IMG/VR virus record: IMGVR_UViG_3300017971_000185
Location: 433,195-497,194 of that record
DNA length: 64,000 nucleotides
Reading direction: 5' to 3' (one strand)
Shown: one piece after another, positions 1 to 64,000 of the stretch
Layout of the letters: every line of letters starts with the position of its first letter
Numbering within the stretch: the first letter of the stretch is position 1
The notes under the pieces: generated by a model
What the model was told of the DNA's origin: nothing
The model's database searches: none
The model's input: only the letters and a program-made list of their open reading frames with translations
Translations under genes and position numbers: made by a program

Positions 1-255
1 ATCAAGGGCGACACGCCGCAGGGACACGAAGATCTGGTTCCGCTCATCGAGGGCGTCTCCGGCATAGCTCTCATGACCGGCGAGTTTTACGCCAAGAAAC
101 TCAAGCAGCACGACTGCAAGAAGGGGGTCGCCGCGCTGGGGGCCATTGCGTACATTCGGGGGTTGATCAAGCCCATCACCGATCAGGTCGCCGAGCCCGG
201 TAGCATGATCTCGGTCCCGGCTGTCGAGATCACGTTTGACGAGTGTAGACGCTAG
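1..255 (+). CDS. Hypothetical protein, 5'-truncated by the window edge
   Basis: Frame is open from base 1 (IKGDTPQGHEDLVPL...) to TAG 253-255 and is followed by a hairpin. Confidence 0.6.
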   Translation: MKGDTPQGHEDLVPLIEGVSGIALMTGEFYAKKLKQHDCKKGVAALGAIAYIRGLIKPITDQVAEPGSMISVPAVEITFDECRR

Positions 256-271
256 TTCCGCCCACGGCAGC

Positions 272-308
272 CAGAAACCGGGCTCTGGGCTCCAGGGTCC
301 GGTTTCTG
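272..308 (+). terminator. Long stem-loop, probable terminator
   Basis: CAGAAACCGG 272-281 pairs with CCGGTTTCTG 299-308; inner GCTCTGG/CCAGGGT pairs with G-U; lies directly after a stop codon. Confidence 0.6.
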
Positions 309-384
309 CGTTTCTGGGCCTTTCAGGGGCTCCTGGGCCGGTACTCCGCCTATCCGTCCCATTTGAGTAGGACTCCTCTACCTC

Positions 385-711
385 ATGGAAAAGAAACCAT
401 CTGAGCGGCGGATCATCATGGCTAAGAAGGTGGCCCGTGATTGGCTGCTGAAACGTGCCAAACCAGAGTATCGATTCCGGGTTTACCACAACCAGGATTC
501 GGCGCCTTATGTGAGTTTGTTGCGGAGCTTTCGGGATGGTCGTTTCAAGCTCGCGGGTGTGGACCAGCTTCCCGATTTGGGGGTGAAGGAAGAGGTCGGC
601 GGTTTCACAGTATGGTCGTCAGACTGGAAGGCGATCATGTCGCTCAAGACCTTCTTTGAGAAGAAGGGGATGGATACGTCGTGGATTTGGACCCGAGATG
701 GTGATCGATGA
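385..711 (+). CDS. Hypothetical protein (KKVARDWL motif)
   Basis: 108-aa ORF; stop overlaps next start (ATGA). Confidence 0.6.
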   Translation: MEKKPSERRIIMAKKVARDWLLKRAKPEYRFRVYHNQDSAPYVSLLRSFRDGRFKLAGVDQLPDLGVKEEVGGFTVWSSDWKAIMSLKTFFEKKGMDTSWIWTRDGDR

Positions 712-1136
712 CCCTCTCACTGATCGAGTCAGCGTTCACGTACCGCTCGGAGAGCGGCGGACAGTCGTGGTACTACACCATCGTCCAGAACATGAATGGT
801 GTGCTTGGGATTCGAGACATCCTCTCGCCCTACGGTCCTCTCTGCGATTCCAACACACAGATTCCGCAATTCGTTCTCGATGATCAGCAGACGGCCATCG
901 GCCAGGTGGAGAATATCTTGGCTACCACAAGTGCGATCAATGGCATTCTGACGTTCACGAACGATACGAGTCAAACGGTGACGTTCGCGACACCCCTTTC
1001 CAACACGAGCTATCGCGTCCAGATTGCTCAACAAGACCCGGTGTACTTCTGGACGACAAACAAAACTCTCACCGGCTTCACCATCAACGCGAGCATCTCG
1101 TTTACGGGGTTCGTGGGCTTCGATCTGTTCGTGTAG
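708..1136 (+). CDS. Putative virion structural protein with C-terminal beta-sandwich (fibre-tip-like) module
   Basis: T/S/N-rich; C-terminal TSQTVTFATPLSNTSYRV...KTLTGFTI resembles the C-terminus of ORF 2207-3835. Confidence 0.45.
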   Translation: MTLSLIESAFTYRSESGGQSWYYTIVQNMNGVLGIRDILSPYGPLCDSNTQIPQFVLDDQQTAIGQVENILATTSAINGILTFTNDTSQTVTFATPLSNTSYRVQIAQQDPVYFWTTNKTLTGFTINASISFTGFVGFDLFV

Positions 1137-1144
1137 GAGGACTC

Positions 1145-2197
1145 ATGTCGCTACGCAAGAGAGTCTTGAAGCTGGCTTATCAACGGGAGGATCTGCGGTC
1201 CTATCTGTTGCCTTTGATCGAGAAGGATGCGGGCGCTCTGGGTAGTCTTTCCAAGCAGATTGAGAAGCTACAGGGTGTCGATAGCGTCAAGGTGATTTCG
1301 GACAAGCCGACTTTGAACGGGAAACGAGAGGTTATCCTTGGGATCTACATGGACGCTGAGATTGGAGCTACGAAAGGTCGTCAACACCTAACGAGGCTCG
1401 TCCGCAAGGAGCTAGACCGCGCGGTATCGAAGTATCCAGTTGTCATGATTCGAATGTTGTCCCCAAGCCCTGGTCTAGATCCCTTCGGTCGTCCGGGGGT
1501 GGGGTGGGACACGCATCGCGAGAGGTTCCAGAAATACTACTCGGAACATCCCTACAAACTCATTTTGGAGACAGAGCCGGGAGTGTTGCGGACGGCCAAG
1601 GACTTTTGGGTGGAGCTTCGCGAGTTGCCTCCGGTGCTTCAGCGGGCTCTCAAGTCCGTGGGATACCGGCGCAAGGACATTCGAGTCGAGCCGGACACGA
1701 CCTACAGTCCGAGCGAAGGGTCGGCCAGTGCTTCGGGACAGCGCGGCTACGTCATCGTCGTCAACATGCAGACGGGTCAGATGAAAACGGAGATGGGCTC
1801 GTGGGGCGGCCCCAACCCCTTCGAGCGCAAGCAGGTTGATCTGGATCGGCGCAACTACCCCATCCCGGCCAACGGAGCTGTGGTTGTTGGCGAATCGGGT
1901 GGTCGTGGCTCCTTTGCCCGCATCAAAGTCAACCCATCCAACCTGTCGGCCATTCTTCCGTCTGGGGATGAGGACAAACTTCCTCCCGATGAGCAGAAGG
2001 CTCTCAACATCATCGGCGGGATCAAGGGCGGTCACCGGGTCCGCTACTTCGAACGCAATAACCTTGGCCCCTACGACTTTCGGGCTAACCCCCTTCTCCA
2101 GTCGCTCGCCAAGAAGGGGATGATCAAAGCCAACCGGGCTGGGGCGATGAAGATCACCACGAAGGGGCGCAACGCCATGACGCGGGAGATCCTCTAG
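1145..2197 (+). CDS. Hypothetical protein with N-terminal LRxxxxxLA tag (putative internal head protein)
   Basis: GGAGG RBS; MSLRKRVLKLAYQREDLRSYLLPLI resembles the N-termini of three other ORFs. Confidence 0.65.
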   Translation: MSLRKRVLKLAYQREDLRSYLLPLIEKDAGALGSLSKQIEKLQGVDSVKVISDKPTLNGKREVILGIYMDAEIGATKGRQHLTRLVRKELDRAVSKYPVVMIRMLSPSPGLDPFGRPGVGWDTHRERFQKYYSEHPYKLILETEPGVLRTAKDFWVELRELPPVLQRALKSVGYRRKDIRVEPDTTYSPSEGSASASGQRGYVIVVNMQTGQMKTEMGSWGGPNPFERKQVDLDRRNYPIPANGAVVVGESGGRGSFARIKVNPSNLSAILPSGDEDKLPPDEQKALNIIGGIKGGHRVRYFERNNLGPYDFRANPLLQSLAKKGMIKANRAGAMKITTKGRNAMTREIL

Positions 2198-2206
2198 GAG
2201 CAACTC

Positions 2207-3835
2207 ATGGCACAGCCCCCGCTCAAACTCGATGCTCTGGAAATCGTCGGCGATAGTGGCGTTGGTGTTCGGCTAATCGAGTCGGACGCGACAACCGGAG
2301 AGCTTCTCTTTTCGGATGCTGTTGTAAGCGCTCGCAAGCTGGCCGAAATCATCGGTTTGCAGGGTGTCGATGGTGTGATCGTTTGCGGCTCTGGCGATGG
2401 CGTGAGCAAGGACGCGGACAACAACCCGATCACGACCCTTCAGGCAGCCTTTGCGGCGGTTCCCACGTCAGCGAGCGCCTCGAATCCCTGGCTCATTCTT
2501 CTAATGCCGGGGGTCTACATCGAGGATGTTTACGCTGATCGTGACGGCGTCCAGGTCCGGGGACTCGGAAACGTCATCGTTCGGAACGCCACTGCGAACG
2601 ATACGCTCACTATCTTGGAGGGACCTTTCTCGGTGCCTCGGCGTGTGACCTTTGAAGGCGTGCGCTTCGAGAACACCGACGTGTCGAGCGCTTGTGTCAC
2701 GGTGACTTCTGCGCTCTACGCGACAGGCACGATCACGGTATCCGATGTGACGCTTGCGGGAGACACGGTTTCCATTGCCGGGATCACGCTCACGGCGATT
2801 GCGTCCGGTGTTCCGGTAGCGGGAGAATTTCTGCTTGGAGCCACGTTCATCGACACGGCCACGAATCTCACGACGGCAATCAACGATCCAATCAACACGC
2901 CGCTTGACACGACGGTTAAGGCATTTTCCAGCGGTCCGGTGATCACGCTTCGAGCGCAGGTACCTGGGTTGGCTGGAAATGCGATTACGATGGCAACTTC
3001 TGTGCCGGCAACTTTTGTGCTTTCGGGAGCCACGCTGGCTGGTGGGGTAGATTCGGCTGCCGGTTCTACGGTTGCGAACGATCATATCGCGTTTCTCAAC
3101 TGCGACTTCGTTCCGGCCGGAGTGACGGGCCAGTACATGAACCTGGCGTCGATCAACAACATCTACGTGCAGGGCGGCGACTGCGCCGGATCGAGCACCG
3201 GAGCTACGTTGATCTGTCACGAGTGTGCTCGGTTTGAGGTTGTCGGACTCGGCAACGTTTCTCGAATCGACCTTCGTTACGATTCAGGCGGCACGTTGCC
3301 GTCCATCGCGACATCCACCTACACGTTGCGCGACATGACGGTTTCGACGGCGGTCACGGCAACGTTTGTTGGGGTGGTCGGGAGCCTAGATGTTCGCTCG
3401 TCTCGGCTAAGCGCAGCGTTTACGTTGTCTGGCGGGACGGCTTTGATTGCCAATTCGGACGTGAGCACTTCCACGACGGTGGGTGGGGGAGGCGCTCTCA
3501 CGGCGCAAAACTCGTCTCTGGGTGCTCTGGATGTGACGGGTTCCTCGGCGGCTACACTGACGAATTGCACACGCGGCACCCTGACTGGAGACGGGACTTC
3601 CACCGTAGCGGAGACTCTCTCGGTTGGGTCGCTCGCATTCGCCGCTGCACCAGCAGCGACATTCACGTTCCCGGTTCCCCAGCCAGATGCAGCCTACACC
3701 GTGCATCTCGATTCGGCCATCTTGCCTGGGGCGGTTGCGGACATTCCGGTTGTGACTTCTCGATCGGCAGCCAGTTTCACGGTGACGTTCGGCGCACCAC
3801 AGACGACCACGGTCGGTTTCACGGTAACGAGGTAA
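2207..3835 (+). CDS. Putative fibre/appendage structural protein, beta-helix-rich
   Basis: 542 aa, A/G/T/S/V-rich, few charged residues; PITTLQAAFAAV...ILLMPGVYIE start typical of beta-helix domains; TATNLTTAIN module. Confidence 0.5.
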   Translation: MAQPPLKLDALEIVGDSGVGVRLIESDATTGELLFSDAVVSARKLAEIIGLQGVDGVIVCGSGDGVSKDADNNPITTLQAAFAAVPTSASASNPWLILLMPGVYIEDVYADRDGVQVRGLGNVIVRNATANDTLTILEGPFSVPRRVTFEGVRFENTDVSSACVTVTSALYATGTITVSDVTLAGDTVSIAGITLTAIASGVPVAGEFLLGATFIDTATNLTTAINDPINTPLDTTVKAFSSGPVITLRAQVPGLAGNAITMATSVPATFVLSGATLAGGVDSAAGSTVANDHIAFLNCDFVPAGVTGQYMNLASINNIYVQGGDCAGSSTGATLICHECARFEVVGLGNVSRIDLRYDSGGTLPSIATSTYTLRDMTVSTAVTATFVGVVGSLDVRSSRLSAAFTLSGGTALIANSDVSTSTTVGGGGALTAQNSSLGALDVTGSSAATLTNCTRGTLTGDGTSTVAETLSVGSLAFAAAPAATFTFPVPQPDAAYTVHLDSAILPGAVADIPVVTSRSAASFTVTFGAPQTTTVGFTVTR

Positions 3836-3838
3836 TCA

Positions 3839-4402
3839 ATGAGTGGTGACCCCTTCGATCCCTATGCCAGCATTACGCTGGGCCCCGACACCGATGTGAT
3901 GGACTCCCACATCCAGGGCAAAAAGTTGGATGGGGGTCAGTTTGTTGCGGTTCGGAGCCTGACTGATCGTGAGCGTGAGAAGAATGCGTTGGCGGTTCCG
4001 GCGGTTGCGGGTACGCGCGTTGCTTTCGTGGCAAACATTGGTTCGGTTCTTCACTATGACTACATCCCTGATGAGGGCGTCGAGGGATCGGTTATCATGG
4101 TGCGGACGGCAGAGGGTGACTGCACGAGCCTGGGAGACAATGTGTTCGTGAGATGGGATGACGGGTACTTCATGCCCGTCTCTCGCTACCACCTTCGGCC
4201 AGGAACCTCCGAGGACGCAAACCCTCCCACCATGCGCTTCGCCAGCCTTGGTGACTTGCACGGAACCTTCATTAGCTCGGACGACAAGACAAGTGAGTTA
4301 GTCCACAAGAGCACGAAGGACCTGTGGAGCTTTGAGGAGAAGGACGGCGAGTATGTGATCAGCCGTTTGTTTGATGACACGGGAGAGCCCTTGAAAGGCT
4401 AG
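3839..4402 (+). CDS. Hypothetical protein
   Basis: 187-aa ORF closely spaced within the operon, GC3-rich codons. Confidence 0.65.
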   Translation: MSGDPFDPYASITLGPDTDVMDSHIQGKKLDGGQFVAVRSLTDREREKNALAVPAVAGTRVAFVANIGSVLHYDYIPDEGVEGSVIMVRTAEGDCTSLGDNVFVRWDDGYFMPVSRYHLRPGTSEDANPPTMRFASLGDLHGTFISSDDKTSELVHKSTKDLWSFEEKDGEYVISRLFDDTGEPLKG

Positions 4403-4405
4403 GCC

Positions 4406-4738
4406 ATGACGCTTCGCAAGAATCTCATCCGCCTTGCACACGAGAATCCCGGCATGCTTCGGGAAGCGTTGCTTGATGTATTGGCCGCCAAGCTGACGCT
4501 TCGCCAGGTCAAGGCTCTGATCAAGAAACACAATCTTCCGGGGGAGGTGAGCGGTCGCGGGACGGATTGGGAGATCGAGGTCGCGAACGAGAACCAGAAG
4601 CGGAAGGTGGAAAAGGTGATCAAGGGCCTGGGAGGCTTCAAGACCGGGTATGGCGGCTGGGGTGTTGCGCCAGGGCTACAAGGGCAAAGGCGAGTGGAGC
4701 GATCCCGCGTCGAAGTGGCACTACTAGGCTGTAAGTAG
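4406..4738 (+). CDS. Hypothetical protein with LRKNLIRLA tag; possible +1 frameshift at 4659-4662
   Basis: MTLRKNLIRLAHENPGMLREALL; the alternative frame gives VLRQGYKGKGEWSDPASKWHY*, stop 4725-4727. Confidence 0.6.
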   Translation: MTLRKNLIRLAHENPGMLREALLDVLAAKLTLRQVKALIKKHNLPGEVSGRGTDWEIEVANENQKRKVEKVIKGLGGFKTGYGGWGVAPGLQGQRRVERSRVEVALLGCK

Positions 4739-4774
4739 CGAATCCTCCTATAGAAAAACCCCCTACGGACCCCC

Positions 4775-5443
4775 ATGACTCAGCCCGACCCACAGCGTGT
4801 AGCAGCCATTTACCAGGCTAGGTGCTTGTATTCACGGGCAGAAAGCCTGTTGGCGTCAATGGACCGGATCGCGAGCCAGGAGACGGGAGGCCGCATCAAG
4901 ACGGCTGGAGAGGTCATCTTCAGGAAGGATCGCGGCGGAGACGAGAATCAGTGGGCCTATGCTGATGTTGGGCCATCCGAGCGTGTCATAGGGGATTTCA
5001 ACTATTCGCCCAAGAACCTCAAGCCTCTGGCGCGGGCGCTACGCTCGACGCTGGCTGGATTGGGGCATGTTCTCTCGGCCTACAACGTGTTTGCCAAAAC
5101 CAAGTCGGCGCGTGTGAGCCCGGACGGAAGTCTGGGTGGCAAGGGATTCATCCAGAAGATCTCGGACATGAGACGGCAGTTTATGAATTGTGTCGAGTCC
5201 TTGTCGGCTCTGTCGGACACGCTCTATGACGAAGTGAATGCTCCGCACTGGTCCGTGCTCTCGCGTCAAGAAGACTCCGAGCAGAAACGTGAAGTGCAGG
5301 AGATGATCGAGGACGTGGAGGAGATCCGCAGCGATCCCGAGGAGTGGGCCGAGGAGCAGATCGAAGAAGAGTTTGAGGAAGGCAACGAAGGGGTTGCCAA
5401 GACCGCGAGCCGACTAGCGAGCCGTTGGTTGGAAGGTGCCTAA
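4775..5443 (+). CDS. Hypothetical protein (RVAAIY, KTAG, KTAS motifs)
   Basis: 222-aa ORF; stop overlaps next ATG. Confidence 0.65.
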   Translation: MTQPDPQRVAAIYQARCLYSRAESLLASMDRIASQETGGRIKTAGEVIFRKDRGGDENQWAYADVGPSERVIGDFNYSPKNLKPLARALRSTLAGLGHVLSAYNVFAKTKSARVSPDGSLGGKGFIQKISDMRRQFMNCVESLSALSDTLYDEVNAPHWSVLSRQEDSEQKREVQEMIEDVEEIRSDPEEWAEEQIEEEFEEGNEGVAKTASRLASRWLEGA

Positions 5444-7398
5444 TGGGTTCCAAGATGCCAAGTGACGATCTCACGCCCACCATGGGATACAACTATCTCT
5501 TGGAGGGGTACGACTTCGATGAGCAGTATGGGGATGGTGTTGTCGATGGCGCCAGGCTTCCCGAAGCCTATGGTCTCGGCGGACTGCCCGATGGCATCGT
5601 TGATGCGGACGATAAACTCGCGATTCCCGAGGGAGTCGAGCGTACGGAGGAAGAAGGGTTCGATCTGACCAGCACGGATCTGGTAGCCGACAGCGGTCTG
5701 CCGCAGCCGGAGTATCAGGAGGATGAGGCCCATACGGATTCGGTACCTGATGTCACGGACTTCTCCTGGTTAGAGGATGCTGAGCAAGATCCCAATCGGC
5801 TTCCGAGCTTGGCGACCAATCGAGTGATCCCAGAGCTAGTTGAAGCATGGGGCAAGAGAACGGATGGTATTCGTCGGATCGAGGCAGTCGATCGTGACGC
5901 AGCCCCAACCGAAACGAAGGTTTCCGATGCTGACCTTCGGCGTGTTCTGGCTTCGGCAATGCGCAAGTCCGCTTCCGGCGTTTCGGTTGCTCAGATCAAG
6001 GAAGAGGTCGTTCAAGCTCTCGGCCATGAAGCAGCACGGCTGGCGAAGCCCATGAAGGCTCTGGAGAATGAGCATGGGCTCGTTGGGAATGTGTACTTGC
6101 GTCCAAGCGCTTTCCCTGGACTGCTCCGGGGGAAGTGGGCCAAGGAGATCAAGAAGAATTACAAGACCGCACGCTATCTCATAGCGTGCGGACAATGCAC
6201 GGCGTGCAAGGGCGGCAACAGCTCGGAGTGCGCCTGCAATGCTCTGCTGGGCCTGAAAGTGGTTACGGCGGTTGACTGGAATCAGGCATACGCCCACTAC
6301 GCGCCGCGTCTGGAGGCGACAGGGCGACTGGACCGTATGGCTACGGTCATGGACAAGCGCCTGGCGCTCCAACAAGCATTCCTGCGTCACGAGCGGAACG
6401 TGGTGCCGGTGACGCGGCAGCAATTCCCCAAGGATGTGGTGCCCGAGCCGGAGATTTCGCCAGAGGAGGCGCGTCGGGCATTTGCGGAAACTGGCCCAGC
6501 GAAGCGTGAAGTGGTCGATCCGGCCAAATTGGCCGCGAAGCACCAGAGCAAGAAGGTGCAGGCGAAGATTGGACAATGGGTCAACGCTCGTCTCCTCACA
6601 GAAGGTGAGGCGCGTACTCTCCTGGAGTCCGGTGGACATCCAGACGCCATGCTCAAGAAAGCAGCGCGTATCATTACAGCACGCAAGGAGAGTGGGGTCT
6701 ACAGAGGGGATGGTCGTCTGCCGCCAATGGCGACGGCGAAAGAAGCATTCGAGGCGATGCGGGGTCAGGGTGCGGAGCTACAGAAGCGTGTGGCTTCTCA
6801 GCAAGTCCCAGAGCCAGAGGGTGAGAATGTCCGTCAGGTCACACAGATGATGCGGTGGGCCAGGCGACAGATGACAGAAGGATTCGCAGGCAAGGGTCTG
6901 ACCGATCTGCTCAGAGGGAAATTCTCTCCGCGGTTGCTCTCGGCAGCCAGCAAGCAACTGACTCAGATCCGCAAGAAGCATGAAGGGCTTTCGGGGCGCG
7001 TGTATGTGGATGCCGCTGCCTATGCTTCATCGAGCGGGACAAAAGGCTGTGAGGAAGGCGCTCTGATTCACCGCGCGAACGCACTACCTACCGTTTTGGC
7101 TATGTCACGTTGTAGCTCGTGCGTGTCGCGGAGTCAGTTGGAAGATGGCACGATGCGGTGCCAGAAGTACAACAAGATGTTGGTGGATGCGCCGCCGGTC
7201 GAAAACCCACTCGTGTATCAGGCTGAGCAGATACGGCTGGCCGATGCTTCGGATGCCGAGATAACGGCTTCGATTTTCTCGCCATCCGAGTTTGATCTCT
7301 GCAACGATAACCTTGAAGGCTTCGACATCGATGAGGGGCCGCCTTTGTCCAAGTTGTCAGAGTACACCTTCGGAGGCATGGAGTGGAATGATGAGTAG
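5443..7398 (+). CDS. Large hypothetical protein with duplicated EHGLxGxVY + Cys-cluster module
   Basis: TAATG coupling at 5441-5445; EHGLVGNVY..CGQCTAC and KHEGLSGRVY..CSSC..CQKY. Confidence 0.65.
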   Translation: MGSKMPSDDLTPTMGYNYLLEGYDFDEQYGDGVVDGARLPEAYGLGGLPDGIVDADDKLAIPEGVERTEEEGFDLTSTDLVADSGLPQPEYQEDEAHTDSVPDVTDFSWLEDAEQDPNRLPSLATNRVIPELVEAWGKRTDGIRRIEAVDRDAAPTETKVSDADLRRVLASAMRKSASGVSVAQIKEEVVQALGHEAARLAKPMKALENEHGLVGNVYLRPSAFPGLLRGKWAKEIKKNYKTARYLIACGQCTACKGGNSSECACNALLGLKVVTAVDWNQAYAHYAPRLEATGRLDRMATVMDKRLALQQAFLRHERNVVPVTRQQFPKDVVPEPEISPEEARRAFAETGPAKREVVDPAKLAAKHQSKKVQAKIGQWVNARLLTEGEARTLLESGGHPDAMLKKAARIITARKESGVYRGDGRLPPMATAKEAFEAMRGQGAELQKRVASQQVPEPEGENVRQVTQMMRWARRQMTEGFAGKGLTDLLRGKFSPRLLSAASKQLTQIRKKHEGLSGRVYVDAAAYASSSGTKGCEEGALIHRANALPTVLAMSRCSSCVSRSQLEDGTMRCQKYNKMLVDAPPVENPLVYQAEQIRLADASDAEITASIFSPSEFDLCNDNLEGFDIDEGPPLSKLSEYTFGGMEWNDE

Positions 7399-7705
7399 TC
7401 TGCGAAGTCACCTCATCCGACTCGCTCATGAGAACCCTGGCGAAGTGCGCGACGCCATCCTCCCGCTGCTCAAGGAGGCCGCCAAGAAGTTGGGCAAGCC
7501 AGAGATCATCCACGGGATGAAGTACGGAGGAACGCGCTACAAGTACAACTACGGGATCTTCATCGATCACGTAGAGAAAGACGGAGATTTTCTCGTGGCT
7601 CAATCCGGCAAGAGGACCAAGAAACACGGAAAGGCCAAGAGTCTGAAGGAAGCTGAGAAACTCGCACTGAGAAAGTGTGAATTCACCACGAAGCCTTCGC
7701 ACTGA
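7391..7705 (+). CDS. Small basic protein with LRSHLIRLA tag
   Basis: GGAG RBS before ATG 7391; SLRSHLIRLAHENPGEVRDAILPLL. Confidence 0.6.
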   Translation: MSSLRSHLIRLAHENPGEVRDAILPLLKEAAKKLGKPEIIHGMKYGGTRYKYNYGIFIDHVEKDGDFLVAQSGKRTKKHGKAKSLKEAEKLALRKCEFTTKPSH

Positions 7706-7732
7706 GAAACGGCTACTACGGACGGTGATCTG

Positions 7733-9412
7733 ATGACTGCTCTAGCTCTTCAAAGCTGGATCGTTGCTCCCGAGGTAGAGCGGGTGGCGCGGGAGTTTTC
7801 CCCCGAGGAGTGGGAGACGTACAAGAAGGATCACCCTGGCGCAAAGCGGGAGCGTCATACGATCCGTGAGCGCAAGAGGGAGCGTGGGAAGGAAGAGGAG
7901 AAGGCTGAGAAGCCGAAGGGGAAAGCGAACGAGACCAAGGAGGCGCTCAAGGCCGCGAAGCCGAAGATCGAGAGCAAATTCAAGGAGGCGATCGGCGAGC
8001 AGTCGCAGAAGATCGCGGATGGTGTCGATAAGCTCCTGAGTATCTCTGAGGGCTCGACAAGCAAGTTTCTCAAGCATCTACCTACAGCGGGTATCGCTGT
8101 TGGCGCTGCGGTAGGCGCTGCTCTGGGGCCTGAGTGGCTTGATGCTCTGGGTTCTGGCGATCTCGCAACGATGTTGCCAGGGATCAAGGGCACACTGCTC
8201 GCAGGAGCGGCAGGAGCGGCGATGGGAGCTATTCCCGGTAGTGCAACGGTGTTGGCAGGTCTCGGGGCGTTGGGAGTGCTCGCCAAGAAACTTGCCAAGT
8301 GGGCTGGCGGTAAGGAAGGCAAGACAGCCGCCGATTTGGCCGACATGCCTGATGATCTCAAGCAAGCATTGCTCGACTACTTTACGAACGTGACGGATGA
8401 CGAGATGGCGCTAGTCGGGAAGGCGAAGTCCAAAGAGAACGCAGCCAGCCTTGCCGCTGCGGTTCTCAAACAAGAGGAAGAGAAAACAGAAGGTGGGGAG
8501 AAGCAGGCTGCTTTGATGAATAGGTGGTCCTCAATGGAGAACACTAAGCAAGCATGCGTCAACCTCAGAGCGCTGATGGCGTTGTTGCAGGCAATGTATC
8601 AGCACTACTACACAGCACACTGGACAACGCGTGGGGAGCCTTTCTACGGTAAGCATCTCATGTTCCAGCGCATTTATGAGGCAATCGATGAGGAAGTCGA
8701 TTCTCTTGCTGAGAAGTTGGTTGCCTTCTTCGGTGCGGAAGCTGTTGAGCCTGTGGCGCTGGCTTCTTTGATGCAGGGATGGTTGCAGCGTTGGTCTTCG
8801 ATTGAGGATTTACGTCGTAGGTCTCTTCAAGCTGAGAAGGATTTTCAAGAGAGTCTGCGTCTGATCTACGATCAGTTAGAGAAGGAAGGCTCTTTGACGT
8901 TGGGGCTTGATGATTTTTTGGCCGCCATTGCCAATACCCATGAGACTCACACGTATTTGGTGCAGCAGTCACTTGGTGGTGTGTCGCGGGTAGCTACGTT
9001 GGTTGAGGCATGGGGACGAGGATATGGACCAGGACGTGGATATGAGTGTGGATATGGGCCGGGGCCGGGCCGGGGGCCAGGACCGGGCTGGGGTGGATAT
9101 GGGCCGGGGCCGGGATACGGGCCAGGATGGGCAGGATTGCCTGGCGAGATGACGCCTCTCGAAAAGTCCTGGGGTGGCTATTCGTCCTTCCGGCCGATTC
9201 GCCGTGGCGAGGAGGATGAGGACGAGGAAGTCGATGCCGATGACCTGGATCTCGATGCTTCATGGGAAAGTCTCGCGGACGATGAGGGCTATTTCCATTC
9301 GGTTCCGCAGTGGAGCGAGCTACGTGAGCTAGCAGAATCCGGCGAACGAGAGAAGATGCCGAAGACGGACCAAGAGCCCTTTGAAGGGTGGACTCTATCC
9401 GCGACCGGATAG
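7733..9412 (+). CDS. Multidomain protein: PEEW-HP module, Gly/Ala hydrophobic helices, Dps/ferritin-like domain, GYGPG repeats
   Basis: AHWTTRGEPFYGKHLMFQRIYEAIDEEVDSLAE matches the Dps HW..H..F..Y..D..AE signature. Confidence 0.7.
   Translation: MTALALQSWIVAPEVERVAREFSPEEWETYKKDHPGAKRERHTIRERKRERGKEEEKAEKPKGKANETKEALKAAKPKIESKFKEAIGEQSQKIADGVDKLLSISEGSTSKFLKHLPTAGIAVGAAVGAALGPEWLDALGSGDLATMLPGIKGTLLAGAAGAAMGAIPGSATVLAGLGALGVLAKKLAKWAGGKEGKTAADLADMPDDLKQALLDYFTNVTDDEMALVGKAKSKENAASLAAAVLKQEEEKTEGGEKQAALMNRWSSMENTKQACVNLRALMALLQAMYQHYYTAHWTTRGEPFYGKHLMFQRIYEAIDEEVDSLAEKLVAFFGAEAVEPVALASLMQGWLQRWSSIEDLRRRSLQAEKDFQESLRLIYDQLEKEGSLTLGLDDFLAAIANTHETHTYLVQQSLGGVSRVATLVEAWGRGYGPGRGYECGYGPGPGRGPGPGWGGYGPGPGYGPGWAGLPGEMTPLEKSWGGYSSFRPIRRGEEDEDEEVDADDLDLDASWESLADDEGYFHSVPQWSELRELAESGEREKMPKTDQEPFEGWTLSATG
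9013..9135 (+). repeat. Low-complexity G(Y/P/R)GPG coding repeat
   Basis: GRGYGPGRGYECGYGPGPGRGPGPGWGGYGPGPGYGPGW; repeated GGGCCGGGGCC. Confidence 0.85.
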
Positions 9413-9421
9413 GAGGACTGC

Positions 9422-10015
9422 ATGGGTCAACTCAGGATCACACCGTTGCTCATAGCGCCGCAGTCGGCACAGCCGCCCTATCAGCTATTGGTAGCGAATT
9501 TCTCCAAGCCGCACACGCCCGAGTTTGGCACGACGGGAAGCAATCCCATTCGCACGAGGTCTGGGTTCGAGTGGCAGAACACGAGCTACCTGTCGTATGG
9601 ACACGACGCTGCTCGCAATACGGTCGTGGCAACAGGGACGGGTTCCCTTCTGACGAATCCTCCGTGGACGGGCCAGACGGGAGCTGTCACGATCAACGAC
9701 AACGACTTCACCACCGGGCGCGCGTTCGTTTTCATCGGTAGGTTTGTGCTGGAGGCAGGAGAGGACTTCGCCGTTGGGGCCAACGTGGGGGCCACGGCAA
9801 CGAACCTGGCGTTAGCGATTAGCAATCTGCCAGGCTACACCGGTACGCCCGCGGCAGCAGTTGTCAATGTCGTTGGGCCTCTTGGTAGCCAGGTGCTCAC
9901 GTGGCGAACACAAGTGTTTGGCGCCAAAGCCAACTTCTCGAATATCACGCCAGACAGTGGGTTCTTGGCTCCGGGCGATCCGCAACGTGGCGGCAACGTG
10001 ATTCTCCCCGCGTGA
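9422..10015 (+). CDS. Putative virion structural protein
   Basis: GGAGG RBS; GATATNLALAISN module resembles ORF 2207-3835. Confidence 0.5.
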   Translation: MGQLRITPLLIAPQSAQPPYQLLVANFSKPHTPEFGTTGSNPIRTRSGFEWQNTSYLSYGHDAARNTVVATGTGSLLTNPPWTGQTGAVTINDNDFTTGRAFVFIGRFVLEAGEDFAVGANVGATATNLALAISNLPGYTGTPAAAVVNVVGPLGSQVLTWRTQVFGAKANFSNITPDSGFLAPGDPQRGGNVILPA

Positions 10016-10022
10016 GGTCGTT

Positions 10023-10760
10023 ATGAGCCTTCGTAAGAGCGTCATCCGTCTTGCCTATGAGAAGCCAAATCTTCGGTCGTTTTTGCTTCCGCTCGTGACC
10101 CGCAAGAAGGTCGCGCGGGAAATTCCAAAGATTCTTGAGGGCAAGAACATCCGTGTCTATGCGGATCGTTTTATGATCAGGGTGGTCGAAATTCCTCAAA
10201 AGCCGCTCAGGCGTCGGAGTGTTCGCACCCTGTCGATTCCTATCAACGCACCGGGTAGTAGGCCCTTCGATGCGTTCATTGTGGACAACCTGCTTCACCA
10301 TCGCGATGGCGCCAAGATTGGCAAGAACGACACCTACGATCAGGCTCTCAAGAAACTCCAGAAGGCTCTCAGCAAAGCCGAGGAGTTGACGACCAAGGAG
10401 TGGGAGGAGCAGAAGATCGACGGCAAGCCTGATCCCTGGTTTCCTCGCATCAGCCAAGACGAAATCAACTACCTGTTGGTCGAGCCCTCGGACTACAAGC
10501 CGCTCAGCATCAAGGGCAAGGACTTCACTCTTCAAAGTACGTGGACCGACTTCAAGGCATACGACCCAGGTGCGGATTTCCAATCGCACGATCCAACATA
10601 CACGGTGATCGTATCGAAGTCTCCGACAGGAGCGCGGAAACTCTACAAGATGCTCAAGGTCAACCCTGACGCGCTCAAACGGGTGTCTTGGTATCAGCTT
10701 ACGGACTGGTTGCGCAAGAACAAGATCAACTTCGACAGCCATGGAAGCGTGTATCGCTAG
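10023..10760 (+). CDS. Hypothetical protein with LRKSVIRLA tag
   Basis: MSLRKSVIRLAYEKPNLRSFLLPLV...KKVAREIP. Confidence 0.65.
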   Translation: MSLRKSVIRLAYEKPNLRSFLLPLVTRKKVAREIPKILEGKNIRVYADRFMIRVVEIPQKPLRRRSVRTLSIPINAPGSRPFDAFIVDNLLHHRDGAKIGKNDTYDQALKKLQKALSKAEELTTKEWEEQKIDGKPDPWFPRISQDEINYLLVEPSDYKPLSIKGKDFTLQSTWTDFKAYDPGADFQSHDPTYTVIVSKSPTGARKLYKMLKVNPDALKRVSWYQLTDWLRKNKINFDSHGSVYR

Positions 10761-10766
10761 GTGTGA

Positions 10767-11453
10767 ATGCCGACGAAAGAACAGCTAGATCTCCTTGCTG
10801 ACAGTCCTCCAAATGCCACACGGGTCAAGGTCGTCACGGCCGAAGGGAAAGAGAAGTGGCGAATCCTTCCTGGTTTGGTTGGCCCCGAGGAGCAAGTCCT
10901 TCTCGATACCGACACGATTGCGCTGAGCAGCAAGAAGCGCAGGCCCATCTTCATGACGGGGAAGCCGGGGCGGAAGGTCCGTCCCAAGCGGGATCCCAAA
11001 GATGAGCTAGTCAAGGTCATCGTCAAGGACAAAGAAGAACACATGAAGAAGGATCCTCTTCTGGCTGCGGTTCGCGAGAACCCGGAGTCGGTGGAGGTTC
11101 TGCACGAAACGATCAAGGCCATAGCCAACGAGGTTTCCTCCCTGGAATTCGAGCGCATTGAGGCAGACCGCAAAGGCGAGGGCTCAGCCATGCTCTCGAA
11201 TCGTCGCATCGCGGCGTTGACCAAGATCGGTGACACATGGCTCAAGCGGATGGACCAGATCATGTCCAAGGGCATCGATCTGGAGAGCCCGGCTTTCAAG
11301 GGTGTCTACAACCTGATCATGGAGACGTTTCGCGAGGCCATGTCCTCTGCAAATATCCGTGAGGAGGCCATCAAGCTGACGTTCACCAAATTCAGTCACC
11401 GTGTCGAGGCTGATGATTGGTGGAACGAGGCTCGGATGAGGATGAAGCAGTGA
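10767..11453 (+). CDS. Helical protein, candidate terminase small subunit
   Basis: Directly upstream of and overlapping terL; assignment is positional only. Confidence 0.35.
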   Translation: MPTKEQLDLLADSPPNATRVKVVTAEGKEKWRILPGLVGPEEQVLLDTDTIALSSKKRRPIFMTGKPGRKVRPKRDPKDELVKVIVKDKEEHMKKDPLLAAVRENPESVEVLHETIKAIANEVSSLEFERIEADRKGEGSAMLSNRRIAALTKIGDTWLKRMDQIMSKGIDLESPAFKGVYNLIMETFREAMSSANIREEAIKLTFTKFSHRVEADDWWNEARMRMKQ

Positions 11454-13588
11454 CCCGGTCGAGCCTAGCGGAGATAGCCCGAACGGTCGGCTCCTTCTGG
11501 GACAACAACGCGGCTTCCGGGCAGACAGAGGTGGTGGATGTCATCACCTTCATCGAGGAGTGGGCAGGCCGCAGGCTTTTCCCAGCACAAAGAGTCATCC
11601 TCAAGGCCCACTACGGGCTGGCTCTCGATGACAGCCCGGCTGGCTTTTCAGAGGAGCTACTGGCGTCTTACTCGACCGTGGATCTCCTGGCTCTGGCGCT
11701 GGAGGAAGATCCCAAGGTCAGTGGTCAGGCAGATCGAGCGCAACTCATTCGGACCATCATGCGCAAGACCGTCGTCATCTATGATGACGATGCTCCTTGG
11801 CGCAAGACGCCAGCCTCAGCGAAGTGGCTGACTGAGCGCGAGTACCTGCACTATCTGTACGACAACCAGCGTGCGAACATTCGCGAGGTCATTCCCGGCG
11901 AAGAACGCCGGGAGATGATCCTGAGTGTCGGACGACGGTCAGGAAAGACTGAGTTGTCGGCCATCATTGCGGCTTACGAGACGTACAAGCTGCTGGCCAA
12001 GGGGGATCCGCAGCTTTTCTACGGGCTCCCAAACGGCGAGACGATTCAGCTTATCTCTGTTGCTACTGATCGTGATCAGGCGAGCATTCTCTACGGCAAG
12101 GTCAAGGCGATCTTCAACGACACGGACTACTTCGCGGCTCACCGGGCCAACTCGACCCAGACCTTTGCGAAGTTTCAGACGGCGAGGGACATCCAAGACT
12201 TCGGTCGGTTTGATGGCAATGCTCAGCAGGCGAGCATCAACGTCACTTTCCGTTCGTGCATCGCGAAGGGGCTGCGTGGTCCCGGTAACATCGTCGCCAT
12301 CCTAGACGAGATCGCTCACTTCACAGATGCAGGGCAGTCGTCGGCAGAGGAGGTCTACAAGGCGATCTCTCCGTCGCTCTCGACGTTTACTCCGAAGGAT
12401 CCCGACAACCGAACCAAGGCGCTCACGGAAACATCCGATGGGCGCATGATTCTGATCTCATCTCCGCTTGGTCGGCAGGGCAAGTTTTTCGAGTTGTTCC
12501 AGATGGCGATGAAGGGCGGCTCTGGGTCGGCCAACATGCTGGCGATTCAGGCACCGACGTGGGAGATCAACCCGACCATTCCGCCGGGAGAGTACGAGAA
12601 AGAGTACGCCAAAGATCCTATCCAATTCATCACGGAGTTTGGCGGCGAATTCTCCAGCCGGACGCTGGGTTGGATCGAGGTCCGCAAGGATCTGCTCGAA
12701 TGCGTGGACCCGACGCTTCGCCAGCGAACACGCGGGCTCCCTCGTGTTCCTCATTTCATGGGGATCGACTTCGCGTTGGCTCAAGACGGCACGGCCGTAG
12801 CCATCGGTCACATCGAAGGCCCCAAGGTCATCCTCGACTACATCGATGAGATCCGTGCCGGGACGCCAGGGCCCTACGAGAACCATGAGCGGCTCGACTA
12901 CGAGGAAGTGGCTGACTGGATTCGGGACTTGTCGAAGAAGTTTCTGATCGAGGAGGGGATGTTCGATCAGTGGGCCGGGATCATCTTTGAGCAAGCTCTT
13001 GCGAAGCGCGGACTTGCCCAGATCAAGACGCAACACCTGACGGGTCCTCTGTCGAGCCAGATCTTCAAAAACTTCAAGGATCTGATGTACGAGAGGCTTC
13101 CCGGCGGAGAGTCGCGGCTCGTTCTCTACGATGACATGCCCGATAAGGACAAGACGGGGATGAGCGAGGACGCGTACCGGGAGGCACTGGCGGCGCAGGA
13201 CGAGATGGGGGAGGGCGACGATCCGAAGGAGGAAGAAGGGCCTATCTCGTATCTCCAAGAGTTGCTGGAGCTACAGGCCACGATCAAGTCCAAGTACATC
13301 GTGGAGGTCAAGGCTCCCAATCTCGTTGGTAAGCATGACGACCGCTCGGATGCTCTGGTGCGCATGGTGTGGCTGGCTTCGCAGAGACTTGGAAACATCA
13401 AGTATATCTCAGGGCAGATAGCTCAGGGCGTTGGCCCCAATCGACACCGAATCTCAGAAGGTGCGGTTGTCAAGGCGCGAATGAGGGCGATGCAGAGTGG
13501 TAGCCATGAGCATCGGACTGTTCGCCAGCGCCAGGGTCACTATGTGCGTCCAGTGCTCGGGGTTCGCGGAGGAAGGCTAAAGGGGTGA
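11450..13588 (+). CDS. terL: Terminase large subunit
   Basis: Walker A VGRRSGKT, Walker B ILDEIAH, coupling motif LISSP, nuclease GIDFA..D and HDDRSDA; GTGA overlap favours start 11450 over 11417. Confidence 0.9.
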   Translation: MTRSSLAEIARTVGSFWDNNAASGQTEVVDVITFIEEWAGRRLFPAQRVILKAHYGLALDDSPAGFSEELLASYSTVDLLALALEEDPKVSGQADRAQLIRTIMRKTVVIYDDDAPWRKTPASAKWLTEREYLHYLYDNQRANIREVIPGEERREMILSVGRRSGKTELSAIIAAYETYKLLAKGDPQLFYGLPNGETIQLISVATDRDQASILYGKVKAIFNDTDYFAAHRANSTQTFAKFQTARDIQDFGRFDGNAQQASINVTFRSCIAKGLRGPGNIVAILDEIAHFTDAGQSSAEEVYKAISPSLSTFTPKDPDNRTKALTETSDGRMILISSPLGRQGKFFELFQMAMKGGSGSANMLAIQAPTWEINPTIPPGEYEKEYAKDPIQFITEFGGEFSSRTLGWIEVRKDLLECVDPTLRQRTRGLPRVPHFMGIDFALAQDGTAVAIGHIEGPKVILDYIDEIRAGTPGPYENHERLDYEEVADWIRDLSKKFLIEEGMFDQWAGIIFEQALAKRGLAQIKTQHLTGPLSSQIFKNFKDLMYERLPGGESRLVLYDDMPDKDKTGMSEDAYREALAAQDEMGEGDDPKEEEGPISYLQELLELQATIKSKYIVEVKAPNLVGKHDDRSDALVRMVWLASQRLGNIKYISGQIAQGVGPNRHRISEGAVVKARMRAMQSGSHEHRTVRQRQGHYVRPVLGVRGGRLKG

Positions 13589-13589
13589 C

Positions 13590-13868
13590 ATGGCAAAGAT
13601 CCTTCAGCCTTCAGATCTCCTCCGGGCTGACCATCGGTTGATCAAGGATCTCATCCGTACCATGGGGAAGGCGGAGAAGGTCCAGCACCTTCCCCAAGAG
13701 TACGAGTGGGTCTGTGGGTGCTTCTCTGGTCTGGGGGGTTCGTGGGAGGCAGCGGCGAAGGGGAGCGTTGCGCAGATTGATCTGCTCAAGAAGATCATCA
13801 AGAACGCGATCAAGACCAAACGAATCAGCCCTGCGCCAAAGTGGGGCGGGTACAGTGGGAAGGGATGA
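13590..13868 (+). CDS. Hypothetical protein
   Basis: 92-aa ORF between terL and portal. Confidence 0.55.
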   Translation: MAKILQPSDLLRADHRLIKDLIRTMGKAEKVQHLPQEYEWVCGCFSGLGGSWEAAAKGSVAQIDLLKKIIKNAIKTKRISPAPKWGGYSGKG

Positions 13869-14278
13869 CGCTACTCTCCGCGCGCGATCCCGCAGTCCGT
13901 GCCCTGCCCCCTCGGCAGCGCCAGGCATACCTGCGGTATCTAGATGAAGGGGACCAGGAACGGGCTGCCGCGGTGCTGGAGCGGTCTCCGACGTGGCGGG
14001 CCGCCAGGAGCCGCCAGGAGGCCCAGGAGGCCGAAAATACTGCCTTGTTGCAGCGGGGGACCGGTTCGCTGGAAGAGGCTGAGAGGGCTCTCAGGAGGGC
14101 TCTGAGGGCGTTTAGGAGCATTCGGATAGCCAAGCGCGGTCCAGAGCACCGGGAAATGAGGTTTTTGGTCGGGAACATAGGGGACGCGTTATCCGCAGTC
14201 AGGCGCGCAAAGCGTGGGTCGCTCGTTGACTACAGCGACCCGGATTTGGCTATCAGAGACAGAGACTTAGAAGGCTAA
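13865..14278 (+). CDS. Hypothetical R/A/E-rich protein
   Basis: ATGA overlap with the upstream stop; helical composition. Confidence 0.5.
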   Translation: MTLLSARDPAVRALPPRQRQAYLRYLDEGDQERAAAVLERSPTWRAARSRQEAQEAENTALLQRGTGSLEEAERALRRALRAFRSIRIAKRGPEHREMRFLVGNIGDALSAVRRAKRGSLVDYSDPDLAIRDRDLEG

Positions 14279-14280
14279 TT

Positions 14281-17200
14281 GTGGCGTCTCCAAGGAAACG
14301 CGTTCGCGCTCGGACATGCCTGCGGGTGACCCCCAAGCGACGGGTCATCGCGGGATCAGCGGATGTTCCGACCAACGGAGATGCTCAACTCGTGGGCCGA
14401 GTACCCACGCGGACAGACCGGCGAGAGGAGCTATCGGTAGGTAAGCCGCAGCCTCTCATTCGTGGCTCGATGAGGTCGAAGATCGCTACGTGTGGTGGGT
14501 CGGCTTTCAGCGGCTACGGAGGAGCCGGCGGCGTAGGAGGCATAGGTGTTTCTGGCGGCGGTTCGGGTGTTGGGTCGGCGGGATCATCCACGCTCGGAAG
14601 TGGTGGCAACTTCTATTCGCCCGAGCTATCCACCGATTTCCTTGAGCTACCGCAGAGCCTAGACGAGCAGCGAAACTACTTCCGGTTCTTCTACCGGGCT
14701 GATCCGTTTGTTGGTCAGGCCATCGATCTACACACGGAGCTACCGCTGTCCAAGATTCGTCTCGGTCGCCCCGAGGCCAAGAGCAAGGAGCTTGGCGATC
14801 AGTCATTGGACTTCATCAAACGTTGGTGCAAGAACATCGGGTTGTTGCATCGGCTGATCGAGATCGTTCACGAGTACAACCTCCTTGGTGAGGTCTTCAT
14901 CTTCTTTGAGGACCGCAACCCGGAGATGCCCGAGGATATCCGTGTCGAGCGGAAGTATGTCTTGCCGGATGAGGAGGGTGCGGAGCTGATCGAGCAAGCC
15001 GAGGAGCGCGACAACGCGGACGAGCGCGCTGCCGACTGGATGCAGGCAAACTACGAAGGATGGACGGCGATCCGCGTGCTTCCGCCGGAGCAGATTCATC
15101 TTGAGGGCTTTCCCTTTACGGATGAGAAACTCATCGAGCTAATCCCTGACTCCAAGACCAAGGCCATCATCGAGATGGCTGGCAACGGCGACGAACGAGC
15201 CAAAGAGATTGTGGAGTCGATGCCTGCGGATGTCGTGAGTGCGGTTACGGATGGCAAGAACATCCCGCTCAACACGAATCCGAAGGCAGGGTCGTTCTGC
15301 TACTACATGGCGAACAAGCGCAGCCAGTACGAGCCCCGCGGGCACTCTCGTCTGGAGCGCTGCATTCGCACGCTCGTCTATAAGGACAAGTGTCTGCTTC
15401 CGGGCTGCTTGGTTTGGGTGAGGAGAAAGGGTATCCCGCAGCAGGTCCGAGTAGAGACGATTCAAGACGGGGAATTCTTACTTACGCACAAGGGGAGATT
15501 TCGCAAGGCTATAACCGGGTCTCGGGAAATTGAAGAAGATATTGTTGCTCTGGCGGTGGAGGGAATCCGGCGTCCGCTTTGTGTGACGAGGGATCATCGA
15601 GTGTTGGTTGTGGAGGATGGTGTTGAGCGATGGATCGAAGCAGGTGAGTTGAGGCCGGGGCAGCAGCTTTGCGAGCCTTCGATTGATAACGGGGATAGGC
15701 GGAGGACGTTTGATCTTAGAAAGTGGTGGGGCAATCGTCATTTTGCGGTCCAACGAAGAAGTCTTTGCGGGGGGGAGACTTGTATTGTGGACCGTCACTT
15801 GAGTGTTTGTGAGGTAAGCGAAGAGGACAACACTCTATATGTAACATTTAGTTTTCCGCAGGATCATGTCAATCGTGTCGGGGCCGTACAAGGAATGAGG
15901 AAATTGCTAGAATGGCTCAGAGATTTGGAGAGACCTACTCAGGTTTCTTACAAGGCTCTTTCTGAGGTTACTGGCATTTCTCCTGTTCGCTTAAGGAACT
16001 ACGCGTTTACACTAAGAAAGCGTTTGGGTCTGCGGATGGATACAACTCCAGTAGGGGCAGGTCCGCGCAAGACTACGTGGCATCCCGCGCCCCCAGACGC
16101 CGAGGTTCCTGATGAGACTCAGTATCATACGTTGGCTTCGGGTCTTTGCGAAGTTCCTCTGACGGAAGACGTGTGTTATTTGCTTGGTGCTTTTTTGGGT
16201 GATGGGGCAATATGGCACAGCGATTGTAGATTTCTCAATACCTGCTATGTTGAGTGGTCGTTCGGCGGCGACGCCATTTCGTTAAAAGTACGAGATCGGA
16301 TCGCCCGCATTGCAGGAGATTTGATCAGCGATGAGAATCTGCATTTTACCCCTGTAATGGGGGAATACGACACGGAGAGTGCGATTCATTATGTTCGTGT
16401 TGAGGATGAATTGTTTGCACGATGGGTAGCCGAGGAGATGGGCGTTGACTGCTATACTAAGCGGTTGCCTTTTTGGGTGTTTGAGCTAGCAGATGAACAA
16501 ATCAAGGCGTTGCTGTGTGGCCTACTTGATACGGACGGATCGTTGAAGGTTGGATTGCCTTCTAACGATAAAACTGTCGAGATCTCTGTTGAGTTGGCAA
16601 ACGCTACATTAATTGATCAGTTACATCTCTTGTGCAATCGTGTGGGGCTTGTGTCGTATGTTGGGCAATGCACGAGGTCTGCAACTTCGATAACGCGCCG
16701 CTGGAAAACAAAATCCGGGATGCGGGAGAAGACATACACGTACCCGGAGGCAACATATTATTCGCTGAGAAGCACAGATTATTCTAGTGTTAGGGAGTGG
16801 AGTAGGGGTTCAGTTAAGGGAGAAGAAACAGAGTGGGTTGAGCGAAAGTATACTTGGCGTTCGCGGTTTGATCATAATAGGCTGACTCGAAGAATCACTG
16901 GAGTGGAGAGAATTCCATACACGGGTACGGTGTATTCGTTTGATGTAGAAGAAGATGAGTCGCATACAGGCGGTGGATTGCTTTTGCATAACTGTCGGCA
17001 AGCCCAGACATCGATCGCATCGCGTCATATGACTCCAATTCGCCTGGTCTACGCTGAGAATATGAACCAAGCGCAGACCGAGGCCCTCCGAGATCAGATC
17101 GATCTGGCGCTGCAAGATCCCGACTACAGCATCGTCACCAACTTCCAGGTGACGTGGGAAGAGATGACACCGCAGGGTCGTCTCTTGGAGCTTTCGGGAG

Positions 17201-17748
17201 AGTACGAGCTAATCAACCGGGAGCTTTACGCGGGGCTCGGGGTCACGGAGTCGTTGCTGTCTGGCGAGTCGAGCTACAGTGGCGACCGCATCAATCTGGA
17301 GGTCATCAACGTCCGCTACATGCTCATGCGTGAGATCGTTCAAGATCTCATCGAGGAGTATTGCTTCAAGCCCATGTGCGCGAGGATGGGCTTCATCGAG
17401 ACCGTCAATGGCAGGGATCAGGTCGTCTATCCGAAGCTGAGCTTTACTCGGCTTGCGCTTCGGGACAATCAGGACACCTACGACGCACTCTACAACCTCT
17501 ACTCGAAAGGCTCGATCCCGGTTTCGACCATTCTGGACCTTCTCAACATCGATCCAGAGTCGGCGGCGGAGGAGTTGGAGCGCGACTTCGCGACCTTCCA
17601 AGACGCGACGTTCAACGAGGTTCTCCGCGGTGCCTACTCCAGCGTGGGAACCAAGCTGGCTGACGATACCGACTTCACGGAGATGATCGCCAAGCGGCTT
17701 GGGCTCAAGTACGAGCCGAAGGAGGAAGGCGGCGGAGGACGGTTCTAG
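14281..17748 (+). CDS. Portal protein interrupted by an intein
   Basis: Position after terL; FFYRADPFVGQAIDLH, RGHSRL, LYAGLGV, FKPMCARMGF..YPKLSF are portal-like segments. Confidence 0.8.
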   Translation: MASPRKRVRARTCLRVTPKRRVIAGSADVPTNGDAQLVGRVPTRTDRREELSVGKPQPLIRGSMRSKIATCGGSAFSGYGGAGGVGGIGVSGGGSGVGSAGSSTLGSGGNFYSPELSTDFLELPQSLDEQRNYFRFFYRADPFVGQAIDLHTELPLSKIRLGRPEAKSKELGDQSLDFIKRWCKNIGLLHRLIEIVHEYNLLGEVFIFFEDRNPEMPEDIRVERKYVLPDEEGAELIEQAEERDNADERAADWMQANYEGWTAIRVLPPEQIHLEGFPFTDEKLIELIPDSKTKAIIEMAGNGDERAKEIVESMPADVVSAVTDGKNIPLNTNPKAGSFCYYMANKRSQYEPRGHSRLERCIRTLVYKDKCLLPGCLVWVRRKGIPQQVRVETIQDGEFLLTHKGRFRKAITGSREIEEDIVALAVEGIRRPLCVTRDHRVLVVEDGVERWIEAGELRPGQQLCEPSIDNGDRRRTFDLRKWWGNRHFAVQRRSLCGGETCIVDRHLSVCEVSEEDNTLYVTFSFPQDHVNRVGAVQGMRKLLEWLRDLERPTQVSYKALSEVTGISPVRLRNYAFTLRKRLGLRMDTTPVGAGPRKTTWHPAPPDAEVPDETQYHTLASGLCEVPLTEDVCYLLGAFLGDGAIWHSDCRFLNTCYVEWSFGGDAISLKVRDRIARIAGDLISDENLHFTPVMGEYDTESAIHYVRVEDELFARWVAEEMGVDCYTKRLPFWVFELADEQIKALLCGLLDTDGSLKVGLPSNDKTVEISVELANATLIDQLHLLCNRVGLVSYVGQCTRSATSITRRWKTKSGMREKTYTYPEATYYSLRSTDYSSVREWSRGSVKGEETEWVERKYTWRSRFDHNRLTRRITGVERIPYTGTVYSFDVEEDESHTGGGLLLHNCRQAQTSIASRHMTPIRLVYAENMNQAQTEALRDQIDLALQDPDYSIVTNFQVTWEEMTPQGRLLELSGEYELINRELYAGLGVTESLLSGESSYSGDRINLEVINVRYMLMREIVQDLIEEYCFKPMCARMGFIETVNGRDQVVYPKLSFTRLALRDNQDTYDALYNLYSKGSIPVSTILDLLNIDPESAAEELERDFATFQDATFNEVLRGAYSSVGTKLADDTDFTEMIAKRLGLKYEPKEEGGGGRF
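15391..16992 (+). mobile_element. LAGLIDADG intein (534 aa) in portal
   Basis: K|CLLPG N-terminus; TVYSFDVEEDESH..LLHN|C C-terminus; LLGAFLGDG and LLCGLLDTDG; AT-richer codons than the exteins. Confidence 0.92.
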
Positions 17749-17753
17749 GCTGA

Positions 17754-17786
17754 TAGATAGCCTATCTAAGCCCTCTATCGAGGGCT
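17754..17786 (+). promoter_or_regulatory. Palindrome plus RBS-occluding hairpin
   Basis: TAGATAG-C-CTATCTA followed by AGCCCTC-TATC-GAGGGCT, which abuts ATG 17787. Confidence 0.45.
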
Positions 17787-20700
17787 ATGTTCTCAGCCGC
17801 CAAAATCGCCAAACGTTACCTGCAACGGCAGGCGAATGGCAAGAAAACTGGCTACCGGGACAGCGTGGGATTGTTCATTCCGCTGCCCGCCGCTCTCGCC
17901 AGGCAGTTTCCGTCACTCGGCACTGAGGACCGTTCGCCACCGCACACCACTTTCCTGTTCGTAGGTGACGTTTCGGAGGACCGGGAAGCTGACTTTCTGA
18001 GGGTTTTGAGCGATGCGTTCCAGGGCGAGGGCTGGCCCAGGGTCAAGGCCACGCTGGGCGATCTCAACTACTTCCAGCACACCGACAAGGGGCGGATCGT
18101 TCCTCACGTGGCCGTGAAATTCGGTCAGCCGATGGCTGAGTTACGGGACCGGGTGAAGAATCGCTTGGAGGAAGCGGGTTTCGAGGTCAAGGACTCGTTT
18201 CCCGTCTACATGCCGCACGTCACGTTGGATTACACGCCTGGGTTTGACAAGCCGTACAAGGGGGACGTGCCGACCGGTACGTGGGAGTTTGATGAAATGG
18301 AAGTGTGGGGCTTGCCCAAGGTCCACAAAGTCAAGTTTGGGTCCGCACTCCAGAGCAAGCTGGGTGCTCAGAAAAGGAGTCCTCGGGACATCCCCACGAA
18401 GGCGCAGCTTGACTTTGATGGCACGTTCTCCCACTGGCAGAAGTCAGCGTTTGTCGCGGAGTCGGGTTGGGATGCAGCGGACAACCATCGATTTGTGCTC
18501 TGGCCGGACAACAGAGATGAGGAGACGTTTCTCAACGGGCCAGTGCGGTCGCTATTCGAGGACAGCGGGTACTTCACCGGGCGTGTCTGGAGCGACACAC
18601 AGAAGGAACAAGGTCGTCCGCTCGGAGTCGAGGTCCATGGGGAAATTGCCAAACGTGTTGCCAGGCAGTACTTGGCTCGCGTTCAGCCACTTGACCTACG
18701 GCAGATCGAGAAGTTTCGCAAGGACTTCTTGATGCTGATGAAGAACGCCAAGGTCGTGAAGGACTATAAACAGGCGTTGAAGTGGAAAGAGGCGGTCCAG
18801 ACTTGGAGTGATCGGTTTGAGCTTTTCGTTCTTGATCGTCTTCGCAAGGCAATCAAAGACCTGAGATTTCAGAGGCGAATTACCCAAGGTGATGCAGACT
18901 ATTGGGACAAGAAGATCGGGCACGAGGTCTGGGATTTGCATCTCGACTTTCGTGTTCCTCTAGAGCGCTACGAATTTGTGGTCAAGTATGATCCGAGGGC
19001 GTCTAGAGAGGGGCTGTTTGCGCAGCTACAGCGCGAGCTTCCAAAGTGGGAAGGGCGTGTGCGTCGCTCAGCGCGCAAAGCATGGCGTGTGCTCAAGGAC
19101 TTTGCGGAGTGGTACTCGCGAATCTCTGAAACACCGCTGGGCGTGGATATCCCTGAAGAGGAGCGGGTAAGCATTGAGGGTCTTCCGGTAACAATCAGAG
19201 GTTTTCCGACCGACTCCTCTGAGATGTACGCCGACTTTTTGGAACGATTTAAGGTAGGTCTGAAACGCTACAAACAGCGTGCCAGACAAGCGCTTCCGCT
19301 TCTGCTCCGCGGTCAGCTTCCGTTGGTTGTCGATTTCCGTGCGAGGCTCGATGAAGCGGGGGTCTACGAGCACGACCACATCTCCATCAATCCTACTTCG
19401 GCGGAGCGAAATCCAGGCGCGCTGGCTAAGACCATTGCGCATGAGATGGGGCACCACGTCTACAAGACGTACTTGAGCAAAACCGCTCAAGACTTCTGGT
19501 CTCGGGCGATTTCAGGAAACTACGGAACGCTTGATCTCAACGAAGTTGCTCGTAGGTACGGAGGCGACAAGTTTCTCTACGATAACGAACGGATCAAGAA
19601 AGAGAACCCGTTACTTTATCTTCAGATCCAAGGGCTGTGGCACATGCCGGAGACCAAGCGCGTATTCGATTACGTCTTGGGCATGGATGACTTGAAGAAG
19701 TACCTCGCAGAAGGCGGCACGGCCAAGTTTCGGGTCCACGGCAAGCCGATCACGGGATACGCCCACAAGAATAAGGAGGAAGCGTTTTGCGAGGCTCTGG
19801 GCATGCTCGTCGGTTACGGACCACGCACCGTACTGCCGGAGGTTCGGTTGTGGCTCAAGACGATTCTGCCCCAGATCAAGATCGCACGCCATTCCGTGAG
19901 CCAGTGCATGCACAAGGGCTGCAAGAAGGCTCCAGAGATCGAGTGTATCTGGGCTGAGGGCATCGGCCATGCGTGGTTTTGCAAGCCGCACTTCAAGGAG
20001 TGGTCCACCAAAGGGGACGGGAAGGGAGAGGTCTGTAGGCAATGGGAGATCGACGGAAAGGCGGGAGAGAAGAAGTGCGCTGGTGATGGAGAGTGTTTCT
20101 ATCCAGGCCAGCGCGTGAAGATCGGCCCTTATACAGACGGATCTTGGAAGGATGGCGTTGTCTTGAAGTTGGAGCGATACGACATCCTCAATCCAGATGT
20201 TCTGGTGCGAGATGACGAAGGCATTGAGGACTGGGAGGACCAGGACAGCTTGGTTCCCTTGGAAGGACCAGACGCTAGGGCAGATCCCTCTTTGAAGACA
20301 GCCAAGCCAAGCGATAGCTGGCTGGCGCTGAATCCCGACGTGCTCTACCGGGCCGAAGAGGAGGATGAGGAAGTGACGGCGGAGGATCTCGTAGCCGAAG
20401 CCGCGCGGTTGTTGGGAGTTGCCAAAGCCGGACCCGTTGTGGATAGCACGGAGTGGAACGAGGACGTGGCGTCGTTCCTGAAGATCGCTCCGCCCGTAAT
20501 GCGCGTGGCTTTCCAGTACAGGCTCAAGACGGCTGGATGGTGGGCGATTCAGCCGGGCAAGCCGGGCATCAACCCTCCGCCAGTCGACAAGGGTGGCTTG
20601 ATGAACGCCATCCCAGGCACGGACCCGAACGAAGGGGCGCTCTATGGCGGGGATCGTCCCGCGGACATCCTGGGTGACGCCATGCGGGATGTGGACCGAG

Positions 20701-22319
20701 AGTATCTGCTTGCCTGGGGCCGACCGGCGACCCGGACAGAGCTAGAAGAGGCATGGAATTTCGTGATGGGTCCGATTCTGGAGGACGGGAGCTTCAACTA
20801 CGGAAGCAAGTCGGAGCCGTTGAACCAGTGGCTCATCGAATTTGCCGAGTGGTTGGGGAAGAAACCCAACGAGATCATGTTCTGGAGCGACGATCTGTGG
20901 CATGCGTTGGCGCGGCTGTGGAAAGAAGGGAAAGGTCCCGCGCACCTGGAGGCATACCGCAAGGAGTTGCTGGGGGTCTGTGAGGACTCCAAGGGGTTCG
21001 GCGAGCACGCCACGCTTCGTTCAGAAGACCTGGCAGAGAGGCTCCAAGCTCGGGTCTCGGTCATCCATGATGAGACTTTCCGTGGTGAAGATACTTTGGA
21101 AGGAGACCAGGAGCCGGAGATCTTCATTGGTCGGGTGGCTTCCCAGCACTTGGCTCTGAGTGCGCACCGACGCTCGATCGCGTTGATGAAGTTTCTGTCC
21201 GAGACTGCGAGGAGCCTCGGCGTAGCGAAGCATGTCTACGTGGTGGGTGGCGCGGTACGAAACTTCGTCATCGAGCGGCCGATCAAGGATCTGGATCTCG
21301 TGATCGACTCCATGTCGGCCGGGCGCGACTCCGAGTGGTTTGCCAAGGAGTTAGCGCGTCGGATCCCAGCAGCCACAAACCTCAAGACGAATCAGTACGG
21401 GGTCGCCATCCTCACTGTGAGCGGAGATTGGGAGCTAGATGGCGACAACATGAAGGGTGAGGTCATAGAGATCGCCAACGCCCGTAGCGAGTCCTACGCC
21501 AAGGGTGAGGGGAAAGGCTACAAGCCTTCGGAGGTACAACCGGCGACCATCGAGCAGGATATACGAAGGCGCGACTTTACAATGAATACATTGATGTGGC
21601 GCCTGCTGGACTTGGCGAAGGGGCCAGACAAGGCCGAGATCATCGATCTTACGGGGTGTGGTCTGAAAGACCTGAAAGAGCGTTCGGTCAAATGCCCGGC
21701 CGACCCCAACAAGACGTTCTCAGATGACCCCACGCGCATGTTGAGGGTCATTAAGTTTACGGGGAAGTACGGCTTCAAGATCCCGCCAGACGTAGCGGCT
21801 TCCATCAAGCGCAACGCACGGAAGATGAAGCAGATGCCCTGGGAGGCCATCGGCAACATCTTGGTCGGAGACATTCTCAAGGAGCCTACCGCCCGCAAGT
21901 CACTACGTCAGATGAAGGAGCTTGGGCTGCTCGACGTGGTGAGCGAGATGATTCAGGAGAAGCGACCGTTCGCCACGTTCATGGCGAACCAACTCAAGCG
22001 CGACCGACGGGTGCAGCTTCTCCTCGATCTCATGGATCTCGGTCTCCCAGCGAACACACCGCTCCACTTCCTCACGCCCAAACAACGGCAGTGGCTTCGC
22101 GAGACCACGGTGAGGATGCCAGAGGATGAGGCGAGCAAGTTTGCAGACAGGCTGATCAAGCCTCCGGTGGACAACAAGAGAGTCATTGACGAGTTGATGC
22201 TGCCGCCGCCAGAGCGAAGCCGCATCAAACCGTTAGCTCGCGAGCTAATTCTGGCTGACCCGAAGCTGGCTGACGATCCCCGAAAGCTCACGGATCTGGT
22301 GGTCAAGAAGTGGAAGTGA
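17787..22319 (+). CDS. Polyvalent protein: 2H phosphoesterase + zincin metallopeptidase + Cys/His finger + class II tRNA nucleotidyltransferase
   Basis: PPHTTF and PHVTL (2H); AHEMGHH..YAHKNKEEAFCE (zincin); VGGAVRN..KDLDLV, RRDFTMN, DDPTRMLR (CCA/PAP family). Confidence 0.85.
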   Translation: MFSAAKIAKRYLQRQANGKKTGYRDSVGLFIPLPAALARQFPSLGTEDRSPPHTTFLFVGDVSEDREADFLRVLSDAFQGEGWPRVKATLGDLNYFQHTDKGRIVPHVAVKFGQPMAELRDRVKNRLEEAGFEVKDSFPVYMPHVTLDYTPGFDKPYKGDVPTGTWEFDEMEVWGLPKVHKVKFGSALQSKLGAQKRSPRDIPTKAQLDFDGTFSHWQKSAFVAESGWDAADNHRFVLWPDNRDEETFLNGPVRSLFEDSGYFTGRVWSDTQKEQGRPLGVEVHGEIAKRVARQYLARVQPLDLRQIEKFRKDFLMLMKNAKVVKDYKQALKWKEAVQTWSDRFELFVLDRLRKAIKDLRFQRRITQGDADYWDKKIGHEVWDLHLDFRVPLERYEFVVKYDPRASREGLFAQLQRELPKWEGRVRRSARKAWRVLKDFAEWYSRISETPLGVDIPEEERVSIEGLPVTIRGFPTDSSEMYADFLERFKVGLKRYKQRARQALPLLLRGQLPLVVDFRARLDEAGVYEHDHISINPTSAERNPGALAKTIAHEMGHHVYKTYLSKTAQDFWSRAISGNYGTLDLNEVARRYGGDKFLYDNERIKKENPLLYLQIQGLWHMPETKRVFDYVLGMDDLKKYLAEGGTAKFRVHGKPITGYAHKNKEEAFCEALGMLVGYGPRTVLPEVRLWLKTILPQIKIARHSVSQCMHKGCKKAPEIECIWAEGIGHAWFCKPHFKEWSTKGDGKGEVCRQWEIDGKAGEKKCAGDGECFYPGQRVKIGPYTDGSWKDGVVLKLERYDILNPDVLVRDDEGIEDWEDQDSLVPLEGPDARADPSLKTAKPSDSWLALNPDVLYRAEEEDEEVTAEDLVAEAARLLGVAKAGPVVDSTEWNEDVASFLKIAPPVMRVAFQYRLKTAGWWAIQPGKPGINPPPVDKGGLMNAIPGTDPNEGALYGGDRPADILGDAMRDVDREYLLAWGRPATRTELEEAWNFVMGPILEDGSFNYGSKSEPLNQWLIEFAEWLGKKPNEIMFWSDDLWHALARLWKEGKGPAHLEAYRKELLGVCEDSKGFGEHATLRSEDLAERLQARVSVIHDETFRGEDTLEGDQEPEIFIGRVASQHLALSAHRRSIALMKFLSETARSLGVAKHVYVVGGAVRNFVIERPIKDLDLVIDSMSAGRDSEWFAKELARRIPAATNLKTNQYGVAILTVSGDWELDGDNMKGEVIEIANARSESYAKGEGKGYKPSEVQPATIEQDIRRRDFTMNTLMWRLLDLAKGPDKAEIIDLTGCGLKDLKERSVKCPADPNKTFSDDPTRMLRVIKFTGKYGFKIPPDVAASIKRNARKMKQMPWEAIGNILVGDILKEPTARKSLRQMKELGLLDVVSEMIQEKRPFATFMANQLKRDRRVQLLLDLMDLGLPANTPLHFLTPKQRQWLRETTVRMPEDEASKFADRLIKPPVDNKRVIDELMLPPPERSRIKPLARELILADPKLADDPRKLTDLVVKKWK

Positions 22320-25300
22320 CGACTCCCATGCGTGTCGCCGGCATCTTGGCCTACCCGCCAAAGATGCGACAGGAGATCCTCGATTGGGTGAAGTCGCTAT
22401 ATGCCACATGGGCTGCAACGAGAGCCCGTGTGGAAATCAAGGGGCACAAGGAGGATATCAAGGAATTCAAGGCTGATCTCAAGGAGGCAACGACTCCAAG
22501 AGAGATTGAGCGGCTCAAGGATCGTATCGAGGTACGACAAGAAGGCATCGACAAAGCGAGCAAGATTCTGAAGGAAGCCATCCGCGATGGTGCGAAGGGC
22601 CGTGGTCGGAAAAAGTCCAAGCGTGACTTCGTGACGGACCTGGGGGGGATGCCGAAAAACTACCCGATCGAGCAGTTGCAGCAGGAGATACCCAAGATTC
22701 GCGTCGGGGTGGAGTTTACAGGCCAGCCCGCTCCGCGAGAACGCGCTGTCCACGGCACGTGGAACGGCAACACCAAGAAGTTGAGGATTCTGCTGCACGG
22801 TAGAGCGCCTGACCAGATCTTCAAGTACCGCGAAGCTGCTCGGACCATGGACACGATCATCAAGCATGAGCTTCGGCACATGGTCCAGCAGATGTTCTTC
22901 CAGTTTGAAGCGGAGTTGATGGAGAGGAAGATTCTGGAGCGCGGCAAGAGCTGGGAGAAGCTGAGCCCGAAAGAGCAAGAACACATCCGCAAGTCGCTGA
23001 GCCGAGGTGCGCCAAAGGAGTACGAAGTTGGCAGCTTTGCGCTCTATGAGGACGTTCCCAAGAATCTACAGTACTACCTACTGCCGCAGGAGTTTTTCAC
23101 GTGGCTCGGTCAGAGCGAGGAGACGTTCTTGGATGAGGTTCGCACCATGCGGGTGGTTGGTGGTGAGAAGGACCCCCGACCCAAGAAGAAGGAGTTTGAC
23201 CAGTTTGTAGGCAACCCGCGGCCGATCAAGTCGAAAGGCCGGGTTCTCAAGAAGGGCGACCCCATTGCCACGCATCCGTTCTTCGCGACTCTGTGGGAAT
23301 ACGACCGCAAGCGGTGGCAACGGGCAGTGCGTGAGTTGTGGAAGCGTGTGCAGAACAAGCTCGTCTTGCCGCCAACGAGATTGCCGTCTTCCAAGAGGGT
23401 AGCAGCGCGACACAAGACCGCCCGCATGGCAGAGCGGGTAGCGATTCGGCATCTGGTTGCCCGCGCTCCCATGAGCAAGCTGCTCGGGGACCTGATGGGC
23501 AAATGGGAGCTTCTCAACCGTAGCGTCGATGAGGATCTGCAAAAGGGCGGGGTATCGCGGGCCGATTTCCTGGCCAACAGGTTCAAAGGTCTGGACGAGT
23601 ACGACATTCGGTCGTTGCTCATGCGTCTCAAGTCTAGCGGCCGGGTCATTTGGCCGCACATGCTTCGGGCTGCCAAGCTCTGGGTCGAGTACCTGCTTCA
23701 AACCAAATCGATTCCGCGAGGCCAGGCGAAGAAGTTTGAGTTGTCGGCACGGCCCTTCTCTGCGGCCAAGCGGCCTCCACGAGACATCGTCGCGTGGCTT
23801 GAGAAGAACAAGGGCAAGTATCGCTACTTGGTAGACGCAGCCGGGTGGCCGGACAAGGTTGAGAATGGCATCGGGGGAGCAGAGGACTTGTTTACGGTCG
23901 GGCCGTTCAAGGTCCACAACACCGTGCGGGAGACGGGCGGTCAGCCGCGAACGTTGGCCTGGTACAACCCGAATGACGACAAGCTCTACCTACGACCGCA
24001 TATCAAGGTGGGAGAGGGCGAGCTTCACAATTTCCTGCATGAGTTGGGGCATCGCTATTGGGACAAGATCATGTCTCGCGATGTCAAGACGAAATGGGCG
24101 AATCACCACTCGATGATCAAGTACGGGCTTGGGCAGTACGAGCGGTCTAGACCCACAGATCTACCTGAGATTGGTGAGCCTCTTCCGATCCCCATGCAGG
24201 GCATGAGGCGCGGGGGTCCTCCGATAGTCACCGATATCGATGATCGCTTCATCCACGTCTTGCACAAGCCAACTGGACGTGACGCCAAGATCAAGAAGCG
24301 GGAGTACTGGAAGTTTTTGGAGCGCCGAGCCAAACGGGGGCAGTTTCCGACCCCTTACGCCAGTACGAATAGGGAGGAGCACTTCTGTGAGGCGCTTGCC
24401 ATGCACCTCCTCGGCAATCTGCCGGAGCCCCACAAGTCGATCTTCGACACGGTCGTGATCAAGGGTGAAGACCCTCCTGGGATGCCGGCAAAGGTCGCCC
24501 GGATGTACCTCGCCAAGCGGTTCACGCCGGAGGCGTGGAAAGAGTACAAGCGCAAGCACCCCAAAGCCGATCCGAAGCGACACGAGATTGTCCAGCCCGA
24601 GAAGGGGAAGGCTCCAAAGCCCAAGAAAACGGTCCGGCAGAAGCTCGACCACGTGTTCACGAGCATCAAGGGGCTCAGCAAGTCGGTCGCCAAATCGGTT
24701 CGCGAAGCTCCCGAGAAGGTCCAGAAATTCATCGTGGACAAGAGTTATCGCGATGACGTGACCAAAGCAGCCGCCAAGACGATCAAGGAAGCCCCTGGAA
24801 AGATCAAGACCGCGGTCATCCAGTCCGGCAAAGCCGAGTTGAAGGCAATCTTCAAGGAGACTCCGCGCATCCTCGCCACGCTGGCGAAAGAACGACGCGC
24901 TCCCACGAAGGCAGAGGCAAAGACTCTTTATGGAGTCGGTGTGTATGTGGCAGGGACGGTTCTAGCCATGACCACCGGAGGGCCGGCAGGCGGAGCGATT
25001 GGGCGAGTGGCCTTGGCCGGCGCTAAAGCGTTCGGGCATAGCCTGAGCCTGCACATCGGCATCAAGGCCATGAACCAGTTTGCTGATGAGGGATTCCTGG
25101 CCTACGAAGCAGCCGAAAGTGTTGCTCAGGCAGGAGGCATTTCGGCGGTGCTTCCAGTCAGCACGAGTGCTCTTCCTGGTCTGGGTCAGATTTGGGATGC
25201 CGTGAGTAAGGTGGTGATGGCTTCGGAAGAGAAGTCCAAGTCCGAATCCGCGATGGATAAGATGATTGAGCAGTTGATCAGGATCATCGGGGAGGAGTTG

Positions 25301-25357
25301 GATAAGGGGCTCACGGACGATGAGATTGTGAAGATTCTGAAGGAGGAACGGCCGTGA
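22310..25357 (+). CDS. Polyvalent protein with two HExxH zincin domains and a C-terminal hydrophobic module
   Basis: KHELRH..PQEF; LHELGH..YASTNREEHFCE; FTPEAWKEYKRKHP; Gly/Ala hydrophobic helices. Confidence 0.75.
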   Translation: MEVTTPMRVAGILAYPPKMRQEILDWVKSLYATWAATRARVEIKGHKEDIKEFKADLKEATTPREIERLKDRIEVRQEGIDKASKILKEAIRDGAKGRGRKKSKRDFVTDLGGMPKNYPIEQLQQEIPKIRVGVEFTGQPAPRERAVHGTWNGNTKKLRILLHGRAPDQIFKYREAARTMDTIIKHELRHMVQQMFFQFEAELMERKILERGKSWEKLSPKEQEHIRKSLSRGAPKEYEVGSFALYEDVPKNLQYYLLPQEFFTWLGQSEETFLDEVRTMRVVGGEKDPRPKKKEFDQFVGNPRPIKSKGRVLKKGDPIATHPFFATLWEYDRKRWQRAVRELWKRVQNKLVLPPTRLPSSKRVAARHKTARMAERVAIRHLVARAPMSKLLGDLMGKWELLNRSVDEDLQKGGVSRADFLANRFKGLDEYDIRSLLMRLKSSGRVIWPHMLRAAKLWVEYLLQTKSIPRGQAKKFELSARPFSAAKRPPRDIVAWLEKNKGKYRYLVDAAGWPDKVENGIGGAEDLFTVGPFKVHNTVRETGGQPRTLAWYNPNDDKLYLRPHIKVGEGELHNFLHELGHRYWDKIMSRDVKTKWANHHSMIKYGLGQYERSRPTDLPEIGEPLPIPMQGMRRGGPPIVTDIDDRFIHVLHKPTGRDAKIKKREYWKFLERRAKRGQFPTPYASTNREEHFCEALAMHLLGNLPEPHKSIFDTVVIKGEDPPGMPAKVARMYLAKRFTPEAWKEYKRKHPKADPKRHEIVQPEKGKAPKPKKTVRQKLDHVFTSIKGLSKSVAKSVREAPEKVQKFIVDKSYRDDVTKAAAKTIKEAPGKIKTAVIQSGKAELKAIFKETPRILATLAKERRAPTKAEAKTLYGVGVYVAGTVLAMTTGGPAGGAIGRVALAGAKAFGHSLSLHIGIKAMNQFADEGFLAYEAAESVAQAGGISAVLPVSTSALPGLGQIWDAVSKVVMASEEKSKSESAMDKMIEQLIRIIGEELDKGLTDDEIVKILKEERP

Positions 25358-28300
25358 GCGACTATTCCGTGCTTCAAGTTGCGGCCTTGTACCGAGCCTC
25401 TCAGGACACCAAGTACAAGGGCAAGAAGGTCGTCAAGAACCAAGACGGTGAAGATACGACCGTCTACGAGTACAGCGAACGGCAGGTTGCGTTGCGGGAC
25501 AAGGACAAGGCCGAGCGCATCCAGAAGCTCCGACAACGCCGGAGCGACCTGATCAAGAAGGTCAAGAGCGATCTCAAGAGCAAGGATGACAAGACCCGAC
25601 TGACCGCTCTGGCGGTCGCACTCATTGATCACACTTACGAGCGTCCGGGTAACGAGGACAGCGCCGACGATGGTCATTTCGGTGTTACTGGCTGGCTCAA
25701 GAAGCACGTCACGTTCTCTGGCAACAAGGCCACGCTGAGTTACGTCGGGAAGTCTGGCGTCAAGCAGAAGAAGATCGTGAACGACGCGGCTGCGGTCAAG
25801 CTGCTCAAGGAGATCACGAAGGGCAAGAAGCCAGACGAGCAGATCCTCACGACAGATGACGCGAGCATCACAGCCAAGGACATCAATGCCTATCTGCCCG
25901 AAGGCATCACGGCCAAGGATCTGCGAGGGCTCCATGCCAATGAGGAGATGCTTGGGCAGCTAAAGAAGGTCAGGAGCAAGGGATCGAAGCTGCCGAAGGC
26001 TCGCACGGAGCGTGACCGCATTCTCAAAGACGAATTTAATCGAGCGTTGAAGGAGACGGCCGAAATTGTCGGGCACGAGCCGAGCACGTTGCGAAGCCAG
26101 TATCTCGTTCCTCACTTGGAGGACGAGTACAGGAAGGACGGCACCGTTCTCACGAATCTGGACAAGACGGCAGCCGCCCCGAAATTCCGCAACTACGAAG
26201 AGGCTATGGCGTGGGTGAAGAAGAAAAGCCGGGAGTACGGCGGTAAGAACAAGTTTCTGTCGAGTGACGAGTACCGGGAAGCCTACCCGGTGATCAAACG
26301 GTTGTCCGACAAGGCGAAGAGTGAGGCGAGGAAGAGTCTGCGCGGAGATGCCGAGCGTGCCATGAAGGAAGTCGGGGTCCGGTTCGGAGATCGTGTGGAA
26401 TGGCATCAGGTGGGGCCGTTCATGACGGTGGACGTGTTCACCGGCACTGTGGTGGACAAGAAGGGCATCCCGTATGTGAAGCTGGATCGGCCAGTCCAGG
26501 GGAAGCGGACAGTGCGTTGGCACAAAGGGTTCCGGCGCGTTGCGGCCAAGACAGCGGCCGAAGTGGGCACGGATACCGGAACCATTTACGCGATTTCGCC
26601 CGAGATGCTTCATCGCGTGGTCTCACGCAGTGTTTGGCGTGACGCTGCGGATGAGGTTTGGAACGAGGGTGTTCCGGCTGACTTTAGTGCGTTGTGGGAG
26701 CGCATGAGCCGGGAGATTCGTGAACACGGCGGAGCCGTGTTGTCGCCGGGCGGTGATGGACGCTGGGATGTGACGATTCCCGAGGCGGCTCCTCACTTGC
26801 AGGAGCAGGGTTTGCTGCCTCCCTACGGGACGCCCGAGTTTGGGCGCGAGGCGACCAAGAGCAAGGCCGAGAAAGAAGAGGAGCAGATCAGGAAACTGCT
26901 CCGTCCCGATCCCAAGAAGAAGCCGCCCCGTCACGACCTTCGAAAACATCGCATCGAGGAAGAGGATGAGGATCTGAAGGGAGACCGGGCGGATGAGGAC
27001 AAGGATCGCAGCCTGAATTACAAACACGTGGCGGCTCTCTACCTGCAAGCCTGGCAGAAGGCCAAGAGCGAGGAAGCCGCCAAGAAGCTCTTTGACCAGT
27101 ACAAAGAGAAGAACCCGGACACGGAAAAGACCTGGCAGGAATTCCTAGAGGACCCCGAGCCCAAGGAAAAGAAGCCCGAGGAAGAGAAGTCGAAGAAGGA
27201 CAAGGCTGAGGTCGGGGAAGAAGGCGAGAAGCTCTGGAAAGACATAAAGGATGAGCCTCCGCCAGACAAGGGGAAGAAACCATCGCCCGACGCCGAAGCG
27301 GTCGCACGCAAGAAGATTGTCAAAGACACCGTGAAGGGCGTTGCGGATTCTCTGAAATCCAACATCGCAGGTGCTTCGCTCCCTCCAGCCGTGCGCAAGG
27401 AGATCACGACAGCGCTGGAGAACATGGACGCGGAGCAGATCAAAACGTTCAACAGCGCTCTCCAGAGCTACGGTTCACGAGCCAAGACGCTCGCGATAGA
27501 TGGGCCGAAGGCTGTCCAGAAGGCCGAGCGGGCGCTAGAGGATTTGGCCGACTATGACTTCGCGGGAGCGCTCAAAGCCGATGAGCTAGCTCAGAAAGTG
27601 GTCGAGCAGGCTCACGCGAACGCGGTGATCAAGAAGGACAAGCAGAAGCAACGCGGTAAGAAGCGCAAGGTCACCGACTCCATCGACAAGATGCAAGAAG
27701 TCGTGCGCGACCTGTCGGGCGACTCCAAGTACGTCATCCCGAAGAAGGTCAAGGACGTGCTCAAGAAGCAACTGGAGGGGATGGAAGAGGAGAAGTACGA
27801 GGATGTCATCGGTGCCGTCGAGCGCCATCTCCATCTCATGCAGCAGGAAGAGAACCTCGATGCAGCAACGGCTCTAGCTCCGGCAGAGGCGTCCTTGGAG
27901 GAATTCGAGGAGCGCATCGATGAAATGGACGATCCGCACGCGAAGGGAGACCAGATCGCGGAAGCCATCCAAGCCACGCGCGTCGTCCAGCGACATGAGC
28001 AACGTGAGAAGGCGAAGCATCAGGCGAACAAGGCAGCGGTGTCGTCCACTGCACGGATCTTCGGAACGAAGGAAGTCCCTTCGGATGTCATGGACAAGCT
28101 GGGCCCGGCCCTGGAAGGGCTCGATCTAGAGGAGAAAGAGAAGTACGTCGAGGCTGTCCAGGCCGAGTACCGAGACATCAAGAACCGCATCGAGACAGAT
28201 CCGGCAACCGGCGCACAACGGATTCCGCCCTTGCTTCTCAGGGAGTCCATGGAGGCGCTGGAGAAACCATCCTACGAGGGCAGCCCCGAGGACATCGGAC

Positions 28301-29925
28301 GCGCCACAGCACGCGCGATGGCGGCACAGACGTTGATCGCAGACCCGTTCACGATCGGCGGACAGAAGGTCGGCCAGGTTGCTCTGGACGACGCTGGAAC
28401 CCGTCAGCGAGGGCTCCAGGCTTTCGAGAAGTACCAGGAGTTGCCCCAGCAGATGAGGACGGCTGCTGCCTCCCAGATTCAAGAGCGGCTGGAGAACGTC
28501 GATCCCGAGAGCCCCGAAGCCAAGGAGCTAAACCGCATCCTCGATGGCATCGCCCTGGCTGCGCTCGTTGATGAACGCGAGGAAGACAAGCTGCCGCAGA
28601 TCCCGGGCCGCGAAGTGAATGAGGGATTCGCGGAGGTTGCGCGAGCGATGGCGAAGGCGGGCAAAATTGACTTGTTACTAGGTCCCGTCGAGGATTTCTA
28701 CAGCGCGGAGGGCCAGAAGTCGGTCCACTCTGCGATGCAGAGCCTCGATGACGCCAACCTGGCTCGGTCCGTCAAGGACACCATGCCGGGGATGGATGAG
28801 TACCTCGTAGGCACCGAGGAGACGCCAGCGCTCCCAGAAGAGAAGAAGCGGCATTTGCGCCAGGCCATCATCGACATGGCCGTAGACAACATGACCGTCG
28901 TGGACCGCCTCATCCGCTCCCGACTGGAAGAAGCCGGAGAGAAGAAGAAGGCCCGAGACGCCAAGTATGTGGCCGAGACGGCGCGAAAAGCTACTGGAAA
29001 GTCTTGGTGGCAGAAACTCATCGAGAAGTACCTAAAACCGGATGTTCCGATGGCGCAAACTCGGACTTCCTCCGGTAGTTTGAAACTTCCAGCGTGGACT
29101 CTCCGAGATGGAGAAAGGGTCCGACTGGCAGATTCAGATTCTCCCGAGGAAAGCCCTGTTTTGGACATGCGGTTGGAGTATTTGCGGGCTCTCAACGACT
29201 TTGTGACCAAAGAAATTGGGAAGCCTTCAAAGTCGCATGCAGACCGCGCAATTCAACGATTCTTGGAAACGAAGAACCCGAATTTCCTCCGATCCGAACC
29301 TGAAACTCCAGAAGGAGACTTTGAAAGTGCGGAACGGAAGAAAGAGGGACGAAATTCTCGTTTTTCGCTTGATAGTAGGCACGTATTAGCAGCGGGGCAG
29401 CCTTCTGTCCGCGCTGTCGAACCCTTTTTCGTCTCAAAGAGAGGAAAACAAATGTCAACGCTGACTCGTGAGGCTGCCCAAAAGGTCACGGATGACCTTG
29501 ATCGTATTGCCAATCTCTTCCAGCACAATCACGAATCCCTGGGGGTTCCGCAGAAGATTGCGCTCGACTTTGCCTATCGCTGTGATCTGCTCTCCGACGA
29601 GATTGGCCGTCTGACCGGCCAGGAGAAAGAGGCGTACCAGCAAGGCACAGGAGAGGGTACAGCGCCAGGTTCCGACGACAACACGAACAAGGGTCCGTCG
29701 CAGCCGTTCAACCCTGCCGAGATCGGCAAGCAGGACAACACGCCCCCGCAGACGGAGCCCGATGAGCCTTACATGAAGGGCAACTTTCTCCAGAAGGAGT
29801 ACAACGAGCTTCGCAACTGGCAGGAGCAAGGGTTGTTCTCCAATGCGAAGGCAGCCTCCGTAGTTGCCAGCCGGATGATCGCCAAGCTTCAGGGGCTTCA
29901 AGCTGCACTTGACGGCGCCGAGTAG
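25354..29925 (+). CDS. DNA topoisomerase IB catalytic domain fused to a long charged helical region
   Basis: Catalytic set ERPGN (R), YVGKSG (K), AKDLR (R), VGH (H), SQY (Y) within the first ~270 aa. Confidence 0.82.
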   Translation: MSDYSVLQVAALYRASQDTKYKGKKVVKNQDGEDTTVYEYSERQVALRDKDKAERIQKLRQRRSDLIKKVKSDLKSKDDKTRLTALAVALIDHTYERPGNEDSADDGHFGVTGWLKKHVTFSGNKATLSYVGKSGVKQKKIVNDAAAVKLLKEITKGKKPDEQILTTDDASITAKDINAYLPEGITAKDLRGLHANEEMLGQLKKVRSKGSKLPKARTERDRILKDEFNRALKETAEIVGHEPSTLRSQYLVPHLEDEYRKDGTVLTNLDKTAAAPKFRNYEEAMAWVKKKSREYGGKNKFLSSDEYREAYPVIKRLSDKAKSEARKSLRGDAERAMKEVGVRFGDRVEWHQVGPFMTVDVFTGTVVDKKGIPYVKLDRPVQGKRTVRWHKGFRRVAAKTAAEVGTDTGTIYAISPEMLHRVVSRSVWRDAADEVWNEGVPADFSALWERMSREIREHGGAVLSPGGDGRWDVTIPEAAPHLQEQGLLPPYGTPEFGREATKSKAEKEEEQIRKLLRPDPKKKPPRHDLRKHRIEEEDEDLKGDRADEDKDRSLNYKHVAALYLQAWQKAKSEEAAKKLFDQYKEKNPDTEKTWQEFLEDPEPKEKKPEEEKSKKDKAEVGEEGEKLWKDIKDEPPPDKGKKPSPDAEAVARKKIVKDTVKGVADSLKSNIAGASLPPAVRKEITTALENMDAEQIKTFNSALQSYGSRAKTLAIDGPKAVQKAERALEDLADYDFAGALKADELAQKVVEQAHANAVIKKDKQKQRGKKRKVTDSIDKMQEVVRDLSGDSKYVIPKKVKDVLKKQLEGMEEEKYEDVIGAVERHLHLMQQEENLDAATALAPAEASLEEFEERIDEMDDPHAKGDQIAEAIQATRVVQRHEQREKAKHQANKAAVSSTARIFGTKEVPSDVMDKLGPALEGLDLEEKEKYVEAVQAEYRDIKNRIETDPATGAQRIPPLLLRESMEALEKPSYEGSPEDIGRATARAMAAQTLIADPFTIGGQKVGQVALDDAGTRQRGLQAFEKYQELPQQMRTAAASQIQERLENVDPESPEAKELNRILDGIALAALVDEREEDKLPQIPGREVNEGFAEVARAMAKAGKIDLLLGPVEDFYSAEGQKSVHSAMQSLDDANLARSVKDTMPGMDEYLVGTEETPALPEEKKRHLRQAIIDMAVDNMTVVDRLIRSRLEEAGEKKKARDAKYVAETARKATGKSWWQKLIEKYLKPDVPMAQTRTSSGSLKLPAWTLRDGERVRLADSDSPEESPVLDMRLEYLRALNDFVTKEIGKPSKSHADRAIQRFLETKNPNFLRSEPETPEGDFESAERKKEGRNSRFSLDSRHVLAAGQPSVRAVEPFFVSKRGKQMSTLTREAAQKVTDDLDRIANLFQHNHESLGVPQKIALDFAYRCDLLSDEIGRLTGQEKEAYQQGTGEGTAPGSDDNTNKGPSQPFNPAEIGKQDNTPPQTEPDEPYMKGNFLQKEYNELRNWQEQGLFSNAKAASVVASRMIAKLQGLQAALDGAE
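29452..29925 (+). CDS. Probable in-frame internal gene (MSTLTREAAQ...)
   Basis: AGAGAGGAAAACAA-ATG RBS/start; preceded by an AT-richer linker. Confidence 0.55.
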   Translation: MSTLTREAAQKVTDDLDRIANLFQHNHESLGVPQKIALDFAYRCDLLSDEIGRLTGQEKEAYQQGTGEGTAPGSDDNTNKGPSQPFNPAEIGKQDNTPPQTEPDEPYMKGNFLQKEYNELRNWQEQGLFSNAKAASVVASRMIAKLQGLQAALDGAE

Positions 29926-29934
29926 GCGATCTGC

Positions 29935-30468
29935 ATGGAACGCAGGTCAGACGATGTGAATTGGCAGGAGACCACACGGGAATTCACCGTGGGGGATTCT
30001 GTCAGGCTATTCAACGGCGAGGATACCGATGTAGGCCGCGTCGTTGCCGTCTGGCCTGCGATCGGAATGCTCGATCTGCAATTTGCCACGGGGTGGACTC
30101 GTAAGCCGGTCGAGGATGTGGTCCGGCTGGACAAGTGGACTCCGTATGCGCCGCCGAAGACCGAGCACAGTCAAGTTCCAGGCGGTGCGGGTACGGTTCC
30201 TGTCAGCGCAGGCCCGGCAAACAAGCAATCTAGCGTGCGCCGGGTTGCGGAAGCATACGTCAAGAAGGCGCTCTATTGGGCCGCACGAGATCGCCAGTAC
30301 CGACCCACACAAGAGGAGATTGAGACTGGCGAATACATCTGCCCACGATGCAAAGGGTCGATGGGGATGGCTCGCTACAAACGACGCAACGGCATCACTG
30401 AAAGGCTTCTGGCCTGTCATAGGTGTCTCTTCTTGATCAAACCAATGGACGCCGGGTTGGAGGGCTAG
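29935..30468 (+). CDS. Hypothetical protein, SH3-like N-terminus and CxxC..CxxC zinc ribbon
   Basis: FTVGDSVR..GRVVAVWP; CPRCKG..ACHRC; RRVAEAY motif. Confidence 0.6.
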   Translation: MERRSDDVNWQETTREFTVGDSVRLFNGEDTDVGRVVAVWPAIGMLDLQFATGWTRKPVEDVVRLDKWTPYAPPKTEHSQVPGGAGTVPVSAGPANKQSSVRRVAEAYVKKALYWAARDRQYRPTQEEIETGEYICPRCKGSMGMARYKRRNGITERLLACHRCLFLIKPMDAGLEG

Positions 30469-33400
30469 GTGGCTTTCCTCAAGTACGCATACGCTCAGAC
30501 CGTCGAGCCCGCCATATCGGGACGCGGTTGGAGCAAGATCCGCACGGCAAGCGGCGGGTCTGATGCGAATTTGGTCGAGAAGGCCAGCGAGATCCTCGGG
30601 GAAAACTTCGACCCCCATCGGTATCTGCTGACACACGCCACGATCGTCGCGTCCGTGGACGTGGAAGAAGTCCCGAACGTCAAGCTCGGGTCAGTCCTCG
30701 ATCCCAACACGGGACGCCGGATCAACCGGAAGTGGACCGACTACCGGGTCATACCTGAGTGCGACAAATTCATCAACAACAACTGTTTCATTCCTGGGAC
30801 GCTCATCACAATGGCAGATGGCACGGTCAAGGCCATCGAGGACATCTGTGAGGGGGATGAGGTTCTGACGCATCTTGGTCGGCCGAAGCGAGTGACGGCC
30901 ACGATGCGGCGCGATGTCGTTGAGGAATTACGCGAGATCAAGCCGCGAGGAACAACGGAGCGGCTGTATGTCACGGCAGAGCATCCGTTCTATGTGTTTC
31001 GTGAGAACGCATGTGTGAATTGTGGAAGCCCGGCGCGGCAGCATGTCTCATGGAATGCACGCTGCATTTCGCATCTCATAGGGAAGTTTTACTGTTCCAG
31101 CGAGTGTTACTACGCGAAGCGGGTTCCGAAGCGCGAATTGTTGGAAGAGAAACGGGGAGAGTTTGTCGAGGCGAAGGATCTGACAGACCGCGATTTCACT
31201 GCTTCTCCCGTACTGAGAGGTGCAAAGGATGTTGGGCTGACGCTTGGGCAAGCCCGTCTGATTGGATTGTTCTTGGCGGAAGGCTACTACGAGCAGGATA
31301 GTAGAAACGATAATGAGCGAGTTGGGGCGATCTGGGCTTTTCACAAAGATGAAGCTCCTACGCTCGCGCGGCTCGTTCGGGATCTCATGAAGCGGGAGTT
31401 TGGGGTCGAGTGTGTCATACGGCCCCACAAGAACGACAACGGGATTCATGTCACGACAAGGACCCATCGTGACGCGGCGGCCTTCTTCACCAAGTGGGTT
31501 CGCGGAAGTGGATCTAAGACAAAGACTCTCCATCCTGATCTGCTGTTTGCTTCTGCCGACATACAAATGGAAATCGCGCGGGGGTGGCTGGAAGGAGACG
31601 GGTGTTTTCAGGACACACGCACTGAGAAAAAGCCTGGTGATATCCGGCTGACTGGCGATACCTCGAATCGTTCCCTTGCCAGTCAGATGCAGATCATCTT
31701 GCAGCGGCTCGGGATCTCTTCCCACCTGACACGCATAGAATCGCCAGGACGTAAACGGCTGATCGTTGATGGTGAAATCAAGATTGTCAACGATCCCGAG
31801 AAGCCGCGAAACGTATCGTGGGCGCTTGCTTGCGGGGGTGCTTGGGTTGAAGATCTCGTGCAGGATACGGTGTACGAAGAGCCGTATCTTGCAGCCGTCG
31901 AGGAGCGCGGAGGACTTCAAGCTGCGCCCAAGTTGCGCTTCTTGAATGGCTACCACCTGCAAATCATCGAGAACCTCGATACGATCGCTTACGCGGGCCC
32001 TGTCTACAACTTTGATGTTGAAGACGACCACTCGTATGTTGCTAACGGTGTCGCTGTTCACAACTGTGATGCTTGGGCTCGTCCGGTGTTGATGAAGTCG
32101 TACCGGACGTTCATCGGGGCACAAAACTTCTGCGAGCACTTGCAGAAGGAAGAAGAGTCGAAAGGCCGAATCATCGATGCCGTGGCTCGCGATATTGGAC
32201 CATCAGTCTACATTGACATTTTGCTCGCGACGGATCGTCGGCACACAGGTCTCGTGAGGGACATCGAGTCTGGCAAGATGAGCACTCTGAGTATGGGGTG
32301 CTTTCTGGCCGGGACGCAGGTGTCGTTGCAGGACGGCCAGCGGGTGGCGATCGAGGAGGTGGTCCCAGGGGATATGGTGCTGACCCACAAGGGTCGTTTT
32401 CGCGAGGTGCTCAACACGCAGATTCGGACGTATCGAGGAGAGTTGCGTCGGATCAAGGCGGTTGGGGTTTCTTCTACCATTCAGGCGACGGCGAACCATG
32501 GGTTTGAGGTTTTGCGGGCTCCGAAGACGTGCGCTTGTGGGTGTGGAGAGCCCCTTGGGGAGACAAGCTCTATAACGCGCCGCACGACACGTCGTTTCAA
32601 ACGAGGCCACGACAAACGGATCTACAACCCCAACAACACCTATTCGCTGGCGGAAGCCCGGCGGCGGAAGCAGCAGATTACTGATCTCAAAGCGCTTCGT
32701 TTCGAGAAAGTACGAGCGGATGAGCTTGAGGTTGGTGATTTCTTGTGCTTTCCCAAGGTTCGATTTCATCTACAGACTAAAGGCTGGACGGTTGGCAAGG
32801 CAAGGCTGGCTGGCTATTTCTTGGCCGAAGGTTCCTATCTCAAACACAAGGGTGAGCACGTTGAAGTGCAATTCAACTTCTCCATGGAGGAGAAGGACAC
32901 TTATGTTCGTGAGGTAGTCGAGCTTCTTAAGGAGGAGTTTCCCGAGGCTAACGAACCCTGGGTTCAGGACCGGCCTAGTCGGAACACCTGTGTGGTCCAC
33001 ATGACTGGCCGTGATGCCGTGGCTTGGTTCTATAAACACTGCGGTGAGTATAGCCACGGCAAGCGGGTGTCGTTTGAGGCGATGCACGTACCCGCGGAGT
33101 TACACCGGCATCTTGTTGGCGCCTGGATCAATGGTGATGGCACGTTGGGTAAGGACAACAAGACGCTTTCGGGGACGACGACTTCCTATGCCTTGGCGTG
33201 TCAGTTGCATCTGCTATTGACGCGATGCGGTGTTTTTGTGCGGATGGAATGCGCGCAAAATGGAAGAGCGATCGAGCTTGCGGAGGCTGTAGGCGCCGGT
33301 TGGATGCCCGATCCTGAAACGGGTAAGCGTCCGGCCATTACTCTCGCGGTTGGGCTGTCCTCTGCACAACAGCTTCGGGGGTATTCTGACAAGGTTGGCC

Positions 33401-34584
33401 GTCCGTCAGAGGCACAGCAGCAGCTTCGTGTTTTAGATGACCATGTGGTTTTCCCCGTCACCTCTGTTGAGTCGGGCTGGTACGAAGGGCCGGTCTACAA
33501 CATGGAAGTAGAGGAGGACCACACCTATGTGGTTGAGGGTGTGGCAGTTCACAACTGTTCGGTCACCGAGACGATCTGCACGAAGTGTGGAAATGTTGGC
33601 GCTGATGAAACAGAACTTTGCAATCATGTCCGATTTGAGAAGGGCAACTACTTCTACGATGACAAGGGCAACAAGCACAGAGTTGCTGAGCTTTGCGGCC
33701 ACCCCACGCTGGCCAACGGAGGCGTCAACTTCATCGAGGCTTCCTGGGTCGCAACCCCGGCCTTCGGTGGCGCTGTCGCTCGGAACATCCTGACGCCCAC
33801 GGGCATGAGCCCAGAGATGCTTCGCCAGGCTCAGAGGGTTCTGAGCGAGCCTCCGCCACAGTGGCTCGATGGGCTCGCGAAAGCAGCCAGCAAAGAACCA
33901 CCGTCAGACTTCAGCGAGGCTATCCAAGTTTCGCAAGCCGAGTCTCCCGCGAAGTCGCGGACTCGGGTTAGTGACTACTACGCTCCCGATGGTCCCGGAG
34001 CCATCATCGGAGAGCCCGGCAGTGCCCCAGAGGAGATTCTCGGATTCGACTTTGGTGACGATGAGGGCGGCGGCGAAGAGGAGAAGAAGCCGGAAGAGAA
34101 GCCGGAAGCGGGCCCGCTGGACCAGCTTACCGATGCTGTCTACCAGCAGGTTCTCGACCGCGTGACTCAGAAGGTTCAAGACGAGTTAGCAGGGCGGGGG
34201 GAACAGCCTTCCGTGCAAGAGCCTGCAAATTCGACTGGCGAAGACATCATCAAACAAGCCGCCCACAAGCGTGCGTATCGGCTGGGAATCGAGGCCATCG
34301 TGAAGTCGGCCTCAGGAGACGCCCATCTGATTGACGCCGTTGCGCGATTCAACTCGCGCATGGGCGTGAAGGTTCCCAGAGCGCTCTACATGGCCGCTCT
34401 GAGTTTAGGGCCGCTATCCAAACACGGCTCGATTGAGGAGTGGGCTGTGAATGCTCACAGCGCACTCAACCGTACACCGTCCTTGGGAGAGACCAAGACG
34501 CTTCTGCGCCTTGGAAAACTTCTCGATCAAATGGCGGCTTTCACCAACCACAACCACAAAGTCGAGGAATCTCGCAATGGGTAA
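30469..34584 (+). CDS. Prohead (maturation) protease with two inteins; ~525 aa after splicing
   Basis: Spliced LSMG-CSVTETICTKCG..LCNH..FIEASWVATPAF resembles Zn-finger-type prohead proteases; lies upstream of scaffold and MCP. Confidence 0.78.
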   Translation: MAFLKYAYAQTVEPAISGRGWSKIRTASGGSDANLVEKASEILGENFDPHRYLLTHATIVASVDVEEVPNVKLGSVLDPNTGRRINRKWTDYRVIPECDKFINNNCFIPGTLITMADGTVKAIEDICEGDEVLTHLGRPKRVTATMRRDVVEELREIKPRGTTERLYVTAEHPFYVFRENACVNCGSPARQHVSWNARCISHLIGKFYCSSECYYAKRVPKRELLEEKRGEFVEAKDLTDRDFTASPVLRGAKDVGLTLGQARLIGLFLAEGYYEQDSRNDNERVGAIWAFHKDEAPTLARLVRDLMKREFGVECVIRPHKNDNGIHVTTRTHRDAAAFFTKWVRGSGSKTKTLHPDLLFASADIQMEIARGWLEGDGCFQDTRTEKKPGDIRLTGDTSNRSLASQMQIILQRLGISSHLTRIESPGRKRLIVDGEIKIVNDPEKPRNVSWALACGGAWVEDLVQDTVYEEPYLAAVEERGGLQAAPKLRFLNGYHLQIIENLDTIAYAGPVYNFDVEDDHSYVANGVAVHNCDAWARPVLMKSYRTFIGAQNFCEHLQKEEESKGRIIDAVARDIGPSVYIDILLATDRRHTGLVRDIESGKMSTLSMGCFLAGTQVSLQDGQRVAIEEVVPGDMVLTHKGRFREVLNTQIRTYRGELRRIKAVGVSSTIQATANHGFEVLRAPKTCACGCGEPLGETSSITRRTTRRFKRGHDKRIYNPNNTYSLAEARRRKQQITDLKALRFEKVRADELEVGDFLCFPKVRFHLQTKGWTVGKARLAGYFLAEGSYLKHKGEHVEVQFNFSMEEKDTYVREVVELLKEEFPEANEPWVQDRPSRNTCVVHMTGRDAVAWFYKHCGEYSHGKRVSFEAMHVPAELHRHLVGAWINGDGTLGKDNKTLSGTTTSYALACQLHLLLTRCGVFVRMECAQNGRAIELAEAVGAGWMPDPETGKRPAITLAVGLSSAQQLRGYSDKVGRPSEAQQQLRVLDDHVVFPVTSVESGWYEGPVYNMEVEEDHTYVVEGVAVHNCSVTETICTKCGNVGADETELCNHVRFEKGNYFYDDKGNKHRVAELCGHPTLANGGVNFIEASWVATPAFGGAVARNILTPTGMSPEMLRQAQRVLSEPPPQWLDGLAKAASKEPPSDFSEAIQVSQAESPAKSRTRVSDYYAPDGPGAIIGEPGSAPEEILGFDFGDDEGGGEEEKKPEEKPEAGPLDQLTDAVYQQVLDRVTQKVQDELAGRGEQPSVQEPANSTGEDIIKQAAHKRAYRLGIEAIVKSASGDAHLIDAVARFNSRMGVKVPRALYMAALSLGPLSKHGSIEEWAVNAHSALNRTPSLGETKTLLRLGKLLDQMAAFTNHNHKVEESRNG
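30784..32064 (+). mobile_element. LAGLIDADG intein 1 (427 aa) in protease
   Basis: N|CFIPGT..; PVYNFDVEDDHSYVANGVAVHN|C; LIGLFLAEG and ARGWLEGDG. Confidence 0.92.
32299..33555 (+). mobile_element. LAGLIDADG intein 2 (419 aa) in protease
   Basis: G|CFLAGT..; PVYNMEVEEDHTYVVEGVAVHN|C; LAGYFLAEG and LVGAWINGDG. Confidence 0.92.
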
Positions 34585-35962
34585 TCGTCAACGACTGACC
34601 TGGGATAAGGGAGCCGCTGCATCGGACAAAGAAGCGTCCCCGCCACCGCAAATTCCGGCCAATGACCGGACCGAGAAGTCCGAGCATCCGGCGGCACAGC
34701 CCGATCCCGACTACGCGAAATACAAGGAAGGCGACCCGTCTGCCTGGGCCGAGGACGTACATCCTGGTCCCTACGACACGGCCGCTGCTCCTGCAACGCC
34801 CGGCTACAGAGAGCCAGCAGACCACCCGGCCGCCAAACCCGGCAAGCCCATGAGTGCGTCTGACCAGAGCGAGGAGGAGATTCGCAGGGCCACCGAGTTG
34901 AAGGCGGCGAAGTGCATTCGCGTCGCTGCCGTGATGCTCGGCGATGTCCCCGAGGGCGTCGATGAGGAAAAGCATGTCCTGGCCATCGAGAGCCAGGCTC
35001 TCGATCTCATGGACCTTCCCGACGATCACCTTCAGTCGACTCTGGAGCGTCTCGGAATGGCCGACGATGAGGAATCCGACAAGGAAGCCTCCATGGACAT
35101 CACAGCCCGTCTCGACAGGCTTGAGTCTGGCCTGGAGCGCATCGCAGAGAAGATGGGCATCGCCGGCAATCTGTTCGGCCAGATGGATGAGCCGATCATC
35201 GAAGAGCCCATGGAGGAAGACCTGCTGGAGACTCCACTGGAGGAAGAGGACGCGATGCTGGAAGAGATGCTGGCTCAAGATGAGCCGGTAGTCGAGGAAG
35301 ACGCCATGCTGGAGGAGATGCTCTCCCAGGATGACGACGATCTCGATGACGACGAGGAAGAGATGCTCGCGGCCATGCTCTGCGGACGTACCGCGGCCGA
35401 CGAGGAGGAGGAAAAGGAAGAGGACAAGGAGGGCGGCAAGAAGGCCAAGAAGGGTGAGGACGATGAGGATGAGGAGGCCGATGAGGACAAGGAGAGCGCC
35501 TGCAAGAAGGCCGAGGAGGAGGAGAAGAAGGAGGAGAAAGAGCCCGAGGAGAAAGAGGCTTCCCTCGACATCCAGCTTGAAGACCCAATGGGCCTGATGG
35601 ATACGTCAGCCCCAGACAGCGACACAGATCTGGAGCTTCTCTACCGCACTGCCGAGGACGATGAGGACAAGGGCGGCAAGCCCGAAAAGGGCAAGATCCC
35701 TTCGCAGTTTGAGAAGAAGGACAAGGACGAGGAAGAGGGCAAGAAGGAAGAGGACAAGGCCGAGGAGAAGGAGGAAGAGGCCCAGGATGAGGGTGAGAAG
35801 GAAGGCGGCAAGAAGAAAGGTACTGATCTCCGTCCGCAGCCGAAGGAGCCCAGCACAGGGGCTCAGGCTCTCGGCACCGTCCAGAAGTCGGCGTCGAGCG
35901 AGGTCAGCGATCTCAGCAGCCTGTGGGAGCACGCTCCCGACGTGTCCTCAGTGTTCAAGTAG
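34577..35962 (+). CDS. Acidic scaffold-like protein
   Basis: GAGGA RBS, ATG 34577; very E/D/K-rich; lies between protease and capsid genes. Confidence 0.65.
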   Translation: MGNRQRLTWDKGAAASDKEASPPPQIPANDRTEKSEHPAAQPDPDYAKYKEGDPSAWAEDVHPGPYDTAAAPATPGYREPADHPAAKPGKPMSASDQSEEEIRRATELKAAKCIRVAAVMLGDVPEGVDEEKHVLAIESQALDLMDLPDDHLQSTLERLGMADDEESDKEASMDITARLDRLESGLERIAEKMGIAGNLFGQMDEPIIEEPMEEDLLETPLEEEDAMLEEMLAQDEPVVEEDAMLEEMLSQDDDDLDDDEEEMLAAMLCGRTAADEEEEKEEDKEGGKKAKKGEDDEDEEADEDKESACKKAEEEEKKEEKEPEEKEASLDIQLEDPMGLMDTSAPDSDTDLELLYRTAEDDEDKGGKPEKGKIPSQFEKKDKDEEEGKKEEDKAEEKEEEAQDEGEKEGGKKKGTDLRPQPKEPSTGAQALGTVQKSASSEVSDLSSLWEHAPDVSSVFK

Positions 35963-35970
35963 GACTTTCG

Positions 35971-36027
35971 CCTACCTGCCCTTTTCATCGAGGGCAGGTA
36001 GGTAATCGGGTTCCACCATCGGTGGAA
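35971..36027 (+). promoter_or_regulatory. Two stem-loops upstream of the decoration/MCP genes
   Basis: CCTACCTGCCCT/AGGGCAGGTAGG 12-bp stem and TTCCACC/GGTGGAA; no U-tract. Confidence 0.5.
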
Positions 36028-36156
36028 TGACTATACGCACCCATATAAGTATCGGAGCTTGGTGAGGGTTGGTCTTTGACCACCATTCTGGGGGTCGCCC
36101 CGTCAAGCCGCAATCCACCAAACCTGTGAACAGGGAGCAAAAGGAGCCATAGAAAA

Positions 36157-36837
36157 ATGGCGTTGCTTGGACAGGCGAGTGGTGGTTTCACGGAGTCGTC
36201 CTCGGCTCTCCGAATTCTCCATGTGGGTGTGCGTAACACCGTGGGGGTTCTGACCGAGGATAGCTTCACGCAAACCAACCCTCCCGTAACTACGGTGGCT
36301 GCTCAGATTTCCACTCAGTGCGATACGTCAGTGCTGGGTGTTCTGTCTGGGTCGGTCGCTTTCACGCGCGTTGACGCGGGGGACAACTTCATCGGTGGTC
36401 CCGTTGAGCACGGTCTTGGCAATCAAGCATTCCAGATCAAGCCGGTCGGATGCTTCATCAACACCGCGGTCGGAAACGCATTCGAGAATCAGCCCGGTCC
36501 CGCAAGTGGGAAGGGCCCCTACGTCTCGGCTCAGGGAACCTACGGGAATGCCCTCTTCGAGAGCCAGGTCATCGAGGCAGCTACCGTTGGTGGTGGCGTC
36601 CTGGCGGCCGGTACGGACATCGTCTACTCGACTGGTATGCGCCTGTTTGCTTCACGCAACGGGTACTTGCAGCCAATGGAGTCGGCGCAAGCTGGCGCTG
36701 CAACCTCGTTCCTGAACGCGGCCCACTCGGTCGAGATCACGAACGGCATTGTGGTAGCAGATGTAACCCTCATCGGCATCCTCAAGATGCCCCCTGACGC
36801 AACCATGAATGAGTTGGTCTACGACCAGCGCATCTAG
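36157..36837 (+). CDS. Putative head decoration/cement protein
   Basis: Immediately upstream of MCP; small-residue-rich, beta-type composition. Confidence 0.55.
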   Translation: MALLGQASGGFTESSSALRILHVGVRNTVGVLTEDSFTQTNPPVTTVAAQISTQCDTSVLGVLSGSVAFTRVDAGDNFIGGPVEHGLGNQAFQIKPVGCFINTAVGNAFENQPGPASGKGPYVSAQGTYGNALFESQVIEAATVGGGVLAAGTDIVYSTGMRLFASRNGYLQPMESAQAGAATSFLNAAHSVEITNGIVVADVTLIGILKMPPDATMNELVYDQRI

Positions 36838-36851
36838 GGGAGGACAAAACG

Positions 36852-37724
36852 ATGACGGTTGACAACGCAGTCAAACAGCGCATCATCAGCGACTACATCA
36901 AGACCGCTGCTGGGCGTCACAAGCTGGCCGCGTCCATGACGCAGCCTCTCCGCACGCGGCGTGACTACACGTCTGTGGGTCGGCGCACGTTCCTCGTGGA
37001 GCAACTCCCCGATGGCGCACTGCCGATCTACGACAAGGATCCCGATGTCACGGCGTATGTCGTCGGCGAGGAAGGCGAGAACATTCTCGCTGTCACCAAG
37101 CCGCGGCGCGTGGTGTTCCCACTCTTCGAGATCGCGAGCTTGCCCGAGATCCCGCTGACCCAGATCAAGGAGCGGCGCTTCGACCTGATCGAGCGTGCGC
37201 AAGATCTGGCGAGGGCTCAGATCCAAGCCGCGGAGGACGAGAGGGTGTTCGCCATCCTCGACGCTATCGCCACTGTTGGATTCGACTCGCTTCCGGGCCA
37301 GTTGAACCCCGACGTGCCGGTGGTCGCTCCCATTTCTGGTGCCGTCCTGGCCGACGCATTCAGTCTCATCGAGCGTCACGACCTTCGGGTTGCTCGTGTG
37401 TACATGAATGCGCGCGACTATGCCGACATCAGGAAGTTTGGTCGGGACATCTTGGATATCGAGAGTCAGCGCGACTTGCTGAAGACCGGTCTCCAGGCAA
37501 CCCTGTGGGGCGCGCAGATCATCACCAGCCGGCTCGTTCCGGTTGGCACGGTCTATGTGTGCTGCGAGCCCGAGTTGTTCGGACGCATCCCGGTGCGTAC
37601 AGAACTCACGGTCCTCTCGGCCGACGACCCCCGCGCCCGCACCATCGGGTTCTCAGTTTTTGAGAATCTCGGAATCGGTGCCTACAACCCGCGTGGGCTC
37701 ACTCGACTGTCTGTCACCCGCTAG
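36852..37724 (+). CDS. Major capsid protein (HK97/encapsulin-like fold)
   Basis: GGAGG RBS; 290 aa; VEQLPDGALPIYDKD, FPLFEIAS.PEI, RAQIQAAED; strongly biased codons; followed by a terminator. Confidence 0.82.
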   Translation: MTVDNAVKQRIISDYIKTAAGRHKLAASMTQPLRTRRDYTSVGRRTFLVEQLPDGALPIYDKDPDVTAYVVGEEGENILAVTKPRRVVFPLFEIASLPEIPLTQIKERRFDLIERAQDLARAQIQAAEDERVFAILDAIATVGFDSLPGQLNPDVPVVAPISGAVLADAFSLIERHDLRVARVYMNARDYADIRKFGRDILDIESQRDLLKTGLQATLWGAQIITSRLVPVGTVYVCCEPELFGRIPVRTELTVLSADDPRARTIGFSVFENLGIGAYNPRGLTRLSVTR

Positions 37725-37746
37725 TAGCGGCTGAGAGGCAGAATGG

Positions 37747-37782
37747 AACCCCGGTGGCTTCGGCCTCCGGGGTTTTCTTTTT
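37747..37782 (+). terminator. Rho-independent terminator
   Basis: AACCCCGG-TGGC-TTCG-GCCT-CCGGGGTT followed by TTCTTTTT. Confidence 0.88.
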
Positions 37783-37826
37783 GCTTGTGGGGCGTATTTG
37801 GGGCGCGGTAGGATACCCAGGACCCT

Positions 37827-38810
37827 ATGCGTGCCATCCCGTGTCCTATTTCTCCACAGGAGCTTGAACAGCTTTATCGAGTAGAGAAACTCACTGACGA
37901 GCAGATTGTCGAACGCATCGGTGAGGAGGCGACGGTCAAGCGTGTTCGATCGTGGCGTAAGCGGTTTGGCATTCGCACGCTTCATCGATGGGAGCGTTAC
38001 GATGTGCCGCTGATTGAGGGGCGACTCAAGTCTTTGCTAGTTGGCTCAATGCTCGGTGATGGGAGGCTCGTTTACAGGACGCACGCAACCCACTACACGG
38101 AGAACCATGAGGAGGCTCAGAAGGCTTATCTTGAGTGGAAAGTCGCTCAATGGGGGTCGTCCTGGGTGCGTACGGAGCCCAAGCCCAGTGTCAAGAAGAA
38201 GGATGGGAAAACCTACCGTTCATGGCGATTCAACACGGTCGCCCATGCGATTCTGAATGATTGGCAAGCGCTTTTCTACGAACGGCGTGATCGCGGCTGG
38301 AAGCGTCTTGTCTCTGAGATCGTGGATCATGTAGACGAATTCGCGCTGGCCATCTGGTACCTCGATGATGGTTCTGCGGGATGGTGGCCTGACATCATAT
38401 TCGGTGCGGATGGGGAAAGCCGCAAGGTTGCGTGGGCCATCTTTGAAAAGTTCGGTCTCAAACCTCGGTGGCGGTTGGCGAAAGAGATGGCGGGTCGGGA
38501 GACAGGTACCTTTCACATGGAACGCGAAGACACTGCCGAGAAATTTCTCAACATTATCACACCACATGTCCCGGTCTGCATGGCGTGGAAACTCAGGGGT
38601 TTCGGTTACAACAGCGGTCGAAACAACATCATCAAGGGCAAGCTCGATTCCGAGGTCTTACGGGAGTTTGCGGCCGAGGGAATTCCAATTCGGCGCATAG
38701 CAAAGATTCTTGGGGTTGGTAGCTCCACGGTGGATCGCTATCTTCGGAAAAATGGGATCGAGCATCCCCGGACCAAGGGGAATCCAAACCATCGGAGAAC
38801 CCATGTCTAG
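37827..38810 (+). CDS. LAGLIDADG homing endonuclease with terminal HTH
   Basis: LVGSMLGDG and LAIWYLDDG; C-terminal IRRIAKILGVGSSTVDRYLRKNGI. Confidence 0.85.
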   Translation: MRAIPCPISPQELEQLYRVEKLTDEQIVERIGEEATVKRVRSWRKRFGIRTLHRWERYDVPLIEGRLKSLLVGSMLGDGRLVYRTHATHYTENHEEAQKAYLEWKVAQWGSSWVRTEPKPSVKKKDGKTYRSWRFNTVAHAILNDWQALFYERRDRGWKRLVSEIVDHVDEFALAIWYLDDGSAGWWPDIIFGADGESRKVAWAIFEKFGLKPRWRLAKEMAGRETGTFHMEREDTAEKFLNIITPHVPVCMAWKLRGFGYNSGRNNIIKGKLDSEVLREFAAEGIPIRRIAKILGVGSSTVDRYLRKNGIEHPRTKGNPNHRRTHV

Positions 38811-39597
38811 CTCGACTGACGCACTTCGAAAATATCGTGAGGGATTGCGTGGAACGGCTAAGTATCGTGAGATGCGGGAGTATGATTGGGATCGGGTCCG
38901 GGCCGATCCTGCCAAGCATGCCAAGCGAAGTAAGACCAAACGAATCAAGCATGCTCGACGGATGGAGGAAGACTCTGACTACAAGACCAAGGTGTTGGCG
39001 GGAAGTAAGAGAGCCAACGCTCGTTTGAGAGAGCTTCCTGAGCATGAACGCTCTGCCAAACTCCACAAGTGGCGTTTGAAGAGCAGCTATGGTCTTACGC
39101 CTGAAGACTACGAGGAGCTTTTGGCTTCTCAGGGGAATGCCTGCGCGATCTGCCAGACCAAAGAGCCTGGCGGTAAGCGTAAGGTCTTTTCTGTAGACCA
39201 TTGCCATGAGTCGGGAAAAATCCGGGGGCTTTTGTGTGCTGGCTGTAATCTGGGGTTGGGTAAATTCAAGGATGATCCTGAGCTGCTTTGTTCAGCCATC
39301 GCCTATCTGAAAGCAGCAGAAGGAAAGCCGTCTCCTGAGGATATGCTTCATACAGTCACCTGTTCTGATTGTGGGAAGCGGTGGAAGACCAGGAGAGTCA
39401 GAGGATTGGTTTGTCCAGAGTGCGAGGAAAAGCGGGCTCAGGAACGAGAGCGGCGTTGGAGGTTGCGTAGAACCAAACAGTGTCCCACATGCGGTGGTGG
39501 GTTTGTGGATGAAACGCAGGCCAACAACCGTAAGTACTGTTCTTCTCTGTGCTTGGCCAAGGCACAGGCTGTGCGTCGGAAGGAGCGGGATGCGTAG
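38803..39597 (+). CDS. Endonuclease VII-family His-Me nuclease with zinc ribbons
   Basis: YGLTPEDYEELLASQGNACAIC..VDHCHESGKIRGLLCAGCN. Confidence 0.88.
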   Translation: MSSSTDALRKYREGLRGTAKYREMREYDWDRVRADPAKHAKRSKTKRIKHARRMEEDSDYKTKVLAGSKRANARLRELPEHERSAKLHKWRLKSSYGLTPEDYEELLASQGNACAICQTKEPGGKRKVFSVDHCHESGKIRGLLCAGCNLGLGKFKDDPELLCSAIAYLKAAEGKPSPEDMLHTVTCSDCGKRWKTRRVRGLVCPECEEKRAQERERRWRLRRTKQCPTCGGGFVDETQANNRKYCSSLCLAKAQAVRRKERDA

Positions 39598-40765
39598 CAA
39601 GAGGCCACCGCGAGAAGTCTTGGAGAGCTTGGTCGCGGAGCTTTTGACGCAACAGCAGATTGCTGGTCGTTATGGTGTGGCTCAGGTAACGGTGAGTCGC
39701 TGGCTGCGGCATTATGGGATTGAGGCGTTGGGTAAGACGGGGAAGATTGATCGGGAGCTGCCGCCTCTGACCGCGATTCAGCAGGCGCTCGTCGTGGGAT
39801 CTTTGTTGGGGGACGGGACGATGAGTGCTCCCAGCTTTCGCACGGCACGGATTGCGGAGGGGCATGCGCTCAAGCAGCGGGAGTACACGGATTGGAAGGC
39901 CGGCATCATGGGATCTTACGTGTCCAATCAGTATGAGGCTACCAAACGGAAGGACGGCAAGACGTACAAGGCGTGGTGGTATTCGTCTCGGACGACGACT
40001 CGGCTGCGTCCTTTTTACGATATGTTTTACGGCAGCGGGCACAAGGTGTTTCCGAAGCAGTTACCTGAGTTGATGACGCCTTTTGTGCTTGCCGTGTGGT
40101 ACATGGATGACGGGAGCCGGTGGGGGAGGTACTACCCACGCATCTCCTACGGCCTGGATGCTCAGGGTCTAGACCGAGCTTTGGAGGCTTTGGCGATGTT
40201 GGGTTTGTCTCCAAAGGTATACACGAGCAAGAAGGGGCGCACGCTTCATTTTCCGGGGCAAGATGATCTTTTCTTTAGCTTGGTCCGAGAGCATGTGCAT
40301 TCGTGTATGGTTTACAAGCTGCCTCTTGAGCGTGTCCGAAAACGTTATGTGTTTGTTGCGGAGAGGCAGGATCGGAGGCCCGAGTTTATTTCTGCCCTGA
40401 CGCCGGAGCGTTTGCGGAAGATGTACGAAGGCGACCTGATGACGGATGGGGAGATTGCTGTTTGTGTTGCCAAGCGCTTTGGTGTTTCTCCGTTTCGTGC
40501 GGAGACTGTGCGGAGAGTCCGAAAGAAGTGGGGTATTCCGGCCATGACGAGTCAGGAACGGAAAGAGAGGAGGCGTGGGACTGCTCCGCGATTGACTGGC
40601 TTGACACGGAAGGTTTTGGAACGTTTGTACGTCGAGGATTTGCTAAGCGACACGGAAATTGGGAGAATCTACGGCGTGAGCAAGACGCCGATTCGGGCAC
40701 GACGCAGGGCATACGGGATTTTGGCCATTTCCAAGGCAGAACGAGCCAGGTTGAGGTTGGGTTGA
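39590..40765 (+). CDS. LAGLIDADG homing endonuclease with HTH modules
   Basis: VVGSLLGDG and LAVWYMDDG; TQQQIAGRYGVAQVTV; AGGAG RBS before ATG 39590. Confidence 0.85.
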   Translation: MRSKRPPREVLESLVAELLTQQQIAGRYGVAQVTVSRWLRHYGIEALGKTGKIDRELPPLTAIQQALVVGSLLGDGTMSAPSFRTARIAEGHALKQREYTDWKAGIMGSYVSNQYEATKRKDGKTYKAWWYSSRTTTRLRPFYDMFYGSGHKVFPKQLPELMTPFVLAVWYMDDGSRWGRYYPRISYGLDAQGLDRALEALAMLGLSPKVYTSKKGRTLHFPGQDDLFFSLVREHVHSCMVYKLPLERVRKRYVFVAERQDRRPEFISALTPERLRKMYEGDLMTDGEIAVCVAKRFGVSPFRAETVRRVRKKWGIPAMTSQERKERRRGTAPRLTGLTRKVLERLYVEDLLSDTEIGRIYGVSKTPIRARRRAYGILAISKAERARLRLG

Positions 40766-40807
40766 ACGGCATGCTTCAAAAAATCGTGAGGGATTGCGTA
40801 TGAGGAA

Positions 40808-42055
40808 GTGATGAGCGACGGATCGTTCAAGCGGTTTCTCGGGATTTCCGTTCTGGAGGCAGCGCGTCAGCGTATCTCTTGGACATTTGATGTGTTTGAG
40901 AAGATCTGCGTTTCGTTTTCGGGCGGGAAGGATTCGGGGGTCATGTTGCATCTTGTCATGGACGAAGCCATCAAGCGGGGTCGGAAGGTTCATGTCATGT
41001 TCATCGACTGGGAGGCGCAATACGATCTCACGATCAGCTACGTGCGGGATTGTTTCAAGCTGTATGAGGAGCACATCATTCCCTATTGGGTGTGTCTCCC
41101 GTTGACGACCACGAATGCGGTCAGCGTATACGAGCCCGAGTGGGTTTGTTGGGACCCGGCCAAGAAGGATTTGTGGGTACGTCCGCTGCCTGAGGGTGTG
41201 ATATCAGATCCTCGCGGGTTTCCCTTCTACGAAGACAAGATGACATTCGAGGACTTTGTCCCAGAATTCGGCGAGTGGTTTGGCCAGGATGCCGGCTCCG
41301 CCGCGTGTCTGATTGGTCTTCGGTCTGGGGAGTCGTTGAATCGGTTTCGGACGTTGATTAGCGATCGGAAGGTGACCAAGGATGGGAGGCAGTGGACGAC
41401 CAAGGTAGGGCAGCCGGGGACGTTCAATGTCTACCCGATCTATGATTGGCAAACGAAAGACGTTTGGACATATTACGGGGCGTTTGAGAAGCCGTACAAT
41501 CGGTTGTATGATCGGTTTTACCAGGCTGGGTTGTCGCTGCACCAGATGCGGATTTGCGAGCCCTATGGAGATGAGCAGCGCCGGGGCTTATGGTTGTTTC
41601 ACGTGATCGAGCCACAGACGTGGAGCCGCATCATGGCCCGTGTTGCGGGGGCGAATTCCGGCGCCTTGTATGCTGGCGAGCGTGGAAACATCTTGGGAAA
41701 TCAGAAGGTCACGCTACCTGATGGTCATACGTGGAAATCGTTTACGATGATGTTGCTCGATACGATGCCGCAGGCGACGGCTGAGCATTACAGGAACAAG
41801 TTTGCGGTCTATCTCAAGTGGTACAAGGACCACGAGGGTTTGGACGACGTACCTGATTCCGTGCCTGGTGATACAGGGTCGCGGGATGTGGGGTCTTGGC
41901 GTCGGATGGCGCGTTGCATCTTGAAAAACGACTTCTGGGCAAGTAGTTTGAGTTTCGGTCCTCAGAGAAATTCGGCGTACAAGAAGTATCAAGATCTCAT
42001 GAAACGCAGGCGCAGAGAGTGGGGTATTTTTGCAGAGACGGTGACAGATGAGTAA
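40808..42055 (+). CDS. ibrA: PAPS-reductase-family (DUF3440, IbrA/YbdN-like) protein
   Basis: VSFSGGKDS PP-loop, IGLRSGESLNR, YPIYDW, QMRICEPYGDEQR. Confidence 0.82.
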   Translation: MMSDGSFKRFLGISVLEAARQRISWTFDVFEKICVSFSGGKDSGVMLHLVMDEAIKRGRKVHVMFIDWEAQYDLTISYVRDCFKLYEEHIIPYWVCLPLTTTNAVSVYEPEWVCWDPAKKDLWVRPLPEGVISDPRGFPFYEDKMTFEDFVPEFGEWFGQDAGSAACLIGLRSGESLNRFRTLISDRKVTKDGRQWTTKVGQPGTFNVYPIYDWQTKDVWTYYGAFEKPYNRLYDRFYQAGLSLHQMRICEPYGDEQRRGLWLFHVIEPQTWSRIMARVAGANSGALYAGERGNILGNQKVTLPDGHTWKSFTMMLLDTMPQATAEHYRNKFAVYLKWYKDHEGLDDVPDSVPGDTGSRDVGSWRRMARCILKNDFWASSLSFGPQRNSAYKKYQDLMKRRRREWGIFAETVTDE

Positions 42056-42470
42056 CGTCCAATTGACTCTGATCGAGGGTGACCGGGATCGCGAGTTTTA
42101 CGCGGATATGGGTCCTTTCTTTGCGAGCGCCGAGGTAAGTAAAGAGCTTGGTTCGCCCCTTTATGATGAAGCGGGATCTTTTTGGGTGATTGCCCGGAAG
42201 GCCAAGAAGGTCGTGGGGTGGTCCGTGTTTCGGATTCGGAAGGACGGAGTTGCTGTGTTTGATTGGACCTACGTGGTGCCGGAATGGCGACAGGAGGGCT
42301 TGTGGGAGCGGCTTTACGATTTCAAGATGGACTGGTTGCGTGAGCGCGGGGTGGCGCGCGTGAATACCGCAACCAGTGATGAGGACATGCAGAGGGCGTT
42401 CAAGAAGCGCGGGTGGCGCGTCCGGCGCGAGAAGGGAGCTTGGTTGTTTTACGAGAGGGAGGTGTTCTGA
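42048..42470 (+). CDS. GNAT-family acetyltransferase
   Basis: TYVVPEWRQEGL (V.P..R..G. acetyl-CoA motif), FKKRGW. Confidence 0.7.
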   Translation: MSNVQLTLIEGDRDREFYADMGPFFASAEVSKELGSPLYDEAGSFWVIARKAKKVVGWSVFRIRKDGVAVFDWTYVVPEWRQEGLWERLYDFKMDWLRERGVARVNTATSDEDMQRAFKKRGWRVRREKGAWLFYEREVF

Positions 42471-43120
42471 TGTCTGAGACGCTTCTGGCGCGCGCGGAGG
42501 AGCTTTTTGCTGAGCTAGACGTCATGGGCCTTGAGGAGCGTGTGGAGGCTCTCAATGGTCTACGGAAGCTCCTACATGCTCATAGTCCGTTTCGAGAGGA
42601 GCCTGTGGACTGTCTCCAGTGGGTACCGGAGAAGGGGGTCAGGGCCAACTCTTACAATCCCAACGTCGTGTCTCCCGTGGAGATGGAGCTTTTGGCCCAC
42701 TCGATCAAGTCGGATGGGTACACGCAGCCAATTGTCGGCTTTTATACGGGGGGCGAGTATGAGGTTGTGGATGGGTTTCATCGGAATCGGGTGGGGAAGG
42801 AGGATGGTGAGATTCGGGAGCGCATTCACGGGTACTTGCCGCTGGTAGTGATCAACGAGGAGCGCAGGGGGATCAGGGATCGGATGGCGGCGACAATTCG
42901 TCACAATCGTGCTCGGGGGCGGCACCAAGTCAGCGGGATGGCTGAGATTGTGGTTGAGTTGTCACGACGCAAGTGGAAGGATGAGCGTATTGCGAAGGAG
43001 CTTGGTATGGACCCTGATGAGGTCTTGCGGCTCAAGCAGATTACCGGACTTGCTGAGGCTTTTCGGGATCGAGAGTTTTCCAAGGCGTGGGAGCCTGAGC
43101 TTGACGGAGGCGACACATAA
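42470..43120 (+). CDS. ibrB: ParB/Srx-like (IbrB/YbdM-like) protein
   Basis: ANSYNPN, SIKSDGYTQPI, VVDGFHR, TIRHNRARG; TGATG coupling. Confidence 0.82.
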   Translation: MSETLLARAEELFAELDVMGLEERVEALNGLRKLLHAHSPFREEPVDCLQWVPEKGVRANSYNPNVVSPVEMELLAHSIKSDGYTQPIVGFYTGGEYEVVDGFHRNRVGKEDGEIRERIHGYLPLVVINEERRGIRDRMAATIRHNRARGRHQVSGMAEIVVELSRRKWKDERIAKELGMDPDEVLRLKQITGLAEAFRDREFSKAWEPELDGGDT

Positions 43121-43354
43121 TGGGGTAAGATCTCGTTGTGGGGCAGAGCCTACCCAGACTCCTCACCCGTCAACAGATCGCGGCACTTCGCGATGGGGAT
43201 CTCATCAAGTGGTACAGGAAGTTGAAGTTTGTTCGGCAGGAGGGTTTGGACGGGAGTTTCTCGACGCCCAAGAGGGCGCGGTGGTGTTACCATGAGGCGC
43301 GGAGGGAGATTGGGCGGCGGGGTCTGCGAGAGTACGAGACGACGGAGAACGTGA

Positions 43355-43864
43355 ATGGCTGAGGTTGACGATCTCAGAGCGGAGAATGAGAAGCTCAAGG
43401 GCGAGCTTGCTGATGCCGTGGAGCGAGCGAAGTTGTTTCTGGCCCAATTGCACACGCGTTGCCCCGTGTGCCAACCGAACGGGACCCCGCAACTGCTTGA
43501 GATTGAGGAACAGTGCAGTCGCCTAGCGGCAGCGCTGAAAATGATGGCAACGGCGGCTGTGGCCGTACTCGCGGAACATGTCCGTCCTAAGATGACGCGC
43601 CAAGAGGCGCGTCGGGTTTTTGAGGACGCTCTCGCCGACAATCCTGTGCCGAAGGTGTGTGCCGTTTTCTCTGCTCCACACGACGTGGGGCTTTCCACGC
43701 GCGTCTTGCAGAAGTGGCTCGATTCAGGGGAGACTCCTGCTGATGCGCCTCCCGTGATTGAGGTTGTCCGTGAAGTCTTACGCCTGAGAATGATACTTCG
43801 GGACGCGCAGGAAGGTCTCTCCACTGAGATGCGGTCGTGGGGAGAAGCTCCTTACAGCGACTAA
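43355..43864 (+). CDS. Hypothetical protein (coiled coil + CxxC)
   Basis: 169-aa ORF with RBS. Confidence 0.5.
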   Translation: MAEVDDLRAENEKLKGELADAVERAKLFLAQLHTRCPVCQPNGTPQLLEIEEQCSRLAAALKMMATAAVAVLAEHVRPKMTRQEARRVFEDALADNPVPKVCAVFSAPHDVGLSTRVLQKWLDSGETPADAPPVIEVVREVLRLRMILRDAQEGLSTEMRSWGEAPYSD

Positions 43865-43872
43865 GGAGATGG

Positions 43873-44115
43873 ATGATGCGATCCCTCGAAATCGCGGACA
43901 AGCTCAGCAGTCAGGACAAGGCGCTCTTGGTTTTCATGTGGAGTTTCGACGGCGAGTTTCGACCCGCAAGTGAGGCGCAATTCAGTAGCGTTGAGCGTTT
44001 CATGAAGTGCAAGTGTGTATGGGGCAGCGGCGAGCCTGTAGGTTCGCACTGTGAGATCAGCGATCTCGGGAAAGAGGTTGCCAGGGCCGTGCAGGAGAAA
44101 CACGATGTGCGATGA
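43873..44115 (+). CDS. Hypothetical protein
   Basis: AAGGAG RBS; coupled to the next ORF. Confidence 0.45.
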   Translation: MMRSLEIADKLSSQDKALLVFMWSFDGEFRPASEAQFSSVERFMKCKCVWGSGEPVGSHCEISDLGKEVARAVQEKHDVR

Positions 44116-44297
44116 GTGGCTGCCGGTTGATCTAGCCCATTTCGAGGGCGTGCAGGAGAGTCGAGACGTTTGGAAGAAGCGGGCAACGTGGTTTGAAAGG
44201 GCGTTGCGGAAGCTCAAAGCGTCAATGCCAGGCGATACGCCGCAACGCGGATTCCTGATCGCGATCATCGACACCGCGCTCGCTGTAGAAACGGGCC

Positions 44298-44840
44298 ATG
44301 AGCAACGAGATAATGAGGTATAGGGAGATGGACACAGACGAGAAAGTGACAATTGAGGAATCGCCGCGCCCGGAAACGGAAGAGGAAGAGAAAGCCTATT
44401 TTCTCAGAGCTTTTCGAGACGCGCTTGAGGAGATCTCGTATATTCTCCGGCTTCCTGGCTCCCCGGACTTGGTCGTTGATACAGTCGCGGGCGTGCGGAA
44501 GCTGGTTGCTGAAAACTCGGCTTATAGAGGTAAGAAGGAGGAGCATGCTCACGCTTCGACTCCAACGTGCCGTTTGTACGAACGAGTTGAGACGGGGATT
44601 GCTGCGGTCGATTCTGCTTTGGCTGGAGACATGATCGAGTGCAATCGCAAGACATCAACCTGGGAAGACGAGGCTCGGCGCGCGGTTAATGTCTTGGCTC
44701 GCGAGATCGTTGAGACGACGCGGTGGGTGGACATCATTGATCTCGTGAACGCGATTCGGCACATCCGGCGGGAGACGGAGCAGCACCAAGCGGAGGCAGA
44801 GCATCTATCCGCAGACGGGACTGAGAAGACCGATGGTTAA
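44298..44840 (+). CDS. Hypothetical protein
   Basis: 180-aa ORF overlapping its neighbours. Confidence 0.5.
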   Translation: MSNEIMRYREMDTDEKVTIEESPRPETEEEEKAYFLRAFRDALEEISYILRLPGSPDLVVDTVAGVRKLVAENSAYRGKKEEHAHASTPTCRLYERVETGIAAVDSALAGDMIECNRKTSTWEDEARRAVNVLAREIVETTRWVDIIDLVNAIRHIRRETEQHQAEAEHLSADGTEKTDG

Positions 44841-45234
44841 GCGCTACAGCATCAACCCGGTGGACGTTTGTTTGGTCGAGGATTCTGATGGGGACTATGT
44901 GCTCGCAACCGACTACGCTGCCGTGGAGGAGCGGGCAGAGCAGCTACGGCAGTGGGTTCACGATTGTCAAGCTGGCATGTACATCAACTGCGTCTACTGC
45001 GGACATCGCTATGGCCCGGATGATGAAGTGCCTGCGACGATGGCGGAGGTTCTCAAGGAGCACATCGAGCAGTGTCCTGAGCATCCGATGTCGGCGTTGA
45101 AAGCCGAACGAGACCAATTGGCTGAGGAGAATGCGTTGTTGCGTCGTGCGTTGTTGTCTGAGGAGGAGTTGACCAAGGAGGAGCAGGAGATGGTGAGGAA
45201 GCTGGAGGCCGTTATCGCGTCTCGGAAGGAGTGA
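44833..45234 (+). CDS. Hypothetical zinc-binding protein
   Basis: CVYCGHRY..EHIEQCPEHP. Confidence 0.55.
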   Translation: MVKRYSINPVDVCLVEDSDGDYVLATDYAAVEERAEQLRQWVHDCQAGMYINCVYCGHRYGPDDEVPATMAEVLKEHIEQCPEHPMSALKAERDQLAEENALLRRALLSEEELTKEEQEMVRKLEAVIASRKE

Positions 45235-45413
45235 ATGTCATGAAATCGACACCTAAGTGGTTGATTGTCTTGGCTATCGCATTGGTGGGACTGGTGGGGC
45301 TCATTGGCGACTGGGGGCTCGCGATTCATTTTGGGTTGCACATGATGTTGGCGGTTGTGGTCGTGATTGGGTTAGGTCTTGTGTGCCTGGACATCAGGAA
45401 GGGAGATAGGTGA
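45231..45413 (+). CDS. Small membrane protein
   Basis: Two hydrophobic segments in 60 aa. Confidence 0.5.
   Translation: MNVMKSTPKWLIVLAIALVGLVGLIGDWGLAIHFGLHMMLAVVVVIGLGLVCLDIRKGDR
45367..45392 (+). repeat. 26-nt direct repeat, copy 1 (copy 2 at 46521-46546)
   Basis: TTGGGTTAGGTCTTGTGTGCCTGGAC is identical at both sites. Confidence 0.85.
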
Positions 45414-45832
45414 TGCAGAAGCCATGTGCTGACGCGGGAGTCGGTTCGGAGAAACAGGCCGGCACGAGCTGGCGCGGCCGTCATTTCCTGACGGGGATGC
45501 CGCTGGAGGGCACGCTCTACCCGGACTTCCCGTCGCTCCTCGCGGCGTTGAGGTCGCTCTCCGTGGAGGTGTTTTCGCACGACTACCCGTCGCAGGATCC
45601 CGACGAGAGGTCCTTCGGGTTCGAGGAGGTGAGAGAGGGCTGGGAATCCGTGCTCCATCTTGTGCCCGTCGCCGCTCTCCGCGGAGAGGAGACGACGGGG
45701 CGCTTCAGGCCCGAGGCCGTTGAGGCCGACCCCACGGTTGACGGGCTGGAGTTTCTGATGGGGACGCCGGAGGGTCGGAGTCGCGTCGCGAAGATTCTCA
45801 ATCGGGACAAGAGGGGTAGACTGACGGTATGA
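45410..45832 (+). CDS. Hypothetical protein ending in an MCP-N-arm-like motif
   Basis: LEFLMGTPEGRSRVA versus MCP YIKTAAGRHKLA. Confidence 0.45.
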   Translation: MMQKPCADAGVGSEKQAGTSWRGRHFLTGMPLEGTLYPDFPSLLAALRSLSVEVFSHDYPSQDPDERSFGFEEVREGWESVLHLVPVAALRGEETTGRFRPEAVEADPTVDGLEFLMGTPEGRSRVAKILNRDKRGRLTV

Positions 45833-46113
45833 GGCGACCGCAGGTGCTTTTAGTTGGAGGTCTCTACGACGGAGATCCTTTGGATTACCTTCTCGCGAGC
45901 GACGCTTCGACACGTCTCGTGGACGCGCACGCGATTTTTGGGCGGAGTATGAAGGCATTGAGGGATGCGGGCTACGAACAGACCACGTTGGACCGCTACA
46001 CGCGGGAGGCGTTGGGTGTTGCTGCGTATGATGCCTCCGATTATCCGCGGCTTTTACGTGAAAACTACGAACGCCTTGTTCGGGTCACGGCCAAGTGGGT
46101 CGAAATCCGATGA
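45829..46113 (+). CDS. Hypothetical protein
   Basis: ATGA overlap, 94 aa. Confidence 0.45.
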   Translation: MRRPQVLLVGGLYDGDPLDYLLASDASTRLVDAHAIFGRSMKALRDAGYEQTTLDRYTREALGVAAYDASDYPRLLRENYERLVRVTAKWVEIR

Positions 46114-46520
46114 GCGTTGAGGCGGACGACCGGGGCAGCAGAAGCGGTAAGGTTTTGTATGGCACTCAAACGCAAACGCAAGCCCTCTGAGATCCTGGCT
46201 TCGACTAGCCGTCGATTCGGGGATCATACTGTTCGGTGTGTGCTTCGGCAGACACTCGATCAACGGGGCCGACCGACAGACGTTTTCCGTATCGAGGCCG
46301 ACGCCATGAGACCTGCAAAACGTGGGGACCGATGGCAGCCGATTCCGCTGTCGTGGAGACGCTTGTGGTTGGGAGATCGAGTAGAATGCCCATGACTCGC
46401 TACTTGGAGCCTTTTTTGCTCCCTCCTGAAGAGCGGGGTAAAGCTCCCGCGCGTGTCCAGGCCGAGATTTCTTCGATCAAAGGCACCGAGGCGAAATTGA
46501 CGGGGACGAGCGCGGCTTGG

Positions 46521-46546
46521 TTGGGTTAGGTCTTGTGTGCCTGGAC
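46521..46546 (+). repeat. 26-nt direct repeat, copy 2
   Basis: Identical to 45367-45392. Confidence 0.85.
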
Positions 46547-46727
46547 GAGAGGGGTAGGATAATGGCTCACGAGCAGCAGGACGAGCAGAAGCAGGTCGTG
46601 AAGCGGCTTCGAGAGATTGCTGAGACTGCCGAGGACGATCCCGTGAAGGCCGCGGAGGACGCCGTTGCTGTGCTCAGGGATTTCGCGTCCCGTCTCCGTG
46701 AGGTGCCTGACGGGGTAGGATGAGGGC

Positions 46728-47234
46728 GTGCTCCGGGTCGAGTCCTTTCCCCTTGGCGAGCCCGCCGCGTTCGGTTCCTTCTGGACCCGTCGTCCGGCTC
46801 GACGTGGGACGGTGAGGGTTTTCATTGACGACCGCAAGCTCGTCGAGGCCCCCACGGTGACCGCCTGTCGAAGCGGGATCTCGTTTCACTTCACGGTGAC
46901 GCGCAAGAGCTACAGCGACTCCTTGTGGGTCAAGTGGCATCCTGACAGGGAGTGGCGTACCACGTGGATGAGAGGGGAGACGGTGCGCGTCGTCTACGAG
47001 GAGCCCGAGGAGCCCGAGTGCCCCTATCTCCAGGATGGGCTGCCTTGTGATGGTGGGCCCGTCCATCCCACGGGAAAGACCAGGGGTGCCGGTTCTCTGA
47101 TCGAGCACGAGTGGGCCTGTTCGTGCAAATACCAGACGTGGTGGAGTTACCGGGACCCCGATCCCGTGCGTGGGACGCCTGAGGAGCGATCTGAGCGTTC
47201 GAAGTTGCCTTGGTGTAGACTACGTTACTGGTGA
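46728..47234 (+). CDS. Hypothetical Cys-containing protein
   Basis: 168-aa ORF, GTG start after GAGG. Confidence 0.45.
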   Translation: MLRVESFPLGEPAAFGSFWTRRPARRGTVRVFIDDRKLVEAPTVTACRSGISFHFTVTRKSYSDSLWVKWHPDREWRTTWMRGETVRVVYEEPEEPECPYLQDGLPCDGGPVHPTGKTRGAGSLIEHEWACSCKYQTWWSYRDPDPVRGTPEERSERSKLPWCRLRYW

Positions 47235-47251
47235 GGTTGATGAGGAATGGG
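47200..47251 (+). repeat. 52-nt direct repeat, left copy (right copy 59160-59211)
   Basis: CGAAG(T/C)TGCCTTGGTGTAGACTACGTTAC(T/G)GG(T/C)GAGGTTGATGAGGAATGGG; 3 mismatches. Confidence 0.9.
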
Positions 47252-47459
47252 TGACGATGTGAGCCAGAAGCCAGCGACCGATGACTTGCACTTCCGCGGT
47301 CAACAGAAGTGCCTCAAGTGTGGCCGTTTCATGCGAAAGACACCCGACTACCAGATCTGGACGTGCCGATGCGGGGGTTGGGCCGTTGGTCTGGCGGACT
47401 TGGAACACATGCAGATTGCGACCGAGGTTCTCTTGGCTCGCGGGTGTGCGTGAGGAATC

Positions 47460-47825
47460 ATGAACAAGACGGACAAGATCCCGACCAACCGACGATCTCC
47501 GGCTGCTACGCTGGCGTATTTGGCTCACGAAGCGTGGGATGGGCATTCCGCTCTGATCGTTCACGGCGGCATCCGAGGTTCGGGGCCCTCAGAGCATCGA
47601 GCGTCGATTCTCCGGTTCTTTTGGAAACAGCGTCGGCCGGGAGCTTTCATCGAGCAACAGTCTCCTGAGGTGCGCCAGCGTTTGCGTGAGCTTAGGTCTG
47701 ACGACATAGCGAACGTTGGTGCGTTTCCAGATTGGTACGCGGCGGACGAATCCCCCGTAGGACGGGTCTGGAAACTGCCGGGTTCCAGAGATCGAAGCGG
47801 AGGGACGTACAATGACGCGTACTGA
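47460..47825 (+). CDS. Hypothetical protein, paralog of 59219-59566
   Basis: About 84% aa identity by manual alignment (RRSPAATLA.LAHEAW..VGAFPDWY). Confidence 0.8.
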   Translation: MNKTDKIPTNRRSPAATLAYLAHEAWDGHSALIVHGGIRGSGPSEHRASILRFFWKQRRPGAFIEQQSPEVRQRLRELRSDDIANVGAFPDWYAADESPVGRVWKLPGSRDRSGGTYNDAY

Positions 47826-48767
47826 GCCAGACGAACCTGGGCTTTATTGGGCGCTCATCGATGGCCGCTGGGAGTGCGTGTTGCTCAAGGGGCCTGACTT
47901 CATCGTCAGGATGGGAATGTCGGGTGGCTATTCGTCATCTATGCTTGTCATCCAGTGGGGAGAGCCGATCCCCGCACCAGGGGCCACGCATGGGTGAAAC
48001 CATGAACACGATCGAGGACATCACTTCGCGCCCGAGCCGAGGAGCTTCGTTCCGAGGCCGAGGAGCTAGAGCGACAGGCCCACGATATTCAGTACAGCGC
48101 GCCAACGCGCCAATGGCCCGGTGGTCGCCCACGTCGCCTTGCCGTCCAGCTTACAATGACGGACGTTTTCTGGATCGAGCTTGAGCGCCTGTGCGATGCC
48201 GGTTGCGTCGAAGCGGCACGCGCTTGGTTGCAGGGCGAAGTCTTGCCGAGACGGGACGGAGTTGATCTGTTGGGATTCGGGGACGCAGGGACCCAGTGCT
48301 TCCGCATGTTGGATCGTCTCGCAGGGGAGCCATGAACCTGGGTTGCGATACGTGTGGGCACATCGCCTGCGTTTGCGAGATCATGGCCGCGCATGAGGAT
48401 GGGTGTCGTTTCCGTCTCGCTGCGACGTGTGCCGTTCCTATCGAGTGCGACCATGGCTACGACGTGTGTCCGCGGTGCGATCCTTGCACCTGCACAGATC
48501 GGAAACCACAGTGACTCAGCCCGGTCCTTACCGAAAGCCAGATTTCCGTTGTGAGGAATGCACCATCCATGGCGAGCGGTGCATCCTGCCTCTTGGGCAT
48601 CGTGGGATGCACATGTTGTCTGGGGGCGACTGTTGGGTCACGGCGGGCACCGCGGCAGAGAGCTACGAGGACTGCATCTGGGCGGGAAGCAAGCCAGAGG
48701 ATGCCTGACCTGACCGGTGTTTGGGGTATACGGGAATAGCCCAGATGCTCGAAAGGTTGGGTTTCTC

Positions 48768-49301
48768 ATGCGCAAGTACCTTCTGATTCTCGGTTGCCTC
48801 GCCTTCATCGCCTAGATCGGCGTCAGGGCGTATGCTGCAATCCAGTACGACCGGCAGGTTGGTGGTCACCTGAAGCTCGCTGCTGATGCGTCCAACATCC
48901 AGCTTGCACAGGATCGGCTGGCTCTCGGTCTTGAGGGCATGGACGACCGACTAGGCGGAGGCAAGTGGTGCCATGACCCCGACAAGCAGGAATTCTACAC
49001 GTCGGTGGTCTACACGACTCCAGATGAGAACGTGTCATTTTGGTGCCAGAATCTACTCCAAGCGCTCACCGATCTGCGTGAGCTACCGCCTGATTCCGAC
49101 GCGCTCACGGTGAGCAACACGTTGATGAAGGTGCGTGAGACGCTGCTCGATGAGGGCCAGAGCGTGAGGGTCACGAGTCCAGACGGCATTTCGGTCTACC
49201 CCCACAACACGCCTTTCTTCTTGTGGGGGTGGGGATCGTTTCTGCTGATTGGCCTCTGTGTGGGGTCGTGGGTGTGGGAGAACCGGGAGGACATCTTCTA
49301 G
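48768..49301 (+). pseudogene. Membrane protein gene with an in-frame TAG at 48813-48815
   Basis: MRKYLLILGCLAFIA*IGVRAY... continues in frame into ORF 48939-49301; hydrophobic N- and C-termini. Confidence 0.6.
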
Positions 49302-49471
49302 GGAAACCGGTCGGAGTTGCCGACGCTGAGGAGTGACGGCAAGGTCACTCTTCGCGTTCTCAAGAGAACCCAGGTTGTCCTGGTTTCTCTCGCGCTTGGC
49401 GCTTGACGAAGAGATCTCCTTTTCGCTTCGCTGAATTTTTCGTGGAAGGTTGTTCTCGGCCTGATTAGGGG

Positions 49472-49500
49472 TTGACTCGGCGCAGGTCTCCAAGTATGGT
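49472..49500 (+). promoter_or_regulatory. Sigma70-type promoter of the cas operon
   Basis: TTGACT-N17-TATGGT; GGAG RBS at 49550-49553. Confidence 0.7.
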
Positions 49501-49563
49501 GGCGGGTGGCGGCGCACGGGGCGCGGCTGTCTCAATCTACCACCAACATGGAGATCAGATCAG

Positions 49564-50532
49564 ATGAAAACACCAAGTCTCAAGAGACTCGATTGGATGG
49601 CTTTCTTCGAATCGGAGTTGGGCATCTGCAATGGAGACCCGGACAATCCGGGTTATCCGAGGATGACGGAGGACGGCTATCTGGTGATCAGCGGTCCTTT
49701 CCTGAATCGTCTGGGACGCAATCAGTACGAGCGCATGGTGGAGACGGGCGAGCTGCCCGCAAAGGGGAATGCGATCCACATTCAGCGTGGAGCCCGGCTT
49801 GCTAACGTTGCTGAGGAAGCCATTGCTGCGGCTGATCCCAAGGAAGCCGGGAAGATCTTGGAGGATGCCCGTAGTAAGCGCGACAAAGAGGCTGAGGAGG
49901 GGAAGAAAAAGACAAGAGCCCGGTCGAGTGTCAAGTATCCAGAGGAGAAGGTTCACGATGCGCTGACTCGCACGTTCATCGATGACGCGATGTACGGATC
50001 GGTCTTGACGAGCACAGTTTACACAGCCCCTTCCATTCACGGCGCCGTCACTACGCGTATGGGCATGTCTCTTCATCCTGTGGAGCTACACAACATGACC
50101 AACACGCGCATGGCGTCTGATAGTGATGCGGTGGACCGTTCTCGCGACTTCGCGCGCTCTAAACCGGTTCGCTACGCGCTCATTCGCACTGTGGGAACCT
50201 TTGATGCTTTTCGGGCTGAGAAGAACCATGTCGATGCTGAGCGTCTCAAGGATTTCTTTGCCGTCTATCTGACGATGTGCGACAACGCGACATCGAATGC
50301 GCGCGGAACCTTCGGCCTTCGGGAGTTGATTGTGGTCAAGCACAAGAGCCCCACAGGCAGCATGAGTCTGATCGATTTCAAGGATCGGCTCAAGGTGCGT
50401 ATGCGGAATGGGGAGTGCCCGCGCTCGTTTGCCGACATCGAGCTTGGCTATGATGACAAGAACCTCCCTCCGGGGGCTGAGATCATCCGACTGGCTGAGC
50501 TACGGGGGAACTTGGATTGGCTGGTTAGCTGA
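49564..50532 (+). CDS. cas7: Type I-C Cas7 (Csd2), divergent
   Basis: CNGDPDNPGYPRMTEDG, FIDDAMYGSV, GAVTTRMGMSLHPV..TNTR. Confidence 0.85.
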   Translation: MKTPSLKRLDWMAFFESELGICNGDPDNPGYPRMTEDGYLVISGPFLNRLGRNQYERMVETGELPAKGNAIHIQRGARLANVAEEAIAAADPKEAGKILEDARSKRDKEAEEGKKKTRARSSVKYPEEKVHDALTRTFIDDAMYGSVLTSTVYTAPSIHGAVTTRMGMSLHPVELHNMTNTRMASDSDAVDRSRDFARSKPVRYALIRTVGTFDAFRAEKNHVDAERLKDFFAVYLTMCDNATSNARGTFGLRELIVVKHKSPTGSMSLIDFKDRLKVRMRNGECPRSFADIELGYDDKNLPPGAEIIRLAELRGNLDWLVS

Positions 50533-51197
50533 TGCCAAGTGTTTACTTTCAGGGCGACTTCGCCCACTTTTCCAACCCGCTGCTGAAGGCCGAGGGGACT
50601 ACCTTTCCCGGCCCTCCGCCTTCGGCTCTCCGCGGAGCCATTGAAAACATCCTGTTCAAGATGGGCGTCTACGTGGATGTCCGCCGCATCACGTACCACC
50701 GGCCGATTCGGACGATGAACTTCAAGACGAACGGCCTCAAACATGCGGTAGGCATGTCGCAGATCACGCTCCCGGATGCCCATCAGATGAACAACACGTT
50801 GCTCTACGACGTGGCCTATACAGTGGACTTCGATCTGCGCTTGTGTTGGCGTGACCGAGAGACCCAAGAGATCGTTAAGTTCGATGAGAGGGTGCTGGAG
50901 AGCCAGGATCTTCGGAAGTACATGGCGATGTACGAGAAGTATATCCGCCTGGGTAAGTGTCAGCACCCGCCTTGGCTGGGGTCGAAATTCTGCGAAGCTC
51001 TGTTCAGGGCACCCCGGCCCGAGGACACGCCGATTCAGGAGTCGCGGGACTTGGGGATGATGACGCACGGCATCGAGTACCGTAAGGCGGGGAACATCAC
51101 CCATGTCTTTCATCCGGTGATGAGAGACGGGGTTGTAGAGGTGGACTCGTTCTTCGATGTTCTCAAGGCCCGCTACGGGTTGAGGGCGGGTCAATGA
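50532..51197 (+). CDS. cas5: Type I-C Cas5 (Cas5c/Cas5d)
   Basis: GDFAHFSNP..PPPSALRGAIENI, LLYDVAY, PPWLG, DLGMM, PVMRDGVVEV. Confidence 0.88.
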   Translation: MPSVYFQGDFAHFSNPLLKAEGTTFPGPPPSALRGAIENILFKMGVYVDVRRITYHRPIRTMNFKTNGLKHAVGMSQITLPDAHQMNNTLLYDVAYTVDFDLRLCWRDRETQEIVKFDERVLESQDLRKYMAMYEKYIRLGKCQHPPWLGSKFCEALFRAPRPEDTPIQESRDLGMMTHGIEYRKAGNITHVFHPVMRDGVVEVDSFFDVLKARYGLRAGQ

Positions 51198-52870
51198 TTC
51201 GTCTCGACACACTCGTTGCCTTGGGGCAACGGGAAAAACTCGGCTATCTGCTCGATGACCAGCGGCCCTATGGGGAAGTTGTGTTGGATGCGGAGGGCCA
51301 CATCATCACTGTTCGCAAATCCTCTGGGGCGGTTCCCGTCCCAGACTTGCCCAATCGCACCAACTCCGAGTTGCGCATTGGGATGTATGTCGAGAACGAG
51401 ATGTATCTCTTTGGGACGACTCCGAAGGAGTACAAGGACCCCACGAAGCCTAGGAAAGCGCTGGAGCACGCTGCTGAAGCCTATGCCAAGATCGCCAAGG
51501 AAGTGCGGATCAAAGCCACACAGGCGGTCGCGCGGTTCTACGACTTGTCTCTAAGGGGCAAGCACAAGGTGCCGAAGGGGTGGCGATTTCAGCGGTATGT
51601 GTTTGTCTATAAGGACCAATACCTGCCCAGCGTTCCGCAGCTTCGCCCTGTGATTGAGAAATTTGTAGATGCCATTCCTAGCGTGGACAGCATCGAAAGG
51701 CAGTGCTTGATTACGGGAGAGTGGGTGCGGTGTCAGACGACGCCCCACGCAAACACCAAAGGACTTAGCTCCAACTCCAGTGGAGCGTCCTTTGTGAGTT
51801 TCAATGGGACAAGTCAGTACCAGGGGCGTCCCGAGGATCGGTTCTTGACGGCTCCCATCGCCCCTGGTGTATCTCGACTCATGACTTCAGCGCTTTCGTG
51901 GTTGAGCCGGAATCGTAGAATCCAACTCACGCCCGATCTCAATGTCTTGGTCTGGACTGAGGAAGGCCACCCGCTAGAGGCTCTCGGGCCGAAGTTGTTT
52001 GCGCCAGAGAAGGAGTCCCGAGAACAGCGAACGAAACGCGAAGAGGAAGCCGTTGGTGACCTCTTCGCTCATCCTGAGTGGGATGAGAGCACGGAGGCCG
52101 CCTACCTCCTGACAACGACTGGGAATATGGGTCGCTTCGCGGTCCGTGAGTGGGAGGAAACGACTGTCGGCAGGCTCTCTGCCAATCTGAGGCGGTTCGT
52201 TCAGGACTTCACAGTCGAGATCACAGTTGGGGAAGAGGAAGTCCAAGCTCGTCACACGTCTCTCTCGCGGCTGTACGCAGCGTGGTCCGATAGGCAGGTG
52301 GTACACCGTGACATCCTTGCCCTAGCCAACATGGCGCTCAAAGGAATGCCGGTACCAGAGTGTGCGTGGCCCTCCGGTGCGCCAGAAACCATTATCCAGA
52401 AAGCCATCTTTCAAGCGTATAGGAAACGGAACATGGAGAATCCAGGAAATTTCACAGCGGACATCAGCGTAGACGGGCAGTCGAATGCTTACCGGATGGG
52501 ACGGGCTTGTGCCGTCATGGAGGACGCTCGGTACAGCGCGAACAGAGCCAACAGTCGGGGGGTGATCGCGCACAATGTGGTTGACAACCCGTCTGTTGGG
52601 TTTCACCGGGCGATGCAGTCCATCATCCACCATTTGCCCAAGCGCCCAGGCAATCAGTACGCTGAGAGTCTCAGCGTGTTCACCAGCGGGATCGAAATTC
52701 CTGATCGGTTTGCTGTTCGGGAGCAGAACGAGTTTTGGCTGGGGTATCTCTACGAGCAGGGCCGTCAAAGCTACTTGTATAGGCTGGGGCGCGATGCCAA
52801 GAGCGCCAAGAAGAGCGAGCAGGGCGCGGATGGCCAGGACGTAGACGCCAGGGCATTGCTTGATGATTGA
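51194..52870 (+). CDS. cas8c: Type I-C Cas8c (Csd1)
   Basis: CLITG..PH..KG..ASFVSFN, TSALSWL, VLVW, AYRMGR..FWLGY. Confidence 0.82.
   Translation: MIRLDTLVALGQREKLGYLLDDQRPYGEVVLDAEGHIITVRKSSGAVPVPDLPNRTNSELRIGMYVENEMYLFGTTPKEYKDPTKPRKALEHAAEAYAKIAKEVRIKATQAVARFYDLSLRGKHKVPKGWRFQRYVFVYKDQYLPSVPQLRPVIEKFVDAIPSVDSIERQCLITGEWVRCQTTPHANTKGLSSNSSGASFVSFNGTSQYQGRPEDRFLTAPIAPGVSRLMTSALSWLSRNRRIQLTPDLNVLVWTEEGHPLEALGPKLFAPEKESREQRTKREEEAVGDLFAHPEWDESTEAAYLLTTTGNMGRFAVREWEETTVGRLSANLRRFVQDFTVEITVGEEEVQARHTSLSRLYAAWSDRQVVHRDILALANMALKGMPVPECAWPSGAPETIIQKAIFQAYRKRNMENPGNFTADISVDGQSNAYRMGRACAVMEDARYSANRANSRGVIAHNVVDNPSVGFHRAMQSIIHHLPKRPGNQYAESLSVFTSGIEIPDRFAVREQNEFWLGYLYEQGRQSYLYRLGRDAKSAKKSEQGADGQDVDARALLDD
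52433..52870 (+). CDS. cas11: Putative Cas11c by internal translation of cas8c
   Basis: AGGA..CGGA RBS and in-frame ATG just before the SNAYRMGR segment, where type I-C Cas11 normally begins. Confidence 0.55.
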   Translation: MENPGNFTADISVDGQSNAYRMGRACAVMEDARYSANRANSRGVIAHNVVDNPSVGFHRAMQSIIHHLPKRPGNQYAESLSVFTSGIEIPDRFAVREQNEFWLGYLYEQGRQSYLYRLGRDAKSAKKSEQGADGQDVDARALLDD

Positions 52871-55070
52871 CGTGTGTCAATTCGTCACCGGCCTCTCCTC
52901 GGACAGAGGAGAGGCCGAATCTTCTGGCCCCGACTCTCTGTGGGAGCATCAGCAGTTTGGGTTCCTTGATGTAGTAGACCACATCCTGAATCGGAAGGAG
53001 AAGCAAGTTGGGCTGTCTGGCCAGCCAGGGTGTGGTAAGACGCGCCTTACGACGTATATTGCGGCTTACTTGGCCAAGTCTCCGGTGTCTCCTATCACTA
53101 GAGTAGTCGTTGTGGTCCCGACCCAGATCATTCGGGACCAGTACAGAGGACAGAAGTCTGTAGTCCGGTTTGGGGCTGTTGAGGACGTAGCTGGGGAGGG
53201 CCCGAACAACAAAGCTGTCATCTCGGTCCCTGACATTGACTTAGGGAAGCTGATAGACCCTATGGTGGCTGGTCCAAAATATCTCGTGGACCACGTCACA
53301 GGTGCCGGCAAGCCGAGAGTCATCCTTGCCACGACTATGGACACCTTTCGCAGAGCCCTAGATTGCATTGGCGACATGAGCCATGTGTTAGTCGTTCTCG
53401 ATGAGGCGCATCGGTTCCCTGTAGGAGAATTCAAAGCATGGGCAAAGGCCAGAGTCGCTTGTGAGGAGAAGAGTGCCACTATCCTTGCCACGACGGCTAC
53501 GATGTACCGAGCGGACGGGCTTCCGATTTGTCCTGGTGCGTACATACACCAAATTCCCCGGATCAAACTGATTGAGGCTGGCCTCTGCCCAAGTCGCTTT
53601 CCTGTAAAGGTTGTTCTCCTTCCCTCCGTCGCTAAGACAGCGACGGAGGTAGTGGATGTCCGTGTGAAAGGGGAAGGAACGGAAGGAACCCTTGTAGAGC
53701 TTCTGACCGATGACGATCTCCGTTTTGGGGTGCGGCATTGGGTTGGTCTGGGATGCCCGTTTGGCCTCATGCGATGCCAAACCCAGGCGTTGACCAAGCG
53801 CTTGAAAGAAATTGTCGAGGAGGAGTGTCCCCACCTGAAGGCTGAGGAGGTGGGGCGCCCCGTTGTGGATCTTTCGGGCAAAGAGGTAGACAAGATGTGG
53901 CCCGTTGTGGATCTTTCGGGTTCCAAGGTGAACAAGGCGTTGGAGGCCCAGATTGCGCATGATGGCCGTGTGCGGCATGCCAATGAGATACGGACACAGC
54001 TAGTTGTGGGCATTCGACGTGTTGAGTGTGGTTTCGACTGGCCTCCGGTATCTCATGTCTTCAACTTCGGGCTCATTTCGTCTGAGACCCTCCTGGCCCA
54101 GCTTCGAGGACGGGGTTGGCGTTCGAAGACGAGATACGAGGGCTACCCTGAGCGGTTTCGGGATGAGGCGTGGCTCATCATGTTTGTGCCGACTGTGTCA
54201 GAGGAAGCTCGAACGGAGTTTCTGAGGAGCCCTGATCATCTCAAGCTGTTGATGATCATCGCGGCGACCACGGTCAATGAAGAGGCAGGTACTCTGCTGT
54301 CGTTCATCCATGATGAGATCCAGAAGGGGTTGTCGCGGTATGTGCGTGGGTACCGGGACCAGTTGCAGGTCATCCGTATCCTGGGGGCCCTCAACCCTGA
54401 GCCCAGAGAGATGGACGAAATACGGGCTGATCTTGGAAAGATCGAGACTCGGCTCGGAGGCGATGTGTCCGTTTCGGACTACATCAGAGAGATTGTCTTA
54501 GAGTCGCGGGACGAGAAGAAGCGTGGGGTCGTGAAGAGAAAGTGGTCGAGACGACGGAAGCTCGGAGCCCTGATTCTTTTGTTGGGGCAGAAGGGTCAGT
54601 CCAAGAAAGAGACCGCGCGGCTGATTCGGGAGCTTCTGGACAAGAAGAAATCGGTTACGCTCGTGGAGAGTCCTGAGCAGGTTTCAGATGAGGTTCGCTC
54701 CGTGCTTGCAGATGCTCTCAATCAGTTGGTTGAGAAGCATGGCGACATTGTTACCTTCACGGACACATACGAGGAGATGGCGGCCACCATGAACACCGAT
54801 GTGGACACTATCCGTCGCATGCAGCGAGAGGTGGACCGTCTGACACAATTCAAGCCTCGCAGCTATCAGGTTGCTGTTGAGGCTGTTAGCCAAGAGTTGG
54901 TTCACTGCGGAAGGCGGTGGAAGGTTCTCCAGGACCTTTCCGGGCCTCTTGGCTTGGACCCAGGGACCTACACAATGCGTCATCTCGATCGCGATCTACG
55001 ACATCAGGTGTTGAAAGGCCAGCCAGAGGACATCAACAGTTTGAGAGACTTGAGGCATGCGTTTCGGTAA
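52860..55070 (+). CDS. SF2 (DEAH) helicase without HD nuclease domain
   Basis: LWEHQ, GQPGCGKT, LDEAH, TAT, VECGFDWP, QLRGRGWR; motif I starts ~50 aa from the N-terminus. Confidence 0.8.
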   Translation: MMIDVCQFVTGLSSDRGEAESSGPDSLWEHQQFGFLDVVDHILNRKEKQVGLSGQPGCGKTRLTTYIAAYLAKSPVSPITRVVVVVPTQIIRDQYRGQKSVVRFGAVEDVAGEGPNNKAVISVPDIDLGKLIDPMVAGPKYLVDHVTGAGKPRVILATTMDTFRRALDCIGDMSHVLVVLDEAHRFPVGEFKAWAKARVACEEKSATILATTATMYRADGLPICPGAYIHQIPRIKLIEAGLCPSRFPVKVVLLPSVAKTATEVVDVRVKGEGTEGTLVELLTDDDLRFGVRHWVGLGCPFGLMRCQTQALTKRLKEIVEEECPHLKAEEVGRPVVDLSGKEVDKMWPVVDLSGSKVNKALEAQIAHDGRVRHANEIRTQLVVGIRRVECGFDWPPVSHVFNFGLISSETLLAQLRGRGWRSKTRYEGYPERFRDEAWLIMFVPTVSEEARTEFLRSPDHLKLLMIIAATTVNEEAGTLLSFIHDEIQKGLSRYVRGYRDQLQVIRILGALNPEPREMDEIRADLGKIETRLGGDVSVSDYIREIVLESRDEKKRGVVKRKWSRRRKLGALILLLGQKGQSKKETARLIRELLDKKKSVTLVESPEQVSDEVRSVLADALNQLVEKHGDIVTFTDTYEEMAATMNTDVDTIRRMQREVDRLTQFKPRSYQVAVEAVSQELVHCGRRWKVLQDLSGPLGLDPGTYTMRHLDRDLRHQVLKGQPEDINSLRDLRHAFR

Positions 55071-55689
55071 GGCCAAGGAAGTTTCGCGGGAGAACAATCT
55101 CCTTCACGTGATGAACAGCTATTTGCTGTTCTCGGGCGGCAAGATGCGAGTCGATTGGCTGGAGGTGCCGGGCGAAGGCTCTCCGATGGTGAGAATCCTT
55201 CGATCCTATCTCGTACCGGGCGTGTCCAAGCTCGTTTGTTTGGATCGTAACGCCGAGTACGTCCGGGAGGGCGAGGAGCAATACGGGAGTGAGATCTGCG
55301 AGTGGGTTTTGGCCGATGACTTGTTTGCCGAGCTAGCTAATTCACCGGACAAGTACGCTAACGTAGGGGTTCTGAATGTCGATCTCTACAACAGCCTTCG
55401 TCTGCTCGAATTCCCCGAACAGATGCGGATCGTCATGGAGTTTGCCACACGCCAGTTCTGGGCGATCGGGGCCTTCATGGTGTTTCTGAACTACTCGATG
55501 CGAGGCAGTGTTCGCGAGGAGTTTGCTCAAGACGTGATCAAGACTCTGGAGCCTTATCTAGATTTGTCACAGGTTGATCTCACTGATGAGGGCTACCTGT
55601 ACAAAGGAGGAACGCCTGACCAACCAGGCAACCGGAGATTGAATCTTCGGATACACCTAGGACCAACAAGGACACCGAACAATGAGTAA
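55057..55689 (+). CDS. Putative class I SAM-dependent methyltransferase-like protein
   Basis: Rossmann-like order WLEVPGEGS (motif I), LVCLDRN (acidic end of beta2), VLNVDLY, VFLNYS. Confidence 0.45.
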   Translation: MRFGKAKEVSRENNLLHVMNSYLLFSGGKMRVDWLEVPGEGSPMVRILRSYLVPGVSKLVCLDRNAEYVREGEEQYGSEICEWVLADDLFAELANSPDKYANVGVLNVDLYNSLRLLEFPEQMRIVMEFATRQFWAIGAFMVFLNYSMRGSVREEFAQDVIKTLEPYLDLSQVDLTDEGYLYKGGTPDQPGNRRLNLRIHLGPTRTPNNE

Positions 55690-56020
55690 GAAGAACGATG
55701 ATCTGGAGGCGGTTCGTGTGATCGCTGATGCGCTTGAACCGTTTGATGATGTCGTCAGGGAGCGTATTCTGAAATGGGCATGTGAGCGGGTCGGGATGCA
55801 CCCCAAGGAGATCAAGATCATACATGAGACACAAACTGCCTATTCGGAAGACGGTGGGGGTGGGAAGAGCCCCGCCGAGAAGGCAGCCAGGACCAGGAAG
55901 GCCAATGCTGAGAAGCGCTCTGAGGCCGCCAGGAAAGCGAACAAGACCAGGGGGAAGAAGGGGCGATCCGAGGCCGCAAAGAAGGCAGCGGCTACGCGTC
56001 GTGCTTGTCAGGCTGCCTAG
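55682..56020 (+). CDS. Small protein with basic histone-H1-like AxKAxxTR repeats
   Basis: AEKAARTRK, EAARKANKTRG, EAAKKAAATRR. Confidence 0.65.
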   Translation: MSKKNDDLEAVRVIADALEPFDDVVRERILKWACERVGMHPKEIKIIHETQTAYSEDGGGGKSPAEKAARTRKANAEKRSEAARKANKTRGKKGRSEAAKKAAATRRACQAA

Positions 56021-56026
56021 AGGCAG

Positions 56027-56076
56027 AAAAGCACGCTACGGGTCGCGTGAGCGCCTCCTAGTTTTGCGTGCCTTTT
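56027..56076 (+). terminator. Hairpin closing the cas operon
   Basis: AAAAGCACGC..GCGTGCCTTTT inverted repeat after the last stop. Confidence 0.45.
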
Positions 56077-56229
56077 CCTGAGGTTTCCTTCTGCGGGGCG
56101 ATTGCGAGTACAACGAGCTTTCTGACATTCGCAGAGTAGAACACGTCAGCGCTGTTCAGGCGCGCGATTTCACCCCTCGTGCATAACCTGCGATTACGAG
56201 CAATGATTTCAGCAGGTTCTAAGCCAAGG

Positions 56230-56558
56230 GTTTCCGCCCTGTTACGGGGCGGTTGCGATTACAAGGAAGAGCCGCTGGACCTGAGCGCAGCCACCAAGCT
56301 GTTTCCGCCCTGTTACGGGGCGGTTGCGATTACAAGAGCCGTGAACGAGCAGGAATGCGCCCAAATCCTGGCCGAGTTTCCGCCCTGTTACGGGGCGGTT
56401 GCGATTACAAGGCCATGAGCTTGGCGCTCATTGATTCGAGGGCCGCTGCGTTTCCGCCCTGTTACGGGGCGGTTGCGATTACAAGATCGAGATTCTGCGG
56501 TGGACACGCGCCAGCATGTTGAGTTTCCGCCCTGTTACGGGGCGGTTGCGATTACAAG
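56230..56558 (+). CRISPR. Block A: 5 identical 36-nt repeats
   Basis: GTTTCCGCCCTGTTACGGGGCGGTTGCGATTACAAG at 56230, 56301, 56376, 56450, 56523; spacers 35, 39, 38, 37 nt. Confidence 0.97.
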
Positions 56559-56592
56559 GATTGCACGGCCTACGAGGGGTTTCCGCTCTCTC

Positions 56593-56836
56593 TTCCGTCT
56601 CCGGCCTCGAATCGAGGAGGCGGTTTCGATTGCAACGCACGCGGATGCGAAACTCCGTCTTCTCCAAGTCTGTCTCCGCGGGAGGCGGTTTCGATTGCAA
56701 CATGTCGTGCGTCGAGACATCCAGAGTGGGTTCCGTCTCCGCGGGGAGGCGTTTCGATTGCAACACCAACGGCGGTCAGGGAGTTGGAGCATGGGATTGC
56801 GTTCCGTCTCCGCGGGGAGACGGTTTCGATTGCAGT
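56593..56836 (+). CRISPR. Block B1: 4 variant repeats
   Basis: Consensus GTTCCGTCTCCGCGGGGAG(G/A)CGGTTTCGATTGCAAC at about 56593, 56668, 56730, 56801. Confidence 0.85.
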
Positions 56837-56863
56837 ATGTTGGTGGTGGAATCCTCGCCGAGT

Positions 56864-56893
56864 AGAGCCCCCTCAAACGAGGGGGCTCTTTTT
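56864..56893 (+). terminator. Intrinsic terminator inside the array
   Basis: AGAGCCCCCTC-AAAC-GAGGGGGCTCT (11-bp stem) followed by TTTT. Confidence 0.85.
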
Positions 56894-56939
56894 CCCAGTC
56901 TTCGATTACAACTACGCCATTCGGCCCCAAGGCGATCTC

Positions 56940-57345
56940 GTTTCCGCCCTCCTGCGGAGCGGTTGCGATTACAACGCTCTCACCGGCCTCAGTGTTCTCT
57001 ACTCCTTCTGGTTTCCGCTCCTCTGCGGAGCGGTTGCGATTACAACTACCGGACCGACAGCTACACCAATCTGATCAGAAAATCGAGCACCGTCGCATCG
57101 GACAGTGGTTTCCGCTCCTCTGCGGAGCGGTTGCGATTACAACTAATCGGTTTCCACCGCCGAGGGAGAACCCCGCACGTTTCCGCCCTCCTGCGGGGCG
57201 GTTGCGGTTACAACGTGACGGTCACAGGTCGAATTTCGTCTGCCCGGTCCGCCCTCCTGCGGGGCGGTTGCGATTACAACGCTACCGAGAGATCGCGGAA
57301 CGGTTGGGTGTTTCCGCCCTCCTGCGGGGCGGTTGCGATTACAAC
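56940..57345 (+). CRISPR. Block C: 6 repeats
   Basis: GTTTCCGC(C/T)C..TGCGG(G/A)GCGGTTGCGATTACAAC at 56940, 57011, 57108, 57179, 57247, 57310. Confidence 0.93.
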
Positions 57346-57376
57346 CTGCACGCTCAGCCGCCCACGAGGGTACGAG

Positions 57377-57841
57377 GTTCGTCTCCGAGGGAGACGGTTT
57401 CGATTGCAACCAGATGTGGGATGCAGTGTCCGTGTCCGCCTCTCACGGAGGCGGTTTCGATTGCAATTTCGTTGGCTCTCACTGATCGGTTTTTCGTGTT
57501 CCGTCTCCGAGGAGGCGGTTTCGATTGCAACCCCACTGACCTCAGCGCCATACGACGGTTCCGTTCCGTCTCCGAGGAGACGGTTTCGATTGCAACCTCC
57601 ACCCACGTCGTGTAGGTGCCGCCCCGTAGAGGGGCGGTTTCGATTATAACACGCGGGACTCGGGAAGAAGTTGAACCCGGATCGTTGGGTCCGCCCTTTT
57701 GGGCGGTTTCGATTACAACAATCAAGGTGGTACGTCATTTCGGGAGAGGGAGCGATTGCGATTACAACCGCATGATGTCCTGGATGGGCTTGATCGTTGA
57801 GGTTTCCGCTCTCTGCGCTACGGAGGGCGGTTGCGATCAAC
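57377..57841 (+). CRISPR. Block B2 plus hybrid/degenerate repeats
   Basis: B-type at 57377, 57434, 57498, 57563; hybrids at 57616, 57689; degenerate at about 57746 and 57802. Confidence 0.85.
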
Positions 57842-58016
57842 GATTTCGAACGGGTACGAGCCGGAGATTCAGCGAACGAAGAAATTGTTGGGTCCCCTCA
57901 TTCATCCCAAAATCGTGTGGGAAGTCAGACAGGGGGAAAGCCCCGTGTGGGAAACGGACGGCAACCCTCTCAAGGAAGCGTGGAAAACAATCCACGGATC
58001 GGGGTAGAATGAGCCC

Positions 58017-58526
58017 ATGCGTCGTCGTGAGATACTGACTGGTTTGGCTCTGGCCCCTTGTGTGGGCCTCCTGCCCTCCATCGCGAGAGGGTCCGAGGGG
58101 TTGAGCATTCCTGAGAAGCAAAGGCGCATTGCCAAACTCCTTAAGAGTCCTGAGGGGCGCCGTAGGCTGACTGCGAGCATGACTCACCCTCGACGTTGTG
58201 GGGGATTGGGCTATTCCACGGTGCCGCAGGGGCGACCGTTCCGTCCCGGTTACGAGTTTGTCCGAGGGGACCTGGCCCTGTTCACCGCGGGAGGGCCCGT
58301 CGAGTCGGTGACGTACACCTTGGTGGGTCCGTTGTCGTCCAAATGGAAATACGGTTACGCGATCGGCCCGGTGGATCGCGTTCCGGTCAACCCGGCACCG
58401 GGGGAGTACTACCCTGCGCTTCATGTTCCTTTGAGCGCGTTGCCGGGCGAGTACCAGATCCGATGGAAGGTGCGTTTGGAGAATGGCGAGGTTCGGGATC
58501 CCGTTCAGCCGTTTTGGGTAGGATAG
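58017..58526 (+). CDS. Protein with Tat-like N-terminus and MCP N-arm homology
   Basis: MRRREILTGLALAP; KQRRIAKLLKSPEGRRRLTASMTHP is 13/25 identical to MCP residues 8-32. Confidence 0.65.
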   Translation: MRRREILTGLALAPCVGLLPSIARGSEGLSIPEKQRRIAKLLKSPEGRRRLTASMTHPRRCGGLGYSTVPQGRPFRPGYEFVRGDLALFTAGGPVESVTYTLVGPLSSKWKYGYAIGPVDRVPVNPAPGEYYPALHVPLSALPGEYQIRWKVRLENGEVRDPVQPFWVG

Positions 58527-58883
58527 ATGCCTTTCGATCTGACCAAAGAGGAAGCGCAGGCGCTTCTCGACGTGATCGTTCACTTCCAGGTGTTGAGCCA
58601 CACTCCCGAACCCGAGTGTGGTCGCCTTCGTTCCGTGGAGCAGAAGCTCGAAAGGTTCGTGGGAGGCGAGCCGTCCGAGCCAGAGACGCCTCTCTCCGAC
58701 CAAGTGCTACTGCGTGTCCAGTTTGGGATGCTTGGTGTGATCGAAGCAGGTGAGTTGGCCGGACGGACGCGAGATCAGGTTCTCGATGAGTTTCCGATGG
58801 ACAGGTCCGTGTTGGAGCCGTTGTTGGCTGGGGACTTTGATGCGGTGCGGAAGGCTGCGCGGGCGCGGAAGGAAGTGGGCTAG
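58527..58883 (+). CDS. Hypothetical protein
   Basis: 118-aa ORF abutting the upstream stop. Confidence 0.55.
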   Translation: MPFDLTKEEAQALLDVIVHFQVLSHTPEPECGRLRSVEQKLERFVGGEPSEPETPLSDQVLLRVQFGMLGVIEAGELAGRTRDQVLDEFPMDRSVLEPLLAGDFDAVRKAARARKEVG

Positions 58884-58904
58884 AGGAACGGAAGGCGTGA
58901 CAGC

Positions 58905-59222
58905 ATGGAATGCACGTGCGAAATAGAGTGTTGTGACGGAGAGCCTATCCTCGACTACGAGGCTGTCCGGCTCACGGTGCAGGAGAGCCCTCTATGCGAT
59001 GAGTGCGGTGAGACGATTCCGAAGGGAGCGTTTGCGGAGCGCGTGACGGGGTTGTGCGAGGGCGAGTTTGTCTGCTGGTACACCTGCGAGGTATGCTTGC
59101 GGATCAGAGACGATCTCATGGGCCGGTGTTTCTGCCATGGCACGATGCGAGATGACCTGCGAAGCTGCCTTGGTGTAGACTACGTTACGGGCGAGGTTGA
59201 TGAGGAATGGGAGGCGGCATGA
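58905..59222 (+). CDS. Cys-rich zinc-finger protein
   Basis: CDECGETIPKG..TCEVC. Confidence 0.65.
   Translation: MECTCEIECCDGEPILDYEAVRLTVQESPLCDECGETIPKGAFAERVTGLCEGEFVCWYTCEVCLRIRDDLMGRCFCHGTMRDDLRSCLGVDYVTGEVDEEWEAA
59160..59211 (+). repeat. 52-nt direct repeat, right copy
   Basis: Matches 47200-47251 with 3 mismatches. Confidence 0.9.
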
Positions 59223-59566
59223 ACAAGATGGATGAGATCCCAACCAGCCGACGATCCCCAGCCGCCACCCTGGCACACCTAGCCCATGAAGCATGGGAGG
59301 GGCACTCGGCCCTGATCGTTCACGGCGGCATCCGAGGGACGGCGCCTCCGTCAGAGCATCGGGCGCGGATACTCCGCTCGTTTTGGAAGCAGCGTCGGCC
59401 GGGAGCGTTCATCGAGCAGCAGCCACCAGGGGTACGCCAGCGTTTGCGGAACCTCCGATCCGAAGACATCGCCAATGTCGGCGCATTCCCGGATTGGTAC
59501 GCTGAGGAAGAACCCCCAGTAGGCCGCGTCTGGAAACTGCCGGGTTTCCGAGACGACATCCTCTAG
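59219..59566 (+). CDS. Hypothetical protein, paralog of 47460-47825
   Basis: ATGA overlap; about 84% aa identity to the left copy. Confidence 0.8.
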   Translation: MNKMDEIPTSRRSPAATLAHLAHEAWEGHSALIVHGGIRGTAPPSEHRARILRSFWKQRRPGAFIEQQPPGVRQRLRNLRSEDIANVGAFPDWYAEEEPPVGRVWKLPGFRDDIL

Positions 59567-59898
59567 GGATCGTTCCGGTCACGTCTGCGGCGAGCGATGG
59601 CGGCTTCGACTGCTTCGAAGCAGGCACCATCTGCGTTCAGGAAGTCTCCACCGTCATCGTTCCACACTTCGACGGTGTAGCCTTCCTTGCTTGTGGCACA
59701 TACACGTTCTTCGCCTCCACTGAGGCGAAAGTTGTCTTCTTTTGACCACCATTCCCAGCCTTCCGGTAGCTTGGTGGCTTCGGCGGTGAGCGTTGCGCGT
59801 GCGTCTTTCTGTGCGTGATGCCATTCGTCGCTACCTGGGGTCGCATCTACGAGGTTTTGCAGCGCGGTTGTCAGGTTGGCGCAGCGTTTACAGGGCAT
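59563..59898 (-). CDS. Hypothetical protein
   Basis: MPCKRCANL...; TATATT 6 nt upstream of the ATG. Confidence 0.5.
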   Translation of the reverse strand: MPCKRCANLTTALQNLVDATPGSDEWHHAQKDARATLTAEATKLPEGWEWWSKEDNFRLSGGEERVCATSKEGYTVEVWNDDGGDFLNADGACFEAVEAAIARRRRDRNDP

Positions 59899-59979
59899 GG
59901 GGCTAATATACGCCCTTTGCTTGGATTTGGGGTATAGTCCTGTGAGGGCGACGATCCATCGCCTGACCTCCAAAGGCTC

Positions 59980-60092
59980 ACCCGCGCGGAGTCTGGGACG
60001 GAGGTAAAGGGGCTGCCGGACCTCGGGTCACGTCCTACGAATCTCTGACCGGCGAAGAAGTCGGAGCGCGGGTCCGCTTCGGAGCTAGCGGA
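59980..60092 (+). ncRNA. Candidate structured 5' leader RNA
   Basis: ACCCGCGC/GCGCGGGT closing helix, internal CCGGC/GTCGG stem, competing TCCGCT/AGCGGA hairpin near the RBS. Confidence 0.25.
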
Positions 60093-60103
60093 GATACGAG
60101 GAA

Positions 60104-61216
60104 GTGACCAAGGAAAGCAAATTCAAGCAACGCGTGCGTGATCGTATGGAGAGGACGGGCGAATCCTACGCTACTGCTCGACGCAACGAGAATGAGGCTG
60201 CGGGTTTGATCGAGGAGATGAAGGCAGTGGATGCTGAGCTTAGTGAGCTAGAGAAAGCTCAGCTAGAGCGCGAGAAGGTCAATCGTCAGTGGGTGAAGGA
60301 CAACCCAGGGCTCAAGGTTGTGACGCTGACGTTGACGCATAACGAGCACGGGACGCCGACGATTCACGTGTCGGGTCCTGAGCTTACGTCCATCCAGATC
60401 ACCCAGCCGCCTGACGTATACGTGGAAGCCATCCGACAGGCGTACCAGGACAACGAGTGGGCGAAGAACCCGAAGGACGATCTTGGTGATCTTCCCGAGT
60501 GTCGTTTGGAGGACTCCAAGCGCAAAGAGGACTTTGTCTACGAAAGCGGACCCGCGCCCGAGGGCACGATTCATGAGGACTTTGATGCGTTGGTGGCGGC
60601 GCTGTACAAGGTGAAGGGCCGTGTCATGTCTGTGGATCATCCGAACCATGGGCTTGTCGGGTTTGTGGAAACCGAGACGGACAAGTACCACTGGATACGG
60701 ATCAAGCCGACTCTTGCCTGGACTGAAACGGTCGCTTGGGAACATCTAGAGCTTTGGGGCCTGATGCAGACGCCGCGAGGGCGTTGCAAGGCCGCGGGTC
60801 TTTTCAGCCAGGAAGAGATGCTGGCGAAGGTGTCGTCGGCTCTAGAGGGCTGGTGGAAGAGTGCCTCTCCGTTTCCGACCAATCCTGATCCTGCGGAGAT
60901 CGTTGCTCCGCTTTCTGGAGAAGCGTTGGCTGATGTGTTTGCTCACGTCGAGAAATTCGATGTTTCGGTTGAGGCGATTGTGATGTCGGCGCGCAGTTTC
61001 CATGAGGTTTGTAAGCACGCAAGCGACAGCATCCGCTTGGAAACTCGTGCCCGGCTGATGAAGAAAGGGCTAATGGGTCGCCTGTGGGATGCTCTCGTGA
61101 TCACGACCCGAGAGATCGATGAGGATGAGATATGTTTCTTGGGTCGGGATCCCGAGGGGAAGTGGGTGTGTCACTCGCTTCGTGTGATTCGGCCATCTGC
61201 GCAGGGTTCAGAGTGA
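60104..61216 (+). CDS. Protein with C-terminal partial MCP paralog
   Basis: N-terminal KFKQRVRDRMERTGESYATARR; 60902-61111 is 28/70 identical, ungapped, to MCP 37323-37532. Confidence 0.8.
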   Translation: MTKESKFKQRVRDRMERTGESYATARRNENEAAGLIEEMKAVDAELSELEKAQLEREKVNRQWVKDNPGLKVVTLTLTHNEHGTPTIHVSGPELTSIQITQPPDVYVEAIRQAYQDNEWAKNPKDDLGDLPECRLEDSKRKEDFVYESGPAPEGTIHEDFDALVAALYKVKGRVMSVDHPNHGLVGFVETETDKYHWIRIKPTLAWTETVAWEHLELWGLMQTPRGRCKAAGLFSQEEMLAKVSSALEGWWKSASPFPTNPDPAEIVAPLSGEALADVFAHVEKFDVSVEAIVMSARSFHEVCKHASDSIRLETRARLMKKGLMGRLWDALVITTREIDEDEICFLGRDPEGKWVCHSLRVIRPSAQGSE

Positions 61217-63466
61217 CCTTCCGTGTTTTCGGAAGGCGATCCCGAGATTCCTTGCCCTGAGCTTGTCGTCTGCCCAGCACAGCCTGCATTCGCTACACGT
61301 CAACCCGGACAAGGTCTGCGCCGGGCAAGGGGCCAGCGACCAACCCGTCCCAGGTACCTGGAATACCTGACCGTCGGGAGATAGAGCAGGCACAATGACG
61401 GCAGGCGCGTACCCCATTGACACGACCCTCTTGATGTCTTCCACCGTGTCACAGGAGCCAAGGACGCTCGCCCGCCGAAACGCGGCGCGTGGGATCCACG
61501 CTGCCGAGTGAGTGTACGTCCACAGAGCCGTTCCCCTGTTCGCCAACCACCAGTCCGCGAGCCCAGCAACCATTTTTGCCTGACCGACCGTCGTCACGTC
61601 TCCACCACCATCGTGTAGACATAAGGCGAGCCCTTGGGGATCGGGAAATTTCTCCTTCGCAAGTTTGGCCTCAGCCGCGATAATTTCGTCGGCCGTCCAG
61701 TTTCCGTCTTTCGCTATTCGCTCAAGCCGCTTTGAGTTGCAAGGGTGTGCGTAGCATCCGTTGTCGCGCAGGGGGCAACTTGGCGGGCATGTTTGTTTGA
61801 TGGGAATCGAGGTTGAGATGATTTGAGAGATCGGCTTGGAGCCTCGGATCGGTGCATGTATTGCGACGGGTGGTTGGCGCGTTTTTGAAGAGATCCCGTG
61901 TTTGCGGAGATGGCAGATCACAGTTGATGGGGACACTTCCAGAGCTTGAGCGATGGTTTGATTGGTTGCTCCCTCTGCTACCATCTGTCGAAGAACATCC
62001 GCATCGAGGGGCTTGGGTTTCGGCCGCTCGATCCCATGTTTGCGGAGATGGTACGCCACAGTTGATGGGGACACTTCCAGAGCCCGAGCGATGGTCCGAT
62101 TGGTTGCTCCCTCTGCCACCATTTGTCGAAGAACATCCGCATCGAGCTTTCGAGCGGTGGTTTGGTTGGGTTTCTCTGCCACAACCTTCCGCTCGATCCC
62201 GTGTTTGCGGAGATGGTACGCCACAGTTGATGGGGACACTTTCAGAGCCCGCGCGATGGCCTGATCGGTTGCTCCCTCTGCTACCATCTGTTGAAGAACG
62301 TCCGCATCGAGAGTTTTCTGTTTCGGCCGCTCGATCCCGTGTTTGCGGAGATGGTACGCCACAGTTGATGGGGACACTTTCAGAGCCCGCGCGATGGCCT
62401 GATCGGTTGCTCCCTCCATCGTCATTTGTCGAAGAACATCCGCATCGAGGGGCTTGGGTTTTGGCCGCTTGATCCCGTGCTTGTGGAGATGGTACGCCAC
62501 AGTCGAGATAGACACTTTCAGAGCCCGAGCGATGGTCCGATTGGTTGCTCCCTCCATCACCATTTGTCGAAGAACATTCGCTTCTATGGTGGTTTTGCAG
62601 CGCTGCGATGGTGGAGGGGCGGCCTTCCAAAGCTCCTGTTGCCATTCGGAGAAACTGTCGAAATCGCGTCCGTTAGTGTAAGCCCATCGTTTGAGGAGAC
62701 GGCTGCGTTTGGGTTCGGGCGTCTTGCACCAAGCGATGTAATTCAGCAGCCATCGAAAGTTGGTCAGGGTTTTCGGAATCTCTGCGGGAAACCTTCGTGG
62801 GAAGATTTGTCGGAGGATTCTCTGAAGAGTCTCTTGTTTCCAGGCTCTAGTCTCGATCTGGAAAGGCGCGTACCACCCTGCCTTTTTTCCAGCAGACATC
62901 CAGGCTTGGATTTGAGCCTTGGTCTGGTCGGCCGATGCGTATTCTCTGCGGTACGATTTAGAGAAAAAATGCTTTCCGTCCGGCAGGCTTTCCAGCAAGC
63001 GTTTCTGTTTCGGTTCGATTTTTCCGAGAACGTATCGCCTGCGCCATGTTTCTAGCCACCATTTCCACTTTTTCTGGGAGCGTAGTTCCCAAAGAGATTG
63101 AGACTTTGTTAGGTGCTTGAGTCGGGTGATCCTGTCAAGCCATCGGGCGTGTGGGTATTTGCCGTCATTGTGGACTCGGTTGTTCCAGGTCCACCCGTCT
63201 AAGCTCTCAAGCAGCCGTATGCGATCTTGTGTTAGCTCTCCGTTGCGGTACATTCGGCGCTGATAAGCTATCCATTTCCCTATTGGTCGTCCGTCTCTTC
63301 GATCCGTGTAGCGGATTTGGTCGGCGCCACCACGTTCTTCCGATTCGGCAAGCACTTCGTAGTACGTCCCCATCCACTGGGCTGTCGAAAACGGTTGTGA
63401 TCGCTTCCGCCATCTTCGAAGGTCCCTCATCCAGTCTTTTTCGACGCACTGATCTCGGCTTGGCAT
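61208..63466 (-). CDS. Fusion: helicase-associated (HA)-like repeats + 5 HTH repeats + Cys-rich gp88-like domain
   Basis: IGKWIAYQRRMY..RIRLLESLDGWTW; 5x LDADVLRQM..HLRKHGI; TCPPSCPL..GCYA, LHDGGGD, WTYTH, CPAQT..CSECRLC. Confidence 0.75.
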   Translation of the reverse strand: MPSRDQCVEKDWMRDLRRWRKRSQPFSTAQWMGTYYEVLAESEERGGADQIRYTDRRDGRPIGKWIAYQRRMYRNGELTQDRIRLLESLDGWTWNNRVHNDGKYPHARWLDRITRLKHLTKSQSLWELRSQKKWKWWLETWRRRYVLGKIEPKQKRLLESLPDGKHFFSKSYRREYASADQTKAQIQAWMSAGKKAGWYAPFQIETRAWKQETLQRILRQIFPRRFPAEIPKTLTNFRWLLNYIAWCKTPEPKRSRLLKRWAYTNGRDFDSFSEWQQELWKAAPPPSQRCKTTIEANVLRQMVMEGATNRTIARALKVSISTVAYHLHKHGIKRPKPKPLDADVLRQMTMEGATDQAIARALKVSPSTVAYHLRKHGIERPKQKTLDADVLQQMVAEGATDQAIARALKVSPSTVAYHLRKHGIERKVVAEKPNQTTARKLDADVLRQMVAEGATNRTIARALEVSPSTVAYHLRKHGIERPKPKPLDADVLRQMVAEGATNQTIAQALEVSPSTVICHLRKHGISSKTRQPPVAIHAPIRGSKPISQIISTSIPIKQTCPPSCPLRDNGCYAHPCNSKRLERIAKDGNWTADEIIAAEAKLAKEKFPDPQGLALCLHDGGGDVTTVGQAKMVAGLADWWLANRGTALWTYTHSAAWIPRAAFRRASVLGSCDTVEDIKRVVSMGYAPAVIVPALSPDGQVFQVPGTGWSLAPCPAQTLSGLTCSECRLCWADDKLRARNLGIAFRKHGRSL
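61884..62587 (-). repeat. Five tandem HTH-coding repeats (period 138 nt, one 165 nt)
   Basis: Near-identical units, e.g. CATCCGCATCGAG recurring at about 61997, 62135, 62299, 62437. Confidence 0.92.
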
Positions 63467-63651
63467 CTCGGTTGGTCTACGCCAATTTTAGACAAATGTT
63501 TACTTCGCGGGGTTAGAAGCTATCAAAAACGGCCCGTAGGGCATTGTTTTCGCACTTTTGCGTCAGCGCGGCAATTGATCGCGCTGCTTGCGCGGTTTAT
63601 TTTGGGGGTTTGATGGCGTAGATGTCACAGACGAGGATCGAGAGAGGTTGC

Positions 63652-63999
63652 AAAATGGCTGAGAAACGAGTGATGGACAACGATTTCGTACCTGGGCGCA
63701 TGCTCGCCTTCGTGGAGCCGGAACTTGATCGCGGATCCATTCTCGATCCGGGCCCAGTGTTCCGCGAAGAGATCGAGAACAGCGGTTCGGACATTAGCGA
63801 CCACGACATTCCGAAGGCCCTTCGTGGGGGCCTGCTGATCTTTGAGGGATGGATGGAGTTCACGAGCGGGCCCGACCCGGACTGCTACTTTGCCGGCGAA
63901 TGGCGACCGCTGACGCACTGGGAGATGTGCCGGCTGCGTGCGGGCCTCGATCTTCAACTCCACGAGCCAGATCTAGAACCCGCCGAGGTTTCACCATGA
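63652..63999 (+). CDS. Hypothetical protein
   Basis: GAGAGG RBS before MAEKRV; divergent from ORF 61208-63466. Confidence 0.55.
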   Translation, partial: KMAEKRVMDNDFVPGRMLAFVEPELDRGSILDPGPVFREEIENSGSDISDHDIPKALRGGLLIFEGWMEFTSGPDPDCYFAGEWRPLTHWEMCRLRAGLDLQLHEPDLEPAEVSP

Positions 64000-64000
64000 G

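What the first reader, a model, noticed from the sequence alone, without database searches (positions are those of the whole stretch)
385..36920. Pervasive [RK]-[VTQE]-A motif delimiting domains across the head module
Seen: KKVARDWL, RVAAIY, IKTAG, AKTAS, RVAREF, GKTAAD, EKQAA, SRVAT, KRVARQYL, MRVAFQYRLKTAG, GRVASQHL, KRVAARHKTARMAERVAIRHL, AKVARMYL, DKTAAA, RVAAKTAA, RRVAEAY, DKEAS (x2), GRTAAD, QKSAS and MCP IKTAA. They often fall at boundaries; for example the Dps domain lies between EKQAA and SRVAT. The motif appears sparse in the accessory region (judged by eye, not counted). Inference: prohead-protease cleavage or packaging sites that turn the giant ORFs into polyproteins released inside the capsid.
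Basis: partly seen in the sequence, partly recalled or inferred. Interest (0 to 1): 0.65.

Follow-up and report, generated by a model that had tools for sequence, protein, structure and literature searches.

The report
Head-cargo tag and cleavage motif
A short amino-acid signature (Arg/Lys, then Val/Thr, then Ala, often extended to RVAxRYL) marks the ends of protein modules in the head genes of a 497-kb megaphage and its relatives; it most likely labels proteins for uptake into the capsid and shows the maturation protease where to cut.

Summary
Among all 8000 tripeptides, RVA and KTA are the two most over-represented in the head ORFs. They are 3.7-fold denser there than in the rest of the 497-kb genome. 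The codons at the sites vary, and the reversed motif is not enriched.

The same enrichment appears in phage G, Tunturi_5, LR745208 and six metagenomic head modules.

Two overlapping signals emerge:
- **RVAxRYL tag:** a helix-like motif at the N- or C-terminus of cargo modules, and at the junctions where modules are fused into the giant ORFs. Hundreds of metagenomic homologues carry it in the same positions.
- **[KR]-x-A-[ASG] sites:** these are enriched in scaffolds. Four lie at conserved positions flanking the catalytic core of the protease, which has the T4 gp21/herpesvirus assemblin fold.

The giant ORFs are fusions of modules that stand alone in other phages, and inserted cassettes are flanked by duplicated K-x-A.

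The cited MCP site (IKTAA) is not conserved; Pro replaces Ala in about half of the closest homologues.

Cleavage and packaging are inferred, not shown. This is a new variant of a known kind (T4 capsid-targeting sequence and protease sites; polyvalent proteins).

The parts
427..447 (+). N-terminal RVAxRYL-type tag (KVARDWL, aa 15-21) of the small ORF 385-711
   Evidence: PSSM score 21.1 bits; listed
4796..4816 (+). N-terminal tag (RVAAIYQ, aa 8-14) of ORF 4775-5443
   Evidence: PSSM 15.6 bits
5399..5431 (+). C-terminal K-T-A plus ASRWL tag (aa 209-219 of 222) of ORF 4775-5443
   Evidence: PSSM 15.1 bits; resembles the C-terminal end of the LR745208 topoisomerase ORF
7781..7798 (+). N-terminal tag (RVAREF, aa 17-22) of the Dps-containing ORF 7733-9412
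   Evidence: similar to the N-terminus of the module C family
8501..8998 (+). Ferritin/Dps domain (aa 278-415) bracketed by KQAA (aa 257) and RVAT (aa 419)
   Evidence: Pfam PF00210, E 6.5e-8; sites
17802..17822 (+). N-terminal tag (KIAKRYL, aa 6-12) of giant ORF 17787-22319
   Evidence: PSSM 20.9 bits
17928..18236 (+). 2H phosphoesterase module (aa 48-150)
   Evidence: PF13563, E 5e-10 when searched alone
18654..18674 (+). Junction tag (RVARQYL, aa 290-296) directly before the HEMGHH module
   Evidence: PSSM 22.3 bits; stand-alone homologues start here, some with the same tag
18675..19889 (+). HEMGHH zincin-like module (aa 297-701), ending in the conserved ILPxIK[IVT]A
   Evidence: 162 homologues, many stand-alone at about 410 aa or fused to Topo IB, NUDIX, CCA or 2H domains; alignment A2
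19890..20303 (+). Cys-rich inserted cassette (aa 702-836) flanked by IKIA (698-701) and LKTA (836-839)
   Evidence: Absent in P0154, where IKVA is followed directly by the sequence that follows LKTA here
20481..20537 (+). Cluster KIA / RVAFQY / KTA (aa 899-917) after an acidic spacer
21132..21152 (+). Junction tag (RVASQHL, aa 1116-1122) before the CCA-adding / poly(A) polymerase domain (aa 1150-1385)
   Evidence: PSSM 16.1 bits; PF01743, E 2.5e-19
22331..22342 (+). RVAG (aa 8-11) at the N-terminus of ORF 22310-25357
   Evidence: low-pLDDT segment 1-10
22346..23365 (+). Module A (aa 13-352; HELRH)
   Evidence: Stand-alone homologue P0003 (341 aa) covers aa 13-352
23396..23455 (+). Tandem tags RVAARH / KTA / RVAIRHL (aa 363-382) in the A-B linker
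   Evidence: PSSM 20.7 and 17.6 bits; pLDDT below 50 over aa 356-386
23468..24457 (+). Module B (aa 387-716; HELGHR zincin-like peptidase family)
   Evidence: Hundreds of homologues of about 350 aa that end at the equivalent of aa ~716
24491..24511 (+). Junction tag KVARMYL (aa 728-734)
   Evidence: Top PSSM hit, 23.4 bits; pLDDT below 50 over aa 723-735; stand-alone module C proteins begin with this tag
24512..25354 (+). Module C (aa 735-1015)
   Evidence: Stand-alone homologues P0005, P0013 and P0084 of about 305 aa
25411..26178 (+). Topoisomerase IB module ending in LDKTAAA (aa 271-275)
   Evidence: PF01028, E 4.8e-24; the domain end aligns with LKQATK in LR745208 and LDGKTAA in L008
26179..26856 (+). 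Inserted cassette (aa 276-497, containing RVAAKTAA at 395-402) closed by REAT (498-501)
   Evidence: LR745208 runs from K-Q-A straight into the sequence that follows R-E-A here
29404..29919 (+). C-terminal module of ORF 25354-29925; a separate gene in LR745208
   Evidence: 32% identity to L001:11541-12176(-)
30241..30261 (+). Tag-like RVAEAYV (aa 103-109) in ORF 29935-30468
   Evidence: PSSM 19.1 bits; conserved as RVASAYI in the LR745208 orthologue
30469..34584 (+). Prohead protease in three exteins (aa 1-105, 532-610, 1030-1371) split by two inteins. K/R-x-A-small sites at aa 25 (RTAS), 1262 (KQAA), 1279 (KSAS) and an AKAAS just after the catalytic core
   Evidence: family-wide conservation of these sites; fold of an intein-free relative
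34586..35962 (+). Acidic scaffold-like protein with 7 [KR].A[ASG] sites (1.4 expected)
   Evidence: p 6e-4; synteny with the scaffolds of phage G, Tunturi_5 and LR745208
36900..36911 (+). MCP N-arm KTAA (aa 17-20); probably not a functional instance
   Evidence: About 55% of the 120 closest homologues have K-T-P here

Best explanation
The pattern is a genuine protein-level sorting and processing code of the head of a phage-G-like megaphage. It has two overlapping parts.

1. An amphipathic, basic element with consensus S-A-x-R-V-A-[AS]-R-[YWF]-L. It sits at the N- or C-terminus of cargo modules and survives at the junctions where modules have been fused into the giant polyvalent ORFs (2H phosphoesterase, zincin-like modules, CCA-adding enzyme, Topo IB, Dps). 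I infer that it is a docking tag that brings these proteins into the prohead.

2. A shorter [KR]-x-A-[ASG] site. It occurs at module ends, many times in the scaffold, and at four conserved positions flanking the catalytic core of the protease. I infer that it is the cleavage site of the assemblin/gp21-fold maturation protease. Cleavage would be after the Ala by analogy with herpesvirus assemblin, but the scissile bond is not determined. Cutting would separate the fused modules, degrade the scaffold and trim the protease inside the capsid.

Shown: enrichment, head specificity, conservation across the clade, terminal or junction position, modular fusion, and the protease fold.

Inferred: binding, packaging, cleavage, and which enzyme cuts.
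For: Enrichment and controls:
- RVA and KTA are the top two of 8000 tripeptides in the head ORFs.
- RVA|KTA is 3.7-fold denser in head ORFs than in the rest of the genome, p 2e-8.
- Codons vary at the sites, and the reversed motif is not enriched.

Replication in relatives:
- Phage G: KTA is the top tripeptide (11 vs 2.2) and is 9.6-fold denser in the head module than in 100 kb of other genome.
- Tunturi_5 and LR745208 show the same enrichment, as do six metagenomic head loci with z 2.4-7.2.

The tag:
- A PSSM built from homologues gives 22 hits above 12 bits in the genome against 1 in a shuffled proteome. Thirteen of the 22 lie within 30 aa of a terminus (p 1.6e-4), including proteins far from the head module.
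- In 149 homologues, 36% of the sites lie in the terminal 30 aa, against 9% expected.
- Arg at +4 (59%) and Leu at +6 (40%) are conserved although the search pattern did not require them.

Modules:
- ORF 22310-25357 consists of three modules that each stand alone elsewhere, with the tags exactly at aa 363-382 and 728 and in low-pLDDT linkers.
- The HEMGHH and Topo modules are stand-alone or differently fused elsewhere.
- Inserted cassettes are flanked by duplicated K-x-A.

Cleavage sites:
- Scaffolds are enriched in [KR].A[ASG]: 7 vs 1.4, 9 vs 2.3 and 11 vs 3.0.
- In 121 proteases, K-x-A-N-A (aa 4-9), R-K-[VT]-A-[GAS] (25-30), K-A-A-S (288-291) and V-R-V-A-S-S (377-382) are conserved in flexible regions outside the core.
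- The protease core matches T4 gp21 (Z 10.0, 139 aa, 3.0 A) and herpesvirus assemblins (Z 7-8.9).
Against: - No experimental cleavage or packaging data could be reached. The phage G mass-spectrometry paper is not held.
- The MCP site is not conserved.
- The phage G scaffold gp21 has no [KR].A[ASG] site.
- The position after the Ala in RVAx is very variable, which is odd for a P1' residue.
- Tags 6-10 aa from a C-terminus have no obvious use as cut sites.
- Conserved sites in the protease could be structural.
- The one complex prediction gave no answer.
- About half of the matches to the loose pattern are chance.
Confidence: 0.55

Rival explanations
1. The motif is only a docking or targeting tag, comparable to an encapsulin cargo-loading peptide. 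The giant proteins are packaged and ejected uncut. K-x-A at module ends is part of the same binding element.
For: - The tag is located at termini, including extreme C-termini, always with the complete RVAxxYL retained.
- The position after the Ala is variable.
- The N4 virion RNA polymerase is a precedent for an unprocessed polyvalent protein (PMC5512222).
Against: - Short K-x-A-[ASG] sites without the aromatic part are enriched in scaffolds and flank the protease core.
- Inserted cassettes carry duplicated K-x-A on both sides.
Confidence: 0.2
2. The sites are self-processing sites of the embedded zincin-like metallopeptidase modules (HEMGHH, HELGHR, HELRH) of polyvalent proteins, not of the prohead protease.
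For: - There are three HExxH modules in the giant ORFs.
- Tags commonly flank stand-alone members of these families at both ends.
- Processing by such peptidases was proposed for polyvalent proteins (PMC5512222).
Against: - The motif is equally enriched in the scaffold, protease and small head proteins of phage G and Tunturi_5.
- No homologue of the HEMGHH module was found in any cultured phage.
- Four motif sites are conserved in the assemblin-fold protease itself.
Confidence: 0.12
3. The motif is an inherited linker or helix-cap sequence that travels with mobile modules and has no signalling role.
For: In the module C family the tag is part of the homologous N-terminus, so it is conserved by descent.
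Against: - The same motif accompanies unrelated modules: Topo IB, CCA, 2H, Dps, zincins and small ORFs.
- It occurs at either terminus.
- It is enriched only in head-associated proteins across phages that differ widely in GC content.
Confidence: 0.08
4. The pattern is chance, a composition effect or a DNA-level word.
For: - The loose pattern [RK][VTQE]A is expected about 35 times by chance.
- Lys is richer in head ORFs.
Against: - z 6 against within-protein shuffles.
- Directional asymmetry against the reversed motif.
- 26 different codon combinations at 30 sites.
- Replicated in ten independent head modules.
Confidence: 0.02

Closest known systems
Phage T4 capsid-targeting sequence (CTS) and gp21 protease sites (I/L-x-E)
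   Same: - Short terminal peptides direct internal proteins into the prohead.
- An assemblin-fold protease then cuts scaffold, cargo and itself at a short motif (PMC5694885; PMC12991175).
- The protease here shares the gp21 fold (Z 10.0).
   Different: - The motif differs: basic-x-Ala rather than x-x-Glu.
- The tag can be at the C-terminus or internal.
- The cargo is giant multi-enzyme fusions.
- Nothing is shown experimentally here.
phiKZ / 201phi2-1 / SPN3US prohead protease motif (S/A/G-x-E, A-x-E)
   Same: Giant phages in which many head and ejection proteins are processed at a short motif, including C-terminal autocleavage of the protease.
   Different: - A different phage lineage (HK97-type 290-aa MCP with a separate scaffold).
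- A different motif.
- Here the sites also delimit fused modules.
Herpesvirus assemblin sites ((V/L/I)-x-A followed by S; own knowledge)
   Same: - Same protease fold (Z 7-8.9).
- Ala followed by Ser/Ala/Gly, as in K-[VT]-A-[ASG].
   Different: - A basic residue at the third position before the cut is typical here.
- The position of the scissile bond here is an analogy, not a result.
Polyvalent proteins of phages and conjugative elements (Iyer et al. 2017, PMC5512222)
   Same: Giant multi-domain virion-delivered proteins with zincin-like peptidases and nucleic-acid enzymes, for which processing was predicted.
   Different: In the passages of that paper retrieved by keyword search (processing, cleavage, linker) I found no linear motif at the domain junctions. 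Here a specific junction/terminus motif and its head-module restriction are documented.
Encapsulin cargo-loading peptides (own knowledge)
   Same: A short terminal peptide addresses diverse cargo, including ferritin-like proteins, to the interior of an HK97-fold shell.
   Different: - A different sequence.
- Binding to the MCP is untested; the prediction gave no answer.
- Phage cargo is later ejected.

Membership tests
Assemblin / T4 gp21-like prohead serine protease | Assemblin fold of the catalytic core | tested here: met
   The AF2 model of intein-free relative L023:7458-8846 (pLDDT 80.5) matches T4 gp21 over aa 47-254 (Z 10.0, rmsd 3.0 A, 139 aa) and herpesvirus proteases (Z 7-8.9). The window exteins align to this family.
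Assemblin / T4 gp21-like prohead serine protease | Conserved catalytic His and Ser | tested here: inconclusive
   H128, S179 and H230 (F-x-E-H, L-S-M-G-C) are invariant in 121 sequences, and intein 2 is inserted right after L-S-M-G. They were not superposed on the gp21 catalytic residues.
Assemblin / T4 gp21-like prohead serine protease | Gene sits between portal and scaffold/MCP | tested here: met
   The order portal, cargo ORFs, protease, scaffold, decoration protein, MCP holds in the window, phage G, Tunturi_5 and LR745208.
Prohead-protease cleavage motif | Over-represented in scaffold, protease termini and internal head proteins; absent from non-head proteins | tested here: met
Prohead-protease cleavage motif | Located in accessible linkers or propeptides | tested here: met
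   6 of 7 sites lie in low-pLDDT linkers of ORF 22310-25357. Protease sites 1-3 lie in low-confidence flanks.
Prohead-protease cleavage motif | New termini observed at the motif in virions | not testable with these tools
   The phage G proteomics paper is not held, and no supplement is held for the 2025 paper.
Capsid-targeting (cargo-loading) peptide | Short conserved peptide at the N- or C-terminus of otherwise unrelated cargo | tested here: met
   13 of 22 genome hits are terminal (p 1.6e-4). The modules carrying the tag are unrelated.
Capsid-targeting (cargo-loading) peptide | Binds a shell or core component | tested here: inconclusive
   The MCP plus tag-peptide complex prediction gave no verdict.
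Capsid-targeting (cargo-loading) peptide | Necessary and sufficient for packaging | not testable with these tools
   Needs reporter fusions in a cultured relative such as phage G.
Polyvalent proteins (Iyer et al. 2017) | Many unrelated enzymatic domains plus zincin-like peptidase in one phage polypeptide, with shuffled architectures | tested here: met
   2H, HExxH, CCA, Topo IB and other modules are present. The same modules are fused in other orders elsewhere.
Polyvalent proteins (Iyer et al. 2017) | Match to the Pfam MPTase/LPD families defined in that work | tested here: not met
   No significant Pfam hit for modules A, B, C or the HEMGHH module. The zincin assignment rests on HExxH and weak hits only.

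The most novel reading that the evidence does not exclude
One shared address label, [KR]-[VT]-A with its RVAxRYL extension, is used by scaffold, protease and all cargo of a very large, mostly uncultivated megaphage clade (more than 2000 MCP relatives). It would dock them on the inside of the prohead, and the protease would then cut within the label to release everything. The packaged and ejected proteome of these phages (RNA-repair enzymes, Topo IB, Dps, peptidases) could then be read from sequence alone, and the tag could be used to load foreign proteins into capsids.
Probability: 0.3. Interest if true: 0.8.

Novelty: new variant of a known kind. Interest (0 to 1): 0.62.

Why it matters
Megaphages are almost all uncultivated, so which of their hundreds of proteins travel inside the capsid is unknown. 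A sequence signature that marks head cargo and its processing sites would help in several ways:
- It would allow virion cargo to be predicted directly from metagenomes.
- It would explain how 1000-1500-aa multi-enzyme ORFs are handled.
- It suggests these phages inject an RNA-repair and DNA-topology toolkit.

It also gives concrete, cheap tests in phage G, the one long-cultivated relative, where KTA is likewise the most enriched tripeptide of the head module.

Tried and rejected
- **Complex prediction.** MCP plus the 45-aa tag segment of ORF 22310-25357 returned no verdict. This is not evidence either way.
- **Phage G paper.** The structure and mass-spectrometry paper (PMC7316594) is not held.
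- **2025 phage G paper.** It has no held supplement and names none of the head gene products I searched for.
- **PDB entry 6wkk.** It carries nearly full-length gp27 and so says nothing about MCP processing.
- **Close relatives of ORF 22310-25357.** The viral contigs held only identical copies.
- **Tagged proteins outside the head module.** Pfam and PHROGs gave almost no annotation.
- **Protease and scaffold.** Pfam gave nothing.
- **HEMGHH module.** The only phage record with a homologue is the uncultured-phage assembly LR745208; no cultured phage has one.
- **Literature.** Searches for a described tag or motif found only the T4 and phiKZ-type precedents.
- **MCP IKTAA as a conserved site.** Rejected.
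- **DNA-word or composition explanations.** Rejected.
- **Inteins.** Because the protease is split by inteins, its exteins were searched and aligned piece by piece by reference. The joined extein sequence was not built or searched.
- Not used.

Full report
**Context.** The window is the last 64 kb of a 497,194-bp single-contig genome. It encodes a head module on the + strand:
- TerL (11417-13588).
- A portal with an intein-like insert (14281-17748).
- Three giant ORFs: 17787-22319 (1510 aa), 22310-25357 (1015 aa) and 25354-29925 (1523 aa).
- A small ORF (29935-30468).
- A prohead protease interrupted by two inteins (30469-34584).
- An acidic scaffold-like protein (34586-35962), a decoration-like protein, and a 290-aa HK97-type MCP (36852-37724).

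The nearest records are:
- The uncultured 485-kb phage LR745208 (MCP 90% identical, TerL 49%).
- Tunturiibacter phage Tunturi_5 (MCP 48%).
- Bacillus phage G (MCP 38%).
- Cluster C mycobacteriophages.

I shuffled residues within each protein and scored all 8000 tripeptides.
- RVA (18 observed, 5.1 expected) and KTA (12 vs 3.5) came out first and second in the head ORFs.
- The other variants (KVA, RTA, REA, KEA and the Ser forms) are not individually significant.
- ORFs to the right of the MCP show 9 against 15.5 expected.

Across the whole genome, RVA|KTA is 3.7-fold denser in head ORFs (p 2e-8). This holds even though other regions also contain giant ORFs. The 30 sites use 26 different codon combinations, and the other frames are not enriched, so the signal is at the protein level. 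The reversed tripeptides have the same composition and serve as a control. Forward vs reverse is 63 vs 28 in head ORFs and 12 vs 12 in non-head ORFs. About half of the loose matches must still be chance.

**Is it conserved?** The same unbiased test on relatives gives:
- Phage G: KTA is the top tripeptide in the head module (11 vs 2.2).
- Tunturi_5: KVA, KQA and RVA are enriched.
- LR745208: KTA, RVA and KQA are enriched.

Six further metagenomic head loci, found with the protease, are all enriched for [RK][VTQI]A (z 2.4 to 7.2). RVA is the top tripeptide in one of them and KQA in another. In phage G, KTA is 9.6-fold denser in the first 30 kb than in 100 kb of replication and tail regions. Phage G is AT-rich and uses Lys where the window uses Arg. 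That is further evidence for selection on the peptide.

**An extended motif.** Sites in head ORFs have a context: Pro at -4, a hydrophobic residue at -1, Ala/Arg at +3, Tyr at +5 and Leu at +6. This context is absent from the 230 matches elsewhere in the genome.

A full search with ORF 22310-25357 against 1.84 billion representative proteins found 503 relatives. I collected 90 [RK][VI]A..[YWFH] instances from them. These show Arg at +4 in 59% and Leu at +6 in 40%, although neither position was imposed. The consensus is S-A-x-R-V-A-[AS]-R-[YWF]-L. Of all such sites in the relatives, 36% lie within 30 residues of a terminus, against 9% expected.

A PSSM built from these foreign instances gives 22 hits above 12 bits in the window's genome and 1 in a shuffled proteome.
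- Eleven hits are in the window's head ORFs.
- The other eleven are elsewhere in the genome, mostly at the very N- or C-terminus of otherwise unannotated proteins. One of them is a HAD / polynucleotide-kinase-like protein.
- Overall, 13 of 22 are terminal (p 1.6e-4).

**Do the sites delimit modules?** Yes.

*ORF 22310-25357* resolves into three modules that each exist as complete proteins elsewhere:
- Module A, aa 13-352 (for example P0003, 341 aa).
- Module B, aa ~387-716, a large family of about 350-aa HELGHR proteins.
- Module C, aa ~728-1015 (for example P0005, P0013 and P0084, about 305 aa).

The tandem tags at aa 363-382 and the tag at aa 728 lie exactly between these modules. Stand-alone module B and C proteins carry the tag at their own N- or C-termini. 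An AlphaFold model (mean pLDDT 73) has its low-confidence linkers at aa 1-10, 356-386 and 723-735. Six of the seven [RK][VT]A sites fall in such residues.

*ORF 17787-22319* reads, in order:
- Tag (aa 6).
- 2H phosphoesterase.
- Tag (aa 290).
- HEMGHH module.
- IKIA (aa 698).
- Cys-rich insert.
- LKTA (aa 837).
- Acidic spacer.
- KIA / RVAFQY / KTA cluster (aa 899-917).
- Module of unknown function.
- Tag (aa 1116).
- CCA-adding enzyme.

The HEMGHH module has many stand-alone homologues of about 410 aa. Elsewhere it is fused to Topo IB, NUDIX, CCA or 2H domains. It always ends in ILPxIK[IVT]A, often followed by RVAxRY.

*ORF 25354-29925*:
- The Topo IB domain ends at LDKTAAA. This aligns with LKQATK in LR745208 and LDGKTAA in another contig.
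- The C-terminal module is a separate gene in LR745208.

Twice, a cassette that is present in the window but absent in a relative is bracketed by duplicated K-x-A. This is the pattern expected if each module brings its own boundary signal.

**The protease and the short site.** An intein-free relative of the protease (L023) was modelled with 120 homologues (pLDDT 80.5). Its core, aa 47-254, matches T4 gp21 (Z 10.0, 3.0 A over 139 residues) and herpesvirus assemblins (Z 7-8.9).

In the 121-sequence alignment, four K/R-x-A-small sites are conserved outside the core:
- L-K-x-A-N-A at aa 4-9.
- R-K-[VTAQ]-A-[GAS] at aa 25-30.
- K-A-A-[SKN] at aa 288-291, just after the core.
- V-R-V-A-S-S at aa 377-382, in the C-terminal helical domain.

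The first three lie in low-confidence flanks. The window, LR745208, Tunturi_5 and phage G share these positions.

Scaffold proteins of the window, Tunturi_5 and LR745208 hold 7, 9 and 11 [KR].A[ASG] sites against 1.4, 2.3 and 3.0 expected. Self-trimming and scaffold degradation at a short motif are what T4, phiKZ and SPN3US proteases do at x-x-Glu. Ala followed by a small residue recalls the herpesvirus assemblin site (own knowledge).

**What does not fit.**
- The MCP example fails. Among the 120 closest MCPs, about 55% read K-T-P instead of K-T-A at that position.
- The phage G scaffold gp21 has no [KR].A[ASG] site.
- The residue after RVA is highly variable.
- Tags only 6-10 residues from a C-terminus make little sense as cut sites. 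Yet they always keep the whole RVAxxYL.

These last points argue that the long form is a binding element. A single attempt to predict binding of a tag peptide to the MCP returned no verdict. No proteomic evidence could be reached.

**Interpretation.** The best-supported reading is a two-part code:
- The RVAxRYL element is a capsid-targeting or docking tag on cargo modules.
- [KR]-x-A-[ASG] is the maturation-protease site. It separates fused modules, destroys the scaffold and trims the protease.

Because the tag begins with R-V-A, the two may be one system in which cutting inside the docking element releases the contents from the shell. That unification is speculative.

Rivals are:
- A tag with no cleavage.
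- Self-processing by the three embedded HExxH modules, as proposed in general for polyvalent proteins (PMC5512222).
- A functionless inherited linker.

Chance and DNA-level explanations are excluded.

**Comparison and novelty.** The system works like the T4 capsid-targeting sequence plus gp21 sites, and like the phiKZ/SPN3US processing motif. The giant ORFs fit the polyvalent-protein concept. What is new:
- The motif itself.
- Its bipartite form.
- Its use at either terminus and at fusion junctions.
- Its spread over a very large uncultivated clade (2030 MCP relatives, contigs up to about 550 kb).

I did not find it described, but the key phage G paper was not readable. It is therefore a new variant of a known kind, with a direct experimental test available in phage G.

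Noticed in passing
window 14281-17748 and 30469-34584: The portal carries an intein-like insert (aa ~381-904). The protease carries two inteins (aa 106-531 with a LAGLIDADG domain; aa 611-1029), inserted at N-N-N|C and directly after the conserved L-S-M-G motif. The portal insert and a protease intein are 25% identical to each other.
   Followed up: partly
window 60104-61216: A 370-aa ORF with 33% identity to the MCP over aa 127-229. This is a second MCP-like gene far from the head module.
   Followed up: no
window 17787-22319; G000 211901-212431: There is an RNA-repair theme among tagged proteins. A 2H phosphoesterase (PF13563) and a CCA-adding enzyme sit in one giant ORF, and a tagged HAD / polynucleotide-kinase-like protein is encoded elsewhere in the genome. 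They may be packaged to counter host tRNA or RNA cleavage.
   Followed up: partly
window 36852-37724: The MCP is extremely conserved: at least 88% identical in more than 120 clusters at 90% identity, with 2030 relatives and contigs up to about 530 kb. TerL is only 49% identical to the nearest record, LR745208.
   Followed up: no
window 19440-19457, 22865-22882, 24038-24055: Three HExxH motifs (HEMGHH, HELRH, HELGH) lie in the giant ORFs. The modules have no significant Pfam family; there are only weak hits to SprT-like, DUF5700 and eCIS_core.
   Followed up: partly
window 37386-37406 (MCP aa 179-185): The invariant in-fold MCP segment D-L-R-V-A-R-V-[YF]-M resembles the RVAxRYL tag. It could be coincidence, or the tag could mimic an MCP element.
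   Followed up: no
G000 30269-32782, 182520-183050, 188080-188925, 224807-227593, 361878-362183, 400329-401546: Proteins outside the head module carry strong terminal tags. One 694-aa protein is tagged at both ends. None has a Pfam or PHROG family. They are candidates for unrecognised head cargo.
   Followed up: partly
L018 (LR745208 459990-467252): The stand-alone, tagged HEMGHH module of LR745208 lies far from its head module, next to a TnpB-like ORF.
   Followed up: no
window 22310-22319 and 25354-25357: The three giant ORFs overlap by 10 and 4 nt at their stop/start junctions, which suggests translational coupling.
   Followed up: no

Follow-up and report, generated by a model that had tools for sequence, protein, structure and literature searches.

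Architecture and integrity of P0001

The window (the whole 64,000-nucleotide stretch analyzed here) derives from an uncultured phage of ~500 kb (497-kb) in IMG/VR. It encodes P0001, a 1510 amino acid polyvalent (multi-enzyme) protein whose gene lies in a conserved cargo slot, after the portal gene and ahead of the capsid genes (Table 1). The ORF starts with ATG and has no internal stops. A preliminary description of the sequence placed it in a ‘head region’, and the terminase and portal genes do adjoin it. The portal protein is 1155 aa long and probably contains an intein; portals of relatives have 558-575 aa. The first of the two downstream head-slot genes encodes a 1015 aa protein to which no function is assigned, and the second a 1523 aa protein whose N-terminal domain is a topoisomerase IB; their order is conserved in relatives. 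Genes of the head block are tightly co-oriented and either overlap or almost abut, and the block is no richer than shuffled sequence in promoter- or terminator-like sites.

Table 1. Modules of P0001 and neighboring genes (coordinates in the window).
Feature	Position	Strand	Details
Terminase large subunit (TerL)	11417..13588	+	upstream context
Portal gene	14281..17748	+	directly upstream
P0001, whole ORF	17787..22319	+	intact ORF, polyvalent protein; identical in three independent assemblies
2H phosphoesterase module, LigT/ThpR type	17814..18356	+	aa 10-190; H53/T55, H144/T146
Zincin module	18663..19892	+	aa 293-702; four-helix bundle aa ~299-449, gluzincin core aa ~459-698
Small Cys/His module, zinc-ribbon-like	19884..20111	+	aa 700-775; modest model confidence
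Acidic linker, predicted disordered	20112..20504	+	aa 776-906; from composition, pLDDT <50
Helical module D	20505..21131	+	aa 907-1115; moderate pLDDT
Class II (CCA-type) tRNA nucleotidyltransferase (NTase) module	21132..22313	+	aa 1116-1509; PF01743 match
Next two head-slot genes	22310..29925	+	short overlaps (a few bases) with P0001 and with one another

Three separate Logan assemblies, from two sediment runs (2018) and one seawater run (2021), each span positions 17500-22600 in a single contig with no differences, indicating that the fusion did not arise by chimeric assembly. The NTase module is also 100% identical in two more IMG/VR contigs, with the same flanking modules in the same order. 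Given the metagenomic origin of the sequence, one might suspect an artefact (an assembly chimera, or separate genes joined by read-through) or a gene that is decaying and inactive, and a related phage seems to split the parts on one contig into P0011 (2H and zincin) and P0022 (NTase). The identical contigs, the absence of stops and the intact catalytic residues, all kept in relatives, have already largely refuted this explanation, which we regard as highly improbable.

Three catalytic modules and their connecting regions

The preliminary description recognized 2H, zincin and NTase motifs in one protein, and every motif it listed is present and conserved in relatives. The HxT motifs of the 2H module (H53-T-T55 and H144-V-T146) have both histidines and both threonines invariant in an alignment of 31 members (31/31). 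Alone, the P0001 module matches LigT_PEase at E=0.006, under the Pfam cut-off; the 2H domains of relatives exceed the PF13563 cut-off, and the family profile recovers the PH0099, 2'-5' ligase and ThpR structures from the PDB (E=1.3e-5). This is the only 2H copy on the phage genome. Enzymes of the ThpR type leave a 2'-phosphate, an end that the NTase of P0001 may be unable to extend, a point that counts against the repair function considered below.

The zincin motif, H552-E-M-G-H556 (nt 19440-19454), is followed by a candidate third ligand, E665, within a KNKEEAFCE stretch; H552, E553, H556 and E665 are invariant (48/48 sequences), and the module is carried by 411 clusters. No Pfam family covers it and no peptidase family was matched in the Pfam search. 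Its AF2 model (pLDDT 93) superposes on residues 561-774 of the anthrax lethal factor (LF) catalytic domain (Z 10.6) and resembles PPEP-2/3 (Z about 9); Foldseek matches include M1, LTA4H and LF, while those in BFVD are phage peptidases. The module is an MA-clan gluzincin peptidase with the anthrax-LF/PPEP fold. Stand-alone copies reside among non-structural, early-type genes, so self-processing is not its sole possible role.

In relatives, the Cys/His module (C707, C712, C720, C731, H734 in P0001) is usually N-terminal in the head-slot protein. The linker that follows contains 24% D+E. Helical module D precedes the NTase in several relatives too, and an Atlas search with it gave no functional lead.

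The NTase module contains the motifs G1154-G-A-V-R-N1159, D1168-L-D1170, E1228, R1261-R-D1263 and D1313-D-P-T-R1317. Matches to Pfam PolyA_pol (E=2.5e-19, passing the cut-off) and to A-adding and CCA-adding enzymes in the PDB (down to 1e-14) exclude chance resemblance. Motifs A, B and D are conserved in 76/76 sequences, and the asparagine at 1159, noted earlier as a departure from the usual aspartate, is the family consensus (N in 65, D in 7 and S in 4 of the 76). The module spans the head, the neck and a helical C-terminal part, the last aligning with the rest of the CCA enzymes, and its model aligns with full-length CCA enzymes over 340-420 columns. Its identity to annotated enzymes of Aeromonas phages and phage G is only 28-33%. 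Pfam detected no HD domain in P0001, as first described; this absence is uninformative, since most class II NTases have none. The CCA and PcnB subfamily models score equally (94 vs 94 bits, both far under their own cut-offs) and thus do not separate CCA, A and poly(A) specificity; the model NF008137 gives only 47.8 bits (cut-off 451).

The head slot and 2H-NTase coupling in relatives

The order TerL-portal-[P0001-type protein]-TopoIB protein-...-capsid recurs in 4 of 5 metagenome relatives, and 45 of 80 IMG/VR loci have the NTase in the portal-to-capsid block, the median gap between the end of the portal gene and the NTase start being 1.1 kb. In the slot, NTase ORFs are 1510 aa long at the median (maximum 3098), compared with 477 aa elsewhere, and giant fused forms are restricted to the portal-adjacent slot. 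Stand-alone members of the same family (~400 aa) occur in other IMG/VR phages, away from any portal; slot and non-slot members interleave in the NTase tree, which requires at least 4 changes. In LR745208.1, the nearest GenBank relative (TerL 49% identical), neither the NTase part nor the 2H part of P0001 found a match at E≤1e-5, and the zincin module lies about 50 kb from the terminase. No cultured relatives sharing the head slot were found, and Pfam searches recovered no MuF or other virion domain in P0001. From gene position (conserved adjacency to the portal, tight co-orientation with the head genes and the giant size of ORFs in the slot) we infer that P0001 is probably packaged in the capsid and delivered.

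Among 90 related NTase proteins, 34 also bear this 2H, in both domain orders. It is N-terminal to the NTase in about 22 of the 34 fusions, often directly abutting it (e.g., P0028, with 2H at 4-185 and NTase at 186-580), and C-terminal in 11, where HAD_SAK_1, DUF5661 or InPase lies in between. The two domains occur together at 30 of 45 head-slot loci but at only 1 of 35 other loci. Tight abutment argues for a single pathway, and by this reasoning it is well supported that 2H and NTase are functionally coupled and would serve RNA/tRNA 3'-end repair.

The phage genome has 46 tRNA genes, 33 of which lack an encoded CCA, and P0001 contains its only PF01743 match and its sole class II NTase; the simple maturation of phage tRNAs must therefore be taken seriously as a further job or as an alternative one. 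Under a housekeeping explanation the NTase would add CCA to these tRNAs in the cytoplasm, P0001 would stay unpackaged, and both its fusions and its position among the head genes would be historical accidents of domain shuffling. The translation toolkits of huge phages do include CCA-adding enzymes (PMC7162821; PMC7824862), and the short stand-alone NTases outside head modules are also in keeping with such a role. The recurrent joining of 2H to NTase in either order is harder to accommodate. Processed tRNA 3' ends carry a 3'-OH, and a 2H enzyme is thus not required for maturation. The confinement of giant fused forms to the slot also speaks against housekeeping, as would expression solely with the late head genes, ill suited to a tRNA enzyme unless particles carry it. 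Overall we consider housekeeping alone possible but unlikely.

The domains might also be effectors of takeover or counter-defence, unrelated to tRNA repair. The NTase would then add poly(A)-like tails to host RNAs to hasten their decay, the 2H would work as an RNase or break down nucleotide signals (2'-5'-linked or cyclic), and the zincin would cleave a host protein. The tied PcnB score and the early-type surroundings of stand-alone zincins agree with this, and 2H domains of polyvalent proteins have been proposed as RNases or signal degraders (PMC5512222). The best PDB matches by both sequence and fold are nevertheless tRNA A-adding and CCA-adding enzymes, with which the model aligns along almost their full length, and P0001 has the loop that precedes motif B. 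Some relatives, moreover, have HAD_SAK_1, a family of phosphatases that takes its name from RNA-repair proteins, inserted between NTase and 2H, and the close 2H-NTase junctions suggest a common pathway; we judge this explanation improbable.

A putative tRNA 3'-end repair protein and its known counterparts

The preliminary description proposed a tRNA 3'-end repair kit. Conserved 2H and NTase residues, recurrent fusion and a genome in which no RNA ligase was found fit the proposal, whereas its virion delivery and CCA specificity go further than the data do; as formulated, the kit is incomplete, since P0001 has no phosphatase domain for the monoester left by the 2H and the genome offers one weak stand-alone candidate only. 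We give about even chances to the reading of P0001, mechanism included, as a tRNA 3'-end repair polyprotein that is probably capsid-borne. P0001 would be made late in infection, alongside head proteins, and would probably enter the capsid, to be released along with the DNA into the next host cell, where the zincin may cut the chain into separate enzymes or attack a host protein. The 2H would open 2',3'-cyclic phosphates on RNA cut by metal-independent RNases; the remaining monoester would then need a phosphatase, which relatives could supply through the fused HAD_SAK_1. The NTase would restore lost 3'-terminal nucleotides (CCA or part of it) and could also finish the 33 phage tRNAs without gene-encoded CCA. 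Searches of the phage genome found no RNA ligase and none of Rnl1, Rnl2, RtcB and RlaP, leaving only end-healing and nucleotide addition; the kit would mend 3' ends and could not reseal anticodon-loop breaks.

In phage T4, Pnkp and Rnl1, which are not known to be virion proteins, repair tRNA cut by the PrrC anticodon nuclease. This system is mentioned in PMC7824862. P0001 would likewise be a phage answer to host tRNA cleavage in which the 2',3'-cyclic phosphate is healed first; the T4 ligase reseals the anticodon-loop break, whereas P0001 would perform terminal repair only. The HD-domain activities of the E. coli CCA addition/repair protein (NF008137) were reportedly described by Yakunin et al. 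in 2004. Like P0001, that enzyme combines a class II NTase and a 2',3'-cyclic phosphodiesterase in one chain, with the shared logic that the 3' end is cleaned and CCA then rebuilt. Its cleaning domain is an HD in the body of the enzyme, while in P0001 it is a 2H about 900 residues away, and no phosphatase activity is assignable to P0001. Jumbo and huge phages also have CCA-adding enzymes as stand-alone proteins (PMC7824862; PMC7162821), which belong to the same superfamily and have the same proposed CCA-restoring role; the P0001 NTase is instead the C-terminal module of a large head-slot protein.

The polyvalent proteins of phages and conjugative elements described by Iyer, Burroughs, Anand, de Souza and Aravind in 2017 (PMC5512222) likewise combine several unrelated catalytic domains, a zincin included, on one polypeptide. 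The zincin-like metallopeptidase (HExxH and a downstream Glu), tied to anthrax lethal factor by profile searches, is the hub both of these and of phage proteins for which delivery is predicted, N4-type virion RNA polymerases among them (PMC5512222). The P0001 zincin shares these residues with LF/PPEP (M34) at 15-16% identity, a resemblance of fold only that does not imply a substrate, and has an extra N-terminal four-helix bundle. The N4-type polymerase, an enzyme of earliest infection, is packaged, injected and zincin-fused (PMC5512222); the cargo enzyme of P0001 differs, and its packaging is deduced from gene position whereas that of N4 is proven. The partner domains 2H, InPase and PRTase (PMC5512222) all occur in P0001 relatives, while MuF and ArdC-N are absent from P0001. 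Polyvalent 2H domains were read as RNases or signal degraders because they are never paired with RNA ligases, and they are stated never to occur with RNA-repair partners (PMC5512222); that of P0001 is joined to a tRNA NTase and those of relatives to HAD_SAK_1. CCA-type class II NTases are unmentioned in that text (‘CCA’, 0 occurrences), and the fixed portal-adjacent slot of this huge-phage clade is not described there. RNA-repair proteins of the Swiss-army-knife kind also stack RNA end-healing enzymes, and P0001 relatives join HAD_SAK_1, 2H and NTase; P0001 itself is without HAD_SAK_1, kinase and ligase. Both kinds of protein, polyvalent and Swiss-army-knife, are known; neither this combination of domains nor its constant position among the head genes has been described before.

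Genomic setting and module map of P0001

The gene for P0001, a 1510-aa protein encoded downstream of the portal gene, is an unbroken ORF at 17787-22319 (+). Contigs from three sequencing runs span 17500-22600 unbroken and with zero differences, and the nucleotidyltransferase (NTase) module recurs at 100% identity in two more IMG/VR contigs with the same surrounding modules in the same order; the domain fusion in P0001 is real. All motifs named in the preliminary description were found where it had placed them. Module borders were drawn by BLAST and HMM comparison with 106 homologues and define five modules plus linkers. The source is a 'huge phage' present in sediment and seawater metagenomes, with an IMG/VR virus record of 497,194 bp and a CheckV completeness estimate of 94%; the window is the terminal 64 kb of that record (433195-497194).

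Features around the P0001 gene (window positions) and modules of the P0001 protein (residues, marked aa)
Feature	Position	Strand	Remarks
Large terminase	11417-13588	+	upstream of P0001, same strand
Portal	14281-17748	+	1155 aa, upstream of P0001
1015-aa gene, no function assigned	22310-25357	+	overlaps P0001 by 10 nt
1523-aa protein, N-terminal topoisomerase IB domain (eukaryote/poxvirus-type)	25354-29925	+	PF01028, E=4.8e-24
1371-aa protein, two Hint/LAGLIDADG inteins	30469-34584	+	PHROG 'head maturation protease' match, aa 531-619
LAGLIDADG_2 plus HTH	37827-38810	+	after capsid-like ORF
Endonuclease VII	38710-39597	+	after capsid-like ORF
Second LAGLIDADG_2	39371-40765	+	mobile endonuclease run
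P0001, 2H module	aa 10-190		LigT/ThpR-type phosphoesterase
P0001, zincin module	aa 293-702		four-helix bundle + gluzincin core
P0001, module C	aa 700-775 (19884-20111)		Cys/His, zinc-ribbon-like
P0001, linker	aa 776-906		acidic, disordered
P0001, module D	aa 907-1115		helical, no function assigned
P0001, NTase module	aa 1116-1509		class II tRNA nucleotidyltransferase

With terminase and portal upstream and protease- and capsid-like genes downstream, the P0001 gene is assigned to the head-morphogenesis block, in agreement with its initial placement in the head region. The topoisomerase IB (TopoIB) protein is followed by a 177-aa protein, the 1371-aa protein and then the capsid-like genes. Promoter- and terminator-like sites in 11000-30900 do not exceed shuffled-sequence background. 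The portal probably carries an intein, since it measures 1155 aa versus 558-575 aa in relatives; a weak Intein_splicing match lies within aa 423-904. Inteins of the relatives sit in the terminase rather than the portal. The 1371-aa protein is probably a prohead protease split twice by inteins, judging from its profile matches. A capsid-like 290-aa ORF with a weak PF05065 match opens the region 36852-40765 (+), which may be a capsid gene region ridden with introns or homing endonucleases. Elsewhere in the window are a 559-aa protein with a ferritin-like domain (7733-9412, +) and a PAPS-reductase/DUF3440 protein followed by a ParB_N-like protein (40808-43120, +), which may form a DNA-modification pair.

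Modules of the P0001 protein

The NTase call is solid: Pfam (head domain PF01743, PolyA_pol; 70.3 bits vs a cut-off of 23), PHROG ('tRNA nucleotidyltransferase', E=3e-30) and PDB, where the Aquifex A-adding enzyme and CCA-adding enzymes rank highest by sequence, all agree. By sequence, the module belongs to the class II (CCA-type) nucleotidyltransferases, PF01743, and its activity is predicted. An alignment of 76 family members shows no variation in GGAVR, K-D-x-D, R-R and D1314-P-x-R1317 and almost none at E1228; N1159, the asparagine flagged at first reading in place of the usual aspartate, is what most members carry (65 N, 7 D, 4 S). A conserved counterpart of the flexible loop known from A-adding and CCA-adding enzymes lies ahead of motif B. 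Residues 1110-1510 were modelled at pLDDT above 90, and the model aligns over 340-420 columns with full-length CCA enzymes of 373-425 aa (TM by target 0.5-0.58), as well as with complete A-adding and CC-adding enzymes and with E. coli poly(A) polymerase. Given this near-full-length alignment, the tRNA-enzyme architecture is complete; as originally noted, no HD domain follows the NTase. Curated profiles fail to tell CCA addition from poly(A) polymerase activity: in each of the 44 members tested, the NCBIfam CCA and PcnB models tie at ~94 bits where 300-440 is required, and the A-adding model scores equally, again far under its cut-off. Two relatives carry tandem NTase copies, three per chain in P0013 (1326 aa) and two in P0043 (923 aa); these may divide C addition and A addition between the copies, or serve to raise gene dosage.

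On its own, P0001 supports the 2H call weakly (LigT_PEase, 17.2 bits vs a cut-off of 23.3, E=0.006), and PF13563 was not detected in a profile scan of the genome; motifs and family profile strengthen the call considerably. Each lobe contributes one H-x-T motif (H53-T-T55 and H144-V-T146), and all 31 homologous modules aligned keep H53, T55, H144 and T146. A profile of that alignment matches the LigT/ThpR-type structures 1vdx, 1iuh and 5h7e (E=1e-5 to 2e-4), and relatives exceed the PF13563 cut-off (e.g., P0003, 44.4 bits vs 27). The module is predicted to be an RNA 2',3'-cyclic phosphate hydrolase of the LigT/ThpR branch.

The HEMGH motif belongs to a genuine peptidase module, as conserved residues and fold both indicate. 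H552, E553, H556 and the downstream E665 (within KNxEEAFCEA) are invariant in 48 sequences, and an AlphaFold model (pLDDT 93) comprises a four-helix bundle (aa ~299-449) and a zincin core (aa ~459-698) that superposes on the catalytic domain of anthrax lethal factor (Z 10.6) and on the Pro-Pro endopeptidases PPEP-2/3 (Z about 9). The best Foldseek matches in PDB and AFDB are all MA-clan peptidases (M1, LTA4H, LF), and the best viral matches are putative peptidases of jumbo phages. By motif and modelled fold, the module is a zincin (MA clan, gluzincin) with predicted peptidase activity. No Pfam peptidase family is significant for it, weak matches to assorted zincin families are scattered over 2-3 of the 48 members, and it is not a sequence-profile member of peptidase family M34 (anthrax LF / PPEP). 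An exhaustive profile-free search placed the module in 411 clusters at 50% identity, stand-alone (~400-450 aa) or within larger proteins in up to four copies.

The zincin module corresponds to a domain of Iyer et al. 2017 (PMC5512222), the 'zincin-like MPTase', which was tied there to lethal factor by HHpred and presented as the hub domain in polyvalent proteins of phages; such peptidases were proposed to split polyvalent proteins into working parts. The long disordered linkers of P0001 would be natural targets, which the zincin would cut to release separate parts. Stand-alone copies sit among small non-structural genes, beside PhoH, a methyltransferase or an RlaP NTase; the module may act in trans, on proteins of host or phage, just as well as by processing P0001 itself. 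An 'INPPPV' sequence near aa 930 was considered as a PPEP-like self-cleavage site and rejected: it is kept in the D modules of zincin-less relatives and is therefore structural, giving no clue to cleavage.

A model of aa 700-1510 shows disorder over residues 760-960 and, at moderate confidence, a helical module D. Module C folds there into a small beta unit, in which the pattern C-x4-C...C...C-x2-H is conserved (consensus CMxxGCxKxPExECIWAxGRGxAWFCxxH). A search of the ESM Atlas with module D gave no usable match. Module C typically forms the N-terminus of relatives (P0005, P0006, P0008, P0009, P0021, P0038 and P0039) and is a candidate targeting or anchoring element of head-slot proteins.

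Predicted RNA 3'-end healing and the phage's own tRNAs

Among the best 96 proteins, 90 contain the NTase, 35 the 2H domain and 34 both. The 2H domain is N-terminal in about 22 and often abuts the NTase, as in the relative P0028 (2H 4-185, NTase 186-580). This repeated fusion, in both orders, argues on sequence grounds that 2H and NTase act in one pathway. Further partners in relatives are topoisomerase IB, PAP2, NUDIX, an RNA ligase domain, superoxide dismutase, papain-like peptidases and inteins. With an added phosphatase the full chemistry would run from opening of the cyclic phosphate through removal of the monoester to addition of nucleotides. HAD_SAK_1 was not detected in P0001 and is present in the relatives P0016, P0019 and P0038. 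A 189-aa stand-alone ORF far from P0001 (G000:C1:212033-212341 in whole-genome coordinates) scores 24.3 bits for HAD_SAK_1 against a cut-off of 25.6 and is a candidate, from this near-threshold match, for the phosphatase step missing from P0001.

P0001 is the sole class II NTase and holds the sole copy of its 2H domain in the genome. No Rnl2-type ligase, RtcB or RlaP NTase was found there, nor an Rnl1-type ligase, the last being a weaker absence because that search had no positive control. With NTase and 2H present and no ligase found, the phage should therefore be able to heal and extend RNA 3' ends, not to reseal internal breaks.

The main rival to a packaged repair function is a non-packaged enzyme that simply matures the phage-encoded tRNAs by CCA addition. 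The genome has 46 clustered tRNA genes for nearly all amino acids (G000:C1:310706-376140, 310-376 kb), only 13 of which encode CCA, and the phage's own tRNAs thus also require CCA addition. One of the ARAGORN tRNA calls has an aberrant two-base anticodon. Bearing on packaging itself are the position and size of the P0001 gene among its relatives.

The portal-adjacent slot and comparison with known systems

In four of five metagenome relatives the gene order is TerL, two small genes, portal, NTase protein and topoisomerase IB (separate or fused); in the fifth, which has the NTase plus InPase, the NTase is located elsewhere. An alignment-based scan found the NTase in 307 IMG/VR contigs, and 80 loci were kept for context. 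The head-gene order is common to 45 of these, with the portal upstream in 40 (median 1.1 kb) and topoisomerase IB nearby in 39. P0028 (2268 aa) is among the relatives in which TopoIB, 2H and NTase are joined in one chain. The remaining 35 loci were scanned with profile HMMs made from 28 portals and 23 terminases, which picked up only one distant terminase within 10 kb; we rejected the notion that these are slots with overlooked, diverged portals, as the HMMs detected no portal there.

ORFs containing the NTase have a median length of 1510 aa in the slot (up to 3098) versus 477 aa elsewhere (378-948), and 2H occurs in 30/45 slot loci vs 1/35 others; being giant, fused and 2H-bearing thus correlates with lying next to the portal. 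On the maximum-likelihood tree, slot members cluster (7 changes vs 17 in shuffles) without forming one clade. A single origin of the slot location was rejected because well-supported branches force at least 4 changes.

A giant form in the portal-adjacent slot is what would be expected if the slot feeds proteins into the capsid, and together the conserved position and the giant ORF size make virion delivery of P0001 plausible. Neither Pfam nor PHROGs detected a MuF or other virion domain in P0001. Our search found no cultured relative sharing the slot: Tunturi_5 is the only cultured phage with a related terminase (27% identity), and its gene order differs. The PaBG proteome paper reports nothing on the PaBG peptidase or topoisomerase. 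The nearest GenBank relative, LR745208.1, yielded nothing at E<=1e-5 to the NTase or 2H parts of P0001; the zincin copy there is ~50 kb away from the terminase, and the gap between that terminase and a TopoIB-type gene is too short for a P0001-like protein.

A virion-delivered tRNA 3'-end repair kit, as first proposed for P0001, is the best-supported mechanism, and with packaging included we give it an even chance of being right; RNA 3'-end healing and nucleotide addition taken alone are likelier. More tentatively, and with the balance leaning somewhat against it, this huge-phage clade might keep a 'cargo slot' between portal and capsid genes whose constantly reshuffled giant polyproteins enter the capsid and leave it together with the DNA, supplying ready tRNA 3'-end repair and DNA-topology enzymes. 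The polyproteins in such a slot would bring 2H, tRNA NTase, HAD, pyrophosphatase, topoisomerase IB, zincin and others. If so, tRNA-targeting abortive-infection systems would be blunted ahead of any phage gene expression. We consider the conserved portal-adjacent slot the most interesting aspect of P0001. The phage class II NTase family (307 IMG/VR contigs), absent from the literature searched, the 400-aa zincin module (411 clusters at 50% identity), which is outside Pfam, and the recurrent 2H-NTase fusion merit biochemistry even if unpackaged.

The 2H-NTase fusion follows the same logic as the HD-NTase pairing in the E. coli CCA repair enzyme, named 'multifunctional CCA addition/repair protein' in NCBIfam; its HD domain reportedly provides an equivalent cleaning-then-rebuilding logic (work ascribed to Yakunin et al. 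2004). The three catalytic modules of P0001 give it a polyvalent-protein architecture (at least two unrelated effector domains per phage polypeptide). SAK proteins join a HAD_SAK phosphatase to further RNA-repair domains, whereas P0001 is without HAD_SAK_1; because this testable mark is absent, P0001 falls outside that group. CCA-adding enzymes of jumbo and huge phages have been described, with 2H proteins as possible RNA-repair or signal-degrading factors (PMC7824862, PMC7162821). PMC5512222 describes polyvalent proteins that have zincin hubs and 2H domains; it leaves CCA-type NTases unmentioned and reports its 2H domains apart from RNA-repair partners.

The TopoIB of the head slot, if possibly capsid-borne, would recall poxvirus virions. 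Systems that cut tRNAs or modify their ends are a major branch of bacterial immunity. The phage answers known to us are enzymes made after infection (T4 Pnkp, Rnl1) or spare tRNAs. The T4 enzymes are made once infection has begun, whereas P0001, if packaged, would be pre-made, and a particle-borne repair set would act before host translation shut-off bites. With packaging, the tactic would be new, and P0001 would join the N4 virion RNA polymerase as a further class of cargo that phages eject.

What the first reader, a model, noticed from the sequence alone, without database searches (positions are those of the whole stretch)
49472..57841. Phage type I-C Cascade coupled to a non-Cas3 helicase and a methyltransferase-like protein: candidate new CRISPR effector system
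Seen: promoter, then cas7-cas5-cas8c-helicase-MTase-like-basic protein with every junction overlapping (50532, 51194, 52860, 55057, 55682), then the array. No HD nuclease, cas1, cas2 or cas4 is visible in the window. Known: canonical I-C order is cas3-cas5-cas8c-cas7-cas4-cas1-cas2; Cas5c processes crRNA, so Cas6 is not needed; nuclease-free Cascades can silence targets. Inference: an RNA-guided complex that unwinds, silences or chemically marks DNA of competing phages or host rather than degrading it. Phage type I variants lacking Cas3 have been reported in general. Whether this helicase+MTase combination is known needs a search.
Basis: partly seen in the sequence, partly recalled or inferred. 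Interest (0 to 1): 0.93.

Follow-up and report, generated by a model that had tools for sequence, protein, structure and literature searches.

The report
Huge-phage Cascade with helicase–methyltransferase-like partners
A giant phage carries a CRISPR targeting complex (type I-C Cascade) that lacks the usual DNA-shredding enzyme Cas3 and instead always travels with a different DNA motor, a methyltransferase-shaped protein and a small basic protein. This gene set recurs in about a dozen very divergent phage-like contigs, the Cascade-plus-helicase part was already noted in 2020, and its mode of action is untested.

Summary
One overlapping operon encodes cas7, cas5c, cas8c, a 735-aa SF2 helicase, a 210-aa protein and a 112-aa basic protein, followed by a repeat-spacer array (56230-57841).

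- **Missing genes:** no cas3/HD, cas1, cas2 or cas4 was recognised in the ORFs tested. The window is the last 64 kb of a 497-kb IMG/VR phage contig.
- **Helicase:** it is not Cas3. No Cas3 model matches, and its family profile is closest to XPB, Rad54 and HsdR.
- **210-aa protein:** an AlphaFold model (pLDDT 82) has a class I SAM-methyltransferase fold. An Asp at the motif IV position is invariant, but the glycine-rich motif I is degenerate.
- **Co-conservation:** 11 other loci at 20-40% identity link this helicase clade to I-C Cascade genes. The 210-aa protein lies directly downstream in 10 of the 11 loci (window included) that extend past the helicase.
- **Co-evolution:** the Cas8c and helicase trees share the same three sub-clades.
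- **Origin:** the helicase and methyltransferase-like pair also occurs without Cascade and is fused in one locus, so Cascade is joined to a pre-existing module.

The Cascade-plus-helicase variant was reported by Al-Shayeb et al. 2020. I found no mention of the other partners. Most likely mechanism (inferred): RNA-guided, nuclease-free interference by a recruited translocase, possibly with methylation.

The parts
49472..49500 (+). Promoter-like site (TTGACT, 17 nt, TATGGT) 64 nt upstream of cas7. Weak evidence only.
   Evidence: 9 of 12 consensus matches. The number of such sites in the region is not above the shuffled expectation.
49564..50532 (+). cas7 (Csd2-like, 322 aa).
   Evidence: Pfam Cas_Cas7 7e-37. 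TIGR02589 cas_Csd2 3e-29, below its trusted cut-off. PADLOC Cas7b/c 1e-36. 24% identical to the L007 homologue.
50532..51197 (+). cas5c (Cas5d-like, 221 aa), the presumed pre-crRNA endonuclease. No cas6 is present.
   Evidence: Pfam Cas_Cas5d 6.5e-11. PADLOC Cas5c 3e-30. PDB Cas5d/Cas5c chains 3kg4, 8g9t and 7kha match at 6e-12 to 4e-9. Catalytic residues were not checked.
51194..52870 (+). cas8c (Csd1-like large subunit, 558 aa), very divergent.
   Evidence: Pfam Cas_Csd1 1.4e-42 over the full profile. The nearest database relatives are only 21-24% identical. It groups with the Cas8c of L032 and L033 in a tree that mirrors the helicase tree.
52860..55070 (+). SF2 helicase/translocase (735 aa from the ATG at 52863). 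It is ResIII/XPB-like, has no HD domain, and carries a clade-specific C-terminal domain of about 250 aa.
   Evidence: ResIII 1.8e-10, DEAD and Helicase_C. No Cas3 model in PADLOC or NCBIfam. The family profile's best PDB hits are XPB 6e-7, Rad54, RIG-I-like, DinG and HsdR, with no Cas3 among 52 hits. Walker A lies at residues 54-61. DEAH 180-183, T213 and QxxGRxxR 413-420 are invariant in alignment A1.
55057..55689 (+). p210: a class I methyltransferase-fold protein and obligate partner of this helicase family.
   Evidence: No Pfam, NCBIfam, PHROG, PADLOC or PDB sequence hit. AlphaFold2 with an 8-sequence alignment gives pLDDT 81.7 and pTM 0.83. Foldseek top hits are all SAM methyltransferases, for example 4pon at 1.7e-7, in PDB and BFVD. 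D33, D109 and N145 are invariant in 19 homologues. It is fused to the helicase in L031.
55682..56020 (+). p112: a small protein with a basic C-terminal tail made of ARTRKAN / KAWETRR-type repeats.
   Evidence: Translation. Small basic proteins with the same repeat motif follow p210 or the array in L007, L032, L034, L036, L045 and L046. No family hit.
56021..56229 (+). Leader-like spacer region containing one degenerate repeat unit (56079-56114).
56230..56836 (+). Array part 1: 5 identical 36-nt repeats, then 4 units of a second repeat class. The 3' handle is TTGCGATTACAAG or TTTCGATTGCAAC. Inter-hairpin segments (spacer plus repeat 5' flank) are about 32-43 nt.
   Evidence: Each unit folds into a 7-8 bp GC hairpin immediately 5' of the 13-nt handle.
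56865..56892 (+). Strong terminator-like hairpin followed by a T-run, in the middle of the array.
   Evidence: stem CCCCTC...GAGGGG followed by CTCTTTTT.
56900..57841 (+). Array part 2: about 14 units of at least four further repeat classes. The last two are degenerate.
   Evidence: Compensatory CG-to-UA changes occur in three stem pairs. Tandem Repeats Finder does not report the array.

Best explanation
This is a huge-phage, adaptation-less and Cas3-less derivative of type I-C CRISPR-Cas.

**Shown**
- One operon encodes a complete I-C Cascade (Cas7, Cas5c, Cas8c).
- It also encodes an XPB/ResIII-like SF2 translocase with intact ATPase motifs.
- It also encodes a class I methyltransferase-fold protein that always accompanies this helicase family, and is fused to it in one relative.
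- It also encodes a small basic repeat protein, followed by an array of hairpin-plus-handle repeats on the same strand.
- The set is conserved and co-evolves across about a dozen loci.
- The helicase and methyltransferase-fold pair also exists without Cascade, so the pair is older than its link to Cascade.

**Inferred**
- Cas5c cuts the array transcript at the base of each hairpin.
- Cascade binds complementary double-stranded DNA and forms an R-loop.
- Cas8c, or the R-loop itself, recruits the helicase-p210 complex in place of Cas3.
- The motor then translocates or unwinds from the R-loop and blocks transcription or replication of a competing element or host gene without cutting. This is how type IV-A Cascade works with CasDinG.
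- p210 may additionally methylate nucleic acid along the path, or may act only as a structural partner.
For: - **Gene identities and overlaps:**
- **Helicase is not Cas3:** no Cas3 model matches. The profile hits XPB, Rad54 and HsdR but no Cas3. There is no room for an HD domain, because Walker A sits at residues 54-61. Catalytic motifs are invariant.
- **p210 fold:**. Invariant D33, D109 and N145 across Cascade-linked and stand-alone members argue for a conserved active or ligand site.
- **Physical coupling of helicase and p210:** fusion in L031. They are adjacent in nearly every locus with enough sequence.
- **Coupling to Cascade:** the same architecture appears in L007, L032-L038, L045 and L046, with variants in L047 and L048.
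- **Single clade:** all eight helicases then known to be Cascade-linked fell in one clade of 12 (SH-aLRT 91). Two of its four members of unknown context, and members of both sister lineages, later proved Cascade-linked too.
- **Co-evolution:** the Cas8c tree has the same three sub-clades.
- **Arrays:** they follow the accessory genes, with 27 or more regular repeats in L007, about 59 in L045, and heterogeneous arrays in the window and L034.
- **No cas3, cas1, cas2 or cas4** in any visible flank.
Against: - No biochemical or genetic data exist.
- No spacer target was found, so it is unknown what the system targets, or whether it targets DNA at all.
- p210 has no significant sequence match to any methyltransferase family. 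The best is E = 0.11 for one member and 0.44 against RlmI.
- p210's glycine-rich SAM loop is reduced to a single conserved Gly.
- One Cascade-linked lineage (L048) shows no p210 within 2.8 kb downstream.
- Only 64 kb of a 497-kb genome was visible, so a trans-acting nuclease is possible.
- The window's array is irregular and interrupted by a terminator-like hairpin. This could mean reduced function.
Confidence: 0.6

Rival explanations
1. Ordinary destructive interference with a split effector. The helicase replaces only the motor half of Cas3, and a separate nuclease cuts the target. That nuclease could be an HD Cas3''-like or other enzyme, encoded elsewhere in the 497-kb phage genome or supplied by the host.
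For: Split Cas3'/Cas3'' systems are established in type I. Only 64 kb of the genome was visible. XPB-type helicases work with partner nucleases in archaea (Bax1; established knowledge).
Against: None of the 12 loci shows a nuclease gene in the operon or in the visible flanks. The partner that is conserved is a methyltransferase-fold protein, not a nuclease.
Confidence: 0.2
2. p210 is a catalytically dead methyltransferase-fold adaptor. It bridges or regulates the helicase, and the system acts purely as an RNA-guided roadblock or translocase.
For: Motif I is degenerate (E-L-x-G only). The acidic residue at the end of beta-2 varies among D, E, N and S. No methyltransferase HMM reaches significance.
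Against: Three polar residues (D33, D109, N145) are invariant across 19 sequences that share about 20-40% identity. D109 sits at the catalytic motif IV position. That pattern is more typical of an enzyme or ligand-binding site than of a scaffold.
Confidence: 0.35
3. Chance neighbourhood. The helicase and p210 are ordinary phage replication, transcription or modification genes that happen to lie between the cas genes and the array.
For: The pair exists without Cascade in many contigs. In related phages (L018, L028) the stand-alone helicase follows homologues of window genes 25354-38810.
Against: The same order, with overlapping or abutting ORFs and the array placed after the accessory genes, is kept in about a dozen loci at 20-40% identity. 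Cascade-linked helicases form their own clade, and the helicase and Cas8c trees agree.
Confidence: 0.03
4. Decaying remnant. The window's locus is a degenerating CRISPR-Cas system that has lost Cas3 and the adaptation genes, and its array is eroding.
For: Repeats are heterogeneous. Spacing is irregular (inter-handle distances of 36-138 nt). A terminator-like hairpin lies inside the array, and the terminal units are degenerate.
Against: All six ORFs are intact and identical in three metagenomes. Repeat differences are compensatory and preserve a 7-8 bp hairpin plus a 13-nt handle. A second member (L034) has the same kind of array, while others have long regular arrays.
Confidence: 0.05

Closest known systems
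Huge-phage 'type I-C variant' with a helicase instead of Cas3 (Al-Shayeb et al. 2020, Nature 578:425, PMC7162821, Extended Data Fig. 9)
   Same: It is found in huge phages and has I-C-like Cas7, Cas5 and Cas8. It has no Cas6, Cas1 or Cas2, and an unidentified helicase takes the place of Cas3. This window fits that description in every respect I could test.
   Different: The accessible text of that paper mentions two related phages that also carry CasPhi. No CasPhi is seen in this window. In the text I could read, the paper does not mention the methyltransferase-fold protein, the basic repeat protein, the stand-alone helicase-p210 module or the heterogeneous arrays. I could not tell whether this phage is one of those two.
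Canonical type I-C CRISPR-Cas (Dvulg subtype)
   Same: The Cas7, Cas5c and Cas8c families match. There is no Cas6, and repeats have a 3' stem-loop followed by a short handle ending in ...ACAAC or ...CAAG.
   Different: There is no Cas3 and no Cas4, Cas1 or Cas2. The gene order is cas7-cas5-cas8c instead of cas5-cas8c-cas7. The cas proteins fall below NCBIfam trusted cut-offs. Three extra conserved genes are present.
Type IV-A CRISPR-Cas (Csf Cascade plus CasDinG helicase)
   Same: It is carried by a mobile element and usually lacks adaptation genes and a nuclease. A multisubunit crRNA complex is paired with a non-Cas3 helicase. Published work shows nuclease-independent interference and gene silencing (abstracts seen).
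   Different: The effector proteins are I-C proteins, not Csf. The helicase is an SF2 ResIII/XPB-like enzyme, not the XPD-like DinG. Type IV-A has no methyltransferase-fold partner. The resemblance is functional and convergent, not membership.
Restriction-modification and defence systems that pair a ResIII-type SF2 translocase with a methyltransferase (type I HsdR/HsdM, type III Res/Mod, DISARM, BREX)
   Same: A ResIII-family motor is encoded next to a class I methyltransferase-fold protein. HsdR is among the PDB hits of the helicase profile.
   Different: There is no endonuclease domain and no specificity subunit. p210 matches no DNA methyltransferase family by sequence. The stand-alone form instead carries Helicase-associated (HA, PF03457) repeats.

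Membership tests
Type I-C CRISPR-Cas | Cas7 (Csd2), Cas5c (Cas5d) and Cas8c (Csd1) effector genes | tested here: met
   Pfam, NCBIfam and PADLOC hits at 1e-11 to 1e-42. The scores are below NCBIfam trusted cut-offs, so these are divergent members.
Type I-C CRISPR-Cas | Cas3 (HD nuclease plus SF2 helicase), the signature gene of type I | tested here: not met
   No Cas3 or HD model hit on any operon protein. None was found in the other window ORFs tested or in the flanks of related loci. The rest of the 497-kb genome was not visible.
Type I-C CRISPR-Cas | Adaptation module cas4-cas1-cas2 | tested here: not met
   Absent from the ORFs tested in the window and from the visible sequence of all related loci.
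Type I-C CRISPR-Cas | No Cas6. The repeat carries a stem-loop plus a 3' handle for Cas5c processing. | tested here: met
   No Cas6 hit. Every unit has a 7-8 bp hairpin directly 5' of a conserved 13-nt handle. The Cas5c catalytic residues and processing itself were not tested.
Huge-phage I-C variant of Al-Shayeb 2020 | Huge-phage context, Cas5d-like Cas5, no Cas6/Cas1/Cas2, and a non-Cas3 helicase in place of Cas3 | tested here: met
   The contig is a 497-kb IMG/VR UViG. Gene content. Published description.
Huge-phage I-C variant of Al-Shayeb 2020 | A second CasPhi (Cas12j) system in the same genome | not testable with these tools
   Only 64 kb of the genome is held. The 752-aa ORF at 61208-63466 is not CasPhi. 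It carries HTH repeats, an HA domain and DUF7227.
Cas3 helicase family (for the 735-aa protein) | N-terminal HD domain and a match to Cas3 helicase models | tested here: not met
   Walker A is at residues 54-61, so there is no room for an N-terminal HD domain. PADLOC and NCBIfam Cas3 models give no hit. There is no Cas3 chain among the 52 PDB profile hits.
SF2 helicases/translocases (ResIII/XPB-like) | Walker A, DEAH, motif III and motif VI (QxxGRxxR) are intact | tested here: met
   GQPGCGKT is in the window protein. D180, E181, H183, T213, Q413, G416, R417 and R420 are invariant in A1. ResIII 1.8e-10. XPB is the best PDB hit at 6e-7.
Class I SAM-dependent methyltransferases (for p210) | Seven-stranded Rossmann-like fold ending in a beta-6/beta-7 hairpin | tested here: met
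   The AlphaFold2 model has pLDDT 81.7 and the topology b-a-b-a-b-a-b-a-b-a-b-b. There are 297 PDB matches at E <= 1e-3, and the top 50 are nearly all methyltransferases. BFVD gives the same picture.
Class I SAM-dependent methyltransferases (for p210) | Motif I (E/D-x-G-x-G-x-G SAM loop) and an acidic residue at the end of beta-2 | tested here: inconclusive
   E/D36 and a single Gly (G39) are conserved, but the other glycines are absent. The beta-2 end residue is D, E, N or S.
Class I SAM-dependent methyltransferases (for p210) | Motif IV catalytic Asp/Asn at the end of beta-4 | tested here: met
   D109 is invariant in 19 sequences and lies at the end of strand 103-110. It aligns with the D of the DPP motif of RlmI in a weak profile hit.
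Class I SAM-dependent methyltransferases (for p210) | Significant sequence match to a methyltransferase family; SAM binding and methyl transfer | tested here: not met
   No Pfam, NCBIfam or PDB sequence hit is significant. The best are 0.11 and 0.44. Biochemical activity cannot be tested here.
Type IV-A CRISPR-Cas | Csf1/Csf2/Csf3 effector proteins and a CasDinG helicase | tested here: not met
   The effector proteins are I-C families. DinG is only a weak partial hit for the helicase profile (4.6e-5 over about 50 residues). The likeness is functional only.

The most novel reading that the evidence does not exclude
A natural RNA-guided nucleic-acid modification system. Cascade would position an ATP-driven translocase whose obligate partner is an active methyltransferase. 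The phage could then write methyl marks on, or reprogram, chosen DNA (or RNA in the R-loop) of hosts or rival elements instead of cutting it.
Probability: 0.2. Interest if true: 0.92.

Novelty: new member of a known kind. Interest (0 to 1): 0.68.

Why it matters
Nuclease-free CRISPR systems have each revealed a new use of RNA guidance. Examples are type IV-A with DinG, the transposon-associated CASTs, and type V-M.

Here a type I Cascade is stably joined to a pre-existing helicase and methyltransferase-fold module. That is an independent case of a CRISPR complex recruiting a motor. If p210 is active, it could be the first natural RNA-guided methylation machine.

The system is compact (six genes, about 6.5 kb), and a dozen divergent orthologues are available for testing. 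The mutations that would separate roadblock, motor and methylation effects are clear.

The heterogeneous arrays show that selection keeps only a hairpin and a handle. Standard repeat finders can miss such arrays, so phage CRISPR arrays may be under-counted.

Tried and rejected
- **Is the helicase a divergent Cas3?** Rejected. No Cas3 model or Cas3 PDB chain matches, and there is no HD domain.
- **Is the 752-aa ORF at 61208-63466 a CasPhi?** Rejected. It carries HTH repeats, an HA domain and DUF7227.
- **Word-index homologue searches.** Helicase and p210 returned only themselves, and Cas8c returned hits at 21-24% identity. The exhaustive HMMER search was needed to find relatives.
- **Single-sequence AlphaFold of p210.** Unusable, with pLDDT 36. 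It worked only after p210 homologues had been collected from the helicase loci.
- **Spacer targets.** Nothing beyond self or chance was found in:
  - BLAST of the window, L007 and L045 arrays against 50,697 phage records;
  - short-BLAST of all spacers against the window and all fetched loci;
  - exact scans of three window spacers in IMG/VR.
- **Rfam on the array region.** Only sub-threshold chance hits.
- **tRNA scan of the window.** None found.
- **Small basic proteins.** No Pfam family and no literature hit for the repeat motif.
- **Reference genomes.** Only three MAG contigs carry the helicase family, so no host could be assigned.
- **Al-Shayeb 2022 Cell paper.** Not held. It may contain further description of this variant.
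- **C-terminal domain of the Cascade-linked helicases.** It shows only weak similarity to the post-core regions of some stand-alone helicases, and none to classic HA-repeat proteins.
Full report
**1. What is in the sequence**

Six + strand ORFs overlap at every junction:

| Gene | Coordinates | Size |
|---|---|---|
| cas7 | 49564-50532 | 322 aa |
| cas5c | 50532-51197 | 221 aa |
| cas8c | 51194-52870 | 558 aa |
| helicase | 52860-55070 | 735 aa from the ATG at 52863 |
| p210 | 55057-55689 | 210 aa |
| p112 | 55682-56020 | 112 aa |

- The first three are Cas7/Csd2, Cas5d/Cas5c and Csd1/Cas8c by Pfam, NCBIfam and PADLOC. Cas5 also matches solved Cas5c chains.
- These cas proteins are divergent. 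Scores fall below NCBIfam trusted cut-offs, and the nearest Cas8c in a 5.8-billion-protein index is 22% identical.
- The helicase start is taken as the ATG at 52863 because that matches the database protein P0001.
- The promoter at 49472 is only a consensus match, at a frequency expected by chance.
- The window is the last 64 kb of a 497-kb IMG/VR viral contig. It recurs at 100% or near-100% identity (one mismatch in 21 kb) in two other metagenomes. One of those contigs breaks inside the array.
- It has no near match among 50,697 deposited phage genomes.

**2. The array**

- From 56079 to 57841 there are about 24 units.
- Each unit consists of a spacer-like segment, a 7-8 bp GC-rich hairpin, and a conserved 13-nt 3' handle. 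The handle is TTGCGATTACAA[CG] or TTTCGATTGCAAC.
- Only the first five repeats are identical. The rest fall into at least five classes whose stems differ by compensatory changes, for example CCGCCC/GGGCGG, CCGTCTCC/GGAGACGG and CCGCTCC/GGAGCGG.
- A strong terminator-like hairpin lies in the middle, at 56865-56892.
- The hairpin-plus-handle design and its orientation fit Cas5c processing on the cas strand. That fit is inferred from established I-C biology.
- Tandem Repeats Finder does not report the array.
- A relative (L034/L035) has the same kind of array. It spans 3.4 kb of variable hairpins, each followed by GTGGGTTCAAG[CT].
- Other relatives have long regular arrays, with 27 or more repeats in L007 and about 59 in L045.

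**3. The helicase is not Cas3**

- It has ResIII, DEAD and Helicase_C hits only. No Cas3 model matches in PADLOC or NCBIfam.
- It has no PDB sequence relative by single-sequence search.
- Walker A begins at residue 54, so no N-terminal HD domain can be present.
- An exhaustive HMMER search of 1.84 billion representatives found 221 relatives, about ten of them aligned over the full length.
- The profile of the full-length family hits archaeal XPB best (6e-7). Rad54, RIG-I-like helicases, DinG and HsdR follow, and no Cas3 appears among 52 hits.
- All ATPase motifs are invariant.

**4. p210 has a methyltransferase fold**

- p210 has no hit in Pfam, NCBIfam, PHROGs, PADLOC or PDB, and no homologue by word index.
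- Homologues were recovered next to helicase homologues.
- With an 8-sequence alignment, AlphaFold2 gave pLDDT 81.7 and pTM 0.83, with the class I methyltransferase strand order. The single-sequence model had been useless.
- Foldseek returned methyltransferases almost exclusively. Examples are YtqB/MnmM, NodS, rRNA methylases, fibrillarin, RlmJ and Hen1. The best E-value was 1.7e-7, with TM-scores of 0.5-0.65.
- In 19 homologues, D33, D109 and N145 are invariant.
- D109 ends strand beta-4, the motif IV position. It aligns with the DPP Asp of RlmI in a weak profile hit.
- Motif I keeps only E/D36 and G39.
- The fold is therefore supported. SAM binding is plausible but unproven.

**5. Co-conservation with Cascade**

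The table lists the loci found; every member of the helicase clade that I looked up lies beside I-C Cascade genes.

| Locus | Contig or source | Gene order / note |
|---|---|---|
| L007 | 618-kb viral contig | cas7-cas5-cas8c-helicase-p210 |
| L032 | short contig | contig starts inside a 600-aa ORF that groups with Cas8c; then helicase, p210 and a basic protein |
| L033 | | cas7-cas5-cas8c-helicase-p210 |
| L034/L035 | | cas7-cas5-cas8c-helicase-p210 |
| L036 | | cas7-cas5-cas8c-helicase-p210 |
| L037 | | cas7-cas5-cas8c-helicase-p210 (p210 cut by the contig end) |
| L038 | short contig | contig starts at cas8c; then helicase and p210 (cut by the contig end) |
| L045 | | as above, with a fragmented cas5 |
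| L046 | | cas7-cas5-cas8c-helicase-p210 |
| L047 | | a shorter (431-aa) Csd1-family ORF, a 181-aa ORF, then the helicase; the contig ends 197 nt after the helicase |
| L048 | | cas5-cas8c-cas7-helicase; no p210 within 2.8 kb downstream |

- Protein identities to the window are 20-40%.
- p210 follows the helicase in 10 of the 11 Cascade-linked loci (window included) that have downstream sequence.
- In the helicase tree, all eight helicases then known to be Cascade-linked fall in one clade of 12 (SH-aLRT 91). Two of the four members of unknown context (P0022, P0043) were later confirmed as Cascade-linked.
- Members of both sister lineages (P0020, P0042) are also Cascade-linked.
- The Cas8c tree recovers the same three sub-clades: (window, L032, L033), (L034, L045), and (L038, L007, L037, L036, L046). 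Cascade and helicase have therefore evolved as a unit.
- A small basic protein with KAWETRR / ARTRKAN-type repeats follows p210 or the array in the window, L007, L032, L034, L036, L045 and L046.
- No visible flank contains cas3, cas1, cas2 or cas4.

**6. Where the accessory pair comes from**

- The helicase and p210 also occur together without Cascade in L010, L014, L015/L016, L017, L021, L022, L023, L024, L028 and L030, and in MAG contigs L040 and L041.
- In L031 they form one 1034-aa polypeptide.
- In these stand-alone forms the helicase core is followed by Helicase-associated (HA, PF03457) repeats. The repeats are either fused or split into up to four separate genes before p210.
- Two such contigs (L018, L028) share gene order with window genes 25354-38810 directly upstream of their helicase.
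- The most economical reading is that an older phage helicase and methyltransferase-fold module became joined to a I-C Cascade and an array, and lost most of its HA repeats. This reading is an inference.

**7. Mechanism**

- **Shown:** the composition, the intact motor motifs, the fold of p210, the fusion evidence for a helicase-p210 complex, and the co-evolution with Cas8c.
- **Inferred:** Cas5c-processed crRNAs guide Cascade to DNA. The R-loop or Cas8c recruits the helicase-p210 pair in place of Cas3. ATP-driven translocation then blocks or remodels the target without cutting, as described for type IV-A with CasDinG.
- **Alternatives:** methylation by p210 is a further possibility. A trans-acting nuclease is the main alternative.
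- No target was found for any spacer. What the system is aimed at remains unknown.

**8. Relation to the literature**

- Al-Shayeb et al. [quoted passage not shown] They show its locus and a helicase tree (PMC7162821). The central observation is therefore published.
- I found no mention of this variant in three later papers:
  - the 2025 CRISPR-Cas classification (PMC12669027);
  - the 2023 terascale clustering survey (PMC10910872);
  - a 2024 review of CRISPR in mobile elements (PMC11656645).
- I found no functional study of it.
- The 2022 Cell paper on virus-encoded CRISPR-Cas is not held and may add detail.
- In the literature I could search, these points appear undescribed:
  - the conserved methyltransferase-fold and basic partners;
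  - the breadth of the family;
  - its stand-alone ancestry;
  - the hairpin-plus-handle arrays with divergent repeats.

**9. Verdict**

The parts and their linkage are right, the claim of novelty is too strong, and the mechanism is still open.
- I file the locus as a further member of an already noted but uncharacterised huge-phage I-C variant. Interest is 0.68, because the mechanism is unknown and readily testable.

Noticed in passing
window 61208-63466 (- strand); DNA repeats at 61892-62581: A 752-aa ORF with an N-terminal Helicase-associated (HA) domain, at least four tandem LuxR/GerE-type HTH units and a C-terminal DUF7227. The HTH units are encoded by 138-nt tandem DNA repeats that are 88-90% identical. 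HA domains also mark the stand-alone helicase-p210 modules.
   Followed up: partly
window 40808-42055 and 42413-43120: A PAPS-reductase plus DUF3440 protein (IbrA-like) followed by a ParB_N-domain protein (IbrB-like), 7.5 kb upstream of cas7. PAPS-reductase-like CysH proteins accompany type IV-B CRISPR systems, but nothing here links this pair to the Cascade operon.
   Followed up: no
window 25354-29925: A 1523-aa protein whose N-terminus matches the eukaryotic-type topoisomerase IB catalytic core (Pfam 4.8e-24). Homologues precede the helicase locus in L018 and L028.
   Followed up: no
window 30469-34584: A 1371-aa ORF interrupted by intein elements, with Hint domains at about residues 106 and 607, a LAGLIDADG_3 domain and an intein splicing domain. 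The host protein was not identified.
   Followed up: no
window 36852-37724, 37827-38810, 39371-40765; L008, L018, L028: A 290-aa protein with a weak Phage_capsid hit is 87-93% identical in three other contigs, while their neighbouring genes are only 32-74% identical. It is followed by one or two LAGLIDADG homing-endonuclease genes. A distant paralogue lies at 60104-61216, beyond the array.
   Followed up: partly
L031 4794-7898; L017 9980-16138: The same module appears as a single 1034-aa fusion (helicase, repeats, p210) in L031. In L017 it is split into six genes: the helicase, four HA-repeat proteins and p210.
   Followed up: partly
L034 6400-9800 (and L035): A 3.4-kb region holds dozens of different GC hairpins, each followed by GTGGGTTCAAG[CT]. 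The basic-repeat protein gene (8718-8972) is embedded inside it. This is a second example of an array whose repeats share only structure and handle.
   Followed up: partly
L045 17770-17917: An AcrVA2-like gene (precomputed Pfam PF26125) lies about 2 kb downstream of the 59-repeat array of a Cascade-helicase locus.
   Followed up: no
L001/L042 (IMGVR_UViG_3300017991_002192): This 86.8-kb contig of the same phage ends inside the array, at window position 56687. That suggests an assembly break caused by the repeats, or by array variation in that sample.
   Followed up: no
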